In this document: positions 1 through 64,000 of the stretch, piece by piece | Layout: each line of letters opens with the position of its first letter | Numbering within the stretch: the first letter of the stretch is position 1 | From: a virus | Length of the DNA: 64,000 nt | IMG/VR virus record: IMGVR_UViG_3300029790_000003 | Strand: one strand, 5' to 3' | Translations under genes and position numbers: made by a program | Notes under the pieces: generated by a model | Database searches by the model: none | The model's input: only the letters and a program-made list of their open reading frames with translations | What the model was told of the DNA's origin: nothing

Positions 1-3000
1 CGGCTAATGGAAATCTGCGGTCAATGTCCTCAGCTATGAACATCGGCATTTCTTTGCCATAGCGTTCATCTTGTTCGGATAAATATCCGTCTTTGTACTT
101 CGCCCAGATTACCTTGATTCTGTAGAGGTCTTCCAGTTCATCTTCTTTTATGTTTTTTCCGTTTCCTATTGATTTGTAACGAATCGAAGATGCAGCAGCC
201 GCATTAAGAGTTTTCATATCAGATGCAAAAACAACAGCTGCACTTGCACTAGAGTTCCACGGCAGACCACTCATCGTAACGGACTTATGAAAATTAGCAG
301 AATCATAAAAGTCTGATTTAACATTTACTATCATGGAACCTGAGTTTACTGTTTTGCCACTAAAAAACTGAAAAGCTGTTTTTCCATCATCAGAATAACC
401 ATAAATATCACTTGTTAAAATGGCCATTGTGCCATTATCGTTAACCAAAAGAGGCATTTCTAGATTCAGTAATCCTGCTGAATCGGTTACTCCGTACTTA
501 ATTCCGCTTGAATCAAAAATAAGGCATTTATAGTTATTTTCATTTACATAATCTTTAAATATGGTTAATCCGTCAGGATCAAGCTTACTAGCCCATCCAG
601 TTTCACGGCGGTTCAGTACCTCTAATATCCCATACCCATTATTTTTACCGCCAAGCTTTAATGTGCCACCCTTGGCGTAAGTGAACGAAATATATAGCTG
701 ATTTCCCTCTTTATAAATTCCTTTAATTGCGCCATCATTGGTTAAGAGGTTAAATATTTCTTCATGTGTAAGTGCATCTACATCAATTACAACCGCCATA
801 CTTTGGGAATCTAATGGTTGTGAAAATCCACCCGCCGCGTATAAGGTACATTTTATGGCACTTACATCTCTTGGAATTCCAATTGACCTTCCAGAAGCCG
901 TTGTTATAATTCCTCCCGCTTTAGTTGATAATACCGTATATAAATTATGTGAAACGCTTGTTTCGTCTTTCGCAGAAGAATATACCGTTTTCCAATTTTC
1001 CCCATCTACGGATTCTTCGATTTTAAAACGACCTTTATATGCTGTTCGTGTTTCCGCGTTTCCATCGCGATACCAAGCACTCAAAGTAATATAGCTCGGG
1101 GCTACACTGCCATTCGCGCGTTGCTTAATAACATATGATGGGCTTTCAAGAAAATATGTTCTACCCGGAACTCCTTGTTCTCCCTTAATCTTTGTCCATG
1201 AATAGGCACCGGGGTTAGTGCTATCGGCTTCCGTATAATCTGTATACTGCCCGATGTATTCTTTTCCAGTGCTATCAGATACATCAAAGCCCATCTTACC
1301 ATCCGCGCTGTTTGCGTAAGCTACATGGAAATATGGTGTTCTTCCGTCTGTTCCAGGTTTTCCTGGAGATCCATTTGCCCCATCTGCACCTTTTACAAGC
1401 GTCCATGCATAATCATCCGGGTTAGTGCTATCTTGTAGTTCAAAATCAACATATATACCGATATATTCCCGGTTACTATCAGACACCGAAAAATCGGTTT
1501 TACCATCTGCGCTATTGGCATAAGCAATATGGGTGTAACTTGTTTTTCCATCTCGTCCAGGTTCTCCCGGAAGACCGTTCTTTCCATCGTTTCCCGCATA
1601 AATTTTTGAAATGGAAAATCTTTTGGTCACCGTCAAAGCACTAAGATAAGTTGCCCTAACATCTACCCAACCATCATCGGCTGACAGCCCCGTTACCGTA
1701 TATGTCTTTGCTGAATTGTTCCAGATTCCTGTTATACTATCTGATTTTGTGATTATAAAATTACAATCATCTGTAATATCTTGTGTCCCGTACATTACTA
1801 CAGCATGTGTAATCACATCGCTTGGAAATGTGCCGTAATTTCCATCAGAATCAACAGAAACGCCCTGGTATTCATTGCTCAGTTGCAATGTCATGTTTTT
1901 GGCGAGAGCTGCCGCTTCCTGTGCCTGTTTCGCTGCCGACAATGCGTCCTCAGAATCTTTCAGTGCCTTTGTAACGTCCGTATCTTTCAGCTGTTTCCAA
2001 TAATATCCATTGCCTTCATTTACAAAGCGGTATGCGTGGCTATCGCCATCGTAGTAAATGTCACCGACATGCTTGCTCATTTCGGTATCGTCCAGCCATT
2101 CATTGGCCGGATAATTGCTCAATGTAGGTACTGATGTTCCTGTCCAGGTATTTACATTCCCATCGATCTGCCCCTGCATACTGTTTAACAGTCCATCCAA
2201 AAGAGATGCACCAATCCTAATTGAGGATCCATCCATTATTAATTGATGTTTAGTTATATCGGCAGAAAATATAATATTTCCGCTATTATCACGAACCACC
2301 AAGGCTCCCGTCTTAATCCAGTCAGCATTAACACCTGTAGCCGTAAGGATTCTGGCAATCACATCACCATCAACCGTCATACCGCCATTCCAATGTTGTC
2401 CACCATCTGTAGATACCGCCCATGCTTCTGCGGTCATTTTCCATACAATGTCAGAATCGGATAGCTGTGGTTTGTTGTGAAGATAATAGATATTGCTTCC
2501 GTCCGGCTGTGTTTCCACTGTCGTGTATGTTCCAGAAGATTCCGCAAGGCGTTGTGATAATTCTTCCAGCGCTTTTTCCCTAGAAGTACGCTCATCTCTT
2601 AAGCTTTTTCTATATTCAGATTGTGCCTGTTGATTAAGGGTATATTGCTTCTGTTTGTTTCTTGAAACACTCTTCGCACTGCATTCTAATTGTTCAAAAG
2701 TTCCCGGGTTCAATGTAAGAGAAGTTAAATAACTCTTATGTTCTTCCCCATTCCTATCAGTGATTGTAATAGCATCCCCTGCTTCCAAAGCAATATCGGT
2801 TAGCGCGCTGGTTGTAAAAGGACGAAATTTTAATCCAACACATCTTTCAGCAATTATTGAGCAAATCGTTTGTCCAGTCCCCGGTTGTATTAGCTTATTT
2901 TCGCTAATATCTATGATGTACCCCTCATCCCCTGATTGATATGTTTTAGCGTTACTTTCAGATGAATTGCTTGAATACTCCGTTACTTTTACTCCTGTTA

Positions 3001-3718
3001 TTTCGAGATCGTATAACCAAGGGGTAAATCCGCTTGTATCTTTGGAGGTAATATTAGCTGGAATATTAGATTCTTTTTCATACCATCCGATACACAATCT
3101 ACCGTATGCATCTGTTTTCGCCCACTGACAGCCCATCTGTGCCATCCATGCAATTACCTGTCGAAAAGTAATACTGCTATCATCTGGTCGATTCTGGATT
3201 ACCAAGTCATCATTATCAAATCTGGTTGATTGCAGTGTTACTCCGCACACCTCACAAGCATCCTGGATGATTTGTAATCTGGTTGCCGGGTATGTCAGTT
3301 TGCTATCAGAATAATCACGGTCAAACAATCGCATGGAATCTTCACAAGTTAGGCTGATAATAGCTGTGTTCTGGTATGGGGCATCTGTTACTGTCATGGT
3401 ACAGATACGGATTTTTTCAATACCAGTGGACAATTCAAGTCCAATATGACAAACAACTCTTGCTCCGTCCCAAATGTAATCTGTGTACTTTCCAGAAAAG
3501 TTGTTAATCTGCAAAGTCAGTTTATTTACGATAGCTGCACCAATATCAAAAGAGCCATTTTGCGATACTGCATCCTCAAATTTGAAGCCATTAGACCACA
3601 AGTCCTTGTCGGTAATGGATAATGTGCTTCCGTCCGTAAAGGTAAAATCTGCATATTTCAGATAGTTACGATTCCCACTATTCTGTTGTTCTTTAAATTC
3701 CGTTGATAAATTTCGCAT
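1..3718 (-). CDS. Tail fibre / host-specificity protein, partial (N-terminus at 3718; C-terminus beyond window start)
   Basis: RBS GAGAGG then ATG at 3718. The ORF track lists no closed minus ORF in this frame, so it stays open to position 1. Collagen-like G-X-Y runs (GKNGLPGEPGRDGKT; GANGSPGKPGTDGRT) and ~50-aa tandem repeats (YANSADGK..YIG..DSTNP) are typical of phage fibres. Confidence 0.6.
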   Translation of the reverse strand, partial: MRNLSTEFKEQQNSGNRNYLKYADFTFTDGSTLSITDKDLWSNGFKFEDAVSQNGSFDIGAAIVNKLTLQINNFSGKYTDYIWDGARVVCHIGLELSTGIEKIRICTMTVTDAPYQNTAIISLTCEDSMRLFDRDYSDSKLTYPATRLQIIQDACEVCGVTLQSTRFDNDDLVIQNRPDDSSITFRQVIAWMAQMGCQWAKTDAYGRLCIGWYEKESNIPANITSKDTSGFTPWLYDLEITGVKVTEYSSNSSESNAKTYQSGDEGYIIDISENKLIQPGTGQTICSIIAERCVGLKFRPFTTSALTDIALEAGDAITITDRNGEEHKSYLTSLTLNPGTFEQLECSAKSVSRNKQKQYTLNQQAQSEYRKSLRDERTSREKALEELSQRLAESSGTYTTVETQPDGSNIYYLHNKPQLSDSDIVWKMTAEAWAVSTDGGQHWNGGMTVDGDVIARILTATGVNADWIKTGALVVRDNSGNIIFSADITKHQLIMDGSSIRIGASLLDGLLNSMQGQIDGNVNTWTGTSVPTLSNYPANEWLDDTEMSKHVGDIYYDGDSHAYRFVNEGNGYYWKQLKDTDVTKALKDSEDALSAAKQAQEAAALAKNMTLQLSNEYQGVSVDSDGNYGTFPSDVITHAVVMYGTQDITDDCNFIITKSDSITGIWNNSAKTYTVTGLSADDGWVDVRATYLSALTVTKRFSISKIYAGNDGKNGLPGEPGRDGKTSYTHIAYANSADGKTDFSVSDSNREYIGIYVDFELQDSTNPDDYAWTLVKGADGANGSPGKPGTDGRTPYFHVAYANSADGKMGFDVSDSTGKEYIGQYTDYTEADSTNPGAYSWTKIKGEQGVPGRTYFLESPSYVIKQRANGSVAPSYITLSAWYRDGNAETRTAYKGRFKIEESVDGENWKTVYSSAKDETSVSHNLYTVLSTKAGGIITTASGRSIGIPRDVSAIKCTLYAAGGFSQPLDSQSMAVVIDVDALTHEEIFNLLTNDGAIKGIYKEGNQLYISFTYAKGGTLKLGGKNNGYGILEVLNRRETGWASKLDPDGLTIFKDYVNENNYKCLIFDSSGIKYGVTDSAGLLNLEMPLLVNDNGTMAILTSDIYGYSDDGKTAFQFFSGKTVNSGSMIVNVKSDFYDSANFHKSVTMSGLPWNSSASAAVVFASDMKTLNAAAASSIRYKSIGNGKNIKEDELEDLYRIKVIWAKYKDGYLSEQDERYGKEMPMFIAEDIDRRFPLA

Positions 3719-3721
3719 ATC

Positions 3722-4087
3722 TTACCTCTCGATAAAATCAAAACTAAGTCCTTCCATGCGCTCATTGCCAACCCACCAGCACTTAAAAGGGGATTCCCTG
3801 TCACCAACATAAAATGTTCTGGTTTCGTGCTTGTTTGCAGATAACAAGTCTGGATATGTGACCTGTATGTACTCTGGGTTTACCGCCTGTATAATTTTGC
3901 AAGCAGTGTCCCAATCTGGGCCATTCCAACCTACAGACAGTTTCCGTTTCTGTCCAACTCTGTTTTTATGCATGGTCGTATCGTCTGTTCTGCCGGATTC
4001 TGCCGCTGATATATCCTGTAATCCCCATGTAAAAGAAGAAGGACAGGGCAATGCTACCCCATCCACTTTAAGAAATACTTCTGCCAT
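3722..4087 (-). CDS. Hypothetical protein (121 aa), tail-associated by position
   Basis: ORF with RBS, immediately upstream of the fibre gene, 4-nt intergenic gap. Confidence 0.5.
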   Translation of the reverse strand: MAEVFLKVDGVALPCPSSFTWGLQDISAAESGRTDDTTMHKNRVGQKRKLSVGWNGPDWDTACKIIQAVNPEYIQVTYPDLLSANKHETRTFYVGDRESPFKCWWVGNERMEGLSFDFIER

Positions 4088-4261
4088 ATGCTAACCCTCA
4101 GAAAGGGGGATATATCCCCCTTAATTTATTTAAAGTTTCATACTATAAAGAGAAAAATTCAAAAATTTGTCCTCATTTTTGGCAACAAAAAAGCGCCTAC
4201 CCCGAAAAGTAAACGCTTTAAAAATTGCTTATTATGATTTTATATCATAGCATAGGTGGTT

Positions 4262-4287
4262 GGTATCATTCAGTATATTATGGTATC
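4262..4287 (-). promoter_or_regulatory. Late-operon motif copy S1 (minus-strand GATACCATAATATACTGAATGATACC)
   Basis: Near-identical 25-26 bp element recurs at 20063-20088 and 29304-29328, each 70-175 nt upstream of a minus-strand structural operon. Confidence 0.55.
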
Positions 4288-4383
4288 ATTTCAATAATCT
4301 TTTCACATATGCATAAACAACTTTCAGCCAGTGGCTATTATCGCAATTCTGTACGAGATTAATAATCTCTGTCTTATAGTAAT

Positions 4384-4680
4384 TCATTCCACAATTCCTC
4401 CTAACATTCTAATCAATTTCTGTTTGCGGTTATACTTCAAAATCTCGGAAATCTGCCCCATCATATCATCCATCGTCATGTTGCTCTTCATGCTGTTGCA
4501 GCGCTTACACGCCAGTTGCAGATTCTTAATATCATTGGTGCCGCCCCGGGACAACGGCGTAATGTGGTCGATTGTCATTTTCTTGAATTTGACAGGTTTA
4601 CCGCATATCGCACATTTTCCGTTGCACTTGGCGTACACACTCTTTTTCTGAAAGTCATTGAACTGGATTCTGTTTGCCAT
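4384..4680 (-). CDS. HNH endonuclease (98 aa)
   Basis: CxxC...DHIxP...N...CxxCN HNH motif (CAICGK..DHITPLSRGG..NLQLACKRCNSMK). Confidence 0.75.
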   Translation of the reverse strand: MANRIQFNDFQKKSVYAKCNGKCAICGKPVKFKKMTIDHITPLSRGGTNDIKNLQLACKRCNSMKSNMTMDDMMGQISEILKYNRKQKLIRMLGGIVE

Positions 4681-4684
4681 ACGA

Positions 4685-4867
4685 TCACGCTTTCCCGATT
4701 AACTGTTTGGTAAAGAGATACATTCCCTTTAATTTTGACAGGTCTTTCAAATTGATAAGATTTTCAATGATTCTCTGGCGGTACATATACTCATCCAGAA
4801 GCACTAAGCACTCGTTGTTATCTGCGTTCAGTTCGTCGATTGTTTTCTGTAATTCAGCTTTTGTCAT
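4685..4867 (-). CDS. Hypothetical protein (60 aa)
   Basis: Short ORF, coiled-coil-like, tightly packed between neighbours. Confidence 0.35.
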   Translation of the reverse strand: MTKAELQKTIDELNADNNECLVLLDEYMYRQRIIENLINLKDLSKLKGMYLFTKQLIGKA

Positions 4868-4903
4868 TTTATTTTCCTCCTGTGTATCCCTGTAAAAATC
4901 TGA

Positions 4904-5719
4904 TTATGCGATTTCTACTCTGTATGCAATCATCATTTCTTTAATCACGCTAACGTAAATCTCTTTCAGCCGCTTATTCTGCATAATCACGGACAGTTTG
5001 TTGATCTGGTTAGTCTGTTCCTTGGTGCATCCTCTTTCCTCGGCTCTGGAAATCGCATTTCTAAGTTGCTGATCTAATCGGCAACCAGCCCTGTCCGATA
5101 ATCTGCGGTAGCTTTCGTTTCTGGCGGCGGCATATTTATTTCCGAATGAGTAAGAAAAATCATCGCTTTCAGCAATCTTTGAAATACATCTGTTTACCCA
5201 CTTCTCTGTTCCAACATCGGAATCTGTTCCCTTAAAGGTATCAATGATGGTTTTCATGTTTTTCTCTTGTTGGTCTGCACGTTCCGCAAGTTTCTTCTGT
5301 TCCAGTTCAGTCTTGGCTACCTGTTGAAAAATCTGATTAAACATTTGCAGTTCGGGGGACAGCTGATTAATGTTGATTGCTGTCTGCTTGTATTTCTCTT
5401 CCACTTGGATGAAATACTTGCGAACCTGTTTCCCTTTGTCGTTGCGCTCAAGCATTGCCATTTCTTTGGCGGTGTCAAGTTTGATGAGGTATTCTAATTT
5501 CGGTCTACCCCCCATAGGTTTTTCATTATTTTGTGAAAAACTCTGATAATCCTCATTTTCTATTGCGTCACACTCTTTCAGACGTGTTTTTATCCAATCT
5601 GTATACTGGCGCTTACTACCAAGGCACTCATATAATTCTGAACCATATACTACTTTTTCACCTGTACTTGTCTCATACACAGGAACTAATTCATTTTCAA
5701 TAACTTTTAAATCTGCCAT
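4904..5719 (-). CDS. Phage antirepressor, AntA/ORF6N N-terminal domain
   Basis: N-terminal pattern VVYGSELYECLG..YTDWIKTRL..EDYQ and AKEMAMLERNDKGKQVRKYFIQVE match AntA/ORF6N family signatures. Confidence 0.6.
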   Translation of the reverse strand: MADLKVIENELVPVYETSTGEKVVYGSELYECLGSKRQYTDWIKTRLKECDAIENEDYQSFSQNNEKPMGGRPKLEYLIKLDTAKEMAMLERNDKGKQVRKYFIQVEEKYKQTAININQLSPELQMFNQIFQQVAKTELEQKKLAERADQQEKNMKTIIDTFKGTDSDVGTEKWVNRCISKIAESDDFSYSFGNKYAAARNESYRRLSDRAGCRLDQQLRNAISRAEERGCTKEQTNQINKLSVIMQNKRLKEIYVSVIKEMMIAYRVEIA

Positions 5720-5834
5720 ATAAAAATCTCCTTTCAGATATTGAATTACCGCAAAGGAAATGGTATGATAGATTTAACAAATCCTTTGCGGTTTGTGTGT
5801 TAAGCGGTTGTAACTTTCCTAGGGTGGCAACCGC

Positions 5835-6029
5835 TTATTTTGTTTCATTTTCGTACTGAATTTCAATCCCTTTTCTAATTACTTTCGACCTGTCACTCCC
5901 TTCTTTTCTAACCAAGTAATCCAATTTTTCCAATGTTTCCTTGTCAATCCTCGTTCTCAGCATAAAGTCCTTTGGATTGTCTTTGATTTTTTGCCCCTTT
6001 ATTGGTGACATATTAAAACCTCCTTTCAA
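5835..6029 (-). CDS. Small putative DNA-binding protein (RHH-like)
   Basis: 64-aa ORF; beta-strand plus helix pattern (MLRTRIDKETLEKLDYLVRKEG) resembles ribbon-helix-helix regulators. Confidence 0.4.
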   Translation of the reverse strand: MKGGFNMSPIKGQKIKDNPKDFMLRTRIDKETLEKLDYLVRKEGSDRSKVIRKGIEIQYENETK

Positions 6030-6174
6030 ATTGTTGCTACATTTTGCATATACTTAATATATCACTTTGTAGCAACTAAATCAAGCATTATTTTAAATTT
6101 TTTCAAATTTCTTATTCCACTATCCGTTTTGGAGTGGTAAAATATGTGTATCACATTAAAGAGGGGGATTTTAC

Positions 6175-6906
6175 ATGAAAAGAAAATTTGTTATGGTTTT
6201 GGCTTTAACATCCATTTTTTCAAGTGTTACGCCTGTGTTCGCTAAAACAGATAAAGAAATTCTTTTTAGGGATATTCCGTGGGGAACTTCTTTCTCAGAT
6301 ACAAAGGATTTGTTTCCAGATCAGTGTCTTTATGGCATGCAATTAGATGGGATAAATGCAATGAGTACAAAAGAAATATTAACTGGCATGTCTGACGATT
6401 CCAATGTTTATGATGGTAAAATTTGCCTTTATGCTCAGCCATTAGATATTGCAGATGTAGATGTAGCTGGATATTCTACTCCTTACTTGAATTTTTACTA
6501 TTCTTATAGCATTAATGAAAATAAAATAGATTTTGATGATAGTAACACTTTGTTATATGGTGCACAATATGAATTTGAACCGAAAGATATAGACTCTATG
6601 TATTCTGATTTACTTGAAAAACTTTCATCTGTCTATGGTAATCCTGATAAAACAGAGAGCGATACTACTCAATGGGGAATAAAAAATATTTATACATGGT
6701 GGTATGGTGCTAACAATACTTCTTTAGTTCTTCGGGCATATGATTTATCAGATTATGATGATGATTTAGAAAATAACAAAATATATATTTCTTATGCCTG
6801 GCAAAAAGGAGATGAATTATTAAAAACTGCCGATGATACAATCAGTCAATCGAATAGTGATACCGAAGCAAGTGTATACGGAAATGGTTCCACCAACGGA
6901 TTATAA
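6175..6906 (+). CDS. Secreted protein with signal peptide, D/Y/N-rich (243 aa); only plus-strand gene in the first 39 kb
   Basis: RBS GAGGGGG then ATG; N-terminal signal peptide (VLALTSIFSSVTPVFA-KT); AT-richer codon usage than neighbours. Confidence 0.65.
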   Translation: MKRKFVMVLALTSIFSSVTPVFAKTDKEILFRDIPWGTSFSDTKDLFPDQCLYGMQLDGINAMSTKEILTGMSDDSNVYDGKICLYAQPLDIADVDVAGYSTPYLNFYYSYSINENKIDFDDSNTLLYGAQYEFEPKDIDSMYSDLLEKLSSVYGNPDKTESDTTQWGIKNIYTWWYGANNTSLVLRAYDLSDYDDDLENNKIYISYAWQKGDELLKTADDTISQSNSDTEASVYGNGSTNGL

Positions 6907-6908
6907 AA

Positions 6909-6930
6909 GGCTAGGGATTTCTCCCTAGCC
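6909..6930. terminator. Bidirectional hairpin terminator between convergent genes
   Basis: GGCTAGGGA-TTTC-TCCCTAGCC 9-bp stem; T-rich tail on the minus strand. Confidence 0.55.
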
Positions 6931-6940
6931 TAATTCCTAT

Positions 6941-8047
6941 TTACCATTCTGGTGCTGGCATATCACGAACATCGTATGACATATTTACGTATACTTCATA
7001 ACGATCTGGAATTATTGTATTATAATTTAAATCAGTTGGAAAATATGATTGTAAGTAATCAACACTTCCTTTTCTTTGAACATTAGCAAACAAACCATCG
7101 TCACATCCAATTATTCTATTATTTTTATAGTATACAACTGCCATATGGGTTCCACGATTGTTTTTTCCGTTATTCTTAACTGTTAAAACAACACCCTCTG
7201 TTCCTAAATTTGATGTATACGTAATATTCTTTGCATTAAAATCAAAATATGATACATTTTCTGTTTTTAAATTAATTTTTACAGAATCCCATTGACTTCC
7301 ATAATTTGTCATTAATGTAGCATATTTCATCCCTGGCTCAATTACACACGTATCATACTGATTACTTACTGAAACTATTTGTCCATTCAAACAAAAGGCA
7401 CAACTAATGTCAACCGCAACCGCATAATTGTAATTATTTTGAAGAATTATAACTTCTCCCCTTGGCGTTGCTTCTGCGTGATACGTTACATTGTTTTTTG
7501 AAGTACTCGTATTACCGCCAAATCCACCATTAGAAGGCTTTTTCACAGTAACTTTACAGGTAAATTTCTTTCCAAGAATGGTTGCTGTAATATTGGCGGT
7601 TCCTGCCTTTTTCGCAGTAATTTTTCCATTTTTTACGGTCGCAACGCTTTTCTTTGATGATTTCCATTTTACAGTCTGCTTAGTTCCTTTTACTTTTATG
7701 GTACTTGTCTTTCCAACTTTTAAAATAAGGCTTTTCTTGCTAAGTTTTGGAGATTCCACAGTTACTTTGCAAGTATACTTCTTTTTACCCACTTTTGCAG
7801 TGATTGTAGCAGAACCCGATTTCTTGGCTGTTACTTTCCCAGAACCACTTACCGTTGCCACAGATTTCTTGCTGGAAGTCCATTTTGTCTTTCCTTTTGT
7901 TCCAGACAATTTCAGTTTCAAGGTTTGTCCAGTAAGTAACGTTGCCTTATTCTTACTAATCTTCCCTGCCGCAGATACTGGAACTGCCATACAGACAATC
8001 AATAGCATGACTGCCAGAACCGATAGTAACTTTTTCACTTTCTTCAT
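6941..8047 (-). CDS. Secreted protein with two Big_2 (bacterial Ig-like) repeats (368 aa)
   Basis: Signal peptide; two ~55-aa repeats (KWxSSKKSVATV..GK.TAKK.G.A.ITA...GKK.TCKVTV) typical of Big_2. Confidence 0.65.
   Translation of the reverse strand: MKKVKKLLSVLAVMLLIVCMAVPVSAAGKISKNKATLLTGQTLKLKLSGTKGKTKWTSSKKSVATVSGSGKVTAKKSGSATITAKVGKKKYTCKVTVESPKLSKKSLILKVGKTSTIKVKGTKQTVKWKSSKKSVATVKNGKITAKKAGTANITATILGKKFTCKVTVKKPSNGGFGGNTSTSKNNVTYHAEATPRGEVIILQNNYNYAVAVDISCAFCLNGQIVSVSNQYDTCVIEPGMKYATLMTNYGSQWDSVKINLKTENVSYFDFNAKNITYTSNLGTEGVVLTVKNNGKNNRGTHMAVVYYKNNRIIGCDDGLFANVQRKGSVDYLQSYFPTDLNYNTIIPDRYEVYVNMSYDVRDMPAPEW
7552..7927 (-). repeat. Tandem ~190-bp coding repeat (two Big_2 domains)
   Basis: Protein-level duplication visible in translation. 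Confidence 0.45.
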
Positions 8048-8110
8048 ACACTCATACCTCCCAATAATTGATACCCATATTGTACCACTTTGGGACGCAT
8101 TCTGAAAGCC

Positions 8111-8344
8111 TTATTTCGCTTTTCTATCAATTTCCGCAGTTACGGCAAACAAAAGAGCTTCGGCAAATTTTGCGCCAACCGAATCGGAGTATTTATCGTG
8201 AATCTGGCTTGCTTCCATGGTGAGATTTTCCCACTGCGAAATATCGTCCTTTGAGATAAAGGCATACTTCTTGTGGAGGTTCCATATTTCCTGCCAGATG
8301 GAAAAATAAGTCTGCTTAAAGTCCATCAGCGTAAAGAACCCCAT
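8111..8344 (-). CDS. Hypothetical protein (77 aa)
   Basis: ORF only. Confidence 0.35.
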   Translation of the reverse strand: MGFFTLMDFKQTYFSIWQEIWNLHKKYAFISKDDISQWENLTMEASQIHDKYSDSVGAKFAEALLFAVTAEIDRKAK

Positions 8345-8621
8345 GATATTTCTCGAACCTATGCTCTTGCTTTATTTCTGGGTATTTGTTCCAATCTACC
8401 TTGCTATAAAACATCTTTGTTGGCCTGGCAAATAGTTCCTTACCGCCATACAAAGCTCTGTATACTACCAAATCTTCCCCTGTTTCTGTATGTCTGGCAT
8501 ATCCGATAAACTTATACAAATACTCGTTGTTGCGTGGCTCCTTGATGGTTTCTCTCTTAAAGTGCTGTACAATGTCTCCTGGTTCAAATAATGGTCTATA
8601 CATTTTCTTTCTCCTCCTCAC
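8316..8621 (-). CDS. Hypothetical protein (101 aa)
   Basis: ORF only. Confidence 0.4.
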   Translation of the reverse strand: MRRRKKMYRPLFEPGDIVQHFKRETIKEPRNNEYLYKFIGYARHTETGEDLVVYRALYGGKELFARPTKMFYSKVDWNKYPEIKQEHRFEKYHGVLYADGL

Positions 8622-8878
8622 CCAGCTAAAAGAATATCTCCAGGATTAACTTCATGGAGTTTTGTTATCTCAACATCTTTCTTACTCTCCCCTTCCCAAA
8701 TCAAGCCAAGGCTCAGAGCGATTCCTTTAGCTTCGTTTTCACTTCTGGCGCATACAAGCACATCATTAATACCCATATCGCATTCTATTCTCTTTGTTCT
8801 TGAAACCAAGTAAAGATTCCCGTTTATTTCCATGCTAACGTCCTCCATAATTTGTTGACTTCTTCGCCCGAAAATCAA
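8618..8878 (-). CDS. Hypothetical protein (86 aa)
   Basis: ORF only; 4-nt overlap with downstream gene. Confidence 0.4.
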   Translation of the reverse strand: MIFGRRSQQIMEDVSMEINGNLYLVSRTKRIECDMGINDVLVCARSENEAKGIALSLGLIWEGESKKDVEITKLHEVNPGDILLAG

Positions 8879-8938
8879 TTTTATTGGCTTATGCCTATAT
8901 TTTATAGTGTGAGTGGTTTTGTAGCGGATCCGGTTATT

Positions 8939-9571
8939 TTATCGCAGTAATTCTTTATCAATAATCTGGAAATTTGCCCTGTGGATATAAAGAGCTTTTC
9001 CGTCAATCATTAACTTTGTCATTTTAGGTAGATCGTCCGGGATTTTCCAGAACACCTCGTCACCAGAATATGCGGCTATCGGTTGTCCAAGTTGAGATTT
9101 GATTACTACAACCCTGGATTTCCCAAAATAATTTTTATAATAATTCACAATCCCGGCTATGTATGCATTCTCTGAAATCTTCCCGGTTGAATGGCTGGTA
9201 ATATCTTCCTGGGTAAAATCAACCTCCGGCTCCAATCCTTTTTGCTCAAAAATACAAGTATCACCACAGCTTTCAATTTCTTTACCGTCAATCAGAATTG
9301 TAATAACGGAAGATACGTCATAGCTGGTTGTTTCGTTACCCTCACTATCGTAGCCCTTGGATTTGGTTTTATTCCCGGCAATGTTGATCTTGTCCCCAGT
9401 GGTAGTCATAACCTTTTGACCGTAGTTGTCGTAGGTATAGATTGTGTAACTGTTTCCAGAAAGATTTCCTTTCACGTCATTCATGTAATCGTCATTCGCT
9501 GCACAGCCTGTTAGCCCTGTGATAACGCAAATAAAGGTAATTATCGCCAGTAGTGTTTTGATTCTTTTCAT
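8939..9571 (-). CDS. Lipoprotein (210 aa)
   Basis: Signal peptide with lipobox LTGC (ITGLTGCAAN). Confidence 0.65.
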   Translation of the reverse strand: MKRIKTLLAIITFICVITGLTGCAANDDYMNDVKGNLSGNSYTIYTYDNYGQKVMTTTGDKINIAGNKTKSKGYDSEGNETTSYDVSSVITILIDGKEIESCGDTCIFEQKGLEPEVDFTQEDITSHSTGKISENAYIAGIVNYYKNYFGKSRVVVIKSQLGQPIAAYSGDEVFWKIPDDLPKMTKLMIDGKALYIHRANFQIIDKELLR

Positions 9572-10020
9572 GGTTTTTGTCCTCCCTCATATGTCTCATA
9601 ATCAATCGTCCCCAGATCACCGTACACATCTGGGTAATAGATTCCAACCCAAAAGTTATCTTCCATTGCTTTGTAGTAAGTTACTTTTACATTCCATCTC
9701 TGTACCTCGTCAATAATTTCTTTGTTGAGAAGTCCGAATTGATCTCGGCAAGCTTCACTTTCCAGTTTGTAAGTCAATGCTTTGTATTTCTCGGCATTTG
9801 CCTGTCTGGTGGCGGTAACCGTAGTCTGGCTTATTGCTAAAAGCAATCCAGCGATCAAAAGATATACCGCACCGATAAAAGCCACTGCTACGCCCAAAAC
9901 AAGCACGGTTGCGCTCACATTCGAATACTCATATTCGTAGCTTAAAGATTCTCCTATTCTATTTGCAATCAGAATAACAACGCCGACTGCAAAAATGATT
10001 ATTGATAGCCAAAATATCAT
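9568..10020 (-). CDS. Integral membrane protein (150 aa, 2-3 TM)
   Basis: Hydrophobic helices (IIIFAVGVVILIA; VLVLGVAVAFIGAVYLLIAGLLLAI); translationally coupled to the lipoprotein gene. Confidence 0.55.
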   Translation of the reverse strand: MIFWLSIIIFAVGVVILIANRIGESLSYEYEYSNVSATVLVLGVAVAFIGAVYLLIAGLLLAISQTTVTATRQANAEKYKALTYKLESEACRDQFGLLNKEIIDEVQRWNVKVTYYKAMEDNFWVGIYYPDVYGDLGTIDYETYEGGQKP

Positions 10021-10110
10021 AGTGTGTCCTCCCTTTTCTCATTCTGCGTCAGATTTATCTGACATAATAATATCGTTAGATATTATTCAAAATATAATTC
10101 TTTCTCTTTT

Positions 10111-10217
10111 TCTTAATCTAAATCTATATCTAAATCTATATCTTAATCTATATCTTAATCTAAACCTTTATCTAAACCTTAATCTGAGTGCGTCTACTAT
10201 GCGTCTTTTGTGCGTCT
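10111..10217. repeat. Iteron array, copy A (homologous to the ori iterons inside the replisome-organizer gene at 49509-49629)
   Basis: Shared strings tctaaatcta, ttatctaaacct, atctgagtgcgtct, tgcgtcttttgtgcgtct in the same order and orientation. Confidence 0.7.
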
Positions 10218-10234
10218 AAAAAAATTAATTTATT

Positions 10235-11452
10235 TTAAGGTCTAAAATCATGCTTTTTTCTTTCCTCGCTTTCATATTCTGCACATTTTTCGGCGCAAAT
10301 AGTCCCTCCACAGGAAAACATAGCTTCTGGCATTTGCACTTTTTCATCATATTCTTTGCCTAATTTAAGCATTGAAAACATATTACCATAGTCTTCTCTA
10401 GTAACACAATTTGACCAATATTTATTTGACGCATAATGATTTAAAAGTCTTAATCCTTGTTCGGTAGTTAAAACTGGGTGAGGTTCATTGTATGTTTGAT
10501 AGTATTCCCTGTAATATTCTCTTAGCAATTCTGTGAAACCATTAAGGTACGGAATTAAGCTAACTCTATTTTGCGGCGAATATCTTTCAGAAAAGAAATA
10601 TCCATTATTTTCTAAATCAAGCCCATATTTAATATTTTTTATGCTCTTTTCGCCGTCAATATCTAGTATTCCTACAAAACATTTATCCATCATATAGTTT
10701 TGTGCAAATTTATCCTTATCAAATTTAACGCTTGGATATTTGACAAATATCTTCAAATACCGTTTATTTTTCTTTTCCTCCGCAAAATCTTCTTCTGTGA
10801 TTAAATATGTTTCAACATAATATTTTAAAAGTTTCGGATTAAACTCTATTCCTCGTGATGTTAAAACTTTCTTGATATAATTGAAATAATACTTTGACTT
10901 ATTATCCCCCTTTGAGTGATTAATACACACTCCTGGTATTTTTGAAAATGCCATTACAATTTCATCGTATGAAAATTCTTTACAATATGATTTTACGGAT
11001 TTTTCCATTGCGTCCATAATTTTATCTGCTGAAAATCTTTTCAACCAGATTCCTATTTCTTTGCGTCCGTTATCGTTTACATCACACCCTGTCAATTGTT
11101 CAAAATATTCGGTTAGCATGTTTACTGCCATATTATCATAATCGAGTAGCTCTTTCTTCCATTCAGCAATCATTTCCAACTGTTCTTTTTTCTCTGCAAG
11201 ATCTTTTAATGCTTCCTGTTGAAACGATATTGCTTTGGAATCTAAAATTCTAGTTTTTCCCTTCCCTCTATTGCAGTCGCGGCACGAAGTAATTAAATTT
11301 GTAATCTCATTATCCCCGCCCTCTGCTACTGGCTCAATATGGTCTACTTCCAAAATTACGTCTGGTGACATTCTTCCACAGTATTGACATGTGAATTTGT
11401 CTCTTTTGAATACTTCAAATCTGATTTTCTTGCTAAGTGGTTTTCTTGCCAT
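10235..11452 (-). CDS. HNH endonuclease-domain protein with ~330-aa C-terminal extension
   Basis: Start moved to MARKPL (RBS AAAGGCAGG); CQYCGR..EVDHIEPVAEGG..NLITSCRDCN HNH motif. Confidence 0.65.
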   Translation of the reverse strand: MARKPLSKKIRFEVFKRDKFTCQYCGRMSPDVILEVDHIEPVAEGGDNEITNLITSCRDCNRGKGKTRILDSKAISFQQEALKDLAEKKEQLEMIAEWKKELLDYDNMAVNMLTEYFEQLTGCDVNDNGRKEIGIWLKRFSADKIMDAMEKSVKSYCKEFSYDEIVMAFSKIPGVCINHSKGDNKSKYYFNYIKKVLTSRGIEFNPKLLKYYVETYLITEEDFAEEKKNKRYLKIFVKYPSVKFDKDKFAQNYMMDKCFVGILDIDGEKSIKNIKYGLDLENNGYFFSERYSPQNRVSLIPYLNGFTELLREYYREYYQTYNEPHPVLTTEQGLRLLNHYASNKYWSNCVTREDYGNMFSMLKLGKEYDEKVQMPEAMFSCGGTICAEKCAEYESEERKKHDFRP

Positions 11453-11580
11453 AGATTGATACCTGCCTTTCGTATAAAAGAGTGCCTTGAACTGTATGTA
11501 AATCAACAGGCAGGCGGCAAGGCATTTCCGCTTTTCGATGATCGGTCTAGCCTGTTGGTTTTACCAAAATTAACGGTTAA

Positions 11581-11652
11581 AATAAAAAAGAGCCGCCAAG
11601 TAAGATAAAAATTCCTCAAAATTGAGAAATGTTAATTTCTTCTTAGCGGCTC
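11581..11652 (-). terminator. Rho-independent terminator downstream of the tape measure gene
   Basis: GAGCCGC...GCGGCTC stem with extended imperfect pairing, followed on minus strand by TTTTTTATTTT. Confidence 0.5.
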
Positions 11653-11714
11653 AAAAATTCAAGACCGTGTGTACTTCTTCATTGAAGAAATTATACCACA
11701 CAATCAGTCAAAAA

Positions 11715-14700
11715 TCAATATGCCGGGGACGGTTTGAAACGGCTATCTGTATCATTTTGGGCTTTTGTTACTGCTTTCGCAATCTCGCTTCCGTCCAGGA
11801 TAATGCTGTTCATGATGTACTGCGGATTCTTGTTTCCACTGTTCATACTCATTGCCATTGCAACTCCCTGTGCTACTGCTTTTGCCATTTCTTCTTTTGT
11901 AAGTCCCATGCTTCCGTCTGAACTGGAAACAATGCTGTCTGCAATCTTCTTCATGGTTCGCGGATTTTCCAACGGAAGAACGGCTTCAGAACCAGCTTCA
12001 CCGATGCCAATTACCTGTGCACCATTGAAAAGACCACCTTTGGCGTACCAATTAGGCTTATAAACTGGTGTAGAACTGGTTCTTCCACCACCAAGATCAT
12101 GTTTTCTCCACTCTGAAATATAATAAGTCAGAGTTGGCAAGTGCACTTGTTTCATGCCATCAGCAAATGATTGAGCTGTTTCCCGACCAATTGATGTAAG
12201 ATTAACATTAAATAGCCTTTTAATTTTATCCGAAATCCCAGACAAATTAGATTCTGTGTAGGTTTTCATTTTTCCAGTTTCCGTGTCAACTTTACCAGAA
12301 GCCTTTTCCCAAATCTGGTTTGTATTGATAAGAACAGAAGACCAATAGCTTTGAATGGTTGTCATAACTTTACCCATTACATCTTTGGTATCGGTGTCCA
12401 TGGTTCCAAGGGCTGTTGATACTGCACTTGCAGAATTTCCCCAGTTTGTTTTAGAGTTGGTTTCAACATCATCATTCGTGTTCTTTATCTTTGACCAAAT
12501 AGAAGGCATTGTGCTTTCTGTGCTTTTTTTCATCCCAGCCATTGCAGTGCTTACGGCAGTGTTAGCAAGTCCAAAACCAGTTTTTGTCTTGGATGATACG
12601 GAGCTAGAAGCATTTGCAACAGCGGTAGTAATACCTCCCACTGCTGTTTTCACAGATGTATTCATTCCATCGAAAGAATTCTTTGCACTTGTTTCCATTG
12701 TAACAACTGCATCTGGAAAATCTTTTCTGAGTTTTTCATCTAATTCATCTAACGGAACGCCAGCATTTTTTAATGACGTATAAACTGCGTCTAGTGCTTC
12801 TTCTGTATTAGCATATGTTCTTCCAGATATTGCACTATCAAGAGCATCTTTAGCAGTTAAGTAGTCTCCACTAAATTGCTCGGAACTAAGACTTAAAAGA
12901 TAAAGTTCGTCTTTCAAATCAGATATACTGATTTTGGTTGTATCAAATTTTCCTGCTGATTCAGATACACCATCTCCAAGGGCTATAGCTTTGTCAGTCA
13001 TATCTTCCAAAAATCCAGTTGATACGCCCGCCTGTGCGCCGTATTTTTCGAGAATTTTTCTTGCATCTTCGGTTGATACGCCGAATTCTCCAAGTTTCTG
13101 AATGAAACTATCGTACATTTCAGAATTTGATTTTCCGGCACTTTCATCTGCTTCAATTAACTTCCAAAGCTCTTCTGCTTGGTCTTGCGTTATCTTATGA
13201 GCACTTTCCATCTCGCCTGTATAATCATGGAGATAACCACCTGTTTGTGATAGAATTCCATTTCCACCTTGCGCAGCTTCTGTAATACTTGCAATTCCTC
13301 TTGCGAGTTTAACGGATAATGCCGTTGCGACAAATACAATCCCAGCGGTTCCAAATATAGTACCAAGCGTTGAAGAAAATGAAGATAATCCACCTGTAGC
13401 CGCCGTTTCCGCTGCTCCACCAATATCACCGATGATAGTAGGAAGAGAAGATGCGGTATCAAGTGGGAAATTTAAAAGTTTTGAAGCTAATGAACCGATT
13501 CCACTTGCAAAGGAAAAGATTTTGGTGGCAATATCCTTGGCTATTTTGATTGCAAACAATGTTCCGAATGCAGCACCAACTTGTTTTATAAATTCTGGAT
13601 CAACTCCACTTAATTTTTCAGCCAGCCAATTAATAGCATTTGCAATACCATTAATTAAGTCCGCTCCGATATTAATTATTCCTTCAAGTCCGGTAATCAA
13701 CGCATCTGCAAATCCCTCTGCGAATGGTTGGAATGCAGACCATAAATTTCCAAGAGCAGTTCCAATAGCATTCCAATCAACCTTATCAATAAAATTCTGT
13801 ATTGAGGTTTTTACACGGTCAATGCTACTCCAAATCCACTCCCAGTCAACATCAATAACTCCGAAATTATCAAGTGCAAGTACGATTCCACCGATGCCAA
13901 GTGCCATTGCTGCATAAGGATGTTTTGCCAATAAAGCAAGTCCTTTTCCTAATGGGCTGTCTTTTCCGATGATTCCACCAATAAAGGTTAATCCTTTGAA
14001 TCCAAGGATTGCAATGGAGATTTGTCCAAGTCCTTTTCCAATTGCCTGTGCAGTTTCCGGGCTGATATTCTTTATTGCATCGGCAATTGAGTTCAAGCCT
14101 ACAGGAAGCGTTGTATTGATGAAATTTTCTCCAACATCGAGCAAATCTTTGAAGAAGTCAACAATTCCCTGTCCAACATTTTGTGCAAATGGCGCAAGTG
14201 CATCCCAGAAGTTTTTCAATGCCGAATTAAGTTCGTCCCAGTGAATGTTGTTTCCGAAATTTGTTAATGCGTCAACAAGTTCCGGGATTGCACTATTCAT
14301 TGTCCATGTACCTACCGGCACTAAGAATTTCTCATAGAAATCCATGAGACCAGTCCAAACAAATTTTGTTGGCTTTTGAAGCATTGTAAAGAAACTGGAA
14401 AGCGAGCTATTCAGTTTACCCCAATTGATTTTATTCAGTAAATCATTCGTAATATTAAAGAACCGTGGAAGCCCGGAATTATCAGATAACATCCATAATC
14501 CAATTGGTTTCAGATAATTATTCCACAAATCTTTCAGAGCTGTAATAGAGAAGTTTCCAAGCTTGCTAAGACCTTCACTGTACAGTTTCTTGATTGATTC
14601 TGTGGTTGGTTTAGCTGCTTTACGAATTTTCTTAAATACAGCTACAATCTGATCAGCGGTATCATTTGCCTTATTATTCATTTCTTCAAAAGCTTTATCC

Positions 14701-17700
14701 CATGCAGCTTGATACTCTGATAGGGCTTTATCTAATGCAGCATCCAATTCTGGAAGGTGTGTACTCCCACCGCCTCCACTTCCGGAAGAACTGGAAGAAT
14801 TGCTAACTTTTGCATCATTTAATTGATTTAATTCATCAAATGAAAGCACAGAAAGACTTTTTTGTAATTTCTTCGCATTGTCATTTGTTTTGTCAAGCCC
14901 GGAAGCTGCATCTTCTGTACTATCTGCAATACTTCCCATATCAACTGCGGCACTTCCTGTTGAGGCAACATAGTCGGACATTTTGATGCCTAAAAGTCTT
15001 CCAATCCACGAAAAAGCTCTCTGAATTGCAATAACAAAGGCGTTCATATATGGAAGAATCTTTGAGATAATTGGAATGAATAATGAACCGATAGTTCTTG
15101 AAAGTGCCGAAAAATTAGATTGCAGTAATCTTAATTGGTTTGCCGGCTGATTTATCGTATTAGCCAGGTCACCCCATGCATACTTTGAACTATTCAAGAT
15201 TGTTATAGTTCTCAGAATAGCCTTGTCCGATTGACTTAAACTTGATACAGTAGCGTCAATTCCAAGATTATAAAGTTCCTGTTGTAAATTTGCCACACGG
15301 ATATTAATGCCGTACTTGTCAATAGCCCGGCTCATTCCGGCTATTCCGGATGCCATATCATTCCATACATTGTTGAACTCAAGGTTCTTTACAGAAGCAA
15401 GGTCTGCCCCGATTTCTGTTAAAGCTTGTGAAACCTTAGTTGATGCATCTGCTGTTGCCCCCATAGATGATGCCATCTGAGCATAGGTGGCTTGATAATT
15501 CATCGTTTGGTTCGGATCAAGTCCGAGGCTCGTGCCTTTTGTTCTAGTCAGATCACCTGCATCTGATACTTCAAATCCAGTCATTTTTTTTGTCAGTTCT
15601 TTTGCACGTTTTTCAAAAGAACCCACATATTCCTCTGCGGATTTTACTCCTGCATTCTGCCACTTGCTCACGCCCAATCCGTCTGTAACTTGTTCGAACG
15701 CAGAATTGAAATAGTTCAATGTTTCAACATAATCAGATGCAGACTTTACAGAATTCCAAAGTGCTTTAATTCCTCTTGTCACAGTAAAAAATTTTGCATA
15801 TAAACTAGCAAGCTGTGAAGTTAATGAGCCAGTCTTTCTTGTGGTTACAGTTGCGGTATTTCCAAAATTAGCTAGTGCAGAGCTTGCAGAGCCAATCATG
15901 GAAGCTAATTTTCTTCCTGCATTTCCAAGTCCATTTGCGGCATTTGATAATCTCGAAAATGAATTCGTAAGAGAATTTGTGGCTTTATTTATTTTCCCAC
16001 TTGCAGTAGCTAACTGTGCCAAAGCTTCTGTCATTCTTACTGTGTTTTCGTTGATTTTTGGTGCGGTTTTCATTACATTGAAGAATGACAATACTTCATT
16101 TGCTAGTGTTCCAAGTTGTCCAGAAGATTTAGAAATTTTACCGCCAGCACTTGCCAATTGTGCAATTGACTGAACAAACCTATTTACGGAATCTGAAATT
16201 CCATCAACACCAATAAAGCTTTCTGTGATAAATTTCAAGCTACTTCCCAATGCAGGTAATTCAGTCGATACATTTGCAATATATTCGCCGGAATTGGCTA
16301 GTCTAGCCATTGAATTAACAAAACGATTAACACTTGCAGATACATCCGGTATTGCCGATAATCCAGATAACTGAGTGATTATCTCGCCAAGTTTCATAGA
16401 ATTAAAATTACTAATATCTACCTGGCTAAATCTGCTAATGGAATTAATGATTGCGTTCAAACCGGAAGCTTTATAATTAACATTTCCCATGGCTCTTAAA
16501 GAATCTGAAAACTGTTTCATTCCATCGGCAATGCTTGTCATCTGTCCTGCATCAATTTCTTTAAGTTTTCCGGTAACTGCATCTTTAATTCCTGTAGTAT
16601 CTACATCCAGAGTGACTTTTACAGCGTTATATTTCAGTTCAGCAACTTTATTGATTGCCTTCTGAATATCCATTGTTATCTTATCCGTATTGATTTTTAC
16701 ATCAATAGGGAGCTGACCGTCCGTACCTTTTAATGCGTCATTAAGTCTTGTTTTTACCTGTTCAGCGAGCTGCTGAGTGGAATCGACAGCCATTCCCCAC
16801 ACTTTGTCCGATGCTTTTGAAGCGTTTTCTCCATAAAGCGATTCTATTGATACTGGCTTTATTGATTCTCTAACTTTTTTGATATTTTCAAGTATGGTAA
16901 TCAGCTGATCTGCTGCATTTATAGTATCTCTTGGTACAAGAGTTGGGAATCTATCTGCTAATTCTTGCCAGGATTTGTCAAGTGTAATGCCTTTGGTTGC
17001 ATCTGTAACAACCTTATTCAGATTGTTTTTCAGAATCTCAGAAAATTCGCCTTTACCAAGGTCGGCTTTTAGCATATCGGAAACATAGATTTTCTTGTTT
17101 TTGAAGTAATTATTGAAATCAATCCATTCTTGTTCTGCTCCATCTAAGTAGCTTCCAAGATTAGCTTTTACTACACTTCCGCTTTTGAGAATCGTATTTC
17201 CAATTTCTTCAACAATGCTTCCAACATTTCCAGAGATTTCTTTTCCGTCAAAAGACTGTGCCATTTCCTTTGCAAGTTCGTTCATTTGAGAACGAACTTT
17301 TGAAGCAGCACCGCCTTTTAAGTTAAATGCTTCAATTAATTGCTTTGAAATGGAAGAGGTATCAATTTTAATATCACGTACTGTTTTATCAATGGCGTAT
17401 TGCAGTTTTTGTGTTTGATCTCCACCCTTGATATCCAAATCAATACTAATCTTTTGATTCTGAAGATTGCTAAGGTTGATTTTACTAAGTGTGTTTAATT
17501 TTGAAATAGCACTATCAAGCCCAGAAGTACGGACATTTCCTAGAGAATTAAAGGCAGACGTAACCCTTCCAAGTTCCCTTGCATAACTACGTAATCCATT
17601 TGTATTAACTCCGCTTAATGCGGAATTAACTTTTGTGAGTTTATTTGAAAGATTAGTCAGCGCACGTACTGCTTTTTCTGTACTACTGCTAATTTGTATA

Positions 17701-17729
17701 TCAAGGGTATCAATGGTATTTTCAGCCAT
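11715..17729 (-). CDS. Tail tape measure protein (2004 aa)
   Basis: Follows MTP and G/GT; RBS AAGGAGGG then ATG at 17729; coiled-coil N-terminus, hydrophobic mid-segments, C-terminal GEAGSEAVLPLE-type motif. Confidence 0.8.
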   Translation of the reverse strand: MAENTIDTLDIQISSSTEKAVRALTNLSNKLTKVNSALSGVNTNGLRSYARELGRVTSAFNSLGNVRTSGLDSAISKLNTLSKINLSNLQNQKISIDLDIKGGDQTQKLQYAIDKTVRDIKIDTSSISKQLIEAFNLKGGAASKVRSQMNELAKEMAQSFDGKEISGNVGSIVEEIGNTILKSGSVVKANLGSYLDGAEQEWIDFNNYFKNKKIYVSDMLKADLGKGEFSEILKNNLNKVVTDATKGITLDKSWQELADRFPTLVPRDTINAADQLITILENIKKVRESIKPVSIESLYGENASKASDKVWGMAVDSTQQLAEQVKTRLNDALKGTDGQLPIDVKINTDKITMDIQKAINKVAELKYNAVKVTLDVDTTGIKDAVTGKLKEIDAGQMTSIADGMKQFSDSLRAMGNVNYKASGLNAIINSISRFSQVDISNFNSMKLGEIITQLSGLSAIPDVSASVNRFVNSMARLANSGEYIANVSTELPALGSSLKFITESFIGVDGISDSVNRFVQSIAQLASAGGKISKSSGQLGTLANEVLSFFNVMKTAPKINENTVRMTEALAQLATASGKINKATNSLTNSFSRLSNAANGLGNAGRKLASMIGSASSALANFGNTATVTTRKTGSLTSQLASLYAKFFTVTRGIKALWNSVKSASDYVETLNYFNSAFEQVTDGLGVSKWQNAGVKSAEEYVGSFEKRAKELTKKMTGFEVSDAGDLTRTKGTSLGLDPNQTMNYQATYAQMASSMGATADASTKVSQALTEIGADLASVKNLEFNNVWNDMASGIAGMSRAIDKYGINIRVANLQQELYNLGIDATVSSLSQSDKAILRTITILNSSKYAWGDLANTINQPANQLRLLQSNFSALSRTIGSLFIPIISKILPYMNAFVIAIQRAFSWIGRLLGIKMSDYVASTGSAAVDMGSIADSTEDAASGLDKTNDNAKKLQKSLSVLSFDELNQLNDAKVSNSSSSSGSGGGGSTHLPELDAALDKALSEYQAAWDKAFEEMNNKANDTADQIVAVFKKIRKAAKPTTESIKKLYSEGLSKLGNFSITALKDLWNNYLKPIGLWMLSDNSGLPRFFNITNDLLNKINWGKLNSSLSSFFTMLQKPTKFVWTGLMDFYEKFLVPVGTWTMNSAIPELVDALTNFGNNIHWDELNSALKNFWDALAPFAQNVGQGIVDFFKDLLDVGENFINTTLPVGLNSIADAIKNISPETAQAIGKGLGQISIAILGFKGLTFIGGIIGKDSPLGKGLALLAKHPYAAMALGIGGIVLALDNFGVIDVDWEWIWSSIDRVKTSIQNFIDKVDWNAIGTALGNLWSAFQPFAEGFADALITGLEGIINIGADLINGIANAINWLAEKLSGVDPEFIKQVGAAFGTLFAIKIAKDIATKIFSFASGIGSLASKLLNFPLDTASSLPTIIGDIGGAAETAATGGLSSFSSTLGTIFGTAGIVFVATALSVKLARGIASITEAAQGGNGILSQTGGYLHDYTGEMESAHKITQDQAEELWKLIEADESAGKSNSEMYDSFIQKLGEFGVSTEDARKILEKYGAQAGVSTGFLEDMTDKAIALGDGVSESAGKFDTTKISISDLKDELYLLSLSSEQFSGDYLTAKDALDSAISGRTYANTEEALDAVYTSLKNAGVPLDELDEKLRKDFPDAVVTMETSAKNSFDGMNTSVKTAVGGITTAVANASSSVSSKTKTGFGLANTAVSTAMAGMKKSTESTMPSIWSKIKNTNDDVETNSKTNWGNSASAVSTALGTMDTDTKDVMGKVMTTIQSYWSSVLINTNQIWEKASGKVDTETGKMKTYTESNLSGISDKIKRLFNVNLTSIGRETAQSFADGMKQVHLPTLTYYISEWRKHDLGGGRTSSTPVYKPNWYAKGGLFNGAQVIGIGEAGSEAVLPLENPRTMKKIADSIVSSSDGSMGLTKEEMAKAVAQGVAMAMSMNSGNKNPQYIMNSIILDGSEIAKAVTKAQNDTDSRFKPSPAY

Positions 17730-17747
17730 TTTATTTATCCCTCCTTT

Positions 17748-17794
17748 TTTACAAAAAAATAAAGGGCAGACAAGAGTGTTAATCCTGCCTGCCC
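17748..17794 (-). terminator. Hairpin plus T-run overlapping the end of the GT ORF, immediately upstream of the TMP start
   Basis: GGGCAG...CTGCCC stem followed (minus) by TTTATTTTTTTGT. Confidence 0.45.
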
Positions 17795-18602
17795 TTTTCA
17801 TGGTTAAGCTCAAAGTTCGCCTGCATGAGTTGCAAGCTTGCCAAAAGTGCGTTTCTCTGTTTTTTCTTTTCTTCTTCGGAAAGTATACCTTCCTGTTTAC
17901 GCTTTTCTTCCTCTGCTGATTCCAGTAAAGGTTTCTTCAAATACTCTGCTTTGGATTTTTTCCCAATTAAAGCATTTGCAACAGCCGTAAATGTAGCCGA
18001 TGTTTGATAAATACCAGCTTGCCAGAGTTCAGCGTCTTTCCTTTTTTGGCGTATCTTTTCAGCTTCGAGATAAGGTTTCAATTCAGCTGGCGTAGAATCC
18101 ATAAATTCTTCTTTGGATACACCGATAGAGAGGTATAAAGGAAGAATCTCTTGGTAAACAACTTCTCGAAAAGTTAATTTTTCTTTTTGTGATCCTGTGG
18201 AAGCTTCGTTGCATTCTTCTCCACTGCCTGTGCTTCTGCTACTGCATTCAGCAGACCGGATAAAAAACCATTTTTCTCCAATTCTTTGTCGAGAAGTTGG
18301 TATAAATCAAATCCGCTTTTCGGATTTTCCTCAGTCCCTTCATCTTCGTAATCATCCAAAAGGTCACAGACTTTATTAAGAACAGCTTCTTTTTCAGAAT
18401 CACTTTCATACCCAAACTCTTCCTTGTGTTTCTTTTGAAGTCCGGCAAGAAGCAGTTCCGGGAGAAGAGAAATCATCTTCTGAAGGCTTCTCTCTTTTCC
18501 ATCTGTAATCCCCTGTACCTTGTCCAGCACATCTGTTTTTGTAAGAAGTCCATATCCAAATACAACCTTATACTCTTTTCCATGTACATTGAAAGTTACC
18601 AT
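17779..18602 (-). CDS. Tail assembly chaperone G-T fusion via programmed -1 ribosomal frameshift
   Basis: The -1 frame downstream of slippery C_AAA_AAG (18183-18189) is open and runs straight into ORF 17779..18102 (..DHKK/EKLTFREVVYQ..MDSTPAELK..). Confidence 0.6.
18174..18602 (-). CDS. Tail assembly chaperone G (142 aa)
   Basis: Acidic protein between MTP and TMP; ends ..HKKKN* with the slippery site 2 codons before the stop. Confidence 0.7.
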   Translation of the reverse strand: MVTFNVHGKEYKVVFGYGLLTKTDVLDKVQGITDGKERSLQKMISLLPELLLAGLQKKHKEEFGYESDSEKEAVLNKVCDLLDDYEDEGTEENPKSGFDLYQLLDKELEKNGFLSGLLNAVAEAQAVEKNATKLPQDHKKKN

Positions 18603-18626
18603 TTTATAATCCTCCCATTAAAAACA

Positions 18627-19103
18627 TCATTCTGATTTTGTAAGAGCAACTTTTGTTTCAAGTCCCTTGTAATCTGTGATAATAAGGGAAATAGACATTG
18701 TTGCAGCTTCATTCTGTCCAACTTCTGGAAGTGGAATCTCACGTCCACACTCAGCTGTAACAAAGAATGCATCTGCCATATCCGGGAAAACAACCTCAAA
18801 CCATGTTGCAAGTCCAGTTTCTTTTGCTGTCTTAGATGCACTATAAAGTTCCTTAATCTGCTTAACAGATTTATCTGGATCCATGATAAATTCGATTTCC
18901 CATGTACCACCAGTATCCTGTCTACCAGCTGCATATTTTGTGATATAATCTTCCAATGCTGATACGTCAATCTGCTCTGTATCAAGTGAAATTCCACCAA
19001 TAGAGCTTGCAAGCTCAAGTTGCTTAAAAGTTGTAGGCTTTACGCCTTTTTCGGTTTCAACTCCATAACCAAAAGTCACGCCTAATGTTGTTAAACGGCT
19101 CAT
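18627..19103 (-). CDS. Major tail protein (158 aa)
   Basis: Position immediately upstream of G/GT-TMP; size and beta-rich composition. Confidence 0.6.
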   Translation of the reverse strand: MSRLTTLGVTFGYGVETEKGVKPTTFKQLELASSIGGISLDTEQIDVSALEDYITKYAAGRQDTGGTWEIEFIMDPDKSVKQIKELYSASKTAKETGLATWFEVVFPDMADAFFVTAECGREIPLPEVGQNEAATMSISLIITDYKGLETKVALTKSE

Positions 19104-19211
19104 TATTTCTCCTTTCTACCTTTAACTCTTTAAGGTCAGCAATTTTTTTCAAACAAAAAATCGGTAATATGCACGTAACCCTGTGCCGGGAGATAGCGGA
19201 TCACCGCCTTT

Positions 19212-19505
19212 CTACTCTTCTTTTCCAGACTGCTTAATAAGCTGATTTACATAAGTACTTAATCCAGCAACGATAATTCCTTGTGTAATTGCAGTAAACA
19301 GTGCCATCGCAACTTCCTGTGAACCGGAAACTGTAGATGTTGCAAAAACATAAAGACCGCAAATTAACATGCCGAGAATTCCTAAAATCATCGGAATAAA
19401 TTTGTCAGAAATATTTTCTGATTTTTTAATCATTACCCCGATAAAATAAAGAACTACAACGACAATAAGTAATTCTGGCTTTACATAACTTAAAATCTGA
19501 TCCAT
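19212..19505 (-). CDS. Small membrane protein with holin-like architecture (97 aa)
   Basis: Two or three TM helices and a charged C-terminus (..NQLIKQSGKEE). Confidence 0.4.
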   Translation of the reverse strand: MDQILSYVKPELLIVVVVLYFIGVMIKKSENISDKFIPMILGILGMLICGLYVFATSTVSGSQEVAMALFTAITQGIIVAGLSTYVNQLIKQSGKEE

Positions 19506-19563
19506 AATCTCACCTCGCTTTCGTTTTAGGCATAAAAAAAGAACGTCTATGCGTTCATTGGTT

Positions 19564-19965
19564 TTAAAGTAATTTTCCTGTATATATCCGGCTGTATCGA
19601 CTCACAAGCTTTTTGATTCCACTGTCACCAAAAAACATAGGTTCCGGTCCGTATGTACGGCGGAATCCCATGCTTACCATAGCTTTGTGACTTATCTTGT
19701 CCAATTCATACACTCTGGTTAGTGCTTTGCTCCCAGATGTGAAGCAATTTACTTGAAACGATGGCATTGTTGCGCATTCATCCCCTTCAAGGTCACCTCT
19801 TGTAATTGGATTCCCAAGCATATAAAGCTGTGCATATGCTTTTTTACCGGAAGCATTTGTTTCACTGCCATCCATGGAATAATTGTCTGCGCCAGTAATC
19901 TTAGAAACAGCCGCTCCCCATCTTGAAAAAACTTCTAATACAGGAGATTCTATTGTGTCTGGCAT
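19564..19965 (-). CDS. Head-tail joining/tail completion candidate (133 aa)
   Basis: Start moved to MPDTIES (RBS GAGGTGA, spacing 6); position between connector and MTP. Confidence 0.45.
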   Translation of the reverse strand: MPDTIESPVLEVFSRWGAAVSKITGADNYSMDGSETNASGKKAYAQLYMLGNPITRGDLEGDECATMPSFQVNCFTSGSKALTRVYELDKISHKAMVSMGFRRTYGPEPMFFGDSGIKKLVSRYSRIYTGKLL

Positions 19966-20062
19966 ATCTGTCACCTCACAATAAAAAAATGCACTCACCT
20001 TTATAGTGAACGCATTGCATTTTATACTACAATTTAACACTGTAATGATAACATAATTGTTT

Positions 20063-20088
20063 AGTATCATTCAGTATATTATGGTATC
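20063..20088 (-). promoter_or_regulatory. Late-operon motif copy S2 (GATACCATAATATACTGAATGATACT)
   Basis: 25/26 identical to S1; 98 nt upstream of the gene starting at 19965. Confidence 0.55.
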
Positions 20089-20092
20089 TTCT

Positions 20093-20608
20093 TTAAGAAG
20101 AGAACACCTCTTTGGCAATTTTGCGGATATTCTGAATGATTTCTACACTGGCTTTATACATTGGCATTGTAGCTTCTGTACCGTAAGAACGTACCCATTC
20201 GCCAGAATCGGCATAATAAACCCACGATTCATTCTTTCCTTTTCCCTGTCCGTAAGAACCGATTGTATAACCAAATTCTTCTCCTTTTGGATGTGGACTG
20301 GAACCGGCTGAACCATTGTAGTGAATACCTGCGCCGAATTCTATAAATAAAAGGTTTATTCCTTCACATATTAAGTGTGCTTCCGCATAATCTCCAAAAC
20401 TGTTAATTTTGATATAAGTATTATGGCTCTTATCGGAATCGCCTTGTGCTGCCAAAATATTTTGGTCAATAACTGGAATCCCTAATTCACATAATCTTTT
20501 TATGAAAATTTCATTTTTGTTCCTTAAAGAATTTTGATAATTTCTTATTTCATTAATAGCTTTTTGGATTGATTTCTGCGATAAGGTACACTTTATTGTC
20601 TTACCCAT
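20093..20608 (-). CDS. Hypothetical structural-module protein (171 aa)
   Basis: ORF-track start is TTG; likely ATG at MGKTIKC with RBS AGAGAGG. Confidence 0.45.
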   Translation of the reverse strand: MGKTIKCTLSQKSIQKAINEIRNYQNSLRNKNEIFIKRLCELGIPVIDQNILAAQGDSDKSHNTYIKINSFGDYAEAHLICEGINLLFIEFGAGIHYNGSAGSSPHPKGEEFGYTIGSYGQGKGKNESWVYYADSGEWVRSYGTEATMPMYKASVEIIQNIRKIAKEVFSS

Positions 20609-20993
20609 CCTCATTTCCTCTCTTGGAAATTCCGTATCTGGCAATATTGCCTTTTTGTGTGTCTAAAATCTTCTTTAGTGTGTAGTCTGGCAATACTGTG
20701 GGTTCTCCATCTTTGTTCAAAATAAGGTTTCCATCCTCGCTTATTTGTGGGATTCTATCTATCCAAAATATGTCCGCTTCCTGTGGATGAAAATTTCGAT
20801 TAAAGCTTGTAATATACCTGTCGTAATCTGGCACTATTCCGGCTGCAATTTCTTCCGGCGTTCCAGCAGTGGATGATACGGAAAAAGAGTATAAAACTGG
20901 TTTCTCATAAACTTTAATACGGTCTAATCCTTGTGTTTTCTCAGATATTCGTGACCAATATACCTTTTGCTTTTGACGGACTAATCCTCTCAT
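20601..20993 (-). CDS. Head-tail adaptor/joining candidate (130 aa)
   Basis: Size and position only. Confidence 0.4.
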   Translation of the reverse strand: MRGLVRQKQKVYWSRISEKTQGLDRIKVYEKPVLYSFSVSSTAGTPEEIAAGIVPDYDRYITSFNRNFHPQEADIFWIDRIPQISEDGNLILNKDGEPTVLPDYTLKKILDTQKGNIARYGISKRGNEDG

Positions 20994-21376
20994 GCAATCA
21001 TCCTTTCTGCTCTAACAGGGGCTACATATGTGAATTGGTTTCCCAAAATATCTCTGGCCGTACCAATCACGAAATGGCCGTAGTCTGCCAGAATATTGCA
21101 TACAAATTCCTCTGCGTCCACCCAATATCGTTTCTCAATCATACGGTGAAGCTCTGGCAGTAGACCATAGCTGAACATCACGCAATGCCCTAATTCGTGG
21201 ATAAATACACGGTTCAGAAGTTCTCCATGCAAGTTGCTTGCAATTGAAATTGTCATTGTAGAGTAATCAGATACAGCAAGTGTCCTTTGCCCTGTACGGT
21301 CAATCAAAACATTATCATTGGGAGAAACAAAGCGCACTCTCCATAAGTCCCCATTCATATAGAATTGTTTCAGCAT
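20990..21376 (-). CDS. Small HExxH-motif protein (128 aa), possible ImmA/IrrE-like metallopeptidase fold
   Basis: VFIHELGHCV HExxH motif. Confidence 0.4.
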   Translation of the reverse strand: MLKQFYMNGDLWRVRFVSPNDNVLIDRTGQRTLAVSDYSTMTISIASNLHGELLNRVFIHELGHCVMFSYGLLPELHRMIEKRYWVDAEEFVCNILADYGHFVIGTARDILGNQFTYVAPVRAERMIA

Positions 21377-21452
21377 GGTTTCTCACCATCCTTTCTACGA
21401 AAAAAGCCCCTGCCGCATTAATTTGCGACAAGGACTTAATTCATTTATTGCT

Positions 21453-22085
21453 CTAGTTCATCTGCTGTACAAGTCTGGTCAGGTCAGTTTTCATTGACTG
21501 TCTGAGCGTTGCATCTGCATCAGACCACATTTCCGTGAGATTACGGATAATATCAGATGTGTACTCCTTCATGGAATCATCCATTTTTCTTTTGGATTCC
21601 GTGTCTTTGGAATCATGATAATGCCTACGATTCTCATCGTATCTATCATAGGATTCGCCATATCTGGACTTCTTCCAATTCATATTCATACCATCATTTT
21701 CCATATCACTACGATCTGGATGATATCCCATGCGGTACATATTACGTTCAAACTCTGGATTGTTTAAATACTCGTCCATCCAGTCATCGTCTTCCATGTA
21801 CAGATATGGCCTATAACCTTTTCTGGTTCCCCTACCTTTTGGAGCGAAACGCCCATTTGAATAGCGGTAACGGTCATAGCCCATGCGTCCAAGATACTTT
21901 TCTTCCTGTTCGCATTCGTCCATAGCTTCCACAATGCGATAATCTTTATCAGCGCAAATCGCACATTTTACTGCTTCCATGCAGTCTTTCAGATCGTCCC
22001 AATCTTGAGCACTGAGATTATCAAAGCCATGTGTTTTGGCTTTTTCCATAGCCCATTTTCCCATTTCCATTGCAACTTTATGCAT
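21453..22085 (-). CDS. Low-complexity R/Y/D/M/E-rich protein (210 aa)
   Basis: Repeats of GYDRYRY, GYRPYLYMEDDDWMDEY, MYRMGYHPDRSD; spore-coat-like composition. Confidence 0.55.
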   Translation of the reverse strand: MHKVAMEMGKWAMEKAKTHGFDNLSAQDWDDLKDCMEAVKCAICADKDYRIVEAMDECEQEEKYLGRMGYDRYRYSNGRFAPKGRGTRKGYRPYLYMEDDDWMDEYLNNPEFERNMYRMGYHPDRSDMENDGMNMNWKKSRYGESYDRYDENRRHYHDSKDTESKRKMDDSMKEYTSDIIRNLTEMWSDADATLRQSMKTDLTRLVQQMN

Positions 22086-22510
22086 TACAGTGCCCCCTTT
22101 CTAACAGCCTGCGTAACAGGTGCTTCTGTCGTTGGGGCTGTACCATTAATTGCTTTCAAATTGTTGCTCGGACTACAAGCCGGATTTCCTAACATCTTGA
22201 ATACTCCGCCAGTTGCACTTGTAGCTACTCTGGTTGCGTACTTCGTTCTGGTTCTTATTCCACAAGCCGTAATCTGTGCACAGCAACGATTTTCTAGCGG
22301 ATACAAAGTTGTTCCTGTTCCTATCTGAATCATTACCGGAGCAGTAATTGTAGTGGCTTCTGGTATACTTTGTGCAACAACAATACAATATTTCTCTCCA
22401 TTGTTGTAACTGCCTGCTGGGAGTGTGATTACAAGATTACCTCCTGTAAACGCAACAGCTTGGCTTATTACAAGACGGTTGCAGAGCTTACAAACATTTT
22501 TACAACTCAT
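22085..22510 (-). CDS. Cys/Thr-rich small protein (141 aa)
   Basis: Start moved to MSCKNV (RBS GAGAGGTAG); CC pairs (NRCCAQITACG). Confidence 0.5.
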   Translation of the reverse strand: MSCKNVCKLCNRLVISQAVAFTGGNLVITLPAGSYNNGEKYCIVVAQSIPEATTITAPVMIQIGTGTTLYPLENRCCAQITACGIRTRTKYATRVATSATGGVFKMLGNPACSPSNNLKAINGTAPTTEAPVTQAVRKGAL

Positions 22511-22521
22511 ATTTCTACCTC

Positions 22522-22558
22522 TCAATCAAAATAAGAGGTGAGCCGCAACCCACCTCTT
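22522..22558 (-). terminator. Rho-independent terminator after the 263-aa low-complexity gene
   Basis: AAGAGGTG-agccgcaac-CACCTCTT 8-bp stem followed (minus) by ATTTTGATT. Confidence 0.5.
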
Positions 22559-22589
22559 AGAATTTAGTCAACCTCTAAGGGTGAGTTAC

Positions 22590-23381
22590 TTAGCAACAAC
22601 CGTTACCATATGTATTACATCCTGCGTATGCATATGGAGCTGGAACCTGGAATGCAGGAATCGGAGCCGGGTTGATTGCATTGATTAATCTCTGAGCCTG
22701 TGCGTACATCTCTGTTGTAAGCAATGCAGACTGGCGATCCTGGGATGCAGCACGTTTCAGATCAGAGTTCTCTGCCTGTAATGTTGCAATCTTATCGTTA
22801 GTCAGGAAGTCAAGGATTGCTCTTGTGTTGCTGTTCTGGTTTTCCAGAAGATCTCTGGTGTTGTTGTTCATTGTGTTCTGGAGAGCACAAGTGTTAGTGG
22901 CAAGGTTATAATTGATGCCCTGGATTGCTTCTCTTGTTTCGCAGCAACAATTTGCTAACTGAGACTGTAATGCATTGGTATTCTGCATACCGGCTACAGT
23001 ATCAGCATTGATTGCCTGCTGAACGCCGTTGAAGCCTTGAAGCATTCCGACATTCATACCATTAAAGCCACTCTGCATGGTATTGTTAAGAGAATATGTG
23101 CTGTCACAGATACCCTGCTGAATACCTCTGATACCATTTTGAATATCATTAAGGGCGAATTCCTCATTAATATCTGAACGGGTAGCCCATCCTTGGAAGC
23201 CGGCACCATTTGTACCATTGCCACCCCAGCCACCAAAGCCGCCGAAACCGCCCCAGCCAAAGATAAGCAATATTATAATCCACCATGCCCAGCCACCGCC
23301 AAAGCCATAGCCTTCATCTGCACGGTTATTAGAGCCGCTTAATACAGCGACATCGCTTGCTGATAATCCACCATTCATCAT
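22590..23381 (-). CDS. Gly/Asn/Gln-rich membrane-anchored protein with Cys-rich C-terminus (263 aa)
   Basis: GYGFGGGWAWWIIILLIFGWGGFGGFGGWGG TM/glycine segment; N/Q/M-rich repeats; CCC and terminal GCNTYGNGCC. Confidence 0.55.
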   Translation of the reverse strand: MMNGGLSASDVAVLSGSNNRADEGYGFGGGWAWWIIILLIFGWGGFGGFGGWGGNGTNGAGFQGWATRSDINEEFALNDIQNGIRGIQQGICDSTYSLNNTMQSGFNGMNVGMLQGFNGVQQAINADTVAGMQNTNALQSQLANCCCETREAIQGINYNLATNTCALQNTMNNNTRDLLENQNSNTRAILDFLTNDKIATLQAENSDLKRAASQDRQSALLTTEMYAQAQRLINAINPAPIPAFQVPAPYAYAGCNTYGNGCC

Positions 23382-23458
23382 AGCGATTACCTCCTTATTG
23401 ATTTTTGTAATTTATACAAAATCAAAAGACCGCGGCTCTTTTAATTATTGTAGCGAAT

Positions 23459-23698
23459 TTATTTTATTCCAAACTGATTCTTAACCTGCGATAACATATC
23501 ATCAGGATTAATCCCTTTTTCTTGGCAAAGATTTCTTGCAAGTTTTTCAATTCCTGCATTATCACCTTTTTCCATCATGTTAATTGCATTGTCAATTACA
23601 GGATTATTTCCAGACTGTTGTTTCATCATATTGATTATGGCTTGTTGAGGATTCCCTCCACCACGTATCATCTGCATAAGTTGCATTGGATTCATCAT
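23459..23698 (-). CDS. M/Q/N-rich small protein (79 aa)
   Basis: ORF with a 4-nt overlap to the upstream gene. Confidence 0.45.
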   Translation of the reverse strand: MMNPMQLMQMIRGGGNPQQAIINMMKQQSGNNPVIDNAINMMEKGDNAGIEKLARNLCQEKGINPDDMLSQVKNQFGIK

Positions 23699-24183
23699 CT
23701 CTGTTTACCTCCATTCTGCTTGGGTTCCGGTGTTCCCGACATTTGTGTCGGAAACATACTCTTTATTTCGGAAATCTCAGAACAAACATCGTTTCGAAGC
23801 TGATTAAACATAGCTTCTATGTCAATCGGTTTTTCTTCTGCCTTTGGTTGCTGTTGTTCTTCCGGATTTATAAGTCGGTAAACAAAAATTCTACTTCTTC
23901 CATCTGCCTGTAATTGTTTTCTATATATTTCTGTTCCATCTGTTTTTGGATAATAAACAGGGTTTCCAGACATATCTACGTCTTTTGCCTTTACAGTATC
24001 AATGCCATCTACCATCTGCCCTTGTAACATGGGAATTTGTGGTACTTGTGGCATTGGTTGTTGAATTTGTGCCTGTCCGTATGGCATTGCCTGCTGATAA
24101 CTATTCTGCAATTGTGCTAATCTATCTTGATACGGCTGTATTTGTTGAAATGGTTGCGCAAAATACGGATTACCATACTGCAT
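23695..24183 (-). CDS. Q/P/Y-rich (prion-like N-terminus) protein (162 aa)
   Basis: MQYGNPYFAQPFQQIQPYQ... low-complexity N-terminal half. Confidence 0.5.
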   Translation of the reverse strand: MQYGNPYFAQPFQQIQPYQDRLAQLQNSYQQAMPYGQAQIQQPMPQVPQIPMLQGQMVDGIDTVKAKDVDMSGNPVYYPKTDGTEIYRKQLQADGRSRIFVYRLINPEEQQQPKAEEKPIDIEAMFNQLRNDVCSEISEIKSMFPTQMSGTPEPKQNGGKQR

Positions 24184-24273
24184 ATCTCAAACCTCCCTTG
24201 TTTTTATAACTATATTTTACAATAATAAGAGGTTGATTAACACGCCACGATAACGCCATAAATACGCCACGTT

Positions 24274-24513
24274 TTATGAATACAAAGAAAAGCCCCGACA
24301 ATACATCGGGGCGACTTTCATAATTTTCTTCTTTAATTTTCTGTTTATGCGGTCTACTGTTCTTGTACTGTACCCCATGATTTCTGAAGCTTCTGCAAGC
24401 GTTTTTTCTTCATAAACACGCAATCGGAATAACTCCTTTTCTCTGGAATCAAATCCAGCTTCACGCAAATAGAAGATTCTTTCATCTTCTGAAAAGTCTT
24501 TATAATCATCCAT
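24274..24513 (-). CDS. Sigma-70 region-4-like HTH protein (79 aa), candidate late-gene regulator
   Basis: REKELFRLRVYEEKTLAEASEIMGYSTRTVDRINRKLKKK matches the region 4.2 pattern. Confidence 0.45.
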   Translation of the reverse strand: MDDYKDFSEDERIFYLREAGFDSREKELFRLRVYEEKTLAEASEIMGYSTRTVDRINRKLKKKIMKVAPMYCRGFSLYS

Positions 24514-24545
24514 TCCACTGTCCTCCCTGTTAGTGGAATCAATAT

Positions 24546-24857
24546 TTACACCGGGAAAATGCCTTTTAGGGCAAAGCCTAAAACAATACCAATTATGCCA
24601 GTTATGACATAAGCAATTATTTTGTCCTGTAACTTTCCTGGCTTTTCCATAAGTGATTTTAAATTGTCGTTCATTTCGTCAACTGTATCTTTGATGTGTC
24701 CCAGATCGTTGTTGTATAAAGCAATTTTCTGTTCCAGCGCATTGATACGTTCAAAAAAAACTCCATCCCTTTTGGAATGCTTTTCTTTCATCTCATGGAC
24801 GGCACTTTCCAATTCTTTTAAGCGGTGTTCGTTGATACACTCGTGTTCACATCCCAT
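24546..24857 (-). CDS. XhlA-like protein (coiled coil plus C-terminal TM; 103 aa)
   Basis: N-terminal coiled coil and C-terminal helix IIAYVITGIIGIVLGFAL, as in PBSX XhlA. Confidence 0.45.
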   Translation of the reverse strand: MGCEHECINEHRLKELESAVHEMKEKHSKRDGVFFERINALEQKIALYNNDLGHIKDTVDEMNDNLKSLMEKPGKLQDKIIAYVITGIIGIVLGFALKGIFPV

Positions 24858-24964
24858 CGCTATTCCTTTCCATCACTCCCATTTTTAAGATATTGCTTCT
24901 ACCCACCTAATTTGAAGCACCCCTGCGATACGTGGGAGGATTGACGTATCACGCACACACCATC

Positions 24965-25285
24965 TTAGAATCCGATAAATGGAAAAACTCCATGATTTAC
25001 ATAGATTTCAGTTTCGGAATCCCAGCTTCTATTCACAGAGGATTCGGAATGTGATCCTTGAAACTCAGCTCCCTGCTTTACTAGAAAGAAAAGAGCCAAA
25101 TCAAATATGCAATCATAGCATTTCTCCATATCGGAATTTATTTTCTCATCACTGTAAGATGTAGGATAATTCCTTTTCTTCTTAAATGAACGAATAGCCC
25201 TCTCTGCTGAAAGAGGAATCATCCTCGCTGTTTCTGCATCATCTTCAAGATAATTTGTCAAATCTTCTATAAGCTGTTCGTCCAT
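24965..25285 (-). CDS. Head-tail connector, gp6-like (106 aa)
   Basis: Directly downstream of MCP; MDEQLIEDLTNYLEDDAETARMIPLSAERAI pattern typical of Phage_connect_1. Confidence 0.5.
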   Translation of the reverse strand: MDEQLIEDLTNYLEDDAETARMIPLSAERAIRSFKKKRNYPTSYSDEKINSDMEKCYDCIFDLALFFLVKQGAEFQGSHSESSVNRSWDSETEIYVNHGVFPFIGF

Positions 25286-25493
25286 TTAATCACCTACCTT
25301 TGCTGAGATAAAATCTCTGATATTATTCCAGCCTTATTAGTTGCTGTCAGGGCATAGCCGTTATCACTAGCAAGTTGTCTCAACTGTGATACAGTCATAT
25401 TAGACAACTCGCTTTCTGTATACTTATGTGTTGATTCATCATAAACACTCGCTACAGATGGTGACTGGCTGTTTTCATCGAGACTATGCCCGG

Positions 25494-26528
25494 TTATTCC
25501 CCCACCTTGGTACCGATCACGATACCACCGTTAGCTTTTGGTGCGACCGGAATGAACATTCCAGAAGCTTTTGTCCAAGTAGTAACCGGATCCTGTGTAG
25601 CCCACATGGACAGAGTAATAAACATTCTGTTTTGCTGTGTGATAAAAGCTCTTGCTTCCTCTTCCTCTGGTGTTGGCCCCCAAAGTCCAGTACCGAAAGA
25701 ACCATCCGGGTTAGCTTCATACAGGGTAAATACGTTTTCTTTAAAGAAACGTCCAGTTTTCCATGCTCCATCTTTTCTGTAACGATATTTTTCATCGCAG
25801 CGATCTACGGTAATCTCATATTCCTGCATAAGAAGGTTTGCAAGTTCCTGTTTGGTCAGAAGACGTTTGTTAGCCGCACCAAGAACAGCGGTTTGCATAG
25901 CGGTGTTGTTTCTCATATAATTAATCATTTTTAAGGAAGTGAGGGCTTTATTAACAACAAATCCCTTTTCTTGTGCAACATCAATCATCTTTTGAATATC
26001 GCCCATAATATCAGAATCCGGCTTAGACCAGTCAGTAAGGGTGATTTTTGCTTCTGACGGAACGCCAAGATCAATTGGAAGATCTACATTGTTCTCATGG
26101 ATTTTAAGAGAACCAGTTCCCATGATCTGCCCTTTCATAACTTTTGTTCTTGCCAGAACTGCTTCAAATGAATTACTTACATCGTCAAACACAAATTCGG
26201 TAAGAGACTGATCGTCCGGGACGCCGTTTTCAATAGCCATGCGAAGAGATTCTGACTGATTCATTTTCTCTTTAATGAAAAGTTTTTCGGTCAGTACCTT
26301 CTCAAAGCTTGGTCTCTCTCCAATTCTTGCCTCTGTATCAAGCGCATGAACATAAGCAACTCTAGGAAGTTGCTGCCCGCTCATAAGTCTGTAGTATTTT
26401 GCTTTCATAAATTGGGTTTTTACATCCGGGAAGATAACGTCAAGTGCTCCCGGACGTTTAACTGCATAATTCTGTGAATAGTTAATTCTCTCTTCCAGTG
26501 TAATACTGGTCAATACGTTATAATTCAT
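25494..26528 (-). CDS. Major capsid protein (lambda gpE-like, 344 aa)
   Basis: RBS AAGGAGGT; size and position after scaffold; gpE-family-like sequence. Confidence 0.75.
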   Translation of the reverse strand: MNYNVLTSITLEERINYSQNYAVKRPGALDVIFPDVKTQFMKAKYYRLMSGQQLPRVAYVHALDTEARIGERPSFEKVLTEKLFIKEKMNQSESLRMAIENGVPDDQSLTEFVFDDVSNSFEAVLARTKVMKGQIMGTGSLKIHENNVDLPIDLGVPSEAKITLTDWSKPDSDIMGDIQKMIDVAQEKGFVVNKALTSLKMINYMRNNTAMQTAVLGAANKRLLTKQELANLLMQEYEITVDRCDEKYRYRKDGAWKTGRFFKENVFTLYEANPDGSFGTGLWGPTPEEEEARAFITQQNRMFITLSMWATQDPVTTWTKASGMFIPVAPKANGGIVIGTKVGE

Positions 26529-26542
26529 TGTGGAATACCTCC

Positions 26543-26899
26543 TTAAAATTCAACTTCTGGTTCTGTTAAAAACGCAATTCCAAAAGGCTTATCAAGCTCT
26601 TGGAGTTCTGTTTTTGCGGTAGAATCAACTGCTACTGGAAGTCTGTTTTCAAAAACTCGTCCTGCAACGATTACAGAAATCGGACGTTTTTCATCGTCTG
26701 TCATATCAACTTCTTCGTATACAATCCCTTTTGCGCCTGTTTCATTTTTGGGGAAAACTGAACCAGCCTTAATGATTTTTCTTCCACCAACTTCCACCGC
26801 ATTTGTCTGCTCTGCTGTAAAAGTCTTTAAAATAAGTCCTTCCGCAGATTCAAGAAAATTGGGGGTTGTACCGTATTCAATAACTTTGTTAAATGCCAT
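26543..26899 (-). CDS. Head decoration protein candidate (118 aa)
   Basis: Position between scaffold and MCP; beta-rich. Confidence 0.4.
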   Translation of the reverse strand: MAFNKVIEYGTTPNFLESAEGLILKTFTAEQTNAVEVGGRKIIKAGSVFPKNETGAKGIVYEEVDMTDDEKRPISVIVAGRVFENRLPVAVDSTAKTELQELDKPFGIAFLTEPEVEF

Positions 26900-26916
26900 A
26901 ACTTAATTCTCCTTTT

Positions 26917-27570
26917 TTAAAAATTAATTGGGGCGTTTCCTCCAAGTTCTGTTTTTTCGGAACCGCTTAATTGTTTTGAACGTTCAGCTGCATATTTTGC
27001 AGCACCACTTTTTTCTTCTTTTCCTCTACCGCCATTACCACCACCCGGATTCGGAGTATTTTCCAATGCTTCTTTCTCCCAGGCTGCTTTTGCGGTATCA
27101 AGTGCTGTTTTATTTGCTTCGGAAACTCCCTTGACAAAAGTTTCAACTTCTTTCATTACATCCTCAGATTTCTCACAAGGCATGGACGCATATGCTTTAA
27201 TAGCACTTGCGTAAGTTTCGGTTGAAAGTCCTGCATTTGCGAACATAGAAGTAATTTCACTGGTAAGGGCTTTTTTGTTGGATTCTGCAAGCGCAGCTTT
27301 CAAATCAGCTAACTCCTTATCCACTGCTTCCTTTTCTTTCTTGCGTTCAGCTTCTAGCCGTTCTGCTTCGGTCATGTTCTGCTTTTTCAACTCTTCCAAC
27401 TCTTTTTCCAGGGAATCTGCTTTTTCAGCTTTTTCCTTCAGAGAAACATTTTTGTCTTTCTCTTTCTTAGTTTCAGCAGAAATAGAATCAAGAAGCTTAG
27501 AAACCTGTTCCTCGGAAGGTTCTGCAACTCCCATACCGATAAGTGCCTGTTTTGCCTGTTCTCTTGTCAT
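26917..27570 (-). CDS. Scaffolding protein (217 aa)
   Basis: Start moved to MTREQAKQ (RBS AAAGGAGA); E/K-rich coiled coil; between portal and MCP. Confidence 0.65.
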   Translation of the reverse strand: MTREQAKQALIGMGVAEPSEEQVSKLLDSISAETKKEKDKNVSLKEKAEKADSLEKELEELKKQNMTEAERLEAERKKEKEAVDKELADLKAALAESNKKALTSEITSMFANAGLSTETYASAIKAYASMPCEKSEDVMKEVETFVKGVSEANKTALDTAKAAWEKEALENTPNPGGGNGGRGKEEKSGAAKYAAERSKQLSGSEKTELGGNAPINF

Positions 27571-27735
27571 TGAAATCTCCTTTCTTCCAGTCCAATACGC
27601 TTTTTCAACACGGTTCGCTCCGCACATGGTCTGTACCCGATTTACGCTCACGGGCTGTTGCAATTTATTTGATTTTGGGTATTAAAAAAGAAGCCTTAGA
27701 TTTCTCTAAAACTCCTTAAATAATCGAAATTTGGT

Positions 27736-29232
27736 TCATTCTTCGTTAGATGGAGAATTTGCCATTGGTTCTGTTTTGGACGGATTTTGAAACTTTCCGT
27801 CAAGTAATTGCTGTGCTTTCTGCATTTCCGCTTCCGGGTCTGCCAGTTCCGGGTAAATAGTTCCCAGATACGGTAAACTCATTTCGTAGACTTTCTGCGG
27901 ATCACTAAATAAACCGCAAGTAATCAGTGCAATAAGCGGATGAATTTTATTTTTAAACAGATAATCGAGTGCCTGTGCTTTTACAAGCATATTGTCTGTT
28001 GGGTTTCTGGTTATCTTTACATCAAAATCTCTGGTTGAGATATTAACATCATTTGATGTACCACGGATAATATTCAGAATAATTCTAGCAGATTCCTTTT
28101 CAGCTTCCTTGGTGAATGCTTCTACCAATTTTGCATCTCTTTCTGCGAAGTCCCATCCATTACGAAGGTATACAGCATTTCCTGTATCACCTCCGCTATT
28201 GCTTTGGCGGTTTGGCATTGCTTCCACAATCAGCATGTTATTGTAGATATCATCCTTTGCAACCTGGCTCTCTGATTGATTCAATTCAGCGGTCATCAGT
28301 TCAACATCTGACTGACAGCCATTTCCAGTATCTTTTACAGAGATGGCACCAAGTTTTACCATTTTCAAAAACTCGTTTTCATCTACCTCGCAGTTCTTGA
28401 ACTTCATAAAGGCTTGCACAAACTGTTCAACGCCATTTAATCTATCAGACTGGTATTTGTTAATTGCATCAAATAAGGTGATTGCAATTTCAACATCTGA
28501 AAGCCTGTCATGATTATTCGGGCATTCAACAATAGGAATTCCTCCAAAACCGTTGATGCCATATTCGGTTACTTTTCCATTCGTGATTTTGAAAAACTGT
28601 TTCTTTGAATAACATAAGTAGTATTGTTGCTCATCTTCATCCTTCAAAATCTGAACGGACAGCATTGGTTTTCCGTTCCTCTGCGAATATACAATGTAAC
28701 AATCACCAGGATACGGAATAAAGATTCTAAACGGCGGTAAATCTCCGTTTTCTGTCCAGTCCTCTTCTTTCAGAATAGCCTTATAAGAAGTTCCTGTTGC
28801 ACTTTGGTATATTGCTCTCTGGATGTTTCTTGCATCTGCATTGGCTTCATCCAGATAATCATTCAGCAAATCAACTTGCTCATTTATTTTTTTGTCTGCA
28901 TTTTTCTTTTTACATACATATTGGATTGGTTCCCCGCAAATCTGTCCAGCTTTAAATTTTACAGTTTCAAATGCGTGATTTTCAACCACTCTGTTATTAA
29001 CTTCTGGACGTACTATTTTATTTCGATACAATATCGGCTGATCACCTTTCATGTACCGATACAAGTAATCAATCAATGTTCGATTTCTATTATGTATGCC
29101 AATTGTATCTGATACTACTTTTACTACATTTTGTGGAGTGATTCGGTCAACGCCTGTGTAGGCTACTTTTCGCCCGAAATCACCTCGGCATAAATCTACA
29201 AAATTCATTGTATTTCTCACGAGCCGAACCAT
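27736..29232 (-). CDS. Portal protein (498 aa)
   Basis: Size and position after terminase; SPP1-gp6-like. Confidence 0.75.
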   Translation of the reverse strand: MVRLVRNTMNFVDLCRGDFGRKVAYTGVDRITPQNVVKVVSDTIGIHNRNRTLIDYLYRYMKGDQPILYRNKIVRPEVNNRVVENHAFETVKFKAGQICGEPIQYVCKKKNADKKINEQVDLLNDYLDEANADARNIQRAIYQSATGTSYKAILKEEDWTENGDLPPFRIFIPYPGDCYIVYSQRNGKPMLSVQILKDEDEQQYYLCYSKKQFFKITNGKVTEYGINGFGGIPIVECPNNHDRLSDVEIAITLFDAINKYQSDRLNGVEQFVQAFMKFKNCEVDENEFLKMVKLGAISVKDTGNGCQSDVELMTAELNQSESQVAKDDIYNNMLIVEAMPNRQSNSGGDTGNAVYLRNGWDFAERDAKLVEAFTKEAEKESARIILNIIRGTSNDVNISTRDFDVKITRNPTDNMLVKAQALDYLFKNKIHPLIALITCGLFSDPQKVYEMSLPYLGTIYPELADPEAEMQKAQQLLDGKFQNPSKTEPMANSPSNEE

Positions 29233-29303
29233 CCTTTCTGCAAAATAAAAAGCACTGGATGTTTTAATCCAATGCTCTACTTTATATTCTACACATATTA
29301 AAA

Positions 29304-29328
29304 GTATTTTTCAGTATACTTCGGTATC
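29304..29328 (-). promoter_or_regulatory. Late-operon motif copy S3 (GATACCGAAGTATACTGAAAAATAC)
   Basis: Shares GATACC-N4-TATACTGAA-N3-ATAC with S1/S2; 72 nt upstream of the portal start. Confidence 0.5.
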
Positions 29329-29749
29329 ATCTTTCGAAACCTTTTATCTTTTTTATTTCTGCTATGGCTTTTAAATGCTTTTTTTTAATGTGAATCTCTG
29401 AATAACCCATCTCATCTGCAATGCGAACCAAAGATTTGTACTCAACATAGTGCTTAAATAATATGTCATATAGTAATGGATCTTCAACCTGTTCTATGGT
29501 TCGGACTATTTCTTGTCTTTTTTGTAAAAATTCAGATATCATTTCTGAAATCTCTTCTCGCAGATCAAATATCTTCGCAATCATATCTCCCATCGGATCA
29601 CGTTTTACAGAAGTTTGTACCTTTTCTCCAACAGGAATTGCAGATACACTTGTGGAAAGAGAACTGAGCTGTTCTTCTTCGATAAGCTTATTTTTGATTC
29701 TGTTATCATAATTTTCAATCTGGCGTAAATATTGAGCTGTAGTCATCAT
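29327..29749 (-). CDS. ArpU/RinA-like putative late transcriptional regulator (140 aa)
   Basis: C-terminal sigma-r4-like HTH (LLYDILFKHYVEYKSLVRIADEMGYSEIHIKKK); overlaps the TerL stop. Confidence 0.4.
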   Translation of the reverse strand: MMTTAQYLRQIENYDNRIKNKLIEEEQLSSLSTSVSAIPVGEKVQTSVKRDPMGDMIAKIFDLREEISEMISEFLQKRQEIVRTIEQVEDPLLYDILFKHYVEYKSLVRIADEMGYSEIHIKKKHLKAIAEIKKIKGFER

Positions 29750-29752
29750 ACT

Positions 29753-31447
29753 CTATCTCCTTCCCCACATAAAATTTTTGGTTGCTTTTACTTCTGCAAA
29801 TCTTTTGCCGGCAAGCGTTATTGCAAGCTGCGTAACTCCATCGGCAGCGTCATCATGTTCATTATCACCAATATAGACGAATGTAGTTAATTCATCCATA
29901 GCCTTTTGATACTGTTTATCTTGATATTTCGGAGCCAAAAATATAAAATTTTGCTTAACATCCCCGGAATATTGATTTATTTTTTCTTTTTTTGCTTGTT
30001 TTGAAGGTGCTTTTGTACTTGTCGTGCTGCAAGCGTATTTATGTTCTTTCAAGCGTTCATTTACATAATAGGCATACATATCTCCACCATTATTTGCTTC
30101 AAAATTGATAGATTGAATATTATTTCCCATGATTCTTCCAACAACTAATGGCAATGTTCCTTCTTTTGGCGCTGTGCTAAAAATCCAGTCATATATATAC
30201 ACATCTCCATTTTCGTATTCTGCACCTACTGGCATTGATAAGCTATCGCCACCACCCCACGCAACATCGCAAGCAGAAACATTTTTAACAAATCCACCTT
30301 CTGGGAGAACGCCGTTATAATATCTCAATTCGTCAGCTGCAAACACAATTCCTTCACGCAAGAAGGGCTTTTGCTGATATTTGGCTTCCCATTCGTTAGC
30401 GTCTAACCTAGCTTTCATATCAACATAATATTTTGTTGAAAATCCAACGCCATACTCATAATCGAAATTGGATTCACCATCATCGTTCAAAGCTGGAATT
30501 TTTCTAAACCGATACATTGGATTATCCCGATTTAGCTTCTCTATTTTTCCAAGAGGGTCATATAAATTCCATCTGGTTCCAACCATAAGTTCTCTTGCAC
30601 CATCAATCTTACGGTCAACCATCTTGTTTAGATATTCTTGATATGTGTTTTCTAATCGGGTAGGACTTAATGAATGTTGCCTATCTCTTACAAGGTCATC
30701 CACGTACAAATACCCATCGGAAGAAATGTCAACGGCACCTGTCCAAGTACCTTCAATACCACGGCAAGCCATTGTTGCAAATCGGTCTGGCTTGTCCAGG
30801 TTTATTTCAAAATCATCAGCACTCTGTTTTTGAAGTTTCGACTGTGGAAAAATTTCACTATAGTTGTATTCCTGTGTATTAATGAGATTAAGAAGTTCTC
30901 CGTAAAATCCTTTTGCCAGTTTTCCAGAATGACCACCCATGGCACTATGGCTATTTGGTCTTTTACCCATTATCCATGACATAAAGAAAATACACATAGT
31001 GGATTTTCCAACACGGCTCGGAAGCGATAAACCGTAAAACTCTATCTTTCTTTCTTCCAAATCTTGTAGGTCTTGGGCTACCACATGTAGTGTTTTTCTT
31101 CGTGGAATATAAAATTTCTTGCTGTCTGGTCTATTTTTTTCCATATAAAGCAAGTAACTTTCAAATAAATGTGGTGCTTCCAACAACAAATACTGCCAGT
31201 AGATATCATCAAAATCACCACTGCCAGTTAATGCAGCACACTTCTCTGCTATGTTATGTGAGTATTGACTTACTTTCATAGCCATTTTCCGTGCTTCTTG
31301 GTTCTTTCTGAAAGGAAGGTCAATATTCATATTTAAGAGCAAATCAAGGCAATCTTTTTGATTCTGATAGATTGTCATGTCACTACTGATAATCTGATTC
31401 AGTACTGCCCGATACCATTCAAGCGAACCTTCTGTAATTTTTCCCAT
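29753..31447 (-). CDS. terL: Terminase large subunit (564 aa)
   Basis: Walker A-like LPSRVGKST; C-terminal nuclease-like region; precedes portal. Confidence 0.75.
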   Translation of the reverse strand: MGKITEGSLEWYRAVLNQIISSDMTIYQNQKDCLDLLLNMNIDLPFRKNQEARKMAMKVSQYSHNIAEKCAALTGSGDFDDIYWQYLLLEAPHLFESYLLYMEKNRPDSKKFYIPRRKTLHVVAQDLQDLEERKIEFYGLSLPSRVGKSTMCIFFMSWIMGKRPNSHSAMGGHSGKLAKGFYGELLNLINTQEYNYSEIFPQSKLQKQSADDFEINLDKPDRFATMACRGIEGTWTGAVDISSDGYLYVDDLVRDRQHSLSPTRLENTYQEYLNKMVDRKIDGARELMVGTRWNLYDPLGKIEKLNRDNPMYRFRKIPALNDDGESNFDYEYGVGFSTKYYVDMKARLDANEWEAKYQQKPFLREGIVFAADELRYYNGVLPEGGFVKNVSACDVAWGGGDSLSMPVGAEYENGDVYIYDWIFSTAPKEGTLPLVVGRIMGNNIQSINFEANNGGDMYAYYVNERLKEHKYACSTTSTKAPSKQAKKEKINQYSGDVKQNFIFLAPKYQDKQYQKAMDELTTFVYIGDNEHDDAADGVTQLAITLAGKRFAEVKATKNFMWGRR

Positions 31448-31522
31448 AAAAATAGAGCCAGACCTCCTTTCTTTTTAGGATTTAGTCTGGCTCTCATGTG
31501 GCTCTCTTGACTGGTTTACTTA

Positions 31523-32476
31523 TTATTTAACATTCTCATCAGCTGTCATGTCTCTTGTATCTACGATGGTAGAAGTGTTACCTCCTTGAATCTTTGGTAC
31601 TTCACCATTCCATTTATCAATCTTCTGTTTTTCAATCAGTTCGGGAGTAAGAGATTCTGCGATTTTTCTATTTGCTTCTGCTTCAGCTTCTGCTTTAATC
31701 TTAATTGCTTCTGCTTTTCCTTCTGCATCAATCTTTGCCTGTTCCGCTTGGATAGATGCTTTTTCTTTTTCCTGTTCAGCAGCAATCAGTGCAACTTCTT
31801 TATCTTTATCAGCTTGTACTTTGGCTGTTTTAGCTTCAATGTTAGCAAGTTCTAATTCTTGCTGTGCATTTACCTTCTTCTGAATTGCAGCCTGTGTTTC
31901 ATCATCGGTGGAAATAGAAGTAAAGTTTACTGTATCAATAATAATTCCGTATGGCTCAAACTTCTGCTTAAGATATTCGTCAAGTGCTTCATTCAGTTCC
32001 TGGCGTTTATCACCGAAAACATCTGTTACTGGATACTTCGCAGTTACTTCCTGCGTCCATGCTTTCATCTTAGGCTTAATAAAAGTATTTTTCACAGATT
32101 CCCCGGATTGACCTTTGAACTGAGTAAATACATCAGTTACTCTGCTCTGATCGAATTTATAAGAAAATTCAAGGTCGACTTGAAGCGATTTTCCATCTGC
32201 CGTTGGTGTCTTGAAACTTTCATCTTTTGGAGAATCGCCCTTATCCTCAGATGTAAGATAAGACTGCTCGATTCCAACGGAATACAGTGAAGTTTTTACT
32301 GTAGGTGAAATCAAATGCCATCCCTGTGTAAGTACATTCTTAGAGATTCCTCCGTTCATTTTGTACTCTACCGCAATGTAACCAGCCGGAACTCTCACAC
32401 TGCACTTTGCAACACATATAAGTCCTGCAATGATTACAACAGCTAATCCAATTCCACCTAAAAGTCCTTTTTTCAT
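31523..32476 (-). CDS. SPFH/band-7 (prohibitin/stomatin-like) domain protein (317 aa)
   Basis: N-terminal TM anchor, SPFH core, C-terminal A/E/K coiled coil (AEQEKEKASIQAEQAKIDAEGKAEAIKIKAEAEAEA). Confidence 0.75.
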   Translation of the reverse strand: MKKGLLGGIGLAVVIIAGLICVAKCSVRVPAGYIAVEYKMNGGISKNVLTQGWHLISPTVKTSLYSVGIEQSYLTSEDKGDSPKDESFKTPTADGKSLQVDLEFSYKFDQSRVTDVFTQFKGQSGESVKNTFIKPKMKAWTQEVTAKYPVTDVFGDKRQELNEALDEYLKQKFEPYGIIIDTVNFTSISTDDETQAAIQKKVNAQQELELANIEAKTAKVQADKDKEVALIAAEQEKEKASIQAEQAKIDAEGKAEAIKIKAEAEAEANRKIAESLTPELIEKQKIDKWNGEVPKIQGGNTSTIVDTRDMTADENVK

Positions 32477-32637
32477 TTATTATCCTCCTCTTTTTGACTT
32501 TCGTCTTTATTTAACTCATCAATAGCATTTCTGCCAATGTGGTTCAATAATTTACCTAGTGGTTGAAATAATTTGTAAAGCAGGAACCATACTACTGCCG
32601 CTCCACATATCACTAGAAATATAAATACTGGATTCAT
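32473..32637 (-). CDS. Small membrane protein (54 aa) translationally coupled to the SPFH gene (NfeD-like partner candidate)
   Basis: ATG at 32637; single TM (FIFLVICGAAVVWFLLY); stop TGA overlaps the SPFH ATG (ATGA). Confidence 0.45.
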   Translation of the reverse strand: MNPVFIFLVICGAAVVWFLLYKLFQPLGKLLNHIGRNAIDELNKDESQKEEDNK

Positions 32638-32853
32638 TCAATCACCTAACTTTCTACAAATTTCAATAAAATCTGGCTTACTAAGTTCTTTCAGCTTGTT
32701 AGCATATTTTGGAAATTCATGTGTATATATCGGATGACCTAAAAGTTTTTCTGCGTATTCGTATGCAAGTTTTCGGTCATCCCCTGTAAGCATACAAATT
32801 CCTGTATAGGTTTCAATTACTACAGCTTCTTGTTTTGTCATACATATCCTCAC
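32638..32853 (-). CDS. Hypothetical protein (71 aa)
   Basis: ORF only. Confidence 0.4.
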   Translation of the reverse strand: MRICMTKQEAVVIETYTGICMLTGDDRKLAYEYAEKLLGHPIYTHEFPKYANKLKELSKPDFIEICRKLGD

Positions 32854-32862
32854 TTGATAAAA

Positions 32863-33057
32863 TCATCTTTTTAATTCCGAAAAAATATTTTCAATTACTT
32901 TCCACTCTGCGAATACTGCCATGAGCAATAATGGTACTGCCGAAAACCCCCAATGATTTTCAATCATCATTTGAATTGTGGCTATCAAATAATCTGCTAC
33001 CCACTTGAATATAATAAAATTAGTGATTATACAACATATCTTTCTGATTTTATTCAT
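32863..33057 (-). CDS. Small membrane protein (64 aa)
   Basis: Hydrophobic ORF. Confidence 0.35.
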   Translation of the reverse strand: MNKIRKICCIITNFIIFKWVADYLIATIQMMIENHWGFSAVPLLLMAVFAEWKVIENIFSELKR

Positions 33058-33287
33058 ACATTCACCTCAAATTCTTTCTTACAGTTGCTTCCCTTGCATT
33101 TTAATTTAAGATGCTGAATCTTTGTGTTTGGGCTAATCAAAAGTGCTTTCTTCTGGCAAAAAGGGCAACAGGCGTATTTCACTCCATTGATATTCCGTAT
33201 TAACGCCTGTCCATTCCATGGTTCTGGTGGATTCATGTATTCAGAAAAATCTATCCCTTCGGATTCTAATGCTGATTTAATGCTCAT
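33054..33287 (-). CDS. Zinc-ribbon protein (77 aa)
   Basis: CCPFCQ...CKGSNCKK. Confidence 0.45.
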   Translation of the reverse strand: MSIKSALESEGIDFSEYMNPPEPWNGQALIRNINGVKYACCPFCQKKALLISPNTKIQHLKLKCKGSNCKKEFEVNV

Positions 33288-33367
33288 TTATTTTTTTCTT
33301 ACTCCTTTTCGCCCTGCAACTCTACGCTCCTTTGGTTCCCCGTGCATCTTTTTTCCGTTGTTTGTTA

Positions 33368-33382
33368 GGTATATTCCGTATC
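33368..33382 (-). promoter_or_regulatory. Weaker copy of the late-operon motif (S4; GATACGGAATATACC)
   Basis: Partial match in the 160-bp intergenic region upstream of 33054..33287. Confidence 0.3.
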
Positions 33383-33447
33383 GCATCAATGCTCTGGTAC
33401 TTCCAGTGTTGCTCAACCAAGCACACATAAATGTTTCAAAAGACATA

Positions 33448-33780
33448 TCAGTTCAACCCATGAACCTTTCTTAGATTTGCATACCGGTCAACAAGTACGT
33501 CCAATGCGGTCTGAAGCTGATTGATTGTAATGCAGTCATCCTGGTGGCGTTGTTCATACCATTCTATAGATGGATGACCAGTATCTACATTTTCAATTCC
33601 ATCAATCGGAATCTTCCAGTTATCATTTTCAAGAAGCTTTTGGTTAAGTGTCTCCGATAAAGCTTTATAGTCCAGGATTATATGCTGTTTTTTCTCGCAT
33701 TCATCAGCCAAACGAACAACTTCATTTTTCAACTGTTCTTCTGTCCAGTTTGCCATATCCTCAAATTTCATATTTACCAC
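33448..33780 (-). CDS. Hypothetical protein (110 aa)
   Basis: ORF only. Confidence 0.45.
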   Translation of the reverse strand: MVNMKFEDMANWTEEQLKNEVVRLADECEKKQHIILDYKALSETLNQKLLENDNWKIPIDGIENVDTGHPSIEWYEQRHQDDCITINQLQTALDVLVDRYANLRKVHGLN

Positions 33781-34049
33781 CTCTGTCTTCGAAAATTGTC
33801 TCTTCCAAGCATAAATTTTTCGGCTGAAAAATTATCCTCTACATCAATATGTGCTTCACGGTCTTGCACCTCATATCCGTTTGGAGTTAATTCAAGTTTT
33901 GCAGTATATTCAGCGCCACAATTGGTGCATTGCCATGTCACATTTAAAAAGATTTCTTTTTCTATAAAAGGTTTTGTGTAATCGGAATTTTCGCATTTTA
34001 ACATTCCACCGCAAACAGGACAATTGCGTTTATCAAGTAAATCTAGCAT
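33774..34049 (-). CDS. Zinc-ribbon protein (91 aa)
   Basis: CPVCGG...CTNCGAEY. Confidence 0.45.
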   Translation of the reverse strand: MLDLLDKRNCPVCGGMLKCENSDYTKPFIEKEIFLNVTWQCTNCGAEYTAKLELTPNGYEVQDREAHIDVEDNFSAEKFMLGRDNFRRQRW

Positions 34050-34225
34050 TCAAATTCCCTCTTCTCCCTATGCTTCATCTGGCAGGCAATCATTTTAGCT
34101 ATGTTTTCACGTTCCTGTTTTATGCCATGTCCCTGGCGGAACAGCTCGCATTCAAGGATATTCCCGCAGTTTGAACATTCGTCTTTTATTTCTTTACCGC
34201 ATACTTCAATCATTTTCATCACCAC
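34043..34225 (-). CDS. Small Cys-containing protein (60 aa)
   Basis: CSNCGN...; ORF only. Confidence 0.3.
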   Translation of the reverse strand: MVMKMIEVCGKEIKDECSNCGNILECELFRQGHGIKQERENIAKMIACQMKHREKREFEC

Positions 34226-34475
34226 AGTAAATCAGTAAGTAATTTGCAATTTTTCTAAGATCATTTTTCCCATACAGACGAATTCCATCTTTCAATCCTC
34301 TGTCAATCAGCCAATCAGCTAACTTTATTGGTTGTGTAGGTGGTTCATCTTTGGATTTTTCTATCTTAAAATCATCAATTAAACCACCTCTATTTATAAG
34401 TTCAGAAAGTTCGCTCATCGGTACTATGCCTCCTTGTTTTTCCATCACTATTGAAGCAAACCCATGTGAAGCCAT
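34206..34475 (-). CDS. Hypothetical protein (89 aa)
   Basis: ORF only. Confidence 0.4.
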   Translation of the reverse strand: MASHGFASIVMEKQGGIVPMSELSELINRGGLIDDFKIEKSKDEPPTQPIKLADWLIDRGLKDGIRLYGKNDLRKIANYLLIYCGDEND

Positions 34476-34630
34476 CGTGTTTTCTGCAATTCTTACAACT
34501 TTTTTCGTTCATAAATTACCTCGATTTAGAAAAATCCAGTGTGCCGACTTGAACGGCATAAATCTCCCAACGAGAAGCACTGGAACTTTAAGGGGGAAAA
34601 TGCAACTTCTGGCAATGGCAATTTGCCAGA

Positions 34631-34702
34631 TAGAAACAACAGGAATCGAACCTGTGTCACATGATATTCAATATCATTGCTCTACCACTGAGCTATGTTT
34701 CT
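34631..34702 (-). tRNA. tRNA, class-I cloverleaf with anticodon UGA (Ser-type anticodon but short variable arm)
   Basis: Manual fold: acceptor AGAAACA/TGTTTCT, D-arm GCTC-AGTGGTA-GAGC, AC arm ATGAT-ATTGAAT-ATCAT, T-arm ACAGG-TTCGATT-CCTGT, discriminator A. Confidence 0.6.
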
Positions 34703-34925
34703 TTTTTCATCATAAAACGCTAAACTAGATGATTTTTTTAGAATCCCCGACTATCACTCCTCACGGGCATTGGTCTTATCTCTCTAAAAAGTTTTTGCAC
34801 AAGATCGCTAGTGAGTTGCGTCTATATGCCTGCACGAATGCACGCAAACGCATCCGCATTTATGTGCAAGAACTAACAATAGCTATGCTAAAGTCAGATG
34901 TCCTATCTACACTTGGTAGATGGAA

Positions 34926-34997
34926 TAGCAGGAGACGGATTCGAACCGCCGTTTCCATTGATATGAGCCATGTGAGATTCTGCTTCTCTATCCTGCT
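34926..34997 (-). tRNA. tRNA with anticodon CAU (Met/Ile2-type)
   Basis: Manual fold: acceptor AGCAGGA/TCCTGCT, AC arm CATGG-CTCATAT-CAATG (one G-A mismatch), T-arm GGCGG-TTCGAAT-CCGTC. Confidence 0.5.
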
Positions 34998-35166
34998 ATG
35001 TACATGTTTGGAAGAACCATTTCAGCACGTTCACTTATTGACTACTAGAGGAAGTCACTATATCACCGATAAACAGTACGTATTCGGAACTCGGTTATAC
35101 ATTCCTACGCACTGCTCTGTGCTTTTCCTACCACCAAACTTTCAGTCTCCAAACAATCGGAAAGGA

Positions 35167-35235
35167 TGGATTCGAACCATCAAGACCTAGTCGACTAGCC
35201 CGTTCCCAGTTACTTGCACTTTCCGAATAACCCGG
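35167..35235 (-). tRNA. tRNA-like element, non-canonical (possible tRNA relic)
   Basis: Good acceptor (CGGAAAG/CTTTCCG) and T-arm (GATGG-TTCGAAT-CCATC), but only 69 nt; no foldable D/anticodon arms; contains palindrome CTAGTCGACTAG. Confidence 0.3.
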
Positions 35236-35516
35236 TTCTTCCGGGTTAGCAATAGGTTTATCGTGTTATGCTTTCCACTATCTACAAGTTTTAGTGCTGT
35301 AGATTCACTGGATATTTTTATGCGTCTTTGAACGGCATCTCTTGAAAACTCCTTTTATTAACGTGCGCTGCGTTAATGTTTTTAACTCCGAGATATACCA
35401 GCCGGGAAATCAGATCCATTTAAGCTACGCCGTATCGCACCTAAATTCACCTAATCCACACGCTCAACTGGAAGTTTTTTCCACCCATATTACGGATGAA
35501 TGGCATTTAGAAGAAA

Positions 35517-35589
35517 TAGAAGCTCTGGGATTCGAACCCAGGACTTACGACTTATGAGGCCGTTGCTCTTACCGCTGAACTAAGCTTCC
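35517..35589 (-). tRNA. tRNA with anticodon CAU (Met/Ile2-type)
   Basis: Acceptor GGAAGCT/AGCTTCT (G1-U72), D-arm GTTC-AGCGGTA-GAGC, AC arm ACGGC-CTCATAA-GTCGT, T-arm CTGGG-TTCGAAT-CCCAG. Confidence 0.65.
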
Positions 35590-35739
35590 TAAGATACCGA
35601 ATTATTTGACCGCCATGACAAACAATCCGGCACTGTTGCAGTTCTTGACCACCAGCCGCAACAAAGGTTTTCTGAAACACTTTTAGATTTCAGAAAAGAG
35701 TGTTATAAAATGAACTTGCGGCATTAGCGAAACCGCAAA

Positions 35740-35812
35740 CTGGGCTAACTGGATTCGAACCAGCAAATGCAGCAGTCAAAGTGCTGTGCCTTAACCATTT
35801 GGCGATAGCCCA
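35740..35812 (-). tRNA. tRNA-Gln (anticodon UUG)
   Basis: Acceptor TGGGCTA/TAGCCCA with U1-A72 and discriminator G (Gln-like), AC arm CAGCA-CTTTGAC-TGCTG, T-arm GCTGG-TTCGAAT-CCAGT. Confidence 0.65.
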
Positions 35813-36048
35813 TTATCACCCGGGCGCACCATTAAAGCCCGGGGAAATCGTGATATATAAGTTTATGTAATTAGTATAATAAGCAATTAACACTTAAGCT
35901 ACTCTGGATGCCTCGACTTATCACTTTCATAGGTTTTCCCGAGCCTACATGGATTAAGTCGAAGCGGCGCTTTTATGAATTTAACCCTTTCGATTAACTC
36001 AATCGGGATAATTCCAATTGGAATTAGTAGATACATGGGGTTCTCCTC

Positions 36049-36564
36049 TTATTCTGCAAAAATCCAATCCTCTGCTAACATATCTGCTTGAGATGCAAAC
36101 CATCCCATCTGTACGCCAGATGTTCCGACAAAAGCAATGGCTTTGTTTCCGATTGCATCATGTTCACAATTTACAATTTCATTATCAGCAGTCTTATATG
36201 AAATTCCAGTGGCAATCTGAATGTACTGTTTCTTTCCATTCCAGCCTTTACGAGACACTTTAAGTCCTCTTTTCAGATAACGGATAGCGTCACCAAATCC
36301 AAATGTTGACTGACCACCAAGAACACCACAGTTATTCTCATCAGCAATCATCCAGTCATCTCGCTGTGTGTGCATGAAAGTATATTCTACTCTCTGTGTT
36401 TCACGGATATCGAGAACTGCTCCCTGGCCTTGATCGGAATCTTTTGGTCTGCAATGAATCATAATCGTCTGTTTTTCATCGTCCCAACACCGGTAACCAT
36501 TCCATCCTGGAAGTTTCACTTTTGCTCCCTGTTTCATAAGTTTTAATGCTTCTGAAAATTTCAT
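36049..36564 (-). CDS. Tandem DUF2829-domain protein (171 aa)
   Basis: Start moved to MKFSEALKLMKQG (RBS AAAGGAGGA); two M.F.EAL..K.G.KV.R.GW-type modules. Confidence 0.55.
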   Translation of the reverse strand: MKFSEALKLMKQGAKVKLPGWNGYRCWDDEKQTIMIHCRPKDSDQGQGAVLDIRETQRVEYTFMHTQRDDWMIADENNCGVLGGQSTFGFGDAIRYLKRGLKVSRKGWNGKKQYIQIATGISYKTADNEIVNCEHDAIGNKAIAFVGTSGVQMGWFASQADMLAEDWIFAE

Positions 36565-36578
36565 TTCTATATCCTCCT

Positions 36579-36773
36579 TTACCTCGTGCAAATTAAGAAA
36601 ATATTCAGTGCGAAACATATTTCTAAACAAATACAGAATAAAATCTGTATTACGCTTGTCTTTCCTTCTTCGTCCAGTATGGCTAAAGTACCGGCAAGAA
36701 CCAGAACGAAAAATGCAAGATTTACAGCTGTTCCGATTACATTAAGTGCATTCATTTTCTTTTTCCTCCCCAA
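36579..36773 (-). CDS. Small membrane protein (64 aa)
   Basis: Hydrophobic ORF. Confidence 0.35.
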   Translation of the reverse strand: MGRKKKMNALNVIGTAVNLAFFVLVLAGTLAILDEEGKTSVIQILFCICLEICFALNIFLICTR

Positions 36774-37140
36774 TTAATAAGTCCAGAATTTTTTCTGCAA
36801 TCTCTTCCTCTGGCTCAAATGGCATTCCACAGTAATTGTATGATTCTAAAGCCGATTTTAGGCTTGCTTTGAATCCATTGTAAATTTCTCCATGCTGTAG
36901 TAATTCGTGCCTTAAAACCAAAATTGCATCAGTAATTGATTGAGAAGTGACACTAATTTTTGCCAAGCACTCCATTTCAATGTCTGGAATAGTCATCATT
37001 TCAAACTCAAATACTGGAATTTCATCTACTGCGGTATGGAAATTTACTGATCTTACTCTTGGAACTTCATTTCCATCAATAAAACATTTTATGCCAAGCC
37101 AATCATAGGGGTTTGGGTTTGTGATCTTCACTATCGGCAT
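36742..37140 (-). CDS. Hypothetical protein (132 aa)
   Basis: Start moved to MPIVKI (RBS GAAAGGGG). Confidence 0.45.
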   Translation of the reverse strand: MPIVKITNPNPYDWLGIKCFIDGNEVPRVRSVNFHTAVDEIPVFEFEMMTIPDIEMECLAKISVTSQSITDAILVLRHELLQHGEIYNGFKASLKSALESYNYCGMPFEPEEEIAEKILDLLIGEEKENECT

Positions 37141-37519
37141 CTTCGTACCCCTTTCTTTTAGTTTCACAGTAGAGAAGAAGGTGTTTCGCAATCTCTTCCA
37201 ACTGTAGAATGTTGTATTTTGGAATTTCCCATGTTTTCTGCTCCAATAATGGAGAAAGTGGAATTTTCTCAGTTGGTAGTTCGCAAGTTACTGTGGCATT
37301 GATAATCATGGACGCTACATCAATGGGAGATTCTGGAAAACTATCCTTATTATCACTTATTGGTGCATCAGGCATGAATAACTTTTTCCATTCTCCGTTT
37401 CCATTTGAAAATAATTCTCCGTTTTGCAATTTAAGTGTTCTAATAGCTTCTCTTGGAATATCTTCTTCTTTTTCACATTTACAAATATCATTCCCAATTA
37501 TGTATAAAAAACAATTCAT
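37103..37519 (-). CDS. Hypothetical protein (138 aa)
   Basis: ORF only. Confidence 0.45.
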   Translation of the reverse strand: MNCFLYIIGNDICKCEKEEDIPREAIRTLKLQNGELFSNGNGEWKKLFMPDAPISDNKDSFPESPIDVASMIINATVTCELPTEKIPLSPLLEQKTWEIPKYNILQLEEIAKHLLLYCETKRKGYEDADSEDHKPKPL

Positions 37520-37944
37520 CCTTCTTCCGCCTCCCCGAAATATTTCTTGTAAAGCTTATGGTTGTAATACCACAGATGTTGCATCACAAAAATTTTATCA
37601 ATACATTCCAAACCATAATACATCACTCTGTACTCGGCGGTTCTGTCTCCATTTTTATCAGCGCTATAACCAGCTAATTTAGATTTTGATTTTGCGCCAA
37701 ACCATCTACCGTTCTTTGTAACAAACAAAGAAAGATTACCGTATTCGCAAACATATGTGACAGTTTGAGTATCATACAATCTGCCATCAGCTAATATTGC
37801 TTTTGCGTGAATTGGCTTTACAAGTTTCCGAATTGCCGGGGATTCCTTTCCAACATTTTCATATGCTTGGTTTGTTTCGGAAACGCCTTTTTTATTTTTT
37901 GAGAAAAATTTAAGCACGTCTTTTCCTCCCAAAATATTCATCAA
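37516..37944 (-). CDS. Hypothetical protein (142 aa)
   Basis: ORF only. Confidence 0.45.
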   Translation of the reverse strand: MMNILGGKDVLKFFSKNKKGVSETNQAYENVGKESPAIRKLVKPIHAKAILADGRLYDTQTVTYVCEYGNLSLFVTKNGRWFGAKSKSKLAGYSADKNGDRTAEYRVMYYGLECIDKIFVMQHLWYYNHKLYKKYFGEAEEG

Positions 37945-38071
37945 CTGCCTGTCTTACAATGTCCGATACGCTCCTGTCTGTTCGGTTCTTCTCTTCCATG
38001 AGCCTTTTTTTCTGTTTTTCGGAAAATCGGATACGGATGGATTCGGATTGCGGGTTTTGTTTCATGAGCAT
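37910..38071 (-). CDS. Ribbon-helix-helix (CopG/Arc-like) protein, 53 aa; below the ORF-track cutoff
   Basis: ATG at 38071 with RBS GAGGTAAAT; MLMKQNPQSESIRIRFSEKQKKRLMEEKNRTDRSVSDIVRQAVDEYF is a classic RHH pattern. Confidence 0.5.
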   Translation of the reverse strand: MLMKQNPQSESIRIRFSEKQKKRLMEEKNRTDRSVSDIVRQAVDEYFGRKRRA

Positions 38072-38076
38072 TTACC

Positions 38077-38541
38077 TCAACTTACAATTTCAATTGGATA
38101 TCCTAAGTATGCTTCTAACTCTGAAACAGTCAGTTTGCGTGGTTTCTTTATTTCAACATAAGCACGCTGTATGATATTGTCTTTTGTCTTTGCGATTGCC
38201 TTTCCAGTATAACTTTCAAGCTCTTCGTTTGCATATACATTCAAATGTTCATATCCATATGCCCGGCACCATCTTGCAGCTGAATCAACAATTTTTCTTA
38301 GCTCTTCTTGCTCATCACCAAACAACTCCGAATATCTAACCGCTTTGTTGAAATCACTCGAACTTACTTCATAAGGAGCCACAACATGTTTATATGGACT
38401 TCCAATAAAATGAAAGTATCTATGTGATTCCATTGCTTTTTGGCCTTTTGGTAAGTTGAATCCTTGAGCTATTGCTTTTTTTAAGCAACTGTTCTGATTC
38501 AACATTGTTTTCTGTAACAATACACTTGTTTGTAAAATCAA
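38077..38541 (-). CDS. Hypothetical protein (154 aa)
   Basis: ORF with a 4-nt overlap to the resolvase gene. Confidence 0.45.
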   Translation of the reverse strand: MILQTSVLLQKTMLNQNSCLKKAIAQGFNLPKGQKAMESHRYFHFIGSPYKHVVAPYEVSSSDFNKAVRYSELFGDEQEELRKIVDSAARWCRAYGYEHLNVYANEELESYTGKAIAKTKDNIIQRAYVEIKKPRKLTVSELEAYLGYPIEIVS

Positions 38542-39128
38542 TCATCTTTATCCCCCTCTAAAAGTTTATATAACGTACTTCTTGAAACTCCTATAATATT
38601 GGCAAATTGTACCTTTGTTATTTCCCCTCTTTGCCAGCTACGTTTAGTTTCGTTGAAAAGTTCCTTATCTATCTCTTTTTTGGCACGACCTTTATATTTG
38701 CCCTTGGCTTTTGCAATTAAAATACCTTCTTTTTGTCGCTGACGAATATTTTCCCTTTCTCTTTGTGCTACATATGAGAGAAGCTGCAAAACTATGTCTG
38801 CGATCAATGTTCCTGTCAAGTCTTTATTTTGCGTAGTATTAAGTAACGGCATATCCTGTACAATAATATCTGCTTCAATCTCTTTTGTGATTCTTCTCCA
38901 TTCAGCAATAATCTCTTCGTAGTTTCTTCCAAGACGGTCAATTGAATGGATTACCAGAATGTCACCTTTTTGAAGAGAAGCAATCATTTTCTGGTACTCT
39001 GGACGATTGAAGTCTTTCCCAGATTTTTTATCCATATAAATTCTTTCAACACCATCTGCTTTCATTGCTTCAATTTGTCTCGCTTCATTTTGCTCTACTG
39101 TTGAAACTCTTACATATCCTACTTTCAT
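38538..39128 (-). CDS. Small serine recombinase (resolvase/invertase family, 196 aa)
   Basis: Start MKVGYVRVSTVEQ (RBS CAGGAGCG); catalytic Ser motif; C-terminal HTH (IIGVSRSTLYKLL). Confidence 0.85.
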   Translation of the reverse strand: MKVGYVRVSTVEQNEARQIEAMKADGVERIYMDKKSGKDFNRPEYQKMIASLQKGDILVIHSIDRLGRNYEEIIAEWRRITKEIEADIIVQDMPLLNTTQNKDLTGTLIADIVLQLLSYVAQRERENIRQRQKEGILIAKAKGKYKGRAKKEIDKELFNETKRSWQRGEITKVQFANIIGVSRSTLYKLLEGDKDD

Positions 39129-39158
39129 ATATACACGCTCCTGTTTCTTTATAAAACA

Positions 39159-39187
39159 ATTATACACTATAATGTGTGTGTTTTCAA
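39159..39187 (-). promoter_or_regulatory. Sigma-70-type promoter for the resolvase gene (TTGAAA-17-TATAAT)
   Basis: Minus-strand -35 at 39182-39187, -10 at 39159-39164, 17-nt spacer. Confidence 0.6.
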
Positions 39188-39217
39188 TAGCAAATTACAC
39201 GTTTAAGTGAATTTTAA

Positions 39218-39246
39218 TTGATTTTTATAACATTTGCGTTTATTAT
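39218..39246 (+). promoter_or_regulatory. Sigma-70-type promoter for the plus-strand HTH gene (TTGATT-17-TATTAT)
   Basis: Divergent from the resolvase promoter; 20 nt upstream of RBS AGGAGGTG. Confidence 0.55.
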
Positions 39247-39265
39247 GTAAGTAGGAGGTGTTTAT

Positions 39266-39499
39266 ATGGTATCTCAAAAAATTAAACAAATAATGAAAAT
39301 GAAAAAAATTACAAATATTCAAGTTGCTGAACATCTAGGAACTTCACCACAAGCACTAGCTAACAAGTTTTCCAGAGAAACGCTTTCTGCATATGAGCTT
39401 ATAGCCATCCTTGACTTTCTTGGTTGTCAAATTTCTGTTGAAGCATTTCCAGATATCATAGTAAAATTTAATAGCAATGATCTGAAAAGAGAGCCTTAA
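39266..39499 (+). CDS. XRE/Cro-like HTH transcriptional regulator (77 aa)
   Basis: ITNIQVAEHLGTSPQALANKFS HTH. Confidence 0.6.
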   Translation: MVSQKIKQIMKMKKITNIQVAEHLGTSPQALANKFSRETLSAYELIAILDFLGCQISVEAFPDIIVKFNSNDLKREP

Positions 39500-39522
39500 T
39501 GGTTCTCTTTTTTATGCTCTAA

Positions 39523-39705
39523 TTAATCCCTGTCCCTCTTCTCTGCTATCCTGTCTATGATCTGAATAATTTCTTGTTTCTGAGCTTCTGACAATTCTTT
39601 TCTGAGCTTCCTGCTGAAATTACCATCATTGATATGTAACACCTCTGCGATCTGCCATAAGCGAACGCCTTTTGACTTTGCGTAATTCTTGATATCTTGA
39701 TTCAT
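39523..39705 (-). CDS. Small HTH DNA-binding protein (60 aa)
   Basis: VRLWQIAEVLHINDGNFSRKLR HTH. Confidence 0.5.
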   Translation of the reverse strand: MNQDIKNYAKSKGVRLWQIAEVLHINDGNFSRKLRKELSEAQKQEIIQIIDRIAEKRDRD

Positions 39706-39903
39706 GTTTTACACTTTCCTTTCTTGGTGTTGCCTTATTTAGTGTTAGCAGAGAAACAGTTAAGGATTACTGCTTTCGTGTTGCAATCACTATCATTGCT
39801 GTATAAGGAGAGCTTTTTTTATTTTTTTCGATGGTTGAGGTGGTGACTACCGCTGACTAGGGCTTTATATATACCCCCTCCCCGATATCCATGACGGACG
39901 CTA

Positions 39904-39943
39904 CCAGGGAAGCCCGCCGCCCCATGGGTTCCCGCTTCCCTGG
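39904..39943. other. GC-rich 40-bp element: perfect 10-bp inverted repeat (CCAGGGAAGC/GCTTCCCTGG) around a 20-bp spacer containing CCCATGGG; flanked by direct repeats CGCTGAC
   Basis: Read directly from the sequence; GC-rich island in AT-rich DNA; no T-run. Confidence 0.5.
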
Positions 39944-40128
39944 TTTAACGCTGACCTTTAAGGGCCTGCGGCAGTAATCAAGGGAATGCTATGCAAAATC
40001 TATTGTAATATTGCACAAAAAACAGTGTTTTATAAAATGTCTTTTTAGGGTGTACCCTATTTGCACATTGCGTATTACTAGATATAGAATCCGTTTCTTC
40101 GCAATCACAACATATAGTGTTTTTACTG

Positions 40129-40719
40129 TTATAGCTCCGGTTTTTCCATCTCTGGAAGCTCCAGCGCCGCTTTGTGCTTCTCCGCGATCTGCTGGGCGGT
40201 CTGCTGTGGTACGCCGTATTGCTGCGCGGCTTGCACTGGTGCAGTTTCTGCCATGCCGTATGCGGCTTTTGCAACAAATATCAAATTCGCATTTGTTCCG
40301 GTCTGGTTATGCAATCTATTGATTGCACAGTTTTTGCAAATATCAAACCATTTTTTAGCCGTGTCACCATGTGACGAGTTTGTTCTATACACTCCATTCA
40401 TCCAATCAGTAAACGTTGTACGATTAATCCCAACTAAAAAGCTAAATACTTCTAAAGTTGGTAATACATGATATTTACTACATAATCTCACATAAGTATT
40501 AAACATTTTATCTAATAGCTCTATATTGTCATTACTTGGCTTTTGTATATGATCTGCAATATAAAAAATCATATCTACAAAGCTATCTGATACTTCTTTC
40601 TTATAGTTTTCGTTATCTGGTGATATACATAATACAGTATTTATATACTCATCAGCATATATATTAATATTATCTAAATAGATATCTACGTCTTGTATAT
40701 TTACCGTATTATCTTTCAT
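40129..40719 (-). CDS. Hypothetical HTH-containing protein (196 aa)
   Basis: RBS GAGGTGA; possible HTH LEVFSFLVGINRTTFTDW; Q/A-rich C-terminus. Confidence 0.5.
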   Translation of the reverse strand: MKDNTVNIQDVDIYLDNINIYADEYINTVLCISPDNENYKKEVSDSFVDMIFYIADHIQKPSNDNIELLDKMFNTYVRLCSKYHVLPTLEVFSFLVGINRTTFTDWMNGVYRTNSSHGDTAKKWFDICKNCAINRLHNQTGTNANLIFVAKAAYGMAETAPVQAAQQYGVPQQTAQQIAEKHKAALELPEMEKPEL

Positions 40720-40751
40720 ATTATCACCTCACTTTAACACGTTAATTTGTA

Positions 40752-40822
40752 AATAAAAAAAGAGAATGTCACCGGGTAAAGCTTATTCCCGGAAAATTTC
40801 CGGGTGTTCGGGTACATTCTCT
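40752..40822 (-). terminator. Rho-independent terminator (long hairpin plus TTTTTTTATTT)
   Basis: AGAGAATGT...ACATTCTCT stem with internal CCGGG pairing, T-run on the minus strand. Confidence 0.55.
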
Positions 40823-41425
40823 AAAACTCAAAATAAAATATTCTGTTTTCTTTGTTGCTGATACCTTAGCACAGTTTTTAATATCTTGTCAAATTTAATT
40901 TTGCATAAAATAAAGCCCTTTATTTTGTCAGTAATTAATAAATAATATTTGTGGTATTATATTATAATCTTCATTTATATTTATATTATATATATTATTA
41001 TACGGTACTGTATAGCATATCTTTTAATAAACTCCAGCTTTAGGAATCTAGGAAGGGCAGAGAATAATTATATAATTATATATAATATAAGGGCGGCTAC
41101 ATTTTCGCAGATTTGCATAATAAAAGCCAGACCTTCCAGGAGTTTCTATCCGGCGTGATCTGGCTTGTTATGCGTGTTGTTTAATTAACGATTCTGTGTA
41201 CTTTCAGCCTCTGCCCTTCCTGAGTTCCGTCAGCTCTCGTTATCTGATAGCCTAAAGAAGTTTTAGAAAAATGTCAAGCGGTATTTTAAAAATATTTTTC
41301 TTGACAATTTGCCAAAAGCTGTGTTATTAAAATATTAACAGGCTCGGCGGCGGTCTGTACTCTGTCCATAGCCGCCACAAATAAGCATATTAAAAGCCCC
41401 TGGATAATTTCCTAGGGCTTTATTT

Positions 41426-41596
41426 TTATTCTTCCTCTTCTTCCTCTAACCATATTTGACACTGCTTGCCGTCCTCTTCGTAGCTGATAGCTTCACCAGC
41501 TTCCAGGCGTTCCCGCCAGTCCTCCGGGTAATTCTCCGGTCTGTAAATACAGTTTCCCGGAAGGAATTGATTTCCGCGCATTTCATTTATTTTCAT
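41426..41596 (-). CDS. Small acidic protein (56 aa), below the ORF-track cutoff
   Basis: RBS GGAGGGAAAAT then ATG at 41596; MKINEMRGNQFLPG...EEEEEE. Confidence 0.35.
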   Translation of the reverse strand: MKINEMRGNQFLPGNCIYRPENYPEDWRERLEAGEAISYEEDGKQCQIWLEEEEEE

Positions 41597-41642
41597 ATTT
41601 TCCCTCCTGTCCGCCCTCCTGGGGCTGTGTGGTTGTTTTTCT

Positions 41643-42185
41643 TTAACTGTCCATTCTATGCAATATTTGATATTTTAGCATAGATATTAATGTTCTGTAT
41701 TCTTCTGGTTTTTCGCACACTATTATCAAAGTATTTACAATTTCATAATCTGTCATTTTTTCAATATCTGAAAATTCTAACTTTTTATAACTTTTTTCTC
41801 TTGCCTTTTTGCACTTCAACAATTCGTTTTTACCATAAAAACCAGTAGAAACAGGCTTGCAAAATTCGTTATTATAACCATGATAAGCATTATATTTTTT
41901 TATAAATCCTTCTTCTGCTTCTCTCAGATCATAATCTGTTATTGTAAAATCTGGAAAAGTTTTAAGAACTATAAATTCAAAATTTTCCAAATCTTCAAAC
42001 GTTTTCAAGTCTTCATCCATTTTTAAATTTGAGCCTTGCAGCTTTTCCATGTTTCGCTGATGCGTTTTTAATCTGGTTTTAACATTCACGCTAGAGCCTA
42101 TGTAATACTTATCATTTTTCTTATTGTGAATTGCATAAACTCCAACCGCTTCGACATCTGGCACCTCGATAATATGTTTTTTCAT
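41643..42185 (-). CDS. GIY-YIG homing endonuclease (180 aa)
   Basis: GVYAIHNKKNDKYYIGSSVNVKTRLKTHQ matches the GIY-YIG motif. Confidence 0.7.
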   Translation of the reverse strand: MKKHIIEVPDVEAVGVYAIHNKKNDKYYIGSSVNVKTRLKTHQRNMEKLQGSNLKMDEDLKTFEDLENFEFIVLKTFPDFTITDYDLREAEEGFIKKYNAYHGYNNEFCKPVSTGFYGKNELLKCKKAREKSYKKLEFSDIEKMTDYEIVNTLIIVCEKPEEYRTLISMLKYQILHRMDS

Positions 42186-42225
42186 TCTGCAACCACTTCC
42201 TTTCTATGGTTACAGTATATATTAT

Positions 42226-42608
42226 TAGTGCTTAATTGTCAATAGTGATCTGTGCTTAATTTACATTTTTTTCATTCTATCCATTTTATCAAGTTCTGCA
42301 AGAATTAATTCCCTTGCGAACGCGTTTGTTTTTAATCCATATGCGTTTATTCTGTCGAGCGTTCCCTGCGGTAAGATCACATTTATTCTATCCTTATTTT
42401 TCATACATTTCTTTACTGCTTCTCTATTTTTTACTGCTTTTTCTTCTGCTGTTAATTCTGCCATGTTTATTCCTCCTTTATTTTTCTTCATTATAATATG
42501 TGCGTGCTTAATTGTCAATAATTTTAGTGCTTAATCATAATGCACAATTTGCCGCAAATAATTAGTGCTTAATTTATTTATTATGCCAATTGCTATTAGT
42601 GCTTAATT
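42226..42608 (+). repeat. Six direct copies of (TA)GTGCTTAAT(T) flanking the RHH gene (putative operator/iterons)
   Basis: Copies at 42226, 42252, 42504, 42526, 42563 and 42597; 16-mer GTGCTTAATTGTCAATA occurs twice. Confidence 0.65.
42261..42464 (-). CDS. Ribbon-helix-helix DNA-binding protein (67 aa)
   Basis: Start MAELTAEE (RBS AAGGAGGA); ..DRINVILPQGTLDRINAY.. RHH-like. Confidence 0.55.
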   Translation of the reverse strand: MAELTAEEKAVKNREAVKKCMKNKDRINVILPQGTLDRINAYGLKTNAFARELILAELDKMDRMKKM

Positions 42609-42831
42609 AGTGTATTATATAACCATCAACAGAGAACAAAAGAAACAAACAACCGGAACCGCCCGAACCACTCAACACAATGAGGACATAGGAACCGGCA
42701 CCGATTAATTGAAAAATTCTAGTTCTTGGACAAAACAAAAAAGCTGGCTGCATCCTACCAAGACGAACAGCCAGCACCAAACTAAAAAAAGAAAGGCAAC
42801 CCCATTATAACAGGGGTGAGGGTAAAAAACA

Positions 42832-43110
42832 ATGAAAAAAATCGAAACATTAGTAATCAGAGGTCGTAGATGGTTTCAGAAATTATACGGAAACACTTAT
42901 CACACAGTAACGGTTGTTGTAAATGGCCATGTTTTAAAAAGTAATATTCAATACGGTTATGGCACTCAGTACCTTGTTACTGCCGCCGATCTTCTCCGTG
43001 AAAATGGATATGATATTCCAGAAAATAACCTGGAAGCATTGAGAACTTTAAAAGAACTTTCCGAAAATGATTATGAGGTCGTTGACGTTCCGAGAAAAAA
43101 AGATTTATAG
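42832..43110 (+). CDS. Hypothetical protein (92 aa)
   Basis: First gene of a 5-6 gene plus-strand operon. Confidence 0.5.
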   Translation: MKKIETLVIRGRRWFQKLYGNTYHTVTVVVNGHVLKSNIQYGYGTQYLVTAADLLRENGYDIPENNLEALRTLKELSENDYEVVDVPRKKDL

Positions 43111-43121
43111 GAGGTATAACC

Positions 43122-43484
43122 GTGAATAACAAGTATTTAAATTTCCTTAACTGGGCAGTATTTACAATGATAGATAGAAAAACACAGGACGATCACAAGA
43201 GCAAGATTCAAGTTTGCGGATTATTCCGCAGCCCGGTTTTAGCTGAGGAAAGTTTTTTACCTAATTTGCCAAACCCGGAAGTTAAACGGTATCTGCTCCA
43301 TGTGGACGATCTGGAGCGGTTCGAAGAGTTTTATAATTTCATCCAGGATCTTAACGAGAAATACGGTGATTACGCAATATTTCATGTTAAAGATGGAAAT
43401 TTCACAGTTGACGAAGAAAACAAATTCCGCTATATGCTTCATATTTGGACAGATACAAAAATTAGAGGGGTTGACATGTTTTGA
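43122..43484 (+). CDS. Hypothetical protein (120 aa)
   Basis: RBS AGGAGGT then GTG/ATG. Confidence 0.5.
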   Translation: MNNKYLNFLNWAVFTMIDRKTQDDHKSKIQVCGLFRSPVLAEESFLPNLPNPEVKRYLLHVDDLERFEEFYNFIQDLNEKYGDYAIFHVKDGNFTVDEENKFRYMLHIWTDTKIRGVDMF

Positions 43485-43684
43485 AAATTAACGCATTTAC
43501 TTTAGTGTCCGATTTACCAGAGCACATTAAACAGAAGATTTTACAGGAAGCACGGCAGACTTTTGAGGGTTTGTCTTATCCTGTGGATATCCAAGAGGAG
43601 ATTGAGACAGTGAAAAATTCTAAAATGTGTGATATTGAATGCACGGTTGATGTGCAGAAGTATTATACAGAACGTGTCAAATAG
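43481..43684 (+). CDS. Hypothetical protein (67 aa)
   Basis: ORF with a 4-nt overlap. Confidence 0.4.
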   Translation: MKINAFTLVSDLPEHIKQKILQEARQTFEGLSYPVDIQEEIETVKNSKMCDIECTVDVQKYYTERVK

Positions 43685-43700
43685 AAAGGAGAGCGAAGGC

Positions 43701-43964
43701 ATGGGAAATAACTATATTATTCATTTGCAAACCGGAAATAGAATAATTACAGAAGAAGAAGCGATAGCTAACGCAGAAGAGCAGAAAGCTAAAGGAATAA
43801 AACCGCATTATGTGCTTTTTGACGGTGATAAAAAGGAAAAGCTTTCAAATCCCGGCTGGCTGATCTGGTCAACTTGGGAAGATGGTGCAGGCGTTGTGGT
43901 TCCTCGCGATGACGGAAAGCTTGTTTTACTTACTGGCTGGCAGTCTAATTTAGCATACTGTTAG
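43701..43964 (+). CDS. Hypothetical protein (87 aa)
   Basis: Start moved to MGNNYII (RBS AAGGAGAG). Confidence 0.45.
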   Translation: MGNNYIIHLQTGNRIITEEEAIANAEEQKAKGIKPHYVLFDGDKKEKLSNPGWLIWSTWEDGAGVVVPRDDGKLVLLTGWQSNLAYC

Positions 43965-43980
43965 GCGTGATGATCTTCTG

Positions 43981-44010
43981 CCCGGTTCGATTCCGGGGCG
44001 CGTCTTTTTA
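43981..44010 (+). terminator. Terminator hairpin that mimics a tRNA T-arm plus acceptor 3' end (CCCGGTTCGATTCCGGGGCGCGTC then TTTTTA)
   Basis: GGTTCGATTCC T-loop consensus within a 5-bp stem; no 5' half of a tRNA upstream. Confidence 0.5.
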
Positions 44011-44033
44011 TCAAAATTATGGAGGTTAAAAGA

Positions 44034-44234
44034 ATGAAAAACTATAATGTATATTATTCTGGAGGATCAAAAATAACAATAGTAAAAGCAAGTTGTGTTA
44101 TAAAAGCTTGCAAAGCCTTTATGGAACAATTTAATAAGCCTTACAAAATAGAAAAATATGGTTATGATTATGCAGCTATCAGATTTTGTGATAATTACTC
44201 TATATGCAGTGATTATGTAGTGATTTCAGAATGA
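44034..44234 (+). CDS. Hypothetical protein (66 aa)
   Basis: RBS GGAGG then ATG at 44034. Confidence 0.4.
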   Translation: MKNYNVYYSGGSKITIVKASCVIKACKAFMEQFNKPYKIEKYGYDYAAIRFCDNYSICSDYVVISE

Positions 44235-44434
44235 TTTTATTATTTCCTGGCTCCCAGGGTGAAGGGAAGAAAGAAAAAAATATGGACTTAATGCAAATAA
44301 TAAGTTATATACGTGAAAAACATTTGGAAGCTGAGTTTAATAAATTTAGAAATTATCGGTGCATTTCTAGTGTAGAACCTATAGAAACAACATTAATTCT
44401 ATTTTATAAAAATCAAAAAGCATCATCGAAATAG
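44231..44434 (+). CDS. Hypothetical protein (67 aa)
   Basis: ORF only. Confidence 0.35.
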   Translation: MILLFPGSQGEGKKEKNMDLMQIISYIREKHLEAEFNKFRNYRCISSVEPIETTLILFYKNQKASSK

Positions 44435-44466
44435 ATTTCCACCGCTTACCAGCTACCAGGCTGGCG

Positions 44467-44496
44467 GCACGTTCACGGCGTGCAAGCGGTTTTTTT
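44467..44496 (+). terminator. Rho-independent terminator ending the plus-strand operon
   Basis: GCACG-TTCACGG-CGTGC then AAGCGGTTTTTTT. Confidence 0.6.
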
Positions 44497-44653
44497 GGCA
44501 TTCTGTCAGTAGTACCTTGGCAATTTAATAGCACAAGTCAGCAAATAAGCAAGCTATTTAAGCCGCAAATGGCTTTTAATGCTGTTAATGGGGATTTATG
44601 CCACTATTGCATTATAAGCCGTTTATGAGCCTTTAAATGCGTTACATGGTTTA

Positions 44654-44682
44654 TTGACTGTCTGCGGCTATGGGTGTATAAT
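44654..44682 (+). promoter_or_regulatory. Near-consensus sigma-70 promoter (TTGACT-17-TATAAT) firing into an ORF-free region
   Basis: -35 at 44654-44659 and -10 at 44677-44682 with exact 17-nt spacing. Confidence 0.55.
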
Positions 44683-45439
44683 AGCCTTGTGTAGCTATGT
44701 GCGGCTATGCCTTATTTGCGTACCTTTCCAACAGGCGCATTATGTCCTCTTATGTGCGTAGCTTGTACAGGCTTCCCGGTGATCTGTCGCAGCTGTCCGG
44801 GTTATATATCAATTATTGTTGTATGGCGCTGTATTTGCCATTTTAAGGCGTTTTATAATCGTAGTCAATAAAGTATAGGCTAAATACGTTACAAGCTATT
44901 TAAGGCTTATTTTGCAAGAGTATTATTGTATTTTAACGCCACGTTATATGTTACTTGTTGCTATGGCCTATTATCTGTGGGCGGTTGGTTCTGGTCTGCC
45001 AGGTCTACGGCTGGCTGTCGTCTTTGTTGATATTCAATCATTCCCGGAATCGTCACGGCTTCATCAGCTTGGCGCGGTATCGGCTCCCGGTGCTGCCCCT
45101 GGTTGATTTTGTGGCAATGGAAAACCGCAGTTGTTCAAAACTTCAATAGTGCAACTAACTTGTGGATGATTCCTAAATTCTAACATTATTTTGGCAACAA
45201 AAAATCAAGGAAATCCAGAAAAAAGTGGCAACCAGAAAAAATCTCGCATTTTCTAGTTACCACTTAAATTTTAATTTTGCACAAATATTTCTATAGCGTA
45301 AAGTTCCAAATAATTCAAAATTCACAATTTGTTTAATCCTTCTTTCTTCCGTGTTCCATATCTTCTGTAGGATGATTTCTCTAAACGTTCCGTCCTCTTC
45401 ATTTGGGACTTGGAAAGTTTCTTCTTTCTCTGGTAATTA

Positions 45440-46120
45440 TCAGTCGTTGTTCCCATTCACGCACTCCTTGTTAATCTTCTGATTCCTGGTTTCAAAGTTT
45501 ATAATTTCCGTGTCTGTTTCCAATTCTTCCGGGATTCTTCCAACAATGATAACTCGCAGCGGCTTCAATCTGCGTTCCATTTCCTTGAAACCAACGCAAA
45601 ACTCCAACCGTGCTGCCTTGCTCTTTACTCTTCCATTGGTGCAACAGGCAACTGTGCTTCCCTCTGGTAGCCCATCAAAGCACCAGTCCCAACAGTATTC
45701 TGGTAATATGTTTACGTTCGGAATTACTGGAATATCATTCAAGATCATGTAGTGAGACAATGCATGATTGCGGTATTTATTCCACAGGCACATAGCTAAC
45801 GGCATTCCATTCTTGCCAACCGATATGCTGAAATCTGGCATAATGACTGCATGAAAACATTTTAAATGCTCCATATACTTGTCTGGCTGATTCCATAATC
45901 TTTGAAACTGTACATCGTCCACATAGAAATTTACATCCAGTTCCCGGTGGTTCTTAATCTTCCGGCTAAAGCTCTCCGCAAAGTCTACAGTATCTTTTCC
46001 AGGATGGATAAAAGTCTTTGGGATTTTCGGGATTTCGTACTTACCATCAAGGTCTGCATCCGTGATTAAAAATTCTTTCATTACGTCATAAGCTGTATGT
46101 ATCATTGATTCCACTCCCAT
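45440..46120 (-). CDS. Hypothetical protein (226 aa) immediately downstream of the integrase
   Basis: ORF only; Cys/His/Trp-rich. Confidence 0.5.
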   Translation of the reverse strand: MGVESMIHTAYDVMKEFLITDADLDGKYEIPKIPKTFIHPGKDTVDFAESFSRKIKNHRELDVNFYVDDVQFQRLWNQPDKYMEHLKCFHAVIMPDFSISVGKNGMPLAMCLWNKYRNHALSHYMILNDIPVIPNVNILPEYCWDWCFDGLPEGSTVACCTNGRVKSKAARLEFCVGFKEMERRLKPLRVIIVGRIPEELETDTEIINFETRNQKINKECVNGNND

Positions 46121-46128
46121 TTTTTCTC

Positions 46129-47841
46129 TTATAGTGCTAAAAGGTACTTATATTTGAAAAATACCATATCTTGTGTCTTAATGCAAGTTTTCCTACTAAA
46201 TATCTTGTGTTGTTCTGAATGTAGAGTAAAAATCATATCGTCAGAACGGCGCAAGGGAAACCCCCATTTTTCAAGGCTTCCAGACCTCAATTGAAATGTT
46301 AGTGTTGCACATGTAACCGCCAACGGTTCAACGGTAATTTTCTCAAAAAGTTCATTAACAATCTGTCTGTTAATATCTTGTGGAGTAACACCTTTGAACT
46401 TTTCTAGCTGTTCTTTAATAGCACTTAATTGTATTTCTACTGGCTCTGGACTTTTGGTATTTTGGATTTCTAGAATATGACTCTCAATCTGCTTTATCTG
46501 CTTCACGTATTCTTTATTTCTTGAAATAAATTCATCATCAGATATTTTTCCATCCAGATTATATTCCAGTATTTTTTCACGTTTTTGTTTTAACAGATCA
46601 ATCTGTTTTTCAAGTCGTGAGATTTCGTTTTTATTGTCTGGAATGTTTTTGATCGAGGACTGCAAAATTTCAAAATATTCCTCCAAAATGCTGTCAATAT
46701 TTTCAGAAGATTTATTTATCAATTCTGCAATTATTTCTTTCAGTTCTGATTCTGCCAGCCCGAACGAATTGCAAGAAGCTGCTCCGTTTTTTATTTTATA
46801 GCTGCACACCCATCGAACATCCTCTTTTCCTCTGATATAATGTTGCTTCATCCAGTATGGTGCTCCGTCATTTGCGCAGAAAAGTTTTCCAGTGAAAATA
46901 TTTTCGCTTTTAAAAGAGGTTCTTCTTGATTTTATGGCTTCTCCACGCTCTCTTAAATATGCGTTTGCCTTTTCCCAGGTAGCTTCATCAATGATCTGCG
47001 GTACTCTTGAACCATCATCCTTAAACATTATCCATTCTGACTGCGGAAGAAATTCTTGTTTCTTGGTGAACATATCGACAACCTTTACTTTTCCTCCACA
47101 ATAGTATCCTTTGTATTTTGGATTCCGAATAATATTTTTTATGACATCCCGGTTGATTTTCCCACCTTTGAAACTTCTGTATCCCATATCCCAGAGCTTT
47201 TTTTCGATTCTTGGCGTAGATATTCCGGAAGCGTAATCTTGAAAAATCATTCGAACCATGTCCGCTTCTTCTGGAACCAGTTCGAGCTTTCCTTGATTGT
47301 TTGAGTATCCATACATTCTGTGCCCGAGAACAACACCATTTTTGATTGACTGTGCGTGTCCAAATTTTACTCTTGAAGAAAGCTTGCGGATTTCGTCCTG
47401 CGCTACCCCAGCCATAATAGTAAGTCGGAACTCACTATCATCATCAATAGTGTTAATTCCATCGTTTTGGAACCACACGCATACGCCATAAGATAACAAT
47501 TCCCTGGTATATTGGATGCTGTCAAGAGTATTTCGTGCAAATCTTGAAATTTCTTTCGTAATAATCATGTCAATTTTTCCGAGCTTTGCATCTCTGAGCA
47601 TTCTTTGAAATTCTTCTCTTTTATCCGCATGTATTCCAGAAATACCATCATCAATGTAAGAACCAGCAAACTTCCATCTGTTGTTAGAATGTATCAGATC
47701 TTCAAAATGTTCCTCCTGGTGCTTAATGGATGCTTGCTGTTCAACTTTTTCAGTAGAAACCCTGGCATAATAAGCAACATTTAGTTCAATGTCGTAAATA
47801 GAGCAATTTCTTAATTTTTCTCTGACATAATAAATATTCAT
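46129..47841 (-). CDS. Large serine recombinase (phage integrase, ~570 aa)
   Basis: Start MNIYYV (RBS AAGGGAG); YYARVSTEKVEQQ catalytic motif; recombinase domain, zinc-ribbon cysteines and a long C-terminal coiled coil. Confidence 0.85.
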   Translation of the reverse strand: MNIYYVREKLRNCSIYDIELNVAYYARVSTEKVEQQASIKHQEEHFEDLIHSNNRWKFAGSYIDDGISGIHADKREEFQRMLRDAKLGKIDMIITKEISRFARNTLDSIQYTRELLSYGVCVWFQNDGINTIDDDSEFRLTIMAGVAQDEIRKLSSRVKFGHAQSIKNGVVLGHRMYGYSNNQGKLELVPEEADMVRMIFQDYASGISTPRIEKKLWDMGYRSFKGGKINRDVIKNIIRNPKYKGYYCGGKVKVVDMFTKKQEFLPQSEWIMFKDDGSRVPQIIDEATWEKANAYLRERGEAIKSRRTSFKSENIFTGKLFCANDGAPYWMKQHYIRGKEDVRWVCSYKIKNGAASCNSFGLAESELKEIIAELINKSSENIDSILEEYFEILQSSIKNIPDNKNEISRLEKQIDLLKQKREKILEYNLDGKISDDEFISRNKEYVKQIKQIESHILEIQNTKSPEPVEIQLSAIKEQLEKFKGVTPQDINRQIVNELFEKITVEPLAVTCATLTFQLRSGSLEKWGFPLRRSDDMIFTLHSEQHKIFSRKTCIKTQDMVFFKYKYLLAL

Positions 47842-47922
47842 AGTGCATTTCTCCCTTAATAAACAGGGAGTGGAATCATATAAAGTATAACACCTCATAT
47901 AAATCCACTCAATACATTGTCG

Positions 47923-48108
47923 TTACTTTCTAATGCTGATTTCAGCTTTAATTTTATCTCTTGTTTTCTCATCTATCAGACCAAGTGAGAACATTCTTTC
48001 GTTTATGGCATACAATATAGCTTTTTCCATTAATTGTCCCTCCATATAATTATCTCGTTTTAAGCGCTGTTTTTCTTTATCTTTTGTATGCCCTATAATT
48101 TCTACCAT
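47923..48108 (-). CDS. Hypothetical protein (61 aa)
   Basis: ORF only. Confidence 0.35.
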   Translation of the reverse strand: MVEIIGHTKDKEKQRLKRDNYMEGQLMEKAILYAINERMFSLGLIDEKTRDKIKAEISIRK

Positions 48109-48159
48109 TATTCTCTTTTGAACGATTCTGCACTATTTTAAGTATACAATTATCACGTT

Positions 48160-48372
48160 TTACAACAAATCAAAGATGTTTACCTGTCCATCAATCAGAG
48201 ATTTTTCCAGGTTGTAAAATTTACAGGCTATATAATCTGGGTTCCAATCAATTTCCAGTTCGTATTGTAAACACCGCGGATGCTTACCACCACGGAAGAA
48301 TCTGCATTCCGAACAGGTATGCTGATAAGCTGTACCTCCAGATCGCTTATACATTTCGCTTATCTTCCTCAT
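48160..48372 (-). CDS. Small zinc-finger protein (70 aa)
   Basis: CSECRFF...HPRCLQ. Confidence 0.4.
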   Translation of the reverse strand: MRKISEMYKRSGGTAYQHTCSECRFFRGGKHPRCLQYELEIDWNPDYIACKFYNLEKSLIDGQVNIFDLL

Positions 48373-48611
48373 AGAATCACTCGCTTTACTCTTGACTTTC
48401 CTCTCGCTTTCTTCTTGAAGATACCATTTTTAACACAATCCCTCGGATCACATCCTCTGCTATGTTCTTCAATCAAGATATAATCACAGGTTGCATTTGT
48501 ACTCCATGCATTTTCGCTCTTGCTGTAATAGTCGCATTTCGAGCATTGTCTCCGCTTTAAGACTATAATTTCAGTGCTTTTTAATTCTCTCCATGGTTTT
48601 CTATCTGGCAA
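48369..48611 (-). CDS. Small Cys-rich protein (80 aa)
   Basis: CSKCDYY...CDY...RGCDPRDC. Confidence 0.4.
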   Translation of the reverse strand: MPDRKPWRELKSTEIIVLKRRQCSKCDYYSKSENAWSTNATCDYILIEEHSRGCDPRDCVKNGIFKKKARGKSRVKRVIL

Positions 48612-49135
48612 TTTTCAGCACCTCCCAATCTGGCAGTATCTATAATTTTTAAAAGGTCTGGACTTAGTTTTCTTCGTTCTTGTTCTCTTTGCACTTCTGC
48701 CCGATACGTCCTTTGAAAATTTGATTGAACTACACTCCACCATGTACCATCTACATTTTCAGATACCGCCCATTCTCTAAGTTGTGCCGGACTTGATACT
48801 GCTTTCTGAATGATTTTTGGAAGCTTATCAAACTCTGTTTCTGCGTTATATGTAGAGTTCTGAATAGCTTTGCATACCTTTTCCCAGGCTTCTGTTTCAT
48901 TCAGCTCTTCCTTTTGCGGTGCAACGCTTTGTGCGCATTGCCTTAATGCGGCTATTGATGGCTCTTTCCATTCCGTCTGCATATATTTCTTTAATCCGAA
49001 ACTTAAAAGCTTGTAATCCAGGTCTTTCAGTAATCCGTACCAAGTATCAAAAGCATATTGATCTGGCAGAAATGCTGGGGAAGTGTACACAGCTTTCATT
49101 GCCTTTACCAGTACCGCCCATTCTTCTCTTGTCAT
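48581..49135 (-). CDS. Replication-associated hypothetical protein (184 aa)
   Basis: Directly downstream of the replisome organizer. Confidence 0.45.
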   Translation of the reverse strand: MTREEWAVLVKAMKAVYTSPAFLPDQYAFDTWYGLLKDLDYKLLSFGLKKYMQTEWKEPSIAALRQCAQSVAPQKEELNETEAWEKVCKAIQNSTYNAETEFDKLPKIIQKAVSSPAQLREWAVSENVDGTWWSVVQSNFQRTYRAEVQREQERRKLSPDLLKIIDTARLGGAENCQIENHGEN

Positions 49136-50040
49136 ACCCAGTTATCCACCTCGCTTACCCTGTTTTGTATTTTCTCCATGTAACTTTGAGGCTTGTTACC
49201 GGATTTATCAAGATAGTTCCCTTCAAATACCTTCGCAAAGTTACCGGGCTTTAAGAACCAATCGAAAGTTATCATCCAACCTTCTTTGTTCTGGCCTTGT
49301 AAGAAGCTGCTATGGCGAATGTTTTCAATGGCTTCTAAGATATCGTCCATATGGTTCTGACGGATTCTGGCTTTCACTGCTTGTTCTCGTTTTGATGTCA
49401 TTCTTTTTACAGGGTTAATACCAAATTCTTCCAGAGTATTCCATTCATCAATGATTCGTTGGACGTCAGTCTGACGAATAGTATCTTTAGATACTATTAA
49501 ATCATTTATATCTTTTTCTTTATCTTTATCTAATTCTGTATCTAAATCTAATTCTAAATCTTTATCTAAACCTATATCTTTATCTGAGTGCGTCTTTCGT
49601 TCGTCTATTTTGCGTCTTTTCTGCGTCTGCCTGTTTGAACGCTCTATTAGTTTGGTATCATCAATAGAATTTCCATTTGTCAGTGAGTAACTTCCGTTAT
49701 CTTTCAATAGCAGTTTCTTTTTTTCATCAGTGTATGAAGTTTCTATATATCTGTCTCTGGACAGGGTGTTGTGCATTCTCCAATGTTTAATAACGATCAC
49801 GCCATCATCAAACAAGATAACAAATCTCTTGGCAATTAGAAGCTTCAAATCATCATCATTCGCTCCTATTATTTTTTCAATCCTCTTTGGGTTTCCAATA
49901 AATCCATCATCGTCAGCTCTCATGTTTAGATGAAAATAAAGACATTGTGTTGATAACGGCATATCAAGGAAAGCATCTGTATCAACAATTTTCATTGTGA
50001 ACATTCTTTTATTTGCCAATTTTGAAATTCCTTTCTCCAA
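49132..50040 (-). CDS. Phage replisome organizer (N-terminal Phage_rep_org_N-like) with internal origin iterons
   Basis: FTMKIVDTDAFLDMPLSTQCLYFHLNMRADDDGFIGNPKRIEKI.. N-terminal domain; the iteron DNA encodes DKDLELDLDTELDKDKEKD. Confidence 0.65.
   Translation of the reverse strand: MEKGISKLANKRMFTMKIVDTDAFLDMPLSTQCLYFHLNMRADDDGFIGNPKRIEKIIGANDDDLKLLIAKRFVILFDDGVIVIKHWRMHNTLSRDRYIETSYTDEKKKLLLKDNGSYSLTNGNSIDDTKLIERSNRQTQKRRKIDERKTHSDKDIGLDKDLELDLDTELDKDKEKDINDLIVSKDTIRQTDVQRIIDEWNTLEEFGINPVKRMTSKREQAVKARIRQNHMDDILEAIENIRHSSFLQGQNKEGWMITFDWFLKPGNFAKVFEGNYLDKSGNKPQSYMEKIQNRVSEVDNWV
49509..49629. repeat. Iteron array, copy B (putative origin inside the replisome-organizer gene)
   Basis: Short (T)ATCT(A/T)AAnC units and tgcgtct repeats; homologous to copy A at 10111-10217. 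Confidence 0.65.
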
Positions 50041-50062
50041 TTCCTGGATTTTTCAAAAGTGT

Positions 50063-51184
50063 TTATCTCAATTCAACTTCAATTCCATTGATTTTCAGTT
50101 CTCCATTTACCGGAACCACAAGAGATGGAACGCCGTTTATTTCTTTCAATTCAATCAGAGAAATTTTATCCGGCTGAATGCAGATTGTTGCATCTGATGT
50201 TAAAATTTTTGCAGTTTTTGAATTATGGATATTGTCAAGGGCGACAGGCTCATTGCTGAAATACATTTCCCAGTTTTCCTTGAAATCCGATAACTTCTCG
50301 TCTGGAACTCCGCAATATCCAAAAATCTGTTCCATTTCATCACATGATACAGTTATCATCTCTGGGCTGTCTTTCTTCTGTTCTCTTACTTCCTGTAAAG
50401 ATTCAACCAGGCTTTCAGTGAAATTAAATGTTGTGCATCCTTCGAAATTATCCATAATAAAATCTGAAAAGACATTGATCTCATTGCCAGGTATACGTGG
50501 AATTGATGTGCCAAGAACGTTTTCGATAAAGTCTGGATGAATATTCTTTATGTTTTTGTTAAAATACAAGGTTCCATGAATATCAGTGCTTCTGTCATTA
50601 AATACCGGGAATAAGAATCCTGTTTCTGGTCTTGAGACTACCCAATCACGAATTCTGTCTTTGATGTTATTTTCAGCCACATCATAGCTAAGCCCAGCCT
50701 TTGAAAGATTCACCGGGCAAATGCTGCACAGAATGTGTTCATAAATTTCTTCTGAGGCATCGTGCATTTCGGTTCCATCAGAAGTTTTTCCGGGAATGTC
50801 ATATACTGCATGAATGAGAACTATGTAGTAATTTTCTGGATAATCGTAATTTTCAATCACTTTGTCGTAAAACTCATCCAAAAGATCATCATCTTTAAGC
50901 TTACTTGCTCTGATCCGCATAAGAAATTCCTGTGTTCCACCCTCTTTTTCCTGTGCTAATGGGAATTCAAGATTCATAAGGCTTTTTCCAAGTCTGCCAG
51001 ACATGGTTTTCTTGAAAATGTCAAAATACTTAAACATTTCTTCCTCTGGAAGGGAAAGGAAAGCTTCTTTAATTTTGGTTTTCTTATTTTTTTCTGCATC
51101 CACATAACAACCACAAATACGTGTGATTGCACAATTGGCTGGCGTAAACTGCTTCTTGATCTCTGCGATTTCTTTCTTATTCAT
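50063..51184 (-). CDS. DUF4317-like protein (373 aa)
   Basis: MNKKEIAEIKKQF.. N-terminus recalled from the DUF4317 family; uncertain. Confidence 0.4.
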   Translation of the reverse strand: MNKKEIAEIKKQFTPANCAITRICGCYVDAEKNKKTKIKEAFLSLPEEEMFKYFDIFKKTMSGRLGKSLMNLEFPLAQEKEGGTQEFLMRIRASKLKDDDLLDEFYDKVIENYDYPENYYIVLIHAVYDIPGKTSDGTEMHDASEEIYEHILCSICPVNLSKAGLSYDVAENNIKDRIRDWVVSRPETGFLFPVFNDRSTDIHGTLYFNKNIKNIHPDFIENVLGTSIPRIPGNEINVFSDFIMDNFEGCTTFNFTESLVESLQEVREQKKDSPEMITVSCDEMEQIFGYCGVPDEKLSDFKENWEMYFSNEPVALDNIHNSKTAKILTSDATICIQPDKISLIELKEINGVPSLVVPVNGELKINGIEVELR

Positions 51185-51713
51185 GCTTTTCCATCCTTTC
51201 TACTTCTCTCGCCTGTTTCTTCTCAATCCACTTATTAATTTTCTCATCGGAAATCATGTACATTTGCTTTAACATTTCGATGCAGATCAACACATCTGCA
51301 ATTTCTTCTATCATGTTATCACGGTTGATTTTTCCACGTTTCGCCTTACTGATTGCTTGGATAAGCTCGGCACATTCTTCCATGCAGACGGTACTCTGAT
51401 TGTCCATGCCGTAATGTTGAATACTGTTTGATATAATTTTTCTGTCAATTCTGTATTTTATTTCTGTGCTAGATTTTTCCTCTTCTACCAGTTCGAAATA
51501 TTTTTCTTTATATGCCAAGACAATCTCAAAAGAATATGAGCTATATCCTATGCGGTAATCATCTTCACCAACATTTTTGTATTTTATCGAATAGTACGGT
51601 TTTCCGTCAAAAACCTCGAAAACCAATTCCAAATCAGTTACTTTTTCTTTTTCAATTTTTTCTTCTTTTTCACTTCTTGCAGAAACATTTTCTAAATTAT
51701 CCATCATTTTCAT
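51177..51713 (-). CDS. MazG-like nucleotide pyrophosphohydrolase domain protein
   Basis: C-terminal EECAELIQAISK..RGK..EEIADVLICIEML matches MazG helices; start likely MKMMDNL. Confidence 0.5.
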   Translation of the reverse strand: MKMMDNLENVSARSEKEEKIEKEKVTDLELVFEVFDGKPYYSIKYKNVGEDDYRIGYSSYSFEIVLAYKEKYFELVEEEKSSTEIKYRIDRKIISNSIQHYGMDNQSTVCMEECAELIQAISKAKRGKINRDNMIEEIADVLICIEMLKQMYMISDEKINKWIEKKQAREVERMEKHE

Positions 51714-52203
51714 CCACCTTAATAAATGCCATCCAATGTGTTTTTCCCTGTTTGCCAGATCTATTGTCGTACAATGGTTCTGCCCCAATAGCCGTAATAA
51801 CATCCTTTACAGGAATCTGTGTTTCATTCCACTTAAAAATCAATGTCCCGTAAGGCTTCAGTACACGCATGCACTCAGAAAAACCATCATGTAACATTCG
51901 TTTCCATGTATCCTTGTTGAGCTTTCCATACTTCTTTACCATCCAGGCATTGTCCCCACCTTGGATAAGATGCGGTGGGTCAAACACAACATGGTAAAAT
52001 GTATTATCCTCAAACGGGAGGCATGTGAAGTCCGCTATAATATCTGGATGGATGTTGCAATATCTTGTTACTTTTCCGTCTCCGCTTGTCCATATTGCTT
52101 CGTTATCCAGTTCGCGTTTGTCAACGAAAACAGCCAGTTCATTATTTTTGTTGAACCAAATCATTCTTGAACCACATGTAGCGTCCAGAACAGGTTTATC
52201 CAT
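51697..52203 (-). CDS. Phage Dam-type N6-adenine DNA methyltransferase (168 aa)
   Basis: LDATCGS (motif I-like) and VVFDPPH (DPPY-type motif IV). Confidence 0.55.
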   Translation of the reverse strand: MDKPVLDATCGSRMIWFNKNNELAVFVDKRELDNEAIWTSGDGKVTRYCNIHPDIIADFTCLPFEDNTFYHVVFDPPHLIQGGDNAWMVKKYGKLNKDTWKRMLHDGFSECMRVLKPYGTLIFKWNETQIPVKDVITAIGAEPLYDNRSGKQGKTHWMAFIKVDENDG

Positions 52204-52280
52204 TTTCCTTCATCTCCTATCCAAAAAGTTTTCCACAAATTACACATCTGTATATATGCCCTCTTCTGCGAGAGTGATAT

Positions 52281-52784
52281 TTAATCCATTGATGACTGTG
52301 CATTCTTCATCTCCTCCAATTTCCTTGCAGTTTTTCTATAATCTCTATTTGCTGACCGGAACATCATCAGAAGAATTTCAGATACAGGTCTTGTTCTGTA
52401 TCTCCTCACTGCTCTCTTGATGCATGAAAGCTCACTTCCGTCTGGTATGTAAACCCCTACAGAATACGGAATTTCCAGAGATATTTTTGCATATACATCT
52501 TGCGGCATAACTAAATAGTTGAAATCGCCAATGAAATTTAACCCGTGTCCAGATTTGAAATCTTCAACAGACGACTTAATTTCATAGCAGTAGCAATCCG
52601 CTTTTTCTATTCCAGAAACGCTATTATTTGCTGGAACAAATTTCATGTAGTCCACTCTGATTGCATGATCTGTATAGTAATCAAATGTAACTTCTCGTGC
52701 CCAATAAATACGTGGATCATTATGCGGATTAATTTTCTTTTCAACCATGGCTGATAATTTTGCCGTAATCTCAGGTCTTGTCAT
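52281..52784 (-). CDS. Hypothetical protein (167 aa), possible PD-(D/E)xK-like
   Basis: ORF; D..CYEIK spacing only. Confidence 0.4.
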   Translation of the reverse strand: MTRPEITAKLSAMVEKKINPHNDPRIYWAREVTFDYYTDHAIRVDYMKFVPANNSVSGIEKADCYCYEIKSSVEDFKSGHGLNFIGDFNYLVMPQDVYAKISLEIPYSVGVYIPDGSELSCIKRAVRRYRTRPVSEILLMMFRSANRDYRKTARKLEEMKNAQSSMD

Positions 52785-53052
52785 TTCCCAGCTCCTCCAA
52801 CTTCTTCTCTATCGGATTAATAATCTCTTCCAATACCTGCTGTTCATAATTTTCTTTCCAGATTTTTTCTCTTTTCCAAAATTGGATTTTCATAATCTCA
52901 TTTATTAAATTAATACACGCTATTGCTTCTAACATTCCCCAACATCCATCACAGGCTCTTTCATTGCACCAGTTTATAAATTCTTTAAATTTCATTTTTG
53001 AGTTCCTCCAACTTATTTTCAGCTTCTTCACGGGTGAGGAATACCACAACAT
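52771..53052 (-). CDS. Hypothetical protein (93 aa)
   Basis: ORF only. Confidence 0.4.
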   Translation of the reverse strand: MLWYSSPVKKLKISWRNSKMKFKEFINWCNERACDGCWGMLEAIACINLINEIMKIQFWKREKIWKENYEQQVLEEIINPIEKKLEELGNDKT

Positions 53053-53371
53053 TCAATTCTCCAAGCCATTCATCCTCGTTCGCCCATAAAAACCATCTGC
53101 CGTCTTTTCCGTATTCAATTCCGCTTACCACGTTTTTTCGAATACCCATGCCATATATATCCCATACAGTTGTGCCAATAGGACACGGAAATCTCACAAG
53201 CAAGCCCTGTTCTTCTAAGTCTTCATAAGTGGCGAGTTTTTTAATCATATTCTTTACTGTTTTGCAATTTCCTGCACCCTGTGAGCAATTATCGCAATAT
53301 GAACTGCACATAATGCTTCGGCGTTCGTTATATGTGATTCTTGAAAAATCTCTTTTTGTTAATCTCTCCAT
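52985..53371 (-). CDS. Cys-rich hypothetical protein (128 aa)
   Basis: ORF only. Confidence 0.4.
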   Translation of the reverse strand: MERLTKRDFSRITYNERRSIMCSSYCDNCSQGAGNCKTVKNMIKKLATYEDLEEQGLLVRFPCPIGTTVWDIYGMGIRKNVVSGIEYGKDGRWFLWANEDEWLGELNVVVFLTREEAENKLEELKNEI

Positions 53372-54256
53372 CTATTTCACCTCCTTTGTTTTCTCCTCTA
53401 GGCAATGTTTCAGTGCATGCATTACTGTATAATCCAGTATGTTTATCTCTTCGGGCTTGTTTTCTTTTCTGTAATTGTATTTGAATATTTCGCTTTCCAA
53501 CGCTGCTGATATTTTTAATGGTTCCAAAGGATTTTCAATATCATCAAGATATTGCATCTCCATTTTCTCTTTATAAGCTCTTAGCTCTTTCAGTTCTTCC
53601 AGTAATTCTGCAATATCTTTCAGCCAGAATAATTCCCCATCTTCAAAACAACAACCATATTCATTCTGGTTATACGGACATGCCACTGCTTCTTTTCCAC
53701 TGATGTAATCTTTTAAATTTTCTCCGGTTCCGCAAACAATGCGTTTATGCTCGTCATCGTCCATATGCATGAAGTTTTCGTGATCTGCATAGCAATCACC
53801 CTCGACATCTTGGCTGGCAACGCATTTAAGTGCCTTTATCATATCGTCAAGTGTTATCTTTTCCATCATTCTGCCCCCCTTTGCTTCTTGATATATAATT
53901 GCCATATTGAAATCACTTCTAATGAACCTTAATGTCAGTTTATGATTTACAGCATTTCCAAGTTGATCGTAAATCCAGTACATATCCTCTTGGTCAAAGT
54001 TTGTACCCAGATATCTGTTAAGGCTTGATATCAGTTGTTCTCTCCATTCATTATTTCTTTTGTGCGAACTGTACGGCTCTCCTTTTGCCATTGGCCTTGA
54101 ACACCATTCAAGTAGCTTGCAGATAATATCTTCTTTATCGGTACAATTCTTTGCTGTGAAATATACGTTTCCTTTTTCGGAAAGAATTATTTCCCCAAAT
54201 CTGTTTATGTAGCTCCCGGGGAAGCATTCCATAAGACCGAAAATTTCATCAGTCAT
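53372..54256 (-). CDS. Hypothetical protein (294 aa)
   Basis: ORF only. Confidence 0.5.
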   Translation of the reverse strand: MTDEIFGLMECFPGSYINRFGEIILSEKGNVYFTAKNCTDKEDIICKLLEWCSRPMAKGEPYSSHKRNNEWREQLISSLNRYLGTNFDQEDMYWIYDQLGNAVNHKLTLRFIRSDFNMAIIYQEAKGGRMMEKITLDDMIKALKCVASQDVEGDCYADHENFMHMDDDEHKRIVCGTGENLKDYISGKEAVACPYNQNEYGCCFEDGELFWLKDIAELLEELKELRAYKEKMEMQYLDDIENPLEPLKISAALESEIFKYNYRKENKPEEINILDYTVMHALKHCLEEKTKEVK

Positions 54257-54703
54257 CTACTTCACCTCTTCCATCTGACTTTCTACGGTATCTGCAAGTA
54301 GCTTCAAGGACTTAATAAATGAGTCCGTCAAAGTTGTTCTATCTGGGTATTTAGCGAACGTTCTGACAAGTTTTACTGCATCCTTGATTTTTTTTTCATC
54401 TTCGACGATTTTGGATGCTTCAAGCAATTCCTTTTCAAAGCTGTAAGTAGCGATCTTATTATCGTAAAAAATCAATATGTTTGGAAATGGAATTTCAATA
54501 TGGTTTAAATGGTTTTCTCTCGCCCATTTGAATCCCTGAAACCTTGCTATTTTCAGAACACTCAAATATTCTTCCTGTGTTCTTACAAATACGCTTTTTC
54601 CTGTTAAATCAATCATCAAAATTTCCTCCTGTAATCTCATCAATACACTGGTTCCATCCTTCTGCAAAGCCGGTATCAGACGTATTAGCCGGATAATCTC
54701 CAT
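54257..54703 (-). CDS. Hypothetical protein (148 aa)
   Basis: ORF only. Confidence 0.45.
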   Translation of the reverse strand: MEIIRLIRLIPALQKDGTSVLMRLQEEILMIDLTGKSVFVRTQEEYLSVLKIARFQGFKWARENHLNHIEIPFPNILIFYDNKIATYSFEKELLEASKIVEDEKKIKDAVKLVRTFAKYPDRTTLTDSFIKSLKLLADTVESQMEEVK

Positions 54704-54866
54704 TGTATTTCTCTGGTAAATCCATAAGCGGACACCAATCAGGCTTTGCGCTTAAGTCTTCGATATATCTACAATTTATTTTACAAAAAGAATGGAATAT
54801 TCCACCGTGTAAAACACATGATTCACAATCTTCTGGTGTTTCCATCACTACTACTGATTTATTCAT
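54609..54866 (-). CDS. Cys-rich small protein (85 aa)
   Basis: ORF only. Confidence 0.35.
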   Translation of the reverse strand: MNKSVVVMETPEDCESCVLHGGIFHSFCKINCRYIEDLSAKPDWCPLMDLPEKYNGDYPANTSDTGFAEGWNQCIDEITGGNFDD

Positions 54867-55585
54867 TCCGGCACCTCCATTCCTAAATTAAATAATGTTA
54901 ATTGTGATTTGAACTCGTTCAACCGTTTTTGAGCTGAATCGTAATAATCTTTATTGATTTCATAACCAACATATTCCAGACCGTATTCCTCATATGCAAT
55001 CAATGAACTTGCGCTCCCCACATGGGTATCAAGAATCTTCATTCCTTTCTGCAGATATTTCTGACATATCCAACGATATAAATTTACAGGCTTTTGGGTT
55101 GGGTGGATTCGCTTTTCGTTCAGTCTTTTGTTGCCCTGCTGTATTGTTCCTTCAATTATTGATTTTCCTTGAAACATTCCTCTCCACATATAGCGAAAAA
55201 TATCAACCCTTCTTGTAAGACTGCAGTAAGCAACTTCTGCGTCTGATTGATCTGAACCATCGTTGCATTTATCCCAGACTATCAATCCGCCCGCCATTGT
55301 GTAATCAAAATAATTACATCCCCAGATAATTTGATTCTTTGAAACCCTAAACAGTTGTTTGAAATATTCTTTATCAGGCGTATTGTTGTCCCATCCATAA
55401 TTCTTGTACCTACCATCAGGAACATAAATGGAACTTCCATTTTTCTGCTTTACATATTTACTACGATTCTTACCGCCGTGTTCTTTGATTCCGTATGGTG
55501 GGTCTACAACTGCCACGTCGAAGTAATTATCTGGAAAGTCCGGGAGAAAATTCATGCAGTCACCGCAAATAAATTCTCTTTGCAT
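54863..55585 (-). CDS. DNA N6/N4 methyltransferase (240 aa)
   Basis: VVDPPYG (motif IV) and HPTQKP (motif I region), beta-class order. Confidence 0.8.
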   Translation of the reverse strand: MQREFICGDCMNFLPDFPDNYFDVAVVDPPYGIKEHGGKNRSKYVKQKNGSSIYVPDGRYKNYGWDNNTPDKEYFKQLFRVSKNQIIWGCNYFDYTMAGGLIVWDKCNDGSDQSDAEVAYCSLTRRVDIFRYMWRGMFQGKSIIEGTIQQGNKRLNEKRIHPTQKPVNLYRWICQKYLQKGMKILDTHVGSASSLIAYEEYGLEYVGYEINKDYYDSAQKRLNEFKSQLTLFNLGMEVPE

Positions 55586-56031
55586 CAGTGTTCCTCCTGT
55601 AATAATTCTTTATTGTCGAAAATGTTTCCAACTGGCATAGCGTATACCATGTCAATCCAATACCCTAAATCTTTTCTAAGGCATTTGTCTTCCGTCCAAT
55701 CTACATAGAATCCGACATGTTCTGTTTTCTGAGAATCAAAACAATTTTGATAATATCCATATTTGATTGGAGCATAAATTTCTCCGAAATGATATTTGAT
55801 AATATCATTTTCCCAAATTTTGTTTCCGTTCTTGTCACAAAGTCCCGTGAACTGGCAGAGGGTCTTCTCGCCTACCATTAAAATATCATCAATTTCCATG
55901 TATCCGTATTGACTGCAATAATGCGGATTTTCTTCAAAGCTGATAAATAAACCTAAATGTGTTTTAATTGGAATTCCCTCAATCCATTCTCCTGTTTGGA
56001 TGCTTTTTGCCCTGAAAAGAATTTCTCTCAT
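55585..56031 (-). CDS. YopX-family protein
   Basis: MREILFRAKSIQTGEWIEG N-terminus typical of YopX. Confidence 0.6.
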   Translation of the reverse strand: MREILFRAKSIQTGEWIEGIPIKTHLGLFISFEENPHYCSQYGYMEIDDILMVGEKTLCQFTGLCDKNGNKIWENDIIKYHFGEIYAPIKYGYYQNCFDSQKTEHVGFYVDWTEDKCLRKDLGYWIDMVYAMPVGNIFDNKELLQEEH

Positions 56032-56162
56032 TCAACTCCACCGCCTTTCACGATTTCAACTGTTTCATTCGTCTGGGTGGTGCTTGTCGTACATAATCAC
56101 TATGCATACAAGACCAGTCACTCCGAATATGATTCCAAGGGTGAATCCTAATAAGAATGTAA

Positions 56163-56561
56163 TCATGGCTCATCCTCCTTGTATGGTTCTGGAAGCGGCA
56201 TCCAGGCAATAACTTTATACATCTTTGTTCCTCCATGCCCGTCTGAATATTTATCCCATTCAAGATATCCATATTTCTTTTCGTTCCAATATCCGGCATC
56301 TCCAAATTTTAAATAATTCGCAATTCCATAAAGCTTTTCAGGTGTTCCATAGACTTTTTCAAGCGTTACAAGATACTCTTTTTCGTCTTCCGGTACTCTC
56401 TCACTGACCGGAATCCAACCGTTTTCTTTCTCGTCCTGTTCCAGATCATTCAGAAGAGTATTCACAATATCCAGCGCACTCCCTGGAAGCCCATGCTTAT
56501 ACTGCGATTTCTTTTCTATCTCAGCTTTGTATTGTTCTAATCTGGTTCGTACTCTGCTCAT
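56163..56561 (-). CDS. DUF551-domain protein
   Basis: WIPVSERVPEDEKEYLV...KVIAWMPLPEPYK. Confidence 0.55.
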   Translation of the reverse strand: MSRVRTRLEQYKAEIEKKSQYKHGLPGSALDIVNTLLNDLEQDEKENGWIPVSERVPEDEKEYLVTLEKVYGTPEKLYGIANYLKFGDAGYWNEKKYGYLEWDKYSDGHGGTKMYKVIAWMPLPEPYKEDEP

Positions 56562-56905
56562 GCTTCCACCTCACTATCCTCTGGCATCTGGAATGTCATT
56601 CCTTTTTTGAGCATTTCTCCAAGTTCTCCAGCATGTGCTTTGTTCTCTTCCGTTTTTGGCTTCATGCTTAATATCCTACATACTTCTGGAATTACATATT
56701 TTGTGTATTCCGAATCTCCGTATGCTTCCTGGATCATATCCAGTACTTTCATGGCTTTTGCTTCTGAGGAGTATTTACCAAGTTTATATCTGTTTTCGTT
56801 CTCTAGGCTTAAAATAACAAAGCCCCCGTCATTTTTCACAATATAAGCTACAGTCAAATTGCTAAAGTTTAATAAAATTGCTTTATTCTGACTTCTGATT
56901 AACAT
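56558..56905 (-). CDS. Hypothetical protein (115 aa)
   Basis: ORF only. Confidence 0.45.
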   Translation of the reverse strand: MLIRSQNKAILLNFSNLTVAYIVKNDGGFVILSLENENRYKLGKYSSEAKAMKVLDMIQEAYGDSEYTKYVIPEVCRILSMKPKTEENKAHAGELGEMLKKGMTFQMPEDSEVEA

Positions 56906-56917
56906 TTTGTGTCCTCC

Positions 56918-57238
56918 TTATTCAATGAAATTTGTTCCGCACTGGCAATGATAACTAATGTGTCCGTTATATTTGCTCACGTTTGCAATTACCTTTCTAC
57001 CGCATGAAAAGCAAGTTACCTCTTTTGTCAGCGGCTTTTCGTATTCTTCTACTTCTTTATCTTGAATAAACCTCTGACCGCACCAGTGACACTGTTTAGT
57101 GCTGTACGGAATCTCTCCGCAAATAGGACATTCTGGAATTATTCCGTAACCATCATTTATGATTGGAAGCTTGATCGGCTCTCGCTTTGAATAAATATTC
57201 CAAAGTTCTTTTCTACGGTTCTCTTCGTCCTGTGCCAT
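56918..57238 (-). CDS. Zinc-finger protein (106 aa)
   Basis: CPICGE...CHWCGQ...CFSCGRK...CQCG. Confidence 0.45.
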   Translation of the reverse strand: MAQDEENRRKELWNIYSKREPIKLPIINDGYGIIPECPICGEIPYSTKQCHWCGQRFIQDKEVEEYEKPLTKEVTCFSCGRKVIANVSKYNGHISYHCQCGTNFIE

Positions 57239-57480
57239 TAACGCTTTGTACTTCTCTTCCTCTTCTTTATCCCAGTAAATGACACAGGCTTTATCTTCTG
57301 GTGAAATGTCTTTGGTGTACGGCTGTGTCGTGCAATGATAGCCTGTTTCACCCTTTCTTTTTCTTGACTGTCATCTTACGCAGCCACCGCATTTTTTGTC
57401 CAACAATTCTTCTGGATAAATGCTTGTGCTGGAACGTCTTTTTCTTACTGGCATTCCGTCACTGAATTTAATTTCACTCA

Positions 57481-57675
57481 TTATTTACCCTCCTTTTTCA
57501 ACATCGGAAACAACCATCCTGTCTTTTCGTTTGATGCAATCCAATCAAAATTTAGCTCTGATAATTGATACTCTTTATTGCATCTTTCACAGGTGAATCC
57601 GTTCGCTTTACTGTATTGCCCTATAATTCCACCAAATCCACATCTACAGTGTTTATAATCCATTTCTATCCTCAC
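57481..57675 (-). CDS. Small Cys protein (64 aa)
   Basis: ORF only. Confidence 0.35.
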   Translation of the reverse strand: MRIEMDYKHCRCGFGGIIGQYSKANGFTCERCNKEYQLSELNFDWIASNEKTGWLFPMLKKEGK

Positions 57676-58062
57676 TTACGCTCCAAATCTTCTAACCAAT
57701 TCTTTATTCAAATCCGGAATCCGTACATCTGTTTCAGATTCCAACTCTTCAATCATGCTCATAAAACTTCTTTCTCCACGATTTGCTTGTCCTACAAACT
57801 CATTTGCACAATTGATTACGTCTAAAAGCCTTTTGGTTGAAAATCCATGCAGTTTTCTTAATGCCAACATCATAGTTACGGAATTGATCGTATTCGCCCA
57901 GTCATCACCAGTATTGAATCCATCGTTATAGGCTTGATCTTGCATGATTTCCAACTCTTTACGTGAGTTCTGCATGGCTCTGGCGAATGCCTGTGACATT
58001 TGGTTATCGCATTCCAACACCCTATTTTTCTTTGGTGCTTTCATCTTTAATTTGCTTCCCAT
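57676..58062 (-). CDS. Hypothetical protein (128 aa)
   Basis: ORF only. Confidence 0.45.
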   Translation of the reverse strand: MGSKLKMKAPKKNRVLECDNQMSQAFARAMQNSRKELEIMQDQAYNDGFNTGDDWANTINSVTMMLALRKLHGFSTKRLLDVINCANEFVGQANRGERSFMSMIEELESETDVRIPDLNKELVRRFGA

Positions 58063-58321
58063 ATTTTTTCCTTTCGTATCTGTATTCCGTCAAACGGTAT
58101 GCTCTTGATACTCCCGGATGTTCTGTGGCAATCAGAGAATCCATCTCCAATTGCCGCATATGTCTCTGGACGGTACACTTTGTAAGGTCTGTTCCATCCA
58201 TAATTTCTTCATAAGAAGGCATATATCCGTGTTTCTCAAAATACTTGACAAGAAATCTGTAAATATCATTTCTAGCAGATTGCCCCTCATTATATTTTCT
58301 CTGACGGTAATTCATAGGCAA
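58022..58321 (-). CDS. LexA-N-terminal-like winged-helix DNA-binding protein (99 aa)
   Basis: GYMPSYEEIMDGTDLTKCTVQRHMRQLEMDSLI matches the LexA DNA-binding domain pattern; no peptidase domain. Confidence 0.5.
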   Translation of the reverse strand: MPMNYRQRKYNEGQSARNDIYRFLVKYFEKHGYMPSYEEIMDGTDLTKCTVQRHMRQLEMDSLIATEHPGVSRAYRLTEYRYERKKYGKQIKDESTKEK

Positions 58322-58629
58322 AACGGATTTTCTTCCGCAGTATTGCTTTTTTCTACACGCATTTTATTTAATCTTTCCGCAGCTTTCTTCTTTGTTTCAT
58401 CGGAATATTTTCTCGGTGGATTGATTTTAATGTAGGAATACGGCAAGTGAGCGAAAATAGATCCATCATTATTTCTGGCAAGAATTTTTACATCGTCTGG
58501 AAATTCCTTTTCTAATTCCTCGCATCTGTTCTTCCAGGTACTCCCATTCTTAGCAGTAAGTCCTACATAATCTCTTCCGGGAATCCACTCAATTACACAT
58601 TCGTTTGTGTTTTCTGACACAAAACTCAC
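58312..58629 (-). CDS. Hypothetical protein (105 aa)
   Basis: ORF only. Confidence 0.45.
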   Translation of the reverse strand: MSFVSENTNECVIEWIPGRDYVGLTAKNGSTWKNRCEELEKEFPDDVKILARNNDGSIFAHLPYSYIKINPPRKYSDETKKKAAERLNKMRVEKSNTAEENPFCL

Positions 58630-58693
58630 CTCTATTCATTTTTTTATTTTTTATCTTTGGAATTTAGCCAGTAGAACTACTGGTGTGTTAGAA

Positions 58694-59272
58694 TCAGTGA
58701 TAATTTTCTTCGTTGAGTAAGTCGTTGAATTTTTCCAACGCCTTAATAGATACTTTGTTATTTGCTTTTTCTGGTCTGATTGATACATTTAAGTGAATAT
58801 CAATGATGTGTTTTAATTCTCGCGCAAGGGTTATTTTGCCTTGTTGAATTCCCTGTCTGTATGTCTTGGGCGGTTTATATTGCCCTGTTACTTGCTTTCC
58901 AGCTGACTGGCCACCAGCTGTAACGTTGTACATCTGGAAGCCTTTATCTGCAAAAGCCTTGATTGTTTCAATTTCTTTCTGGTCAAGTTCATCCTTTCTA
59001 CATGTTCTATATGAAAGTTTCCAACCAGTAGGATTACTTTCACTGTAAAACTTATGCTTTTTAAGGCTTAATGCTATGTGATCGTATTCCCCTAAATGGC
59101 TCGCACATCTCTCGCAAAGGTTGACTGCCTGTCCACAATACGCTCGGTTTATTCCGGCTTCGTCAGTTCGGTAAAACACGTATATACCACTAGAATATGG
59201 AATGCTTGGACATATCCTTTTTATTCGATTCTCTCGTTCTCGCTTCATAGCGAAAACTCTACTATAATCCAC
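58694..59272 (-). CDS. GIY-YIG nuclease (192 aa)
   Basis: SGIYVFYRTDEAGINRAYCGQAVNLCERCASH. Confidence 0.65.
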   Translation of the reverse strand: MDYSRVFAMKRERENRIKRICPSIPYSSGIYVFYRTDEAGINRAYCGQAVNLCERCASHLGEYDHIALSLKKHKFYSESNPTGWKLSYRTCRKDELDQKEIETIKAFADKGFQMYNVTAGGQSAGKQVTGQYKPPKTYRQGIQQGKITLARELKHIIDIHLNVSIRPEKANNKVSIKALEKFNDLLNEENYH

Positions 59273-59278
59273 CAGGCA

Positions 59279-59704
59279 TCACTCCTTTTCAATCTGATCA
59301 ATGAGTTTCTTACACTCATCTTTGACATAAGCAAGTGAGCGAATTTTGATTTCTGGTTCTTTATTTAATTCTCGCCAGAAACCACCCGTTATTTTAAACA
59401 TTTTCTTAAACTCTGGCTCTTCCCCGAAATACTGTTCTGCTTTCTCAATATCATAACCATCGAAACAATGAGCACAGTCAAATCCAATCCACCATGTATC
59501 TTTATCATCACAATCATATAAATGTGATTTTGCATAAGTAACTCCACCATGACAGTCAAGATACCATAAATCGTCAACACTTTTCTTCGCTAACTTGTGA
59601 CTGTAAGGTACTCCAACGTATCCGCATCTGTATGCTCCGGGCATAAACAGGACCACATATGGATAACCTTTGTATGTAGATTTTGTTTCTAAAACTGGTT
59701 TCAT
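59279..59704 (-). CDS. Hypothetical protein (141 aa)
   Basis: ORF only. Confidence 0.45.
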   Translation of the reverse strand: MKPVLETKSTYKGYPYVVLFMPGAYRCGYVGVPYSHKLAKKSVDDLWYLDCHGGVTYAKSHLYDCDDKDTWWIGFDCAHCFDGYDIEKAEQYFGEEPEFKKMFKITGGFWRELNKEPEIKIRSLAYVKDECKKLIDQIEKE

Positions 59705-59708
59705 TTAA

Positions 59709-60125
59709 TCACTCCCATTCACTCTCGTATTCATCTTCGCCCTCATCATAGTAACCATTTTCCATGATTTCTTTGAATGCAGCTATTGCCTTTCTGAACC
59801 TGTCACGCAAAACCTGTTCTTTCTGTTCGAGATCATCAATAACCTTTTTTCTTTCTGCGATTTCTTCTAAAAGAGATTTATTCTCTTCTTCAAGATTATA
59901 TCTGGCAATGCGTTTCATGGTTGTTGGGTCAAGTTTTACAAGTTCCTTTCCAGTGACGTAAAGAGTTGTTGGATTCATCATTGCCAACGCATACGTTCTT
60001 GTCTCGCCATAAACCGATGTAGTTTCTATTTGTTCTGTCGGTTCAGTAATATCCTCAATAGATTCAACATCAAAGCACATCATTTTCTGATTGCTAAAAT
60101 AAATAATCTGTCCTGTTTGTACCAT
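59709..60125 (-). CDS. Hypothetical protein (138 aa)
   Basis: ORF only. Confidence 0.45.
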   Translation of the reverse strand: MVQTGQIIYFSNQKMMCFDVESIEDITEPTEQIETTSVYGETRTYALAMMNPTTLYVTGKELVKLDPTTMKRIARYNLEEENKSLLEEIAERKKVIDDLEQKEQVLRDRFRKAIAAFKEIMENGYYDEGEDEYESEWE

Positions 60126-60136
60126 TTAATCACTCC

Positions 60137-60568
60137 TTAACTAAATGGAAATTCATCTTCCATACCGCCTAAGTCCGGCACATCCATGAAACTAGGTTCT
60201 GGCGGCGGTACTGGTCGTGTGTCTGTTTCCTGTGTTTGTGGTGACTGGCTCTTGTTTTCTGCAAAATCATGTGATTCAACGAAACAGTCATTTGTGTATA
60301 CTTTTTCTCCGTTTCGGTTCGTATAGCTTCCAGTCTGCCATTTCCCTTTGACATTGATTTTCATGCCTTTTCGCAGAAATTTTTCAACAAATTCTGCATT
60401 ATGCCCAAGTGCTACGCATGGTATAAAGTCGGCTTTTTGCTCCGCATTCTTTCTTTTTTCCCTATCGACAACCAATGTGTATCTGGCAATCTTAGTGTCG
60501 TTAGTTCCCATTCGTATTTCCGGGTCAGCTGTCAGCCGCCCGGATAATACAACTACATTAAATCCCAT
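60137..60568 (-). CDS. ssb: Single-stranded DNA-binding protein
   Basis: Start MGFNVVVLSGRL (RBS GAGAGGTGA); OB-fold pattern; acidic C-terminal tail ..MEDEFPF. Confidence 0.85.
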   Translation of the reverse strand: MGFNVVVLSGRLTADPEIRMGTNDTKIARYTLVVDREKRKNAEQKADFIPCVALGHNAEFVEKFLRKGMKINVKGKWQTGSYTNRNGEKVYTNDCFVESHDFAENKSQSPQTQETDTRPVPPPEPSFMDVPDLGGMEDEFPFS

Positions 60569-60572
60569 ACAA

Positions 60573-60854
60573 TCACCTCTCAATCTGAATGTCGCATCTA
60601 ATAAGTGCGTGTTTGATTTTCTTTGTATTCCCTGTTACAATTTCTTCTTTCCCTATAACAAAGGAAATATCATCTTCTGTTACATTGAATCCTTTTGTTT
60701 TTATATGCTCCATGATGATTTCTTTGATTTCCTCTGCACAAATTCCGATTGTTATTTCCAATGGTATTACCTCCCTGGTTTGTAAGCTGGTGGCATTGGT
60801 TGCCATGCAATGACTGGGTAATACGCAAACCCATACGCTTCTACGCTTCCCCAT
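60573..60854 (-). CDS. Hypothetical protein (93 aa)
   Basis: ORF only. Confidence 0.4.
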   Translation of the reverse strand: MGKRRSVWVCVLPSHCMATNATSLQTREVIPLEITIGICAEEIKEIIMEHIKTKGFNVTEDDISFVIGKEEIVTGNTKKIKHALIRCDIQIER

Positions 60855-61123
60855 TCGCCGTCTCCTAAATAAGTAAGACTTGTTGGAAGAACAGCTCCAT
60901 CAATTGTAACTGCATATTCTTTCCAATCTCCCGGGTTTTCTTCCTTGTTTGGTTCCGGTGGTAACTTCACTTCTGTTGGAATCCACATATCCGCAGGACT
61001 GTAGGAAAAAATCAATTCTTCAACTTTCTTGATTGCATCATTCCATCCTTTATCGTACTTGCATTCCTGTTCAGAAGGTTCTGACTTTTTCAGTTTATCA
61101 AGTGTTTTTAAGAAGATTTTCAT
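60767..61123 (-). CDS. DUF551-domain protein (second copy)
   Basis: MWIPTEVKLPPEPNKEE...YPVIAWQPMPPAYKP. Confidence 0.5.
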   Translation of the reverse strand: MKIFLKTLDKLKKSEPSEQECKYDKGWNDAIKKVEELIFSYSPADMWIPTEVKLPPEPNKEENPGDWKEYAVTIDGAVLPTSLTYLGDGEWGSVEAYGFAYYPVIAWQPMPPAYKPGR

Positions 61124-61554
61124 TAATAACTATCCTCCTTTGGCTTTTCAAATGAAATACTAATCGGCATTTTCCATTCGGATTCTGTATTTTTAACGAC
61201 AGCCTGTAAGAAAGAAGTAGTAATGCTCTTTATGAAATCTGCACTTTTTAACTGCTTTCTTATTACTTCTGCAAATTCCTCACGATTTTCATTTACATAT
61301 TTTTCAATTTCCTCCTTTACTGTGGTTTTTACAATATCTTCTGCGAGCCAATCAAAATATGGTTTTGCTCTCCAATTGTCTTTACCTACAAATTCGCCAC
61401 GTTCATTAACATATTTATTCGTCATTGTTTTTATTGCATCACGAACAATAACAGATGGTTCGCCTAATGCCTTTACGATTCCGGCATGAACTTCTTCCTG
61501 TATTGCTGCTTTTATTACATCGTCACTGATATTTAAACTCATCATATTTCCCAT
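61123..61554 (-). CDS. Hypothetical protein (143 aa)
   Basis: ORF only. Confidence 0.45.
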   Translation of the reverse strand: MGNMMSLNISDDVIKAAIQEEVHAGIVKALGEPSVIVRDAIKTMTNKYVNERGEFVGKDNWRAKPYFDWLAEDIVKTTVKEEIEKYVNENREEFAEVIRKQLKSADFIKSITTSFLQAVVKNTESEWKMPISISFEKPKEDSY

Positions 61555-61556
61555 AG

Positions 61557-61886
61557 CTAATCCTCCTTGACTTTCTCAATAGTTTCTTTTATTGCTTCTT
61601 TCACAGCCTTGGTTTTAATCATCTTATCTGCCAAGGATTTTGCTGCTTCCTGCACGATCACGCTTTCGTTCTTTTCTAGTATCTCGGTAATATGAGAATG
61701 AATCATCCTGCACAAAGGTTCATTGGTTTCTCTGCTACCATATAATTCTTTTTTATAAATAACCTCTTTAATTTCCTTGGTAATTTTTTCAACTACCCTG
61801 TCCTCAACATTTTTACGGATTTCTTTGGCAATTTCTTCCTCATTAACACCAATCGTTACTGGTATACTGAATACGCTCATTTTCAA
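61557..61886 (-). CDS. Hypothetical protein (109 aa)
   Basis: ORF only. Confidence 0.45.
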   Translation of the reverse strand: MKMSVFSIPVTIGVNEEEIAKEIRKNVEDRVVEKITKEIKEVIYKKELYGSRETNEPLCRMIHSHITEILEKNESVIVQEAAKSLADKMIKTKAVKEAIKETIEKVKED

Positions 61887-62365
61887 TTTCCCTCCCCTAT
61901 AGCTATCACATCACATCCAATAAATACCAATTCCTCATGTTCACTCATTCCATAGCCGACAGATTTTCTTCCTACTTTAAAAAATATATTATTTGTATTA
62001 ACCGTAACTCCTTCAGCGTTTTCCATATAATCAGAAACAATAGCTTTCAAAATATCTTCATTTAAGAAAGTTTTTATTTCGACTATCGGATGTTCTTTTG
62101 GCATATATTCAAGCCATGTCTCTACACCTTTGTATTCTTTTCCTTCTGTGTCAGTCCATTCGCCATTTCCAGCATATGCAAGCATGATGATTTTTTCGGA
62201 GTTTTCCAACTTTACATAATACAAACATGCGGTATCATCAACTGGGGTTTCTGGAAGCGTATCTTTTACTGAACGCCATACACTAGGTGAAGGAATTGTT
62301 TTTCCTGTTTTACGGTCTACATGCTCCTGTCCTTTAATTACATAGTTTCTAAATTTTTTTGGCAT
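61883..62365 (-). CDS. Hypothetical protein (160 aa)
   Basis: ORF only. Confidence 0.45.
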   Translation of the reverse strand: MPKKFRNYVIKGQEHVDRKTGKTIPSPSVWRSVKDTLPETPVDDTACLYYVKLENSEKIIMLAYAGNGEWTDTEGKEYKGVETWLEYMPKEHPIVEIKTFLNEDILKAIVSDYMENAEGVTVNTNNIFFKVGRKSVGYGMSEHEELVFIGCDVIAIGEGN

Positions 62366-62382
62366 TAATTTTCTCCTTTCAA

Positions 62383-62658
62383 TTATTCAGTCGAATTGTT
62401 TTCCTTATCATCTTCAACTGCTTTCCAAATACAATCCATAACAGATGCATAATCAAGCAGTATTTCTCTTTCTCTGATGTTTCTTCCGTCTTTTTCATGC
62501 CAATCTCCCACTATATAAAGTTCGGCATTTGCAGAAAGAATATCTGTTTTCATGTCCCAGTATTTAATATGAATTTCATAAGCTGCATTTGCAGAAATTG
62601 GATTTACATAAATTCCTTTTGTTACTTCTTTCCAATCTTTTAATTCAATTGATACCAT
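62383..62658 (-). CDS. Hypothetical protein (91 aa)
   Basis: ORF only. Confidence 0.4.
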   Translation of the reverse strand: MVSIELKDWKEVTKGIYVNPISANAAYEIHIKYWDMKTDILSANAELYIVGDWHEKDGRNIREREILLDYASVMDCIWKAVEDDKENNSTE

Positions 62659-62670
62659 CTATTTCTCCTT

Positions 62671-63446
62671 TCAAAACGGACATAAGTCCAAATTAACTTC
62701 TAGCCCCGGTCTGGCAATCTGCACCAGGGCATCATCCCAAACCACCGCTTCTTTTATCTCCTTCAAAATCTGTTCCGGGTCAGCTGCTTCATTACTTAAA
62801 TGAACCAATGTTACCGTCCGTAATTCTGCCGTATGGTTTGTTTTTACTAGGATTTTGCAAGTATCTAAGGAACAATGCCCTTTAAGCCTGTGCGTGTAAT
62901 TTTCAGCTGTTTTGTCAACCAATTCTTTACAATAGTTACACTCAATAACAAAGTGGTTCAGTCGCATTGCTTTGAAGTTGTACTTGCAGTATTCAAAGTC
63001 TGTCATGTACAGCAGTTTTCCCATTTCTTCATGTTCCACGATATACCCATAATTGAAACATGGAATAAGTTGCCCTGTGTCCTTGTCCCTTGTAGTATGC
63101 GGTAAATAGAACGGTATTACTGTAAACGAACCAACCCGAAACGGTCTTTTCTCTGGAACTCCTTTCATTAATTCACCAGTGATAATTTGCAGATGTTCCA
63201 CAGTTTCATCATTGGTGTAAATCTGAATACCTAAATTCATCAGATTTTTAAATGATTCACGGTGATCACTCAACCGTGTTCATGGGTAAGAAGCACGCCA
63301 GAAACATCACTTGTTCTGTAATCAATAGCTTTCAGAATGTCTTTGTATCTGCATCCGCAGTCCAGAAGAAGCATTTCTCCGCTGTTCGATTTCAGAACAT
63401 AGCAGTTTCCGTGGGTGCTTCCTGTGTTTACTACTCGCATGAACAT
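62671..63446 (-). pseudogene. Metallo-beta-lactamase-fold gene split by a 5-nt insertion (TGAGT) inside the HxHxDH motif
   Basis: Upstream 58-aa ORF (63270-63446) ends ..VLLTHEHG*; the 200-aa ORF (TTG start) begins SDHRESF; removing 63268-63272 restores LTHEHGDHRE. Confidence 0.55.
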
Positions 63447-63481
63447 TTATTATCACCTCTATTTCTAAATATTCCTTTAAA

Positions 63482-63766
63482 TCAGTTTTCTTCATTCACA
63501 ACAATACCGCCGTGGATAATAACTCGCTTTCCGTCCGAATCGTCAAAATAAACTTCATTTTCAGATTCGGAAACATCGAACTTCCCAGACCAGGACTTGA
63601 TTTTACCGCCATTGTAATCGTAAACAGTTACGGTTCGGTTCAGCCCACCGTCAATATTACTAGATAGTGATTTTAATGATCTGCTACAGGAAGAACAACC
63701 ACTAAACATTGTGATTGCTGTAACCCCTGTGACTAATACTGCTGTCTTAATACATTTATGCTTCAT
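63482..63766 (-). CDS. Lipoprotein (94 aa)
   Basis: Signal peptide with lipobox MFSGC. Confidence 0.55.
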   Translation of the reverse strand: MKHKCIKTAVLVTGVTAITMFSGCSSCSRSLKSLSSNIDGGLNRTVTVYDYNGGKIKSWSGKFDVSESENEVYFDDSDGKRVIIHGGIVVNEEN

Positions 63767-63779
63767 TTTGGCTCTCCTT

Positions 63780-63941
63780 TTACATTGTAAGTCGGATTAT
63801 AATGAGTACCACATATGTAATAACATTTAAAAGAATAATTAAATTGGTTCGATTGTATTCATTTTTTCGAATAAAAGTTACTATCCATCCCAAAAGTGCT
63901 ATTGAAAGCAAAATAATAAGCACAATTGTGGAAGTTTCCAT
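63780..63941 (-). CDS. Small membrane protein (~53 aa), below the ORF-track cutoff
   Basis: RBS AGGAGG then ATG at 63941; two hydrophobic helices. Confidence 0.35.
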   Translation of the reverse strand: METSTIVLIILLSIALLGWIVTFIRKNEYNRTNLIILLNVITYVVLIIIRLTM

Positions 63942-64000
63942 CCTACATTTCCTCCTGGCTCATAAATGACGGAATTTCTGTTTCCACTGGCTCTGCTGCC

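Follow-up and report, generated by a model that had tools for sequence, protein, structure and literature searches.

The DNA analysed here (the window, 64 kb in length), from an uncultured gut phage, carries three copies of a 26-bp element that, with a probability of about two in three, represent operator arrays of the phage's own Ltr-type activator, a 140-aa DUF1492 protein, driving late promoters of the sigma-A type. The phage switch is most likely recognisably related to a known Gram-positive phage system and not a new kind of system. The features concerned are the following:

4262..4287, minus strand: site 1, GATACC-ataa-TATACT-gaat-GATACC
4244..4252, minus strand: predicted extended -10 of site 1, TGC TATGAT, 12 nt past the third repeat
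4184..4219, minus strand: hairpin and T-run of site 1, -19.9 kcal/mol (extended fold)
1..4087, minus strand: tail-tip block, 3' of site 1
4087 to 3722, minus strand: DUF6711 gene, first in the tail-tip block
3721 to <1, minus strand: tail or host-range protein of more than 1240 aa, after the DUF6711 gene, running past the window edge
20063..20088, minus strand: site 2, GATACC-ataa-TATACT-gaat-GATACT
20045..20053, minus strand: predicted extended -10 of site 2, TGT TATCAT, 12 nt past the third repeat
19981..20016, minus strand: hairpin and T-run of site 2, with ribosome site GAGGTGA within about 6 nt and ATG at 19965
19564..19965, minus strand: 133-aa gene that opens the tail block, 3' of site 2
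19103 to 18627, minus strand: major-tail-like protein, in the tail block after the 133-aa gene
17813 to 11715, minus strand: tape measure gene, in the tail block
29327..29749, minus strand: gene of the 140-aa DUF1492 (LtrB-type) late regulator, PF07374, phrog_36
29303..29328, minus strand: site 3, GATACC-gaag-TATACT-gaaa-AATACT
29286..29295, minus strand: predicted extended -10 of site 3, TGTG TAGAAT, 11 nt past the third repeat
29238..29278, minus strand: hairpin and T-run of site 3, -15.1 kcal/mol, with the ribosome site and portal ATG (29232) directly after
27736..29232, minus strand: portal gene (PF05133, E 4.8e-72), first gene of the head block 3' of site 3
24274..24513, minus strand: 79-aa Sigma70_r4 protein (PF04545, 29.8 bits), second candidate factor

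Sites 1 and 2 share an identical 25-nt sequence (minus-strand 4263-4287 and 20064-20088), the match count being 0 in 100 of 100 shuffles, and their likeness extends to 44 nt (86%), taking in the downstream extended -10. Site 3 differs from them at 5 of 25 positions and keeps all three repeat cores. A search for GATACCN4TATACTGAA with up to two mismatches returned exactly these three sites (0.12 expected by chance), as did an exact search for ATAC-N6-ATAC-N6-ATAC (0.21), and the three-repeat pattern with up to three mismatches gave no further site across the 64 kb. Within the window, these patterns recover only sites 1-3, as against about 0.1-0.3 expected by chance. A preliminary description of this DNA had counted four sites; three stand far above chance, and the fourth, a "pre-terminase" site at 33368-33382, is rejected. 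It consists of only two repeat-like hexamers at a 9-bp pitch, lacks the third repeat, the -10 and the hairpin, lies within a probable 51-codon ORF (33446 to 33291) and was missed by every mismatch-tolerant search. The common minus orientation and the position 70-175 nt upstream of structural operons hold for sites 1-3, which lie 175, 98 and 71 nt 5' of the gene starts at 4087, 19965 and 29232, respectively.

Each element is made of a direct repeat, kATACy, present three times with a 10-bp pitch (GATACC-N4-TATACT-N4-GATACy) and not, as proposed at first, of two GATAC(C) repeats 20 bp apart around a -10 hexamer; the TATACT taken for that hexamer is the middle repeat. At site 3, the first repeat shares nucleotides with the stop codon of the 140-aa DUF1492 gene. 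Among 35 unique sequences of site 3 orthologues the repeats are invariant, and changes are confined to the spacers, one -10 position and the hairpin loop. Site 1 is preceded by a variable accessory island with a putative constitutive promoter of its own, and in relatives the conservation of site-1-type copies stops exactly at the element, with a variable flank immediately 5' of it.

Downstream of each copy, 11-12 nt after the third repeat, lies a host-type extended -10 (TGnTATAAT-like), which is a better promoter element than TATACT. Transcription is predicted to start near 4237 (site 1), 20038 (site 2) and 29279 (site 3). A -10 at 11-12 nt with TG upstream is present in 106/106 unique site sequences and a terminator in 104/106, the relatives' sites (n = 206) coming mostly from closely related genomes and hence being non-independent. 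Sites 1-3 are very probably activator-dependent late promoters. The other half of the initial proposal, dependence on an alternative sigma factor, is unlikely, because the 140-aa protein lacks a sigma-2 domain, its only sigma-like domain being of the region-4 type, and the -10 is host-type.

Every site is followed by an intrinsic-terminator-like, covarying hairpin with a T-run, and then by the ribosome site of the respective block (portal, tail or tail-tip); these hairpins are absent from the preliminary description. They lie 33-55 nt from the -10, have stabilities of -12 to -20 kcal/mol and are each followed by 5-7 U. At site 2, 8 of 9 pairs remain canonical, with AU/GC/GU exchanges, and the site 3 hairpin displays compensatory base-pair changes between clades. 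As the terminator lies downstream of the predicted promoter, read-through would be obligatory; at sites 2 and 3 the T-run abuts the ribosome site and leaves no space for another promoter. Further terminator-like hairpins are present inside the late blocks.

The 140-aa protein, earlier described as ArpU/RinA-like, is the strongest candidate among the possible cognate factors. It matches PF07374 (DUF1492) with 23.9 bits (cut-off 21.5), as well as phrog_36, annotated as "transcriptional regulator". Its N-terminal part consists of two long helices, with a sigma-region-4-like HTH after them, and in an AlphaFold2 model the C-terminal domain matches -35-binding sigma-4 domains by Foldseek at 1.2-1.9 A over 50-58 residues. 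Its pI of 6.3 indicates a protein that is not basic overall. DUF1492 defines the LtrB class of the Ltr superfamily, a class for which activation of terS expression was observed in reporter fusions (PMC3753634). For RinA, LtrC and ArpU, repeats immediately distal to the regulator gene are essential by mutation, and ArpU and LtrC bind their repeats by EMSA (PMC3753634); for Phi13 Ltr, the requirement is the repeats and a sigma-A TATA box (PMC13123087). Site 3 lies immediately distal to the gene of its putative reader, as in all characterised Ltr systems (PMC3753634). Here the gene sits between terL and portal, not upstream of terS, for which no gene was recognised; the order TerL-regulator-portal is kept in relatives.

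Support from comparison is strong: the repeat sequence shifts along with the 140-aa protein across clades. In the clade with a 70%-identical regulator (one 79-kb contig), the three orthologous sites each carry three GATACY repeats with diverged flanks. In the clade with a 52%-identical regulator, a different repeat (AATCATAT) is found at 2/2 orthologous positions examined, TATGCAATCATATGGAATCATAT replacing the repeats at the portal site and at the site 2 orthologue; the recognition helix changes from SEIHIKKK to SIQHIRSC, and neighbouring proteins are 57-86% identical. This correspondence is suggestive and does not amount to a code, because the 70% clade keeps GATACY although its recognition helix is also substituted. 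In more distant Clostridia prophages, from Lachnospiraceae, Faecalibacterium and Lachnoclostridium (regulator identity 30-39%), the regulator stop is again followed by repeats with a 10-bp pitch, specific to each lineage (5x CCTATG, 4x CGCAACT, 3x TGTCry or 2x TTCAT), then by an extended -10 and a terminator. Some relatives have at least four target promoters.

From this arrangement we infer a mechanism in which the activator, probably oligomerising via its two N-terminal helices, would read the repeats through its C-terminal HTH. The helically phased array would cover the region from about -50 to -25 in a promoter that has an extended -10 for host sigma-A and no usable -35, and the bound activator would stand in for -35 recognition, recruiting or stabilising the host RNA polymerase. 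Late transcription would thereby be restarted at three promoters, for the portal/head block, the tail block and the distal-tail/host-range block. Each transcript would pass the conserved hairpin and U-run before reaching the genes, implying leaky or relieved termination; the hairpin would most likely shield the late blocks from upstream transcription and keep the off-state tight. Recruitment by itself does not sit easily with what looks like a strong terminator immediately 3' of the predicted promoter.

This position of the terminator, with its obligatory read-through, leaves some room for an unlikely alternative, promoter-proximal antitermination of the lambdoid Q type. The extended -10 promoter would then be autonomous and yield short RNAs ending at the hairpin, while the repeat-bound DUF1492 protein or a partner would load onto RNA polymerase at the promoter and make it terminator-resistant, so that control would lie at the terminator and not at initiation. 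The stable, covarying hairpins, the T-runs abutting the ribosome sites of sites 2 and 3 and the additional hairpins within the late blocks fit such a scheme, as do the -10 elements, near consensus with TG and thus possibly functional without activator, and the promoter-then-terminator order of distant family members. In addition, our reading of the phage 80alpha sequence places two TGGCAGT repeats directly past the rinA stop, followed by a terminator, and the requirements of RinA in 80alpha extend to sequences over 155 bp upstream of the mapped 5' end, a result that the authors found puzzling (PMC3152322). The 140-aa protein does match Q-like models weakly (phrog_79, 1.2e-5; PF06530, 7.7e-4), but these matches do not reach threshold and are confined to the generic HTH, and no Q protein is among the 50 Foldseek matches listed. 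Furthermore, the internal sites 1 and 2 would have little left to do if the antiterminator were processive, no conserved pause element is identifiable in the AT-rich leaders, and the Phi13 and TP901-1 data, with repeats just 5' of a sigma-A -10, agree with direct activation.

It is improbable that the repeats are instead read by the 79-aa sigma-4-like product of 24513 to 24274, alone or with the 140-aa protein. This protein scores above the Sigma70_r4 cut-off, falls in the same PHROG (phrog_36) as the 140-aa protein and keeps its synteny in all three clades. However, the 52% clade retains the recognition helix PRTVDRIN of this protein in essentially the same form despite the different repeat at both sites examined, and the protein is 79-90% identical across clades, while the 140-aa protein falls to 52%. 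Its gene has no adjoining repeat array and lies within the late block 3' of site 3, so that it could not start late transcription. Of the two factors proposed initially, it is the less likely.

The earlier version of the promoter, with TATACT as -10, no -35 and a phage-encoded alternative sigma factor, is hardly tenable: TATACT matches TATAAT at 5/6 positions and is identical at 3/3 window sites, and the candidate proteins match sigma-70/ECF models below threshold, but the hexamer is one of three equally spaced repeats, reads GATACT at 3/3 sites of the 70% clade, is replaced in the 52% clade and lies 22 nt upstream of the conserved TG-extended -10, and neither protein has a sigma-2 domain. Just as implausible is a dispersed recombination or homing cassette without regulatory role (a target or by-product of the neighbouring HNH endonucleases, or a pac-like site for a small terminase subunit). 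In its favour, an HNH gene adjoins site 1, the 140-aa gene adjoins terL with no terS recognised, and relatives have the cassettes in chimeric combinations and before accessory genes (Rha/Ant-like, T5orf172-like). Against it, the cassettes before accessory genes still stand in promoter context, the spacing to -10 and terminator is fixed, and the orientation is always that of the genes that follow. In addition, the clades have three orthologous positions in common, repeats and regulator co-vary, and the HTH has the C-terminal location typical of Ltr proteins, small terminases having theirs at the N terminus.

Several known systems resemble the proposed operator arrays in part. PeSL cassettes of T4-type phages serve as early promoters for the host's sigma-70 in Gram-negative bacteria; they are likewise short promoter-plus-stem-loop units beside variable accessory genes and apparent exchange points, whereas the promoters here are predicted to be late and activator-dependent. 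In T4 MotA/AsiA middle promoters, an activator box centred near -30, 11-13 bp 5' of a -10 that often carries TGn, replaces the -35. The likeness is one of layout only, as three phased repeats and a sigma-4-like reader are present here and a MotA/AsiA homologue is absent. The lambdoid Q system (PR'-tR') likewise combines promoter DNA that a phage protein recognises with a terminator before the late genes that must be read through. Unlike it, the present phage has several cassettes per genome, a terminator only 33-55 nt from the -10 and a protein outside the Q family.

In accounts of the Lactococcus phage TP901-1 cited in PMC3152322 and PMC13123087, Alt acts with imperfect direct repeats from -76 to -32 at PL, a late promoter without -35. 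Direct repeats upstream of such a promoter are common to both phages; Alt is an unrelated protein that serves one promoter, and the repeats here would span about -50 to -25. The closest system is the Ltr superfamily of Gram-positive siphophages, comprising RinA, ArpU, LtrA/Sigma70_r4, LtrB/DUF1492 and LtrC (PMC3152322, PMC3753634, PMC13123087). The present case differs in that terL lies outside the regulated block, three promoters would be targeted instead of the single late promoter described, the terminator follows the predicted promoter, the regulator is not basic overall, and the hosts are gut Clostridia. It shares with the Ltr systems a small phage protein with specificity set by a C-terminal HTH, 2-4 direct repeats immediately distal to its own regulator gene (here overlapping the gene end), a terminator that shares their intergenic region, a -10 for host sigma-A on the 3' side of the repeats and, as in the rinA-terS sequence of 80alpha, a 10-bp repeat pitch followed by the terminator, each lineage having repeats matched to its own regulator.

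The sequence GATACCATAATATACTGAATGATAC is present twice without mismatch on the minus strand of the window, at 4263-4287 (site 1) and 20064-20088 (site 2), and matches to it were found in 0/100 shuffles. A third copy, GATACCGAAGTATACTGAAAAATACT, lies at 29303-29328 on the same strand (site 3). When set in register, the element is made of three direct repeats kATACy with a pitch of 10 bp, rather than of the two GATAC(C) repeats flanking a -10 hexamer of the preliminary description. Exact matches to ATAC-N6-ATAC-N6-ATAC occur in the window at sites 1-3 only (0.21 expected), ATACY-N5-ATACY is confined in the window to the interior of the three elements (0.35 expected), and no further site in the window was found with the three-repeat pattern when up to three mismatches were allowed. 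Of the four sites first reported, these three are confirmed. The fourth, at 33368-33382, was rejected: its two hexamers are spaced at 9 bp and lie within a likely ORF of 51 codons, and neither a -10 nor a hairpin accompanies them.

Nearly all genes of the window are on the minus strand. The features that surround the three sites are, in gene order:

31447 to 29753, minus strand: TerL
29749 to 29327, minus strand: 140-aa DUF1492 protein (the regulator), directly before site 3
29232 to 27736, minus strand: portal, after site 3; then scaffold, major head and connector-region genes, then site 2
19965 onwards, minus strand: tail block, after site 2, including a major-tail-like protein and a 2032-aa tape measure
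4384-11714: variable accessory island between the tape measure and the distal tail gene, interrupting the tail module
4087 to 3722, minus strand: DUF6711 gene, after site 1
after the DUF6711 gene: tail/host-range protein of >1240 aa, running off the window

The accessory island has its own consensus sigma-A promoter, and its cargo, which differs in relatives, comprises two HNH endonucleases, an AntA-type antirepressor, an Ig-domain protein and one plus-strand gene. An Rfam scan at the gathering threshold gave no match at the cassettes (repeats, extended -10 and hairpin with T-run), and elsewhere only four tRNAs and an int-alpA motif. The latter (11485-11557, minus strand; 45.4 bits, gathering score 35.8) lies in the gap after the tape-measure gene, downstream of a near-consensus promoter-like site (TTGATT-17-TATAAT with TG, 11718 to 11690), and is followed by the gene for a 423-aa HNH endonuclease. 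The tRNA genes (Ser-TGA, Met, Met, Gln-TTG) form a cluster at 34631-35812 (minus strand), between the early and late regions. Inside the tail block, a 97-aa protein with a match to a holin PHROG (phrog_1129, E 2.6e-23; 19212-19505, minus strand) is encoded between the first gene of the block and the major-tail-like gene. A small terminase gene could not be recognised in the vicinity of terL, which is preceded by a gene for an SPFH/Band-7 protein (region 29753-32476, minus strand) and has its ribosome site inside a hairpin (GAGCCAGAC...GTCTGGCTC) with a T-run after it (31448-31522). A Tad2-like Thoeris anti-defence domain (PF11195, E 6.7e-26) is carried by a 193-aa protein (36049-36630, minus strand). 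Two repeat arrays with a 6-nt period (TTTAGA/GATATA type; 10111-10185 and 49507-49585, wider 10087-10217 and 49511-49617) are about 75% alike over 107 nt; three copies of AGACGCA stand before the first, in the gap 10021-10240, and the arrays may be iteron-like binding sites. Finally, two 47-nt copies that are 72% identical (42198-42244 and 42474-42520, with GTGCTTAATTGTCAATA in common) adjoin the one pair of divergent genes that the window contains and may be early operators or promoters.

At each of sites 1-3, the third repeat is followed after 11-12 nt by a TG-extended -10 (TGC-TATGAT, TGT-TATCAT and TGTG-TAGAAT, respectively), the conserved form being the host-type TGnTATAAT. As first described, a usable -35 is missing: the best candidate, cTGAat, agrees at only 3-4 of six positions, and the repeats are predicted to occupy about -50 to -25. 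Each -10 is followed by a stable hairpin (-19.9, -13.2 and -15.1 kcal/mol at sites 1, 2 and 3) and 5-7 T; at site 3 these span 29278 to 29238, and the pairing covaries. Since the T-run reaches up to the ribosome site in the cassettes of sites 2 and 3, there is no room for another promoter there, and the portal and tail transcripts must therefore pass the hairpin. A promoter between the T-run and the ribosome site was considered and rejected, as this interval offers no space and no -10-like hexamer. A start inside the terminator stem, which might have allowed transcripts to escape termination, was likewise rejected, the predicted starts lying 2-24 nt upstream of complete stems. With regard to a sigma-dependent promoter-proximal pause element, as in lambdoid Q systems, the AT-rich leaders do hold -10-like hexamers, none of which is conserved across the three classes of site.

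A motif scan of viral contigs recovered >118 loci, several per contig, in human-gut phages of about 80 kb, and 287 homologues of the regulator in IMG/VR come from this abundant, uncultured group. The gene downstream is the portal, the tail-block gene or DUF6711, apart from 26 loci with Rha/Ant-like or T5orf172-like accessory genes, other ORFs, or no gene that could be called. In copies of the site 1 type the upstream sequence varies among genomes right up to the element, and chimeric cassettes occur in relatives. Among 35 unique orthologous portal-site sequences, collected via the protein and not via the motif, substitutions fall only in the spacers, at one -10 position and in the hairpin loop. 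The -10 lies at 11-12 nt with TG upstream in 106/106 unique site sequences and the terminator is present in 104 of them, its T-run starting 33-55 nt after the -10. As the sequences are close relatives of one another, the counts measure conservation rather than independent events. Across clades, pairing of the hairpin is kept via AU/GC/GU exchanges. One relative carries at 11815-11839 a GATACY cassette with an extended -10 and without a terminator, upstream of a possible membrane protein (71 aa, hydrophobic), which might be related to lysis; this cassette hints at a fourth class of target.

The regulator matches PF07374 (DUF1492) with 23.9 bits (cut-off 21.5), and its homologues carry a precomputed assignment to the same family. 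In the AF2 model, two long helices are followed by a C-terminal three-helix domain (pLDDT 90-95 across residues 81-130), which superposes in Foldseek on -35-binding sigma-4 domains at 1.2-1.9 A. The protein as a whole has a pI of 6.3, the C-terminal domain by itself 8.3. Site 3 overlaps the stop codon of the regulator gene, and repeats are found likewise at the regulator stop in relatives with 70%, 52% and 30-39% identity to the regulator, each with repeats of its own.

The protein-anchored scan of viral contigs yielded relatives at 97-100% only, and a second protein search, from a 33% homologue, added one sequence; the distant relatives were taken from a genome collection. The order TerL-regulator-portal is kept in the 70% and 52% relatives. 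In the 70% clade, one contig has three orthologous sites, each with 3x GATACY, where the flanks have diverged and the -10 and hairpin are retained. The middle repeat is GATACT there and not TATACT, and the 52% clade has another repeat altogether, so that TATACT, initially read as the -10, belongs to the repeat array. TATGCAATCATATGGAATCATAT takes the place of these repeats in the 52% clade, both at the portal site and at the site 2 orthologue, which comes after a 75%-identical homologue of a 183-aa gene; an extended -10 and a hairpin follow in each case. The recognition helix of the regulator differs between window and 52% clade (SEIHIKKK versus SIQHIRSC), whereas that of the 79-aa Sigma70_r4 protein, the other cognate factor proposed, is unchanged despite the different repeats. 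Together with the family match and the overlap with the stop codon, this co-variation makes the ArpU/RinA-like 140-aa protein the better candidate of the two first proposed and speaks against the 79-aa one; it is indirect evidence for the predicted binding of the repeats by the regulator and for its putative role in late transcription. Homologues with 30-39% identity are found in prophages of Lachnospiraceae, Faecalibacterium and Lachnoclostridium, and the hosts are therefore most likely Clostridia. These prophages have the same cassette order with their own repeats (5x CCTATG, 4x CGCAACT, 3x TGTCry, 2x TTCAT), and only one array was found within up to 10 kb on each side of the regulator; having several sites appears to characterise the ~80-kb phage group.

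The reading we favour, with a probability of roughly two in three, is that an Ltr-type activator binds the phased repeat array and stands in for the -35 at an extended -10 promoter of host sigma-A. The regulator-bound array would be used three times, late transcription being restarted at each, and the terminator downstream of the predicted promoter may serve to shield the late blocks from transcription arriving from upstream and to tighten the off-state. In the main rival, which we regard as rather unlikely, control is Q-like and is exerted at this terminator itself. It draws on staphylococcal phage 80alpha, where the rinA stop is immediately followed, in the rinA-terS spacer (1422-1607), by a pair of TGGCAGT repeats spaced at 10 bp and then by an intrinsic terminator (1536-1565) before the mapped 5' end, in the same order as the window cassettes, and where the distance from the RinA site to the mapped start was noted as unexplained (PMC3152322). 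The regulator lies outside the Q families PF03589, PF06530 and PF06323 (the PF06530 hit, at 19.8 bits, is below the cut-off of 26 and spans the HTH alone), the 50 Foldseek matches listed include no Q structure, and nothing relevant on an antitermination role of RinA or ArpU was found in the literature. It is quite improbable, in our estimate, that DUF1492/Ltr proteins, possibly including RinA, are more than simple recruiters, loading onto RNA polymerase at an extended -10 promoter that is flanked by repeats and near-constitutive, and taking the enzyme past the intrinsic terminator 33-55 nt downstream. If true, this would make them Gram-positive counterparts in function of lambdoid Q, built on a sigma-4-like fold, and would explain both the promoter-then-terminator order kept from gut Clostridia phages to 80alpha and the need of RinA for sequences >155 bp upstream of the 5' end mapped for terS. 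The alternative sigma factor once suggested is made unlikely by the host-type -10 and by the regulator, which matched no sigma-2 domain in profile and structure searches and to which TIGR02937 aligns below cut-off over positions 67-163 only (the sigma-3.2/4 part). A small-terminase/pac reading of the 140-aa protein was rejected on its domain order and the three promoter-linked sites.

The earlier interpretation is right in outline and wrong in detail. The proposed activation by an Ltr-type protein provides a concrete and testable late-transcription map for this uncultured phage group, and indicates that several late promoters can form one regulon under a switch of the Ltr type. The natural specificity swap between GATACY and AATCATAT, with matching regulators, could offer a means to study how the DNA is recognised or to engineer orthogonal promoters of phage origin for Clostridia, and the conserved promoter-then-terminator order sharpens the question of how Ltr proteins work.

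Among known systems, T4 MotA promoters resemble the window sites in layout only, and TP901-1 Alt in promoter geometry. Alternative sigma factors need sigma-2 and sigma-4 and recognise a non-host -10/-35 consensus, whereas the N-terminus of the regulator is two long helices and the -10 is of host type. Lambdoid Q systems also have a terminator between promoter and late genes, with obligatory read-through, but neither their protein families nor, among the 50 Foldseek matches listed, their fold matched the regulator above cut-off. The closest likeness is to the Ltr superfamily of late activators of Gram-positive phages (among them RinA, ArpU, LtrB and LtrC), in which DUF1492 forms the LtrB class and reporter fusions showed activation of terS by members of each of the four classes (PMC3753634). 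The match to PF07374, the C-terminal DNA-binding domain with its conserved fold, and the repeats of site 3 at the regulator stop with hairpin and T-run after them are all shared, and regulator-distal regions of Ltr systems also contain a terminator (PMC3753634; PMC3152322; PMC13123087). Ltr regulators are small basic proteins; the one of the window is small, with a pI of 6.3 as a whole and of 8.3 in its C-terminal domain. Unlike known Ltr genes, which lie upstream of terS, its gene lies between terL and portal, an order conserved in relatives. Where Ltr systems have a single late promoter for the morphogenesis/lysis operon, the window has three sites, as does the 70% clade at orthologous positions, with more cassettes in relatives. 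We class the system of the window with the Ltr kind, as a new member that is uncharacterised and varies in some features.

Follow-up and report, generated by a model that had tools for sequence, protein, structure and literature searches.

The stretch analysed here (the window) comprises 64,000 nucleotides of an uncultured gut phage with a genome of ~80 kb, and nearly all its genes lie on the minus strand. Between a membrane-protein gene with two hydrophobic helices (9568-10020, minus strand) and a gene for a 423-aa HNH endonuclease (10235-11506, minus strand; PF01844, E=2e-14), which itself follows the gene for the 2032-aa tape measure protein (11715-17813, minus strand), there is a non-coding origin-like module at about 10042-10223 on the minus strand (core 10048-10217), hereafter site A. 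The same module is found 39 kb away as site B (49464-49628), within the linker-coding part of an ORF (49132-50040, minus strand) which matches the PHROG DnaD-like helicase loader and replication initiation O-like families (PHROG 5708, E=8e-62) and is predicted to encode the replisome organizer or origin-binding initiator. A preliminary description had reported that the iteron block of the organizer gene recurs in the same orientation at 10111-10217, between the membrane-protein gene and an HNH gene following the tape measure gene, and both the recurrence and this placement are borne out. The plus-strand ORF 9995-10219 (translated as NLNLYLNLYL), which it had dismissed as a translation of the repeats, is indeed spurious.

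Anatomy of the two sites

Read in the sense of the genes, sites A and B display a common layout in the same order and orientation, namely three to four AGACGCA iterons at 11-bp spacing, followed by a 6/12-bp GAT array of ~80% A+T and then by two inverted repeats. At site A, three AGACGCA iterons (TGCGTCT on the plus strand) with 11-bp spacing occupy 10189-10217 (minus strand), and the 6/12-bp GAT-type array, which is 79% A+T including the spacer and varies in copy number among relatives, occupies 10111-10185 (minus strand). The inverted repeats GTCAGAtaaaTCTGAC and AATAATATCtaacGATATTATT at 10048-10087 comprise IR1 (AATAATATC-TAAC-GATATTATT, 10066-10087) and IR2 (GTCAGA-TAAA-TCTGAC in gene sense, 10048-10063). 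Site B has four iterons with 11-bp spacing, three AGACGCA and one AGACGAA (49589-49628, minus strand), a 6-bp GAT array of 80% A+T (49507-49585, minus strand), and the inverted repeats CGTCAGaCTGACG and AATAGTATCTaaAGATACTATT at 49464-49498, of which IR2 spans 49464-49476 and IR1 49477-49498; no strand is assigned to the inverted repeats of either site. Here the iteron and array block is coding and specifies the acidic linker of the organizer (residues ~137-177), with the array supplying its DKD/LD stretch, and site A contains stop codons in the gene sense. Tandem Repeats Finder recovered a pair of arrays at each site, one of period 6 (10111-10185 and 49507-49585) and one of period 11 carrying TGCGTCT (10189-10218 and 49589-49628).

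An iteron origin is recognised by at least three direct repeats spaced by a helical turn next to an A+T-rich element; three such repeats are present at site A and four at site B, and the composition of the adjoining arrays is 79-80% A+T vs 62% for the window. The GAT array of site A is the putative DNA-unwinding or bending element. Tandem hairpins are predicted from the inverted-repeat pairs with z = -4.0 at site A and -5.2 at site B relative to shuffled controls. A scan for promoters and terminators around site A returned counts no higher than in shuffled sequence, and Rfam gave no match at either site. Among near-identical contigs (L276-L314) the 12-bp unit TTTAGATATAGA, equivalent to window 10111-10185, ranges from ~2 to 7 copies and behaves as a variable-number tandem repeat.

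When 10040-10225 was compared by blastn with the whole 64-kb window, 10058-10217 aligned to 49470-49628 on the same strand with 76.5% identity over 162 nt and 5 gaps (E=4e-26), the single significant partner in the window; the next best match had E=0.009. The pattern TGCGTCT-N4-TGCGTCT, allowing up to 2 mismatches, occurs 5 times in the window against 0.2 expected, and the ATCTWW 6-bp array 19 times against 0.14 expected, with every occurrence of either falling at site A or site B. Since both patterns are far above chance, the likeness is not one of generic AT-rich low complexity, the outcome that the preliminary description had named as fatal to its claim, and the TGCGTCT core is common to both sites. 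The four strings which it had quoted are present in the window only at these two sites, and the homology extends beyond the coordinates it gave, as each site also possesses the two adjoining inverted repeats.

The organizer of the window consists of an N-terminal domain of the type here termed T1 and a C-terminal domain (~residues 178-302) which recurs with the two other N-domain types of the group, T2 and T3. The T1 N-domain matches neither PF09681 (Phage_rep_org_N) or TIGR01714 nor any other Pfam family, and shares 51-59% identity with the initiators of Lactococcus, Streptococcus and Enterococcus phages, including those of the P335 type. The gene directly downstream of the organizer (48581-49135, minus strand) may encode a helicase loader, a weak assignment based on matches to phrog_9804 (E=1e-34) and to the 'helicase loader' family phrog_2289 (E=7e-8), and is without a Pfam match.

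Organizer types and iteron types in relatives

IMG/VR holds hundreds of related contigs of ~80 kb, of which about 90 were compared. Megablast of both loci against the INPHARED phages returned no match, and there is consequently no close cultured relative at the DNA level in that collection; the terminase is nearest to those of human faecal phage contigs and of a [Clostridium] innocuum phage. The organizers of these relatives are 87-100% identical in the C-terminal domain, yet fall into three N-domain types, with those of T2 and T3 matching PF09681/TIGR01714 (E=8e-37 and 3e-45, respectively). The in-gene repeats are located alike in all three types, and a GAT-type array and a conserved IR1 come after them. 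The in-gene iterons of T1 are four copies of AGACGCA with an 11-bp period, those of T2 are of the form C[A/T]G[T/A]AAC (ATGTAAC, CAGAAAC, CAGTAAC and CTGTAAC; 11-bp period), and those of T3 are of the CAGTAAA type (TGTAAA, CAGTAAA, CGGTAAA and CAGTAAA; 12-bp period). The degeneracy of the T2 copies can be understood from the fact that CAG-TAA-C would create an in-frame stop in one of the three phases. In a scan for CAGTAAC-N4-CAGTAAC, among the matches listed at least 5 lie at site A and none at site B of the group, the others being chance matches. IR1 of site B is kept in all three types. In the T1b lineage, synonymous changes disrupt IR2 of this site, and we accordingly claim no function of IR2 there.

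N-domain types with matched iterons conform to the classic pattern of initiator/iteron specificity. The N-domain type and the C-terminal variant are themselves shuffled within the organizer gene, such that T1 occurs with variant a in 28 cases and with variant b in 20. Further afield, a scan of bacterial genome contigs found in all two distant T1-like organizers, one in an Erysipelotrichaceae isolate assembly and one in a Eubacteriales MAG; their N-domains are ~75% identical to T1, their iterons are AGACGAA and confined in either case to one block, and their C-domains are different.

With an exact 35-mer taken from the conserved sequence flanking site A, 43 contigs are retrieved, of which 22 have AGACGCA iterons at site A (AG type) and 21 have iterons of a second kind, CTGTAAC/CAGTAAC/CAGTAAC with an 11-bp period (CA type). 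The two versions differ only in the iteron-proximal half, which resembles the corresponding part of the cognate site B, including ~20 nt past the last iteron; the distal halves are site-specific, i.e., different between A and B, and common across the types. The version present at site A is associated with the organizer N-domain encoded 39 kb away: T1 contigs have 15 AG and 0 CA copies, with 5 lacking site A, and T2 contigs have 1 AG and 10 CA copies, with 7 lacking it, so that N-type and site A type match in 25 of the 26 T1 and T2 contigs that possess site A. For T1/T2 against AG/CA the Fisher test gives p=2e-6, a value uncorrected for relatedness which overstates independence, since these metagenomic assemblies are related to one another and derive mostly from a single IMG dataset. 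Site A type is correlated with the C-terminal variant as well; where N-type and C-variant make conflicting predictions, which is the case in two contigs, site A follows the N-type. The identical iteron cores of the two sites in the window, together with this association across genomes, lead us to infer that the same organizer binds both.

The T3 contigs depart from this pattern, with 2 AG copies, 2 CA copies and 5 contigs lacking site A, and along with the single T2 contig of AG type they make up the non-cognate combinations; no site A of T3 type was found among 80 loci examined at this position. These cases bear on a further reading, in which site A would be a decoy origin in the style of Per (phage-encoded resistance) that titrates the initiator of a co-infecting or superinfecting relative of matching type, as the T3 phages carry a site A fitting the T1 or T2 organizers and not their own. 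Cloned lactococcal phage origins reportedly do inhibit phages by titration. Per is an engineered, plasmid-borne decoy, unlike the natural second copy found here. A single copy on a phage genome would be a weak sink. Moreover, since 25 of 26 site A copies in T1 and T2 contigs match the resident organizer, a decoy would mostly titrate the phage's own initiator, and we regard this explanation as very unlikely.

In two IMG/VR contigs only (092171 and 080917; organizer loci L045:4170-4982 and L046:10001-10807), the T1 organizer gene is an allele without the internal origin, in which 45 nt stand in place of the iterons, the array and half of IR1, resulting in a protein with a short linker. Contig 092171 possesses a site A of AG type with the longest array seen, and this is the only iteron cluster in the examined parts of the contig; contig 080917 is not typable for site A, as the expected position falls at the contig end.

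Directly upstream of some T2 organizers there is an ORF of ~173 aa in which a T1-like organizer N-domain, 54% identical to residues 1-74 of the window organizer (E=1e-24), is fused to an HNH motif that is just at threshold for PF01844 (L360:642-1163; also L391:4686-5204, L372:1223-1741 and L393:1763-2281). It is present in 11 of 47 assessable T2 loci (among L481-L531) and absent from all T1 and T3 loci examined. This fusion may represent an origin-targeting homing endonuclease.

A variable slot with replication-related cassettes

The synteny comparison proposed in the preliminary description recovered relatives both with and without the second copy and placed it in a variable slot. The conserved flanks of this slot, on the right the membrane-protein gene and on the left the tape measure gene, start at ~10040 and resume at 11569, and the cassette between them, window 11569 to ~10040, is variable. 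Site A is present or absent as one unit, and as about half of the relatives are without it, it is dispensable for the group.

The HNH gene is optional cargo of the slot. The preliminary description had considered a footprint of HNH-mediated homing as one possible origin of the second copy, and in agreement with this, all 25 of the close HNH homologues retrieved have site A directly downstream. However, site A occurs with and without the HNH gene, being unaccompanied in 18 of the 43 flank-bearing contigs (in addition to one 5'-truncated locus that is unscorable), and HNH presence is independent of iteron type, with all four combinations in existence. Further, the iterons match the organizer's own origin and nothing in the HNH gene. 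The notion that site A is the footprint or target of the adjoining 423-aa endonuclease is hence not borne out, and we consider it hardly credible.

Retrieval via the membrane-protein gene yielded 80 slot loci, comprising 32 with site A, 44 without it and 4 that are truncated and hence unassessable. All 44 assessable loci without site A carry an intact initiator-like gene, repX or repY, which ends exactly where site A would be, and intact repX or repY are found in 0 of the 32 loci with site A. The product of repX (339 aa; L400:2985-4004) has matches (E=1e-31) to PHROG families annotated as DnaD-like helicase loader or replication initiation protein, and that of repY (377 aa; L402:2871-4004) has an HTH_36 domain and matches a PHROG replication initiation protein family (E=2e-13). 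Both genes contain central repeats, of 21 bp in repX (two copies) and of 24 bp in repY (three copies). Every type of slot cassette is thus replication-related by predicted function; the mutual exclusion itself follows by construction from their sharing one slot. We also observed that the two proteins have different winged-helix/HTH N-terminal parts and similar C-terminal tails.

One locus, the only one with a repX remnant among the 32 with site A, preserves a recombination joint (L404:3556-3796), where the first 48 codons of repX, frameshifted, run into the final 39 codons of the HNH gene, with a site A of AG type following. Such joints, and the pronounced mosaicism of the slot in general, would be expected if site A were a non-functional relic of an organizer gene stranded in a recombination hotspot, with its match to the resident organizer resulting from linkage, clonal descent or concerted conversion. 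The homology between sites A and B stops ~13 nt past IR1, as that of a gene fragment would, and the correlation with the C-terminal variant and the existence of the non-cognate combinations (T3+AG, T3+CA and the one T2+AG) point in the same direction. In a variant of this explanation, homing by the fusion of a T1-like N-domain with HNH would cut AGACGCA origins at both loci, with which the occurrence of that fusion at 11 of 47 T2 loci but at none of the T1 and T3 loci would agree; the sole T2+AG contig also has the fusion, which is awkward for homing. Against a relic in general, the left boundary of site A lies exactly at the iterons, with no organizer coding sequence carried along, and N-type and C-variant are freely shuffled within the gene, yet N-type and site A agree in 25 of 26 contigs. 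A further argument comes from L101/L105, a diverged lineage in which site A has other flanks. Its HNH protein is 63-68% identical and its downstream gene is a different one, and the whole site A module is nevertheless retained, with three perfect AGACGCA iterons, the array, an IR1 identical to that of site B and, at the same place, an IR2 (GATTGA-TAAA-TCAATC) whose arms have changed in a manner that keeps the palindrome. The relic explanation is therefore, in our assessment, distinctly improbable.

Other cargo is optional in the slot, namely the HNH gene, an anti-repressor-like gene and a TnpB insertion. The last (OrfB_IS605 of the IS605 family, with a Cas12f1-like TNB) lies between repX and the membrane-protein gene (L420:2662-3825, also in L410) and is probably also present in the truncated loci L396, L421, L439 and L443. 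In the window, the Rfam int-alpA RNA motif RF02996 is found at 11485-11557 on the minus strand (45.4 bits vs a gathering score of 35.8), between the tape measure stop and the HNH gene, whose annotated TTG start it overlaps. The leader-encoded peptide IYIQFKALFYTKGRYQS is found again in repY-type cassettes, where it lies ahead of another HNH gene, of 140 aa (L402:2393-2815). More broadly, the tape measure gene and the next large tail ORF (2-3721; >1240 aa, cut off by the start of the window) are ~8 kb apart, and the cargo in between (3722-11714) comprises the HNH gene, site A, the membrane-protein gene, genes for a DUF5052 and a Big_2 protein, a plus-strand ORF and an anti-repressor.

Site A as a putative second origin

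On these sequence comparisons site A is best read as an orphan copy of an origin module that normally resides within the linker-coding part of the organizer gene. As to its role, the comparative evidence favours a second origin or an organizer-binding site, both of which the preliminary description had listed. The reading we prefer, with a probability of about one half, is that site A is an accessory, organizer-cognate second replication origin, on which the phage's own organizer would act in trans. The T1 organizer would bind, via its N-terminal domain, the three AGACGCA iterons, which would lie on one face of the DNA on account of their spacing by one helical turn; the bound organizer would then oligomerise and destabilise the adjoining 6/12-bp array of ~80% A+T. 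The common C-terminal domain would next recruit the helicase loader encoded downstream and the replicative helicase, and the two inverted repeats alongside may either extrude or serve as signals for loading or priming. Site A could thereby provide a second initiation site in the late region of the ~80-kb genome, that is, an extra firing site, or the only origin where the organizer gene has lost its internal iterons. Binding, unwinding and firing at site A are each inferred in this scheme, which is favoured by the retention of the whole anatomy, by the persistence of site A in contig 092171, and by the initiator-like nature of the alternative cassettes with their internal repeats. Counting against it are the dispensability of site A, the non-cognate T3 and T2 cases, the presence of three iterons at site A as opposed to four at site B, and the precedent of oriR in Bacillus phage SPP1.

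The SPP1 origin oriL is contained in gene 38, and oriR occupies an intergenic position among moron genes of the late region; both consist of direct repeats with an AT-rich unwinding element, and G38P binds both (PMC6316719, PMC5737612). In its genome (NC_004166), nt 395-441 of gene 38 match 4901-4948 at 87.5% in the same orientation. The SPP1 oriR is not known to fire and is proposed to be a fork barrier for the theta-to-sigma switch (PMC3485210). The arrangement in the window is alike in that one origin occupies the linker-coding region of the organizer gene, the second, again with repeats and an AT-rich element, is intergenic in a segment that breaks up the late structural genes near moron genes, and the two copies are far apart in the same orientation. 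Thus the pair of sites A and B appears, by this comparison, to be an SPP1-type dual-origin arrangement, now in an uncultured gut phage group. The organizer of the window has no detectable homology to G38P (BLASTP E=0.96), and SPP1 is therefore to be taken as an analogue and not a homologue. Further differences are that the SPP1 AB boxes are replaced here by 7-bp cores at 11-bp spacing with a long 6/12-bp array and two palindromes, and that the second copy is accessory, sits in a variable slot, comes in two specificity versions and can be replaced by initiator-like genes. Moreover, SPP1 is a lytic phage of 44 kb, unlike the ~80-kb and probably temperate phage considered here.

By analogy with SPP1, site A could bind the organizer without initiating, either as a fork barrier that triggers the theta-to-sigma (concatemer) switch or as a titration or regulatory site. 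The oriR model (PMC3485210, PMC6316719) is one argument for this, and others are that site A has a late-region position and is oriented like site B, both of which are paralleled in SPP1, and that the cognate iterons are its best-conserved part. A site for binding alone would need only iterons, and the full origin anatomy of site A thus counts for an origin: the AT-rich array and both inverted repeats are retained although neither a barrier nor titration would require them. Further, no recognisable origin would then be left in the genome with the ori-less organizer, and the alternative slot contents, being whole initiator-like genes with internal repeats, are origin-like and not barrier-like. 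We therefore consider binding without initiation rather unlikely, albeit the likeliest of the alternatives. Ten early-region ORFs of the window yielded no recognisable helicase, recombinase or resolvase, and thus the machinery for an SPP1-style recombination-dependent restart is not confirmed.

Origins embedded in initiator genes are familiar from lambda, with ori inside gene O, and from other lambdoid and Firmicute phages. As in lambda, the iterons, the AT-rich region and an inverted repeat of site B lie in the region coding for the flexible linker between the DNA-binding N-domain and the loader-binding C-domain, and the initiator is modular, with the N-domain and the iterons here changing together and the C-domain being kept. 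Unlike lambda, which has a single origin, the phage described here has a second, non-coding copy 39 kb away, and its T1 N-domain is without a Pfam family. The similarity to the Lactococcus, Streptococcus and Enterococcus initiators noted above is that of the T1 N-domain, and T2 and T3 belong to PF09681.

More tentatively, and with clearly less than an even chance of being correct, the group could be viewed as keeping an always-filled second-origin slot between the tape-measure and distal-tail genes with interchangeable cassettes, each being either an orphan cognate origin (AGACGCA or CAGTAAC) or a self-contained initiator-like gene (repX or repY), with switching of specificity perhaps driven by the homing endonuclease that combines an origin-binding domain with HNH. 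If true, late-region second origins would be a selected and evolvable feature and not an oddity of SPP1, and origins would themselves be homing targets. The role of the second copy, in the form of SPP1 oriR as a fork barrier triggering concatemer synthesis, has for over 25 years remained a proposal. The group described here offers natural genotypes relevant to it: the copy may be present or absent, cognate or non-cognate, the in-gene origin may be deleted, and the slot may be occupied by a different initiator-like gene. These genotypes make the question addressable by comparison. Likewise, the three matched N-domain/iteron sets (AGACGCA, CWGTAAC and CAGTAAA) provide material for studying the DNA specificity of organizers.

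With regard to the remainder of the window, a large serine recombinase (589 aa), from which the phage is probably temperate, and a DUF4417 nuclease-like protein are encoded in 45440-47898 (minus strand), with the replication genes on one side and the sole block of plus-strand ORFs (42800-45100) on the other. The GC skew reverses at that block, and the arrangement suggests a lysogeny or switch region in the middle of the genome. A GIY-YIG endonuclease gene is present at 41643-42185, and four tRNA genes (Ser-TGA, two Met-CAT and Gln-TTG) lie at 34631-35812 (minus strand), upstream of the packaging and head genes. The early region additionally contains two DNA methyltransferase genes (51697-52203 and 54863-55585, minus strand), and a gene for a MazG-like pyrophosphohydrolase is found at 51177-51803.

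What the first reader, a model, noticed from the sequence alone, without database searches (positions are those of the whole stretch)
21453..24960. Seven-gene insert of compositionally extreme, spore-coat-like proteins with XhlA-like and sigma-region-4-like genes, inside the head-tail joining module
Between the gp6-like connector (24965..25285) and the head-tail/tail-completion genes lies a 3.4 kb co-oriented block that no standard siphovirus layout requires.

- **Gene content:** an XhlA-like coiled-coil/TM protein, a 79-aa sigma-70 region-4-only protein, a Q/P/Y-rich prion-like protein, an M/Q/N-rich 79-aa protein, a 263-aa protein, a Cys/Thr-rich 141-aa protein and an R/Y/D/M-rich 210-aa protein with GYDRYRY-type repeats.
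- **The 263-aa protein:** it carries a glycine/tryptophan transmembrane segment (GYGFGGGWAWWIIILLIFGWGGFGGFGG), N/Q/M-rich repeats and a CCC...GCC terminus.
- **Spore-coat resemblance:** the Tyr/Cys/Gly/Gln-rich, low-complexity composition resembles cross-linked spore-coat and exosporium proteins (CotG/CotC/CotY/Z/YjcZ style) far more than any head or tail family.
- **Signs of a separately regulated cassette:** a 7-bp inverted repeat (GATACGT-N10-ACGTATC, 24927-24950) sits in the intergenic region upstream of the first gene, and an internal terminator lies at 22522-22558.
- **Interpretation:** a phage-borne cassette that alters spore or cell surface, or a new virion appendage, would be undescribed.
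Basis: partly seen in the sequence, partly recalled or inferred. Interest (0 to 1): 0.85.

Follow-up and report, generated by a model that had tools for sequence, protein, structure and literature searches.

The report
Widespread uncharacterised phage accessory gene module
The seven odd-looking genes are real and belong to a self-regulated gene module of unknown function that thousands of gut-bacterial viruses carry at different places in their genomes; nothing ties it to spores, and whether it acts at the cell membrane or on the virus particle remains open.

Summary
Seven co-oriented minus-strand genes lie at 21453-24857 between the capsid and tail genes, with the stated compositions, hydrophobic segment, CCC motif, inverted repeat and terminator.

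- **What it is:** g2-g7 form a conserved module (sigma-region-4 HTH, Q/P/Y protein, M/Q/N protein, hydrophobic-anchor coiled-coil protein with invariant CCC, Cys-rich beta protein, R/Y/D-rich protein). The order is kept in phages of Lachnospiraceae, Oscillospiraceae, Clostridium perfringens and Butyrivibrio. The core protein, with compositional analogues of its partners, also occurs in Bacteroides and crAss-like phages.
- **Position:** it varies between lineages: head-tail junction, portal/MuF-scaffold gap, after the lysis genes next to the integrase, prophage edge, early region.
- **Annotation:** every family is "hypothetical". The core protein family has at least 7942 90%-identity clusters.
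- **Regulation:** three terminators, three TGGCGT repeats at an 11-bp period after the HTH gene, and a covarying two-hairpin 5' leader.
- **Spore-coat reading:** not supported. A virion appendage is not excluded.
- **Best guess (about 0.35):** a membrane-associated complex made late in the infected cell, linked to lysis or the envelope.
- **Limits:** structure predictions failed, and no experimental data exist.

The parts
24858..24964 (-). Structured 5' leader of g1. Hairpin 1 has its stem at 24927-24933/24944-24950 and a loop carrying CCTCCC (24934-24939). Hairpin 2 spans 24894-24919 with a G-rich loop. GGGAGTGA lies downstream at 24873-24880.
   Evidence: Seven lineage variants keep both stems through compensatory changes: 95.8% of cells paired, 7 of 14 pairs changed on both sides, covariation 0.561 against 0.294+-0.042 in shuffles (0/500), slid controls at most 0.167. 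No Rfam match.
24546..24857 (-). g1: XhlA-like protein, coiled-coil N-terminal part and a C-terminal transmembrane helix (residues 80-98).
   Evidence: phrog_937 'hemolysin' 1.9e-13. Pfam XhlA 3.5e-4, below the curated cut-off. Kyte-Doolittle 2.23 over residues 80-98. An XhlA-like gene precedes the module in 27 of 80 Oscillospiraceae-type loci.
24274..24513 (-). g2: 79-aa protein consisting of a sigma-70 region-4-type HTH only; candidate module-specific transcription activator.
   Evidence: Pfam Sigma70_r4 4.1e-7 (29.8 bits, cut-off 24.1); NCBIfam sigma70-ECF 8.2e-9, region 4 only. Homologues lie directly upstream of g3 or of the Cys-peptidase-like gene in many lineages.
24292..24312 (-). Intrinsic-terminator-like hairpin at the 3' end of g2 (9-bp stem with 6 G-C pairs, then a T run).
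   Evidence: The last 12 codons of g2 read through this hairpin; homologues end at ...KKKIMKV.
24242..24269 (-). Three TGGCGT direct repeats at an exact 11-bp period: operator-like array for g2.
   Evidence: TGGCGT-N5-TGGCGT occurs only here in 64 kb, against 0.00 expected. Other lineages carry 3-4 repeats of a different word at the same period and position.
24214..24221 (-). Extended -10-like TGTAAAAT, 20 nt after the last repeat and upstream of g3.
   Evidence: Read directly from the sequence. Inferred promoter, not tested.
23695..24183 (-). g3: Q/P/Y-rich low-complexity N-terminus, a roughly 50-aa conserved central segment and a C-terminal amphipathic stretch.
   Evidence: phrog_21718 (unknown function) 7.6e-19. 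Family found in 30 diverse loci. Alignment A6. No PDB or Pfam match.
23459..23698 (-). g4: 79-aa M/Q/N-rich protein; its start overlaps the g3 stop by 4 nt.
   Evidence: Two subfamilies (18 and 13 loci) always sit between g3 and g5.
22590..23381 (-). g5: core protein. Gly/Trp/Phe-rich hydrophobic segment (about residues 24-51), long helices, invariant CCC (145-147), Pro-rich then Cys/Gly-rich tail.
   Evidence: phrog_16490 (unknown function) 1.6e-68. At least 7942 90%-identity clusters and 2693 50%-identity clusters, the best 150 listed being 118-399 aa. Invariant columns in A1, including a Bacteroides phage member. AF2 model of low confidence: helices 31-40, 87-123, 135-236.
22532..22559 (-). 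Intrinsic terminator after g5 (12-bp stem, T run).
   Evidence: sequence.
22085..22510 (-). g6: 141-aa Cys/Thr-rich protein with predicted beta strands in its N-terminal half. Other lineages carry a non-homologous BclA_C-like protein at this position.
   Evidence: 4904 clusters, all hypothetical. A2 conserves 5 Cys. No homology to the BclA_C-like alternative (hhalign probability 0.1). AF2 pLDDT 47.9; Foldseek found nothing.
21453..22085 (-). g7: short helical N- and C-terminal regions around an R/Y/D/M/G-rich low-complexity middle; overlaps the g6 stop by 1 nt.
   Evidence: 1457 clusters, all hypothetical. Family found in 27 diverse loci. Alignment A7 shows the motif RRDS(M/R)GRYSR in most lineages.
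21404..21437 (-). Strongest terminator-like hairpin (14 pairs, 7 G-C), after g7; it marks the 3' end of the cassette.
20990..21376 (-). 128-aa HExxH...E zincin-like small metallopeptidase. Membership in the module is uncertain: it follows the module in many Lachnospiraceae loci but is translationally coupled to the next structural-region gene.
   Evidence: phrog_1233 6e-10. Invariant H60, E61, H64 and nearly invariant E90. Peptidase_M78, SprT-like and DUF6782 hits, none stronger than E = 1e-4, in 8, 7 and 5 of 12 members. PDB selecase MJ1213 at E = 0.05. 4-nt overlap with the 130-aa gene.

Best explanation
The block is one copy of a widespread, self-contained accessory module of phages that infect gut anaerobes. 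It is not part of the head-tail joining machinery.

**Shown**
- Seven real genes lie in three terminator-bounded units: g1-g2, g3-g4-g5 and g6-g7.
- The order g2-g3-g4-g5-g6-g7 is conserved across unrelated phage backbones and at unrelated genome positions.
- A dedicated sigma-region-4-type HTH gene (g2) is followed by a lineage-specific array of 3-4 direct repeats at an 11-bp period, just ahead of g3.
- A covarying two-hairpin leader precedes g1.

**Inferred**
- g2 activates the g3-g5 promoter, and probably the g6-g7 unit as well.
- g5 is the core of the assembly. Its Gly/aromatic-rich hydrophobic segment inserts into, or associates with, the cytoplasmic membrane, and its long helices oligomerise around the invariant Cys triplet.
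- The Met/Gln-rich g4 and the low-complexity g3 and g7 act as partners or chaperones.
- The Cys-rich beta protein g6 (a BclA_C-like protein in other lineages) caps or binds the Cys/Gly-rich tail of g5.
- A small peptidase processes a component. In other lineages this is a Cys-His-Asp type enzyme; here it may be the adjacent HExxH protein.
- The complex forms in the infected cell late in the lytic cycle and acts on the envelope, in lysis control or envelope disruption. This would explain the repeated linkage to XhlA-like, holin/endolysin and LysB-like genes.

The biochemical activity is unknown.
For: - **Real genes, large families:**
- **Same order in Dulem virus 35 between the minor capsid and scaffold genes:**
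- **Same order in 22 GTDB genome loci:**
- **Same order in 80 further IMG/VR loci:** the commonest architectures are pepC-(g2)-g3-g4-g5-g6'-g7, some preceded by an XhlA-like gene.
- **Variable position:** portal+MuF upstream in about 23 loci. Others lie at the end of the late region, with an oppositely oriented 340-460-aa ORF just downstream; one family of these (7 loci) is a tyrosine integrase by its motifs, read by eye. After the lysin in Butyrivibrio phage Ceridwen. In the early region of C. perfringens phage XP41-N3. At a prophage edge beside host metH, and next to the integrase in the unintegrated form.
- **Dispensable for the backbone:** 3 of 69 capsid-defined relatives lack g5-g7 but keep all flanking structural genes.
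- **Regulation:** terminators; a TGGCGT x3 array unique in the window; lineage-specific repeat words at the same position; the covarying leader.
- **Membrane association:** C-terminal transmembrane helix in g1 and a hydrophobic segment in g5.
- **Link to lysis genes:** g1 is XhlA-like. An XhlA-like gene precedes the module in 27 of 80 loci. A holin-like gene and an NlpC/P60-like endolysin (both named by eye from their sequences) lie upstream in L013. An endolysin is upstream in Ceridwen. A LysB/FtsL-like gene is upstream in crAss cr52_1.
- **Peptidase association:** a Cys-type or HExxH-type gene is present in nearly all complete loci, and an HExxH gene follows the Bacteroides phage version.
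Against: - No protein of the core has a detectable homologue of known function: Pfam, NCBIfam, PADLOC and PDB profile searches all failed.
- AF2 models of g5 and g6 were too poor to use, so oligomerisation, capping and chaperone roles are inference from composition and gene order only.
- The g5 hydrophobic segment has no flanking positive charges. It scores only 1.62 over 19 residues, so true membrane insertion is not certain.
- In two large lineages the module lies next to capsid genes, and g5 has a capsid-gene-strength ribosome-binding site. This fits a virion component equally well.
- Linkage to lysis genes could simply reflect shared 'end of late operon' hot spots.
- In the window the HExxH gene is separated from g7 by the strongest terminator and is coupled to the next gene.
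Confidence: 0.35

Rival explanations
1. Virion-associated set. g5 would be a trimeric coiled-coil fibre or whisker, or an internal/ejection protein whose hydrophobic segment enters the target membrane. g6 (or the BclA_C-like g6') would be its distal knob. g3, g4 and g7 would be assembly chaperones or internal proteins, and the peptidase would be a maturation enzyme.
For: - Adjacent to capsid genes in the window lineage and directly after portal+MuF (a site known for packaged cargo) in about 23 of 80 other loci.
- The g5 ribosome-binding site is as strong as the capsid gene's.
- BclA_C / C1q-like jelly-rolls are typical fibre tips. This holds for g6' only, below threshold.
- Bacteroides and crAss homologues are annotated 'viral fibre' or 'spike' by their depositors.
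- In relatives the neighbouring variable site holds 659-900-aa proteins with variable C-termini, which I read as fibre-like.
Against: - The position is not fixed in the morphogenesis module: early region in XP41-N3, beside the integrase/att site in L188/L189, after the lysis genes elsewhere.
- It has its own HTH regulator and terminators.
- 3 of 69 relatives lack the core yet keep a full structural gene set.
- No PHROG structural category is assigned.
- The 'spike' labels rest on weak coiled-coil similarity: HA2 at E about 0.3.
Confidence: 0.25
2. Lysogenic-conversion or superinfection-exclusion module. It would be expressed from the prophage (or early) and place a complex in the host membrane that blocks DNA entry by other phages or otherwise changes the cell surface.
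For: - Classical moron positions: between the late region and an oppositely oriented integrase-like gene, and at the prophage edge next to host genes.
- It sits next to a DUF4352 gene and an ORF6N gene, which I read as the lysogeny/early control region.
- It has its own regulator and terminators.
- It encodes membrane-anchored proteins.
Against: - The core also occurs in an uncultured crAss-like phage and in plaque-isolated phages: Bacteroides C3_41T2LP, and Ceridwen, whose paper title describes 'phages active against' the host. That these are virulent is my reading; no life-cycle data were checked.
- Six to eight genes with extreme low-complexity composition are unlike known one-gene Sie proteins (my knowledge).
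- No PADLOC defence-family hit.
- In the window it is embedded co-directionally in the late structural operon.
Confidence: 0.17
3. Spore-coat or exosporium remodelling. Phage-encoded Tyr/Cys/Gly/Gln-rich proteins would be incorporated into, or cross-linked onto, the spore surface of a lysogen.
For: - Compositional resemblance to coat proteins.
- A BclA C-terminal-domain-like protein occupies the sixth position in other lineages.
- A GerE-sized HTH regulator (from memory).
- Some of the host groups are Clostridia, a class with many spore formers (the sporulation point is from memory).
Against: - No HMM match to any Cot, YjcZ, Cde or exosporium family for the window proteins.
- No sporulation-sigma promoter consensus.
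- The g5 family and analogous partners occur in a Bacteroides phage, a crAss-like phage and a Butyrivibrio phage, whose hosts do not sporulate as far as I know.
- None of the proteins has a signal peptide, by eye.
Confidence: 0.03

Closest known systems
PBSX-type lysis cassette xhlA-xhlB-xlyA of Bacillus subtilis (Pfam XhlA PF10779; PHROG 'hemolysin')
   Same: g1 has the XhlA layout (coiled coil plus a C-terminal transmembrane helix) and matches phrog_937 at 1.9e-13. XhlA-like or other lysis genes recur immediately upstream of the module in several lineages.
   Different: No holin or endolysin adjoins g1 in the window; the only holin found, a Hol44 type, is 5 kb away. The Pfam XhlA score is below the cut-off. 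The six following genes have no counterpart in PBSX.
Phage 'morons' and lysogenic-conversion cassettes (autonomous units with their own promoter and terminator, inserted at hot spots)
   Same: Own regulator, terminators, variable genome position and occasional absence in close relatives.
   Different: This is a conserved multi-gene module kept in fixed order across phyla of hosts and in both prophage-embedded and plaque-isolated phages. It is not a single cargo gene, and no host-benefit function is recognisable.
Phage late-gene activators that bind tandem direct repeats upstream of a promoter lacking a -35 element (e.g. Alt of lactococcal phage TP901-1; ArpU/RinA-type sigma-like regulators) - recalled from memory
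   Same: A small HTH related to sigma region 4, followed by 3-4 direct repeats at helical periodicity ahead of a -10-like element.
   Different: g2 is only 66-79 aa. It controls, at most, this module rather than the whole late operon. Binding has not been tested.
i-spanins (lambda Rz, P2 LysB) and class I viral fusion subunits (influenza HA2)
   Same: An N-terminal hydrophobic segment followed by a long coiled coil with conserved Cys. A LysB-like gene neighbours the crAss version. There is a weak profile hit to HA2, fusion peptide plus coiled coil, at E about 0.3.
   Different: No significant homology. No o-spanin lipoprotein partner. Most carrier phages come from Firmicutes lineages, which in my understanding lack an outer membrane. 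The hydrophobic segment lacks flanking basic residues.
Bacillus anthracis exosporium protein BclA (C-terminal C1q/TNF-like domain, PF18573)
   Same: The alternative sixth gene (g6') of other lineages aligns over the full BclA_C model (best E 4.4e-7, 4 of 15 members) and is Cys-rich.
   Different: All scores are below the gathering threshold. There is no collagen-like region and no exosporium-targeting N-terminus. The window's own g6 is unrelated to it.
Minigluzincins / selecase (MJ1213) and M78 (ImmA/IrrE), SprT-like zincins
   Same: The adjacent 128-aa protein has HExxH plus a downstream Glu, is of minigluzincin size, and gives consistent sub-threshold hits.
   Different: Not significant for the window protein itself (E = 0.04-0.05). 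The substrate and any link to the module are unknown.

Membership tests
XhlA (Pfam PF10779) | Match to the family HMM above the curated gathering score | tested here: not met
   g1 scores 21.1 bits against a cut-off of 34.7 (E = 3.5e-4). It does match the PHROG 'hemolysin' family phrog_937 at 1.9e-13 over its full length.
XhlA (Pfam PF10779) | Architecture: coiled-coil region plus a single C-terminal transmembrane helix | tested here: met
   Hydropathy 2.23 over residues 80-98. The coiled-coil families all hit residues 10-80.
XhlA (Pfam PF10779) | Genomic partnership with a holin and an endolysin (xhlB, xlyA) | tested here: not met
   The next genes are g2-g7. The only holin found is the Hol44 type at 19212-19505, and no endolysin was found among the window ORFs scanned.
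Sigma-70 family sigma factor | Region 4 HTH | tested here: met
   g2 matches Sigma70_r4 at 29.8 bits, above the cut-off of 24.1.
Sigma-70 family sigma factor | Region 2 (core binding and -10 recognition) present | tested here: not met
   g2 is 79 aa. HMM matches cover only model positions equivalent to region 4, e.g. TIGR02937 positions 116-163 of 165. It is therefore a stand-alone HTH, not a sigma factor.
Spore coat / exosporium proteins (CotG, CotC, CotY/Z, YjcZ, BclA) | Sequence-family membership (Pfam or NCBIfam HMM) | tested here: not met
   None of the seven proteins matches any such family at E up to 1.
Spore coat / exosporium proteins (CotG, CotC, CotY/Z, YjcZ, BclA) | Mother-cell sporulation promoters (sigma-E / sigma-K) | tested here: not met
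   No match to the B. subtilis-type consensus patterns on the coding strand of 21300-25400. This is a weak test, because the consensus may differ in the real host.
Spore coat / exosporium proteins (CotG, CotC, CotY/Z, YjcZ, BclA) | Restriction to endospore-forming hosts | tested here: not met
   g5 homologues with analogous partner genes occur in Bacteroides phage C3_41T2LP, crAss-like cr52_1 and Butyrivibrio phage Ceridwen. That these hosts do not sporulate is from my knowledge.
BclA C-terminal domain (PF18573) | HMM match for the window's sixth protein | tested here: not met
   g6 gives no hit and is not homologous to the BclA_C-like g6' family (hhalign probability 0.1).
Virion structural module component (head fibre, decoration or connector) | Conserved position within the morphogenesis gene order of related phages | tested here: not met
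   The position is fixed only within the window's own lineage. Elsewhere the module lies after the lysis genes, next to the integrase, or in the early region.
Virion structural module component (head fibre, decoration or connector) | Presence in the proteome of purified virions | not testable with these tools
   No proteomic data were found for any carrier phage.
Spanin (i-spanin / o-spanin pair) | N-terminal transmembrane helix plus periplasmic coiled coil with conserved Cys | tested here: inconclusive
   g5 has a hydrophobic segment, long predicted helices and an invariant CCC. Topology is undetermined and there is no homology.
Spanin (i-spanin / o-spanin pair) | Partner outer-membrane lipoprotein gene, and a host with an outer membrane | tested here: not met
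   No lipobox-bearing small ORF was seen in the block by eye. The nearest genome-derived relatives come from Ruminococcus, Lachnospira and Lachnospiraceae, which in my understanding lack an outer membrane.
Autonomous accessory ('moron-like') module | Own regulatory signals (regulator, promoter-like element, terminators) | tested here: met
Autonomous accessory ('moron-like') module | The same unit at different loci in unrelated phage backbones, and presence/absence among close relatives | tested here: met
   Searches show the different loci. 66 of 69 relatives carry it and 3 lack the core.
Zincin metallopeptidase (M78 / SprT / minigluzincin) for the 128-aa neighbour | HExxH motif plus a third ligand or downstream Glu, conserved across the family | tested here: met
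   H60, E61 and H64 are invariant and E90 nearly invariant in A11.
Zincin metallopeptidase (M78 / SprT / minigluzincin) for the 128-aa neighbour | HMM match above the curated threshold | tested here: not met
   The window protein scores 14.1 bits against a cut-off of 22 for Peptidase_M78. Among the 12 family members the best E-value is 1e-4.

The most novel reading that the evidence does not exclude
The module builds a previously unknown kind of phage-made proteinaceous assembly from cohesive low-complexity proteins: Gly/aromatic-rich, Q/N-rich, R/Y-rich and Cys-rich. One form would be a membrane-anchored gel or cross-linked matrix. Another would be a fusion-protein-like membrane-remodelling machine. 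It would form around or beside maturing virions under a private transcription factor. It would serve phages of both monoderm and diderm gut anaerobes, for example in envelope rupture, virion protection or embedding, or exclusion.
Probability: 0.12. Interest if true: 0.9.

Novelty: categorically new. Interest (0 to 1): 0.62.

Why it matters
- **Scale and conservation:** the core protein family alone comprises at least 7942 90%-identity clusters, or 2693 clusters at 50% identity. It travels with a fixed set of partner genes through phages of Lachnospiraceae, Oscillospiraceae, Clostridium, Butyrivibrio and, in diverged form, Bacteroides and crAss-like phages. Not one member carries a functional annotation.
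- **What that implies:** a multi-gene unit conserved this widely, with its own regulator, must do something important in the gut phage life cycle. Working out what would annotate tens of thousands of 'hypothetical' genes at once.
- **Testability:** cultured carriers exist, namely Butyrivibrio phage Ceridwen, several C. perfringens phages and Bacteroides phage C3_41T2LP.
- **By-products:** two candidate regulatory elements, a repeat-array operator paired with a minimal sigma-region-4 protein, and a covarying leader RNA with an anti-Shine-Dalgarno loop.
- **If it proves ordinary** (for example a fibre plus chaperones), it would still define a new, very common virion protein family.

Tried and rejected
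1. **Family scans of all seven proteins plus neighbours** (Pfam, NCBIfam, PHROGs, PADLOC): only g1 (XhlA-like) and g2 (sigma region 4) are informative. g3 and g5 hit PHROGs of unknown function. There are no defence-system hits.
2. **Profile searches of the g5, g6, g6', g3, Cys-peptidase and HExxH families against PDB sequences:** nothing significant. The best hits were HA2 at E 0.28 and selecase at E 0.05.
3. **AlphaFold2 of g5 and g6** with 42- and 37-sequence alignments: mean pLDDT 45.5 and 47.9. Foldseek of the g6 model against PDB found no match with E below 1. The afdb50 library was unavailable. The alignments were limited to homologues of at least 57-70% identity, which probably caused the failure.
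4. **Homology between the two alternative sixth genes:** rejected.
5. **Rfam scan of the block:** only chance-level hits.
6. **Sporulation-sigma and sigma-A consensus scans:** nothing. The generic promoter scan was not enriched, with 10 hits against 12.3 expected.
7. **Plasmid collection:** only two weak hits, so the family looks largely confined to phage and prophage sequence in the collections searched.
8. **Literature:** no paper mentions DUF7841 or the two PHROG numbers, and nine searches surfaced no description of this gene set. No virion proteome of a carrier phage was found.
9. **The idea that the HExxH gene is an integral module member:** weakened by the terminator and the translational coupling in the window.
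10. **RiPP or double-glycine-leader reading of g4 with the Cys peptidase:** considered because of the conserved N-terminal GG. Dropped for lack of any supporting match.

Full report
**1. The observation**

- All have Shine-Dalgarno sequences. That of g5 (AAGGAGGT) is the same as the major capsid gene's. g3/g4 overlap by 4 nt and g6/g7 by 1 nt.
- Compositions, the Gly/Trp hydrophobic stretch of g5 (from residue 24), its CCC (145-147) and its ...GNGCC end are confirmed.
- g1 matches the PHROG 'hemolysin' family at 1.9e-13 and Pfam XhlA below the cut-off. g2 matches Sigma70_r4 above the cut-off and nothing of regions 2-3.
- The block sits between portal, scaffold and major capsid genes on one side and the major tail protein on the other.
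- The 106-aa 'connector' and the 130/183/168-aa genes match no family. The 128-aa gene next to g7 is an HExxH zincin-like protein.
- The inverted repeat (24927-24950) and the terminator after g5 (22532-22559) exist. Two further terminator-like hairpins end g2 (24292-24312) and g7 (21404-21437).

**2. These are genes of very large, unannotated families**

- g5 has at least 7942 90%-identity clusters at E <= 1e-5 (a capped search) and 2693 50%-identity representatives. The best 150 listed are 118-399 aa, mostly 230-300 aa. None of the listed members carries a functional name. One close g5 homologue has a single precomputed Pfam entry; the rest have none.
- g6 has 4904 clusters and g7 has 1457, likewise all 'hypothetical'.
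- At least 600 IMG/VR stretches encode g5 relatives. The plasmid collection has only two weak hits.

**3. The block is a module**

- Dulem virus 35 has unrelated terminase, portal and capsid genes. It nevertheless carries an XhlA-like gene, a transmembrane gene, the HTH, a Q/P/Y protein, an M/Q/N protein, a g5 homologue, a 142-aa protein and an R/Y/D protein in the same order. There the set lies between the minor capsid gene and the scaffold.
- Local HMM iteration over 22 GTDB genome loci and the annotated phages found g3 in 30 loci, g4 in 31 (two subfamilies), g5 in 32 and g7 in 27. At the sixth position, 11 loci have the window-type g6 and 18 have a non-homologous protein, g6'.
- g6' resembles the BclA C-terminal domain only below threshold: 4 of 15 members, best E 4.4e-7.
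- Eighty further Oscillospiraceae-type IMG/VR loci show almost one architecture, pepC-(g2)-g3-g4-g5-g6'-g7. An XhlA-like gene precedes it in 27 of them. 'pepC' is a roughly 130-aa protein with invariant D-C...H...D, consistent with a papain-like peptidase by residue pattern only. It has no Pfam or PDB match.
- Loci lacking pepC mostly have the HExxH protein after g7.
- Cultured carriers are Butyrivibrio phage Ceridwen and six C. perfringens phages.
- g5 homologues also occur in Bacteroides phage C3_41T2LP and in crAss-like Suoliviridae phages. There they are flanked by an R/Y/D/E-rich protein, a DUF7841 protein, an HExxH protein and, in the crAss-like phage cr52_1, a LysB/FtsL-like gene.
- In cr52_1 the DUF7841 domain and an R/Y/D/E-rich tail are fused in one protein. 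DUF7841 proteins also follow g7 in 12 Firmicute-phage loci.

**4. Position and dispensability**

Within the window's own lineage the block is at a fixed site: 66 of 69 capsid-defined relatives have all seven genes. Three relatives lack g5-g7, with or without g3/g4, but keep the flanking structural genes. In two of these, ORF fusions to a tyrosine recombinase gene suggest recombinase-mediated rearrangement.

In other lineages the module lies in four kinds of place:

- after portal and a MuF/gp7-like gene;
- at the end of the late region, next to an oppositely oriented integrase-like gene;
- immediately inside a prophage border beside host metH, and next to the integrase in the unintegrated form;
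- in the early region of XP41-N3.

This is the behaviour of an autonomous accessory unit, not of a fixed morphogenetic gene.

**5. Regulation**

- *Repeat array.* After the terminator that ends g2 there are three TGGCGT repeats at an exact 11-bp period (24242-24269). The spaced pair occurs nowhere else in the window, against 0.00 expected. An extended -10-like TGTAAAAT follows 20 nt later.
- *Lineage specificity.* At the same place other lineages have 3-4 repeats of a different word at the same period: TGGCGAAA, TGATAG, CACTTT, TGACC, ATTGCAC. This pattern is what a lineage-specific DNA-binding activator would produce, and g2 is the obvious candidate. That link is inferred, not tested.
Across seven lineage variants both stems change sequence but keep pairing: 95.8% of cells are paired and 7 of 14 pairs have double changes. 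Covariation is 0.561 against 0.294+-0.042 in shuffles, 0 of 500 shuffles reach the observed value, and slid controls are at most 0.167.
- *Conserved loops.* The loops are conserved (CCTCCC and a G-rich word). RNAalifold alternatively pairs CCTCCC with the downstream GGGAGTGA. No Rfam family matches. I read this as a cis-acting RNA of the Shine-Dalgarno / anti-Shine-Dalgarno type.

**6. What it is not**

- *Not spore coat.* There is no HMM match to any coat, exosporium or YjcZ family. There is no sporulation-promoter consensus. Homologues occur in phages of Bacteroides and Butyrivibrio.
- *Not a known defence or anti-defence system*.
- *Not a sigma factor.* g2 has region 4 only.

**7. What it may be**

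Structure prediction failed for g5 and g6 (pLDDT 45.5 and 47.9). Profile searches against PDB gave only chance-level hits. The mechanism below is therefore inference from anatomy.

- g5 has a hydrophobic Gly/aromatic segment, about 150 residues of predicted helix with an invariant Cys triplet, and a Pro-rich then Cys/Gly-rich tail.
- g1 has a clear transmembrane helix.
- g4 is a small Met/Gln/Asn-rich protein coupled to g3, always just before g5.
- g3 and g7 combine short folded parts with Q/P/Y-rich or R/Y/D/G-rich low-complexity regions. g7 homologues share the motif RRDS(M/R)GRYSR.
- A small peptidase almost always accompanies the set.
- Lysis-type genes recur just upstream: XhlA-like, holin/endolysin, LysB-like.

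The most economical reading is a membrane-associated multiprotein assembly made late in the infected cell under a private activator, acting on the envelope (confidence about 0.35).

The main rivals are:

- a virion fibre or internal-protein set (0.25), favoured by the capsid-proximal and MuF-proximal positions and by the strong g5 ribosome-binding site;
- a prophage-expressed exclusion or conversion module (0.17), favoured by the att/integrase-proximal positions.

The spore reading is at about 0.03.

**8. Novelty and score**

None of the nine literature searches surfaced a description of these families or of the module.

The closest known things each share one feature and fail on the others. 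They are XhlA lysis cassettes, morons, repeat-binding late activators, spanins and fusion proteins, BclA and minigluzincins.

I rate the module as lying outside described kinds of phage system. The caveat is that 'unknown function' is not the same as 'new mechanism'. Interest is 0.62. It is real, extremely common, cross-phylum, oddly composed and testable in cultured phages, but its function remains open and a mundane outcome such as a fibre plus chaperones is quite possible.

Noticed in passing
window 24858-24964 (minus strand): Covarying two-hairpin leader RNA upstream of the XhlA-like gene. The loop of hairpin 1 is CCTCCC (anti-Shine-Dalgarno-like) and the loop of hairpin 2 is G-rich. No Rfam family matches.
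   Followed up: yes
window 24242-24269 (minus strand); same position in L010, L013, L016, L020, L050, L102, L104: Three TGGCGT direct repeats at an 11-bp period between g2 and g3. Other lineages have 3-4 repeats of a different word at the same place, suggesting lineage-specific operators for the region-4-only HTH protein.
   Followed up: partly
window 19212-19505 (minus strand): A bona fide Hol44-type holin (Pfam Phage_holin_5_2, 2e-28) sits among the tail genes, just upstream of the major tail protein gene. It is absent from this position in many close relatives (the '-' entries in the holin column), so it is a second movable insert in the structural region.
   Followed up: partly
junction at window 20990-20993; L108:15582-17941, L029:12739-17744 and others: In 41 of 49 relatives in which both flanking genes were found, a 1.4-5.1 kb variable insert lies between the HExxH gene and the 130-aa gene. 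It encodes 659-900-aa proteins with a shared N-terminus (MATALDLLMS...) and variable C-termini, which I read as fibre-like. Sometimes it also encodes a second HExxH protein and a 374-aa endolysin-like protein. The window has no insert there.
   Followed up: partly
L129:13264-16385, L152:11922-13064, L173: Three relatives lack g5-g7. In L152 the g2 ORF is fused in frame to a tyrosine recombinase. In L129 the first 16 codons of g5 are fused to a 520-aa ORF that I read as fibre-like, followed by the same recombinase. This suggests recombinase-driven rearrangement or shuffling at this hot spot, though assembly chimeras are possible.
   Followed up: partly
L106 (crAss-like cr52_1) 4644-5579 and 3376-3990: The crAss g5 homologue and the LysB-like gene contain in-frame stops under table 11. 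Reading TAG as a sense codon (table 15) restores a full-length g5 homologue, consistent with stop-codon reassignment in this phage.
   Followed up: partly
L213:5495-5977 and 11 similar loci; L106:4024-4623; L107:6934-7335: The family of 160-aa proteins that follows g7 in 12 Firmicute-phage loci shares the HW(T/S)xEQT...NMVYSDY motif of Pfam DUF7841 (judged by eye). DUF7841 is confirmed by Pfam in the two Bacteroidota-phage versions. In cr52_1 it is fused to an R/Y/D/E-rich tail like that of g7. The window has no such gene.
   Followed up: partly
window 24274-24312: The last 12 codons of g2 (APMYCRGFSLYS) are encoded by the terminator hairpin itself. Homologues end at ...KKKIMKV(I), so the tail is probably a by-product of the terminator rather than functional protein.
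   Followed up: no
window 10235-11506, 8939-9571, 6941-8047, 4904-5719: Other cargo near the tail region: a 423-aa HNH endonuclease directly after the 2032-aa ORF that I take to be the tape-measure gene, a DUF5052 protein, a 368-aa Big_2 Ig-like-domain protein and an AntA-type antirepressor.
   Followed up: no
L188:8968-12420 versus L189:7115-12038: In one prophage lineage the attachment site appears to separate the g2 homologue and integrase (one prophage end, inferred because the integrated locus shows neither) from g3-g7 (the other end, beside host metH). If so, the regulator and its target operon would become contiguous only after excision.
   Followed up: no
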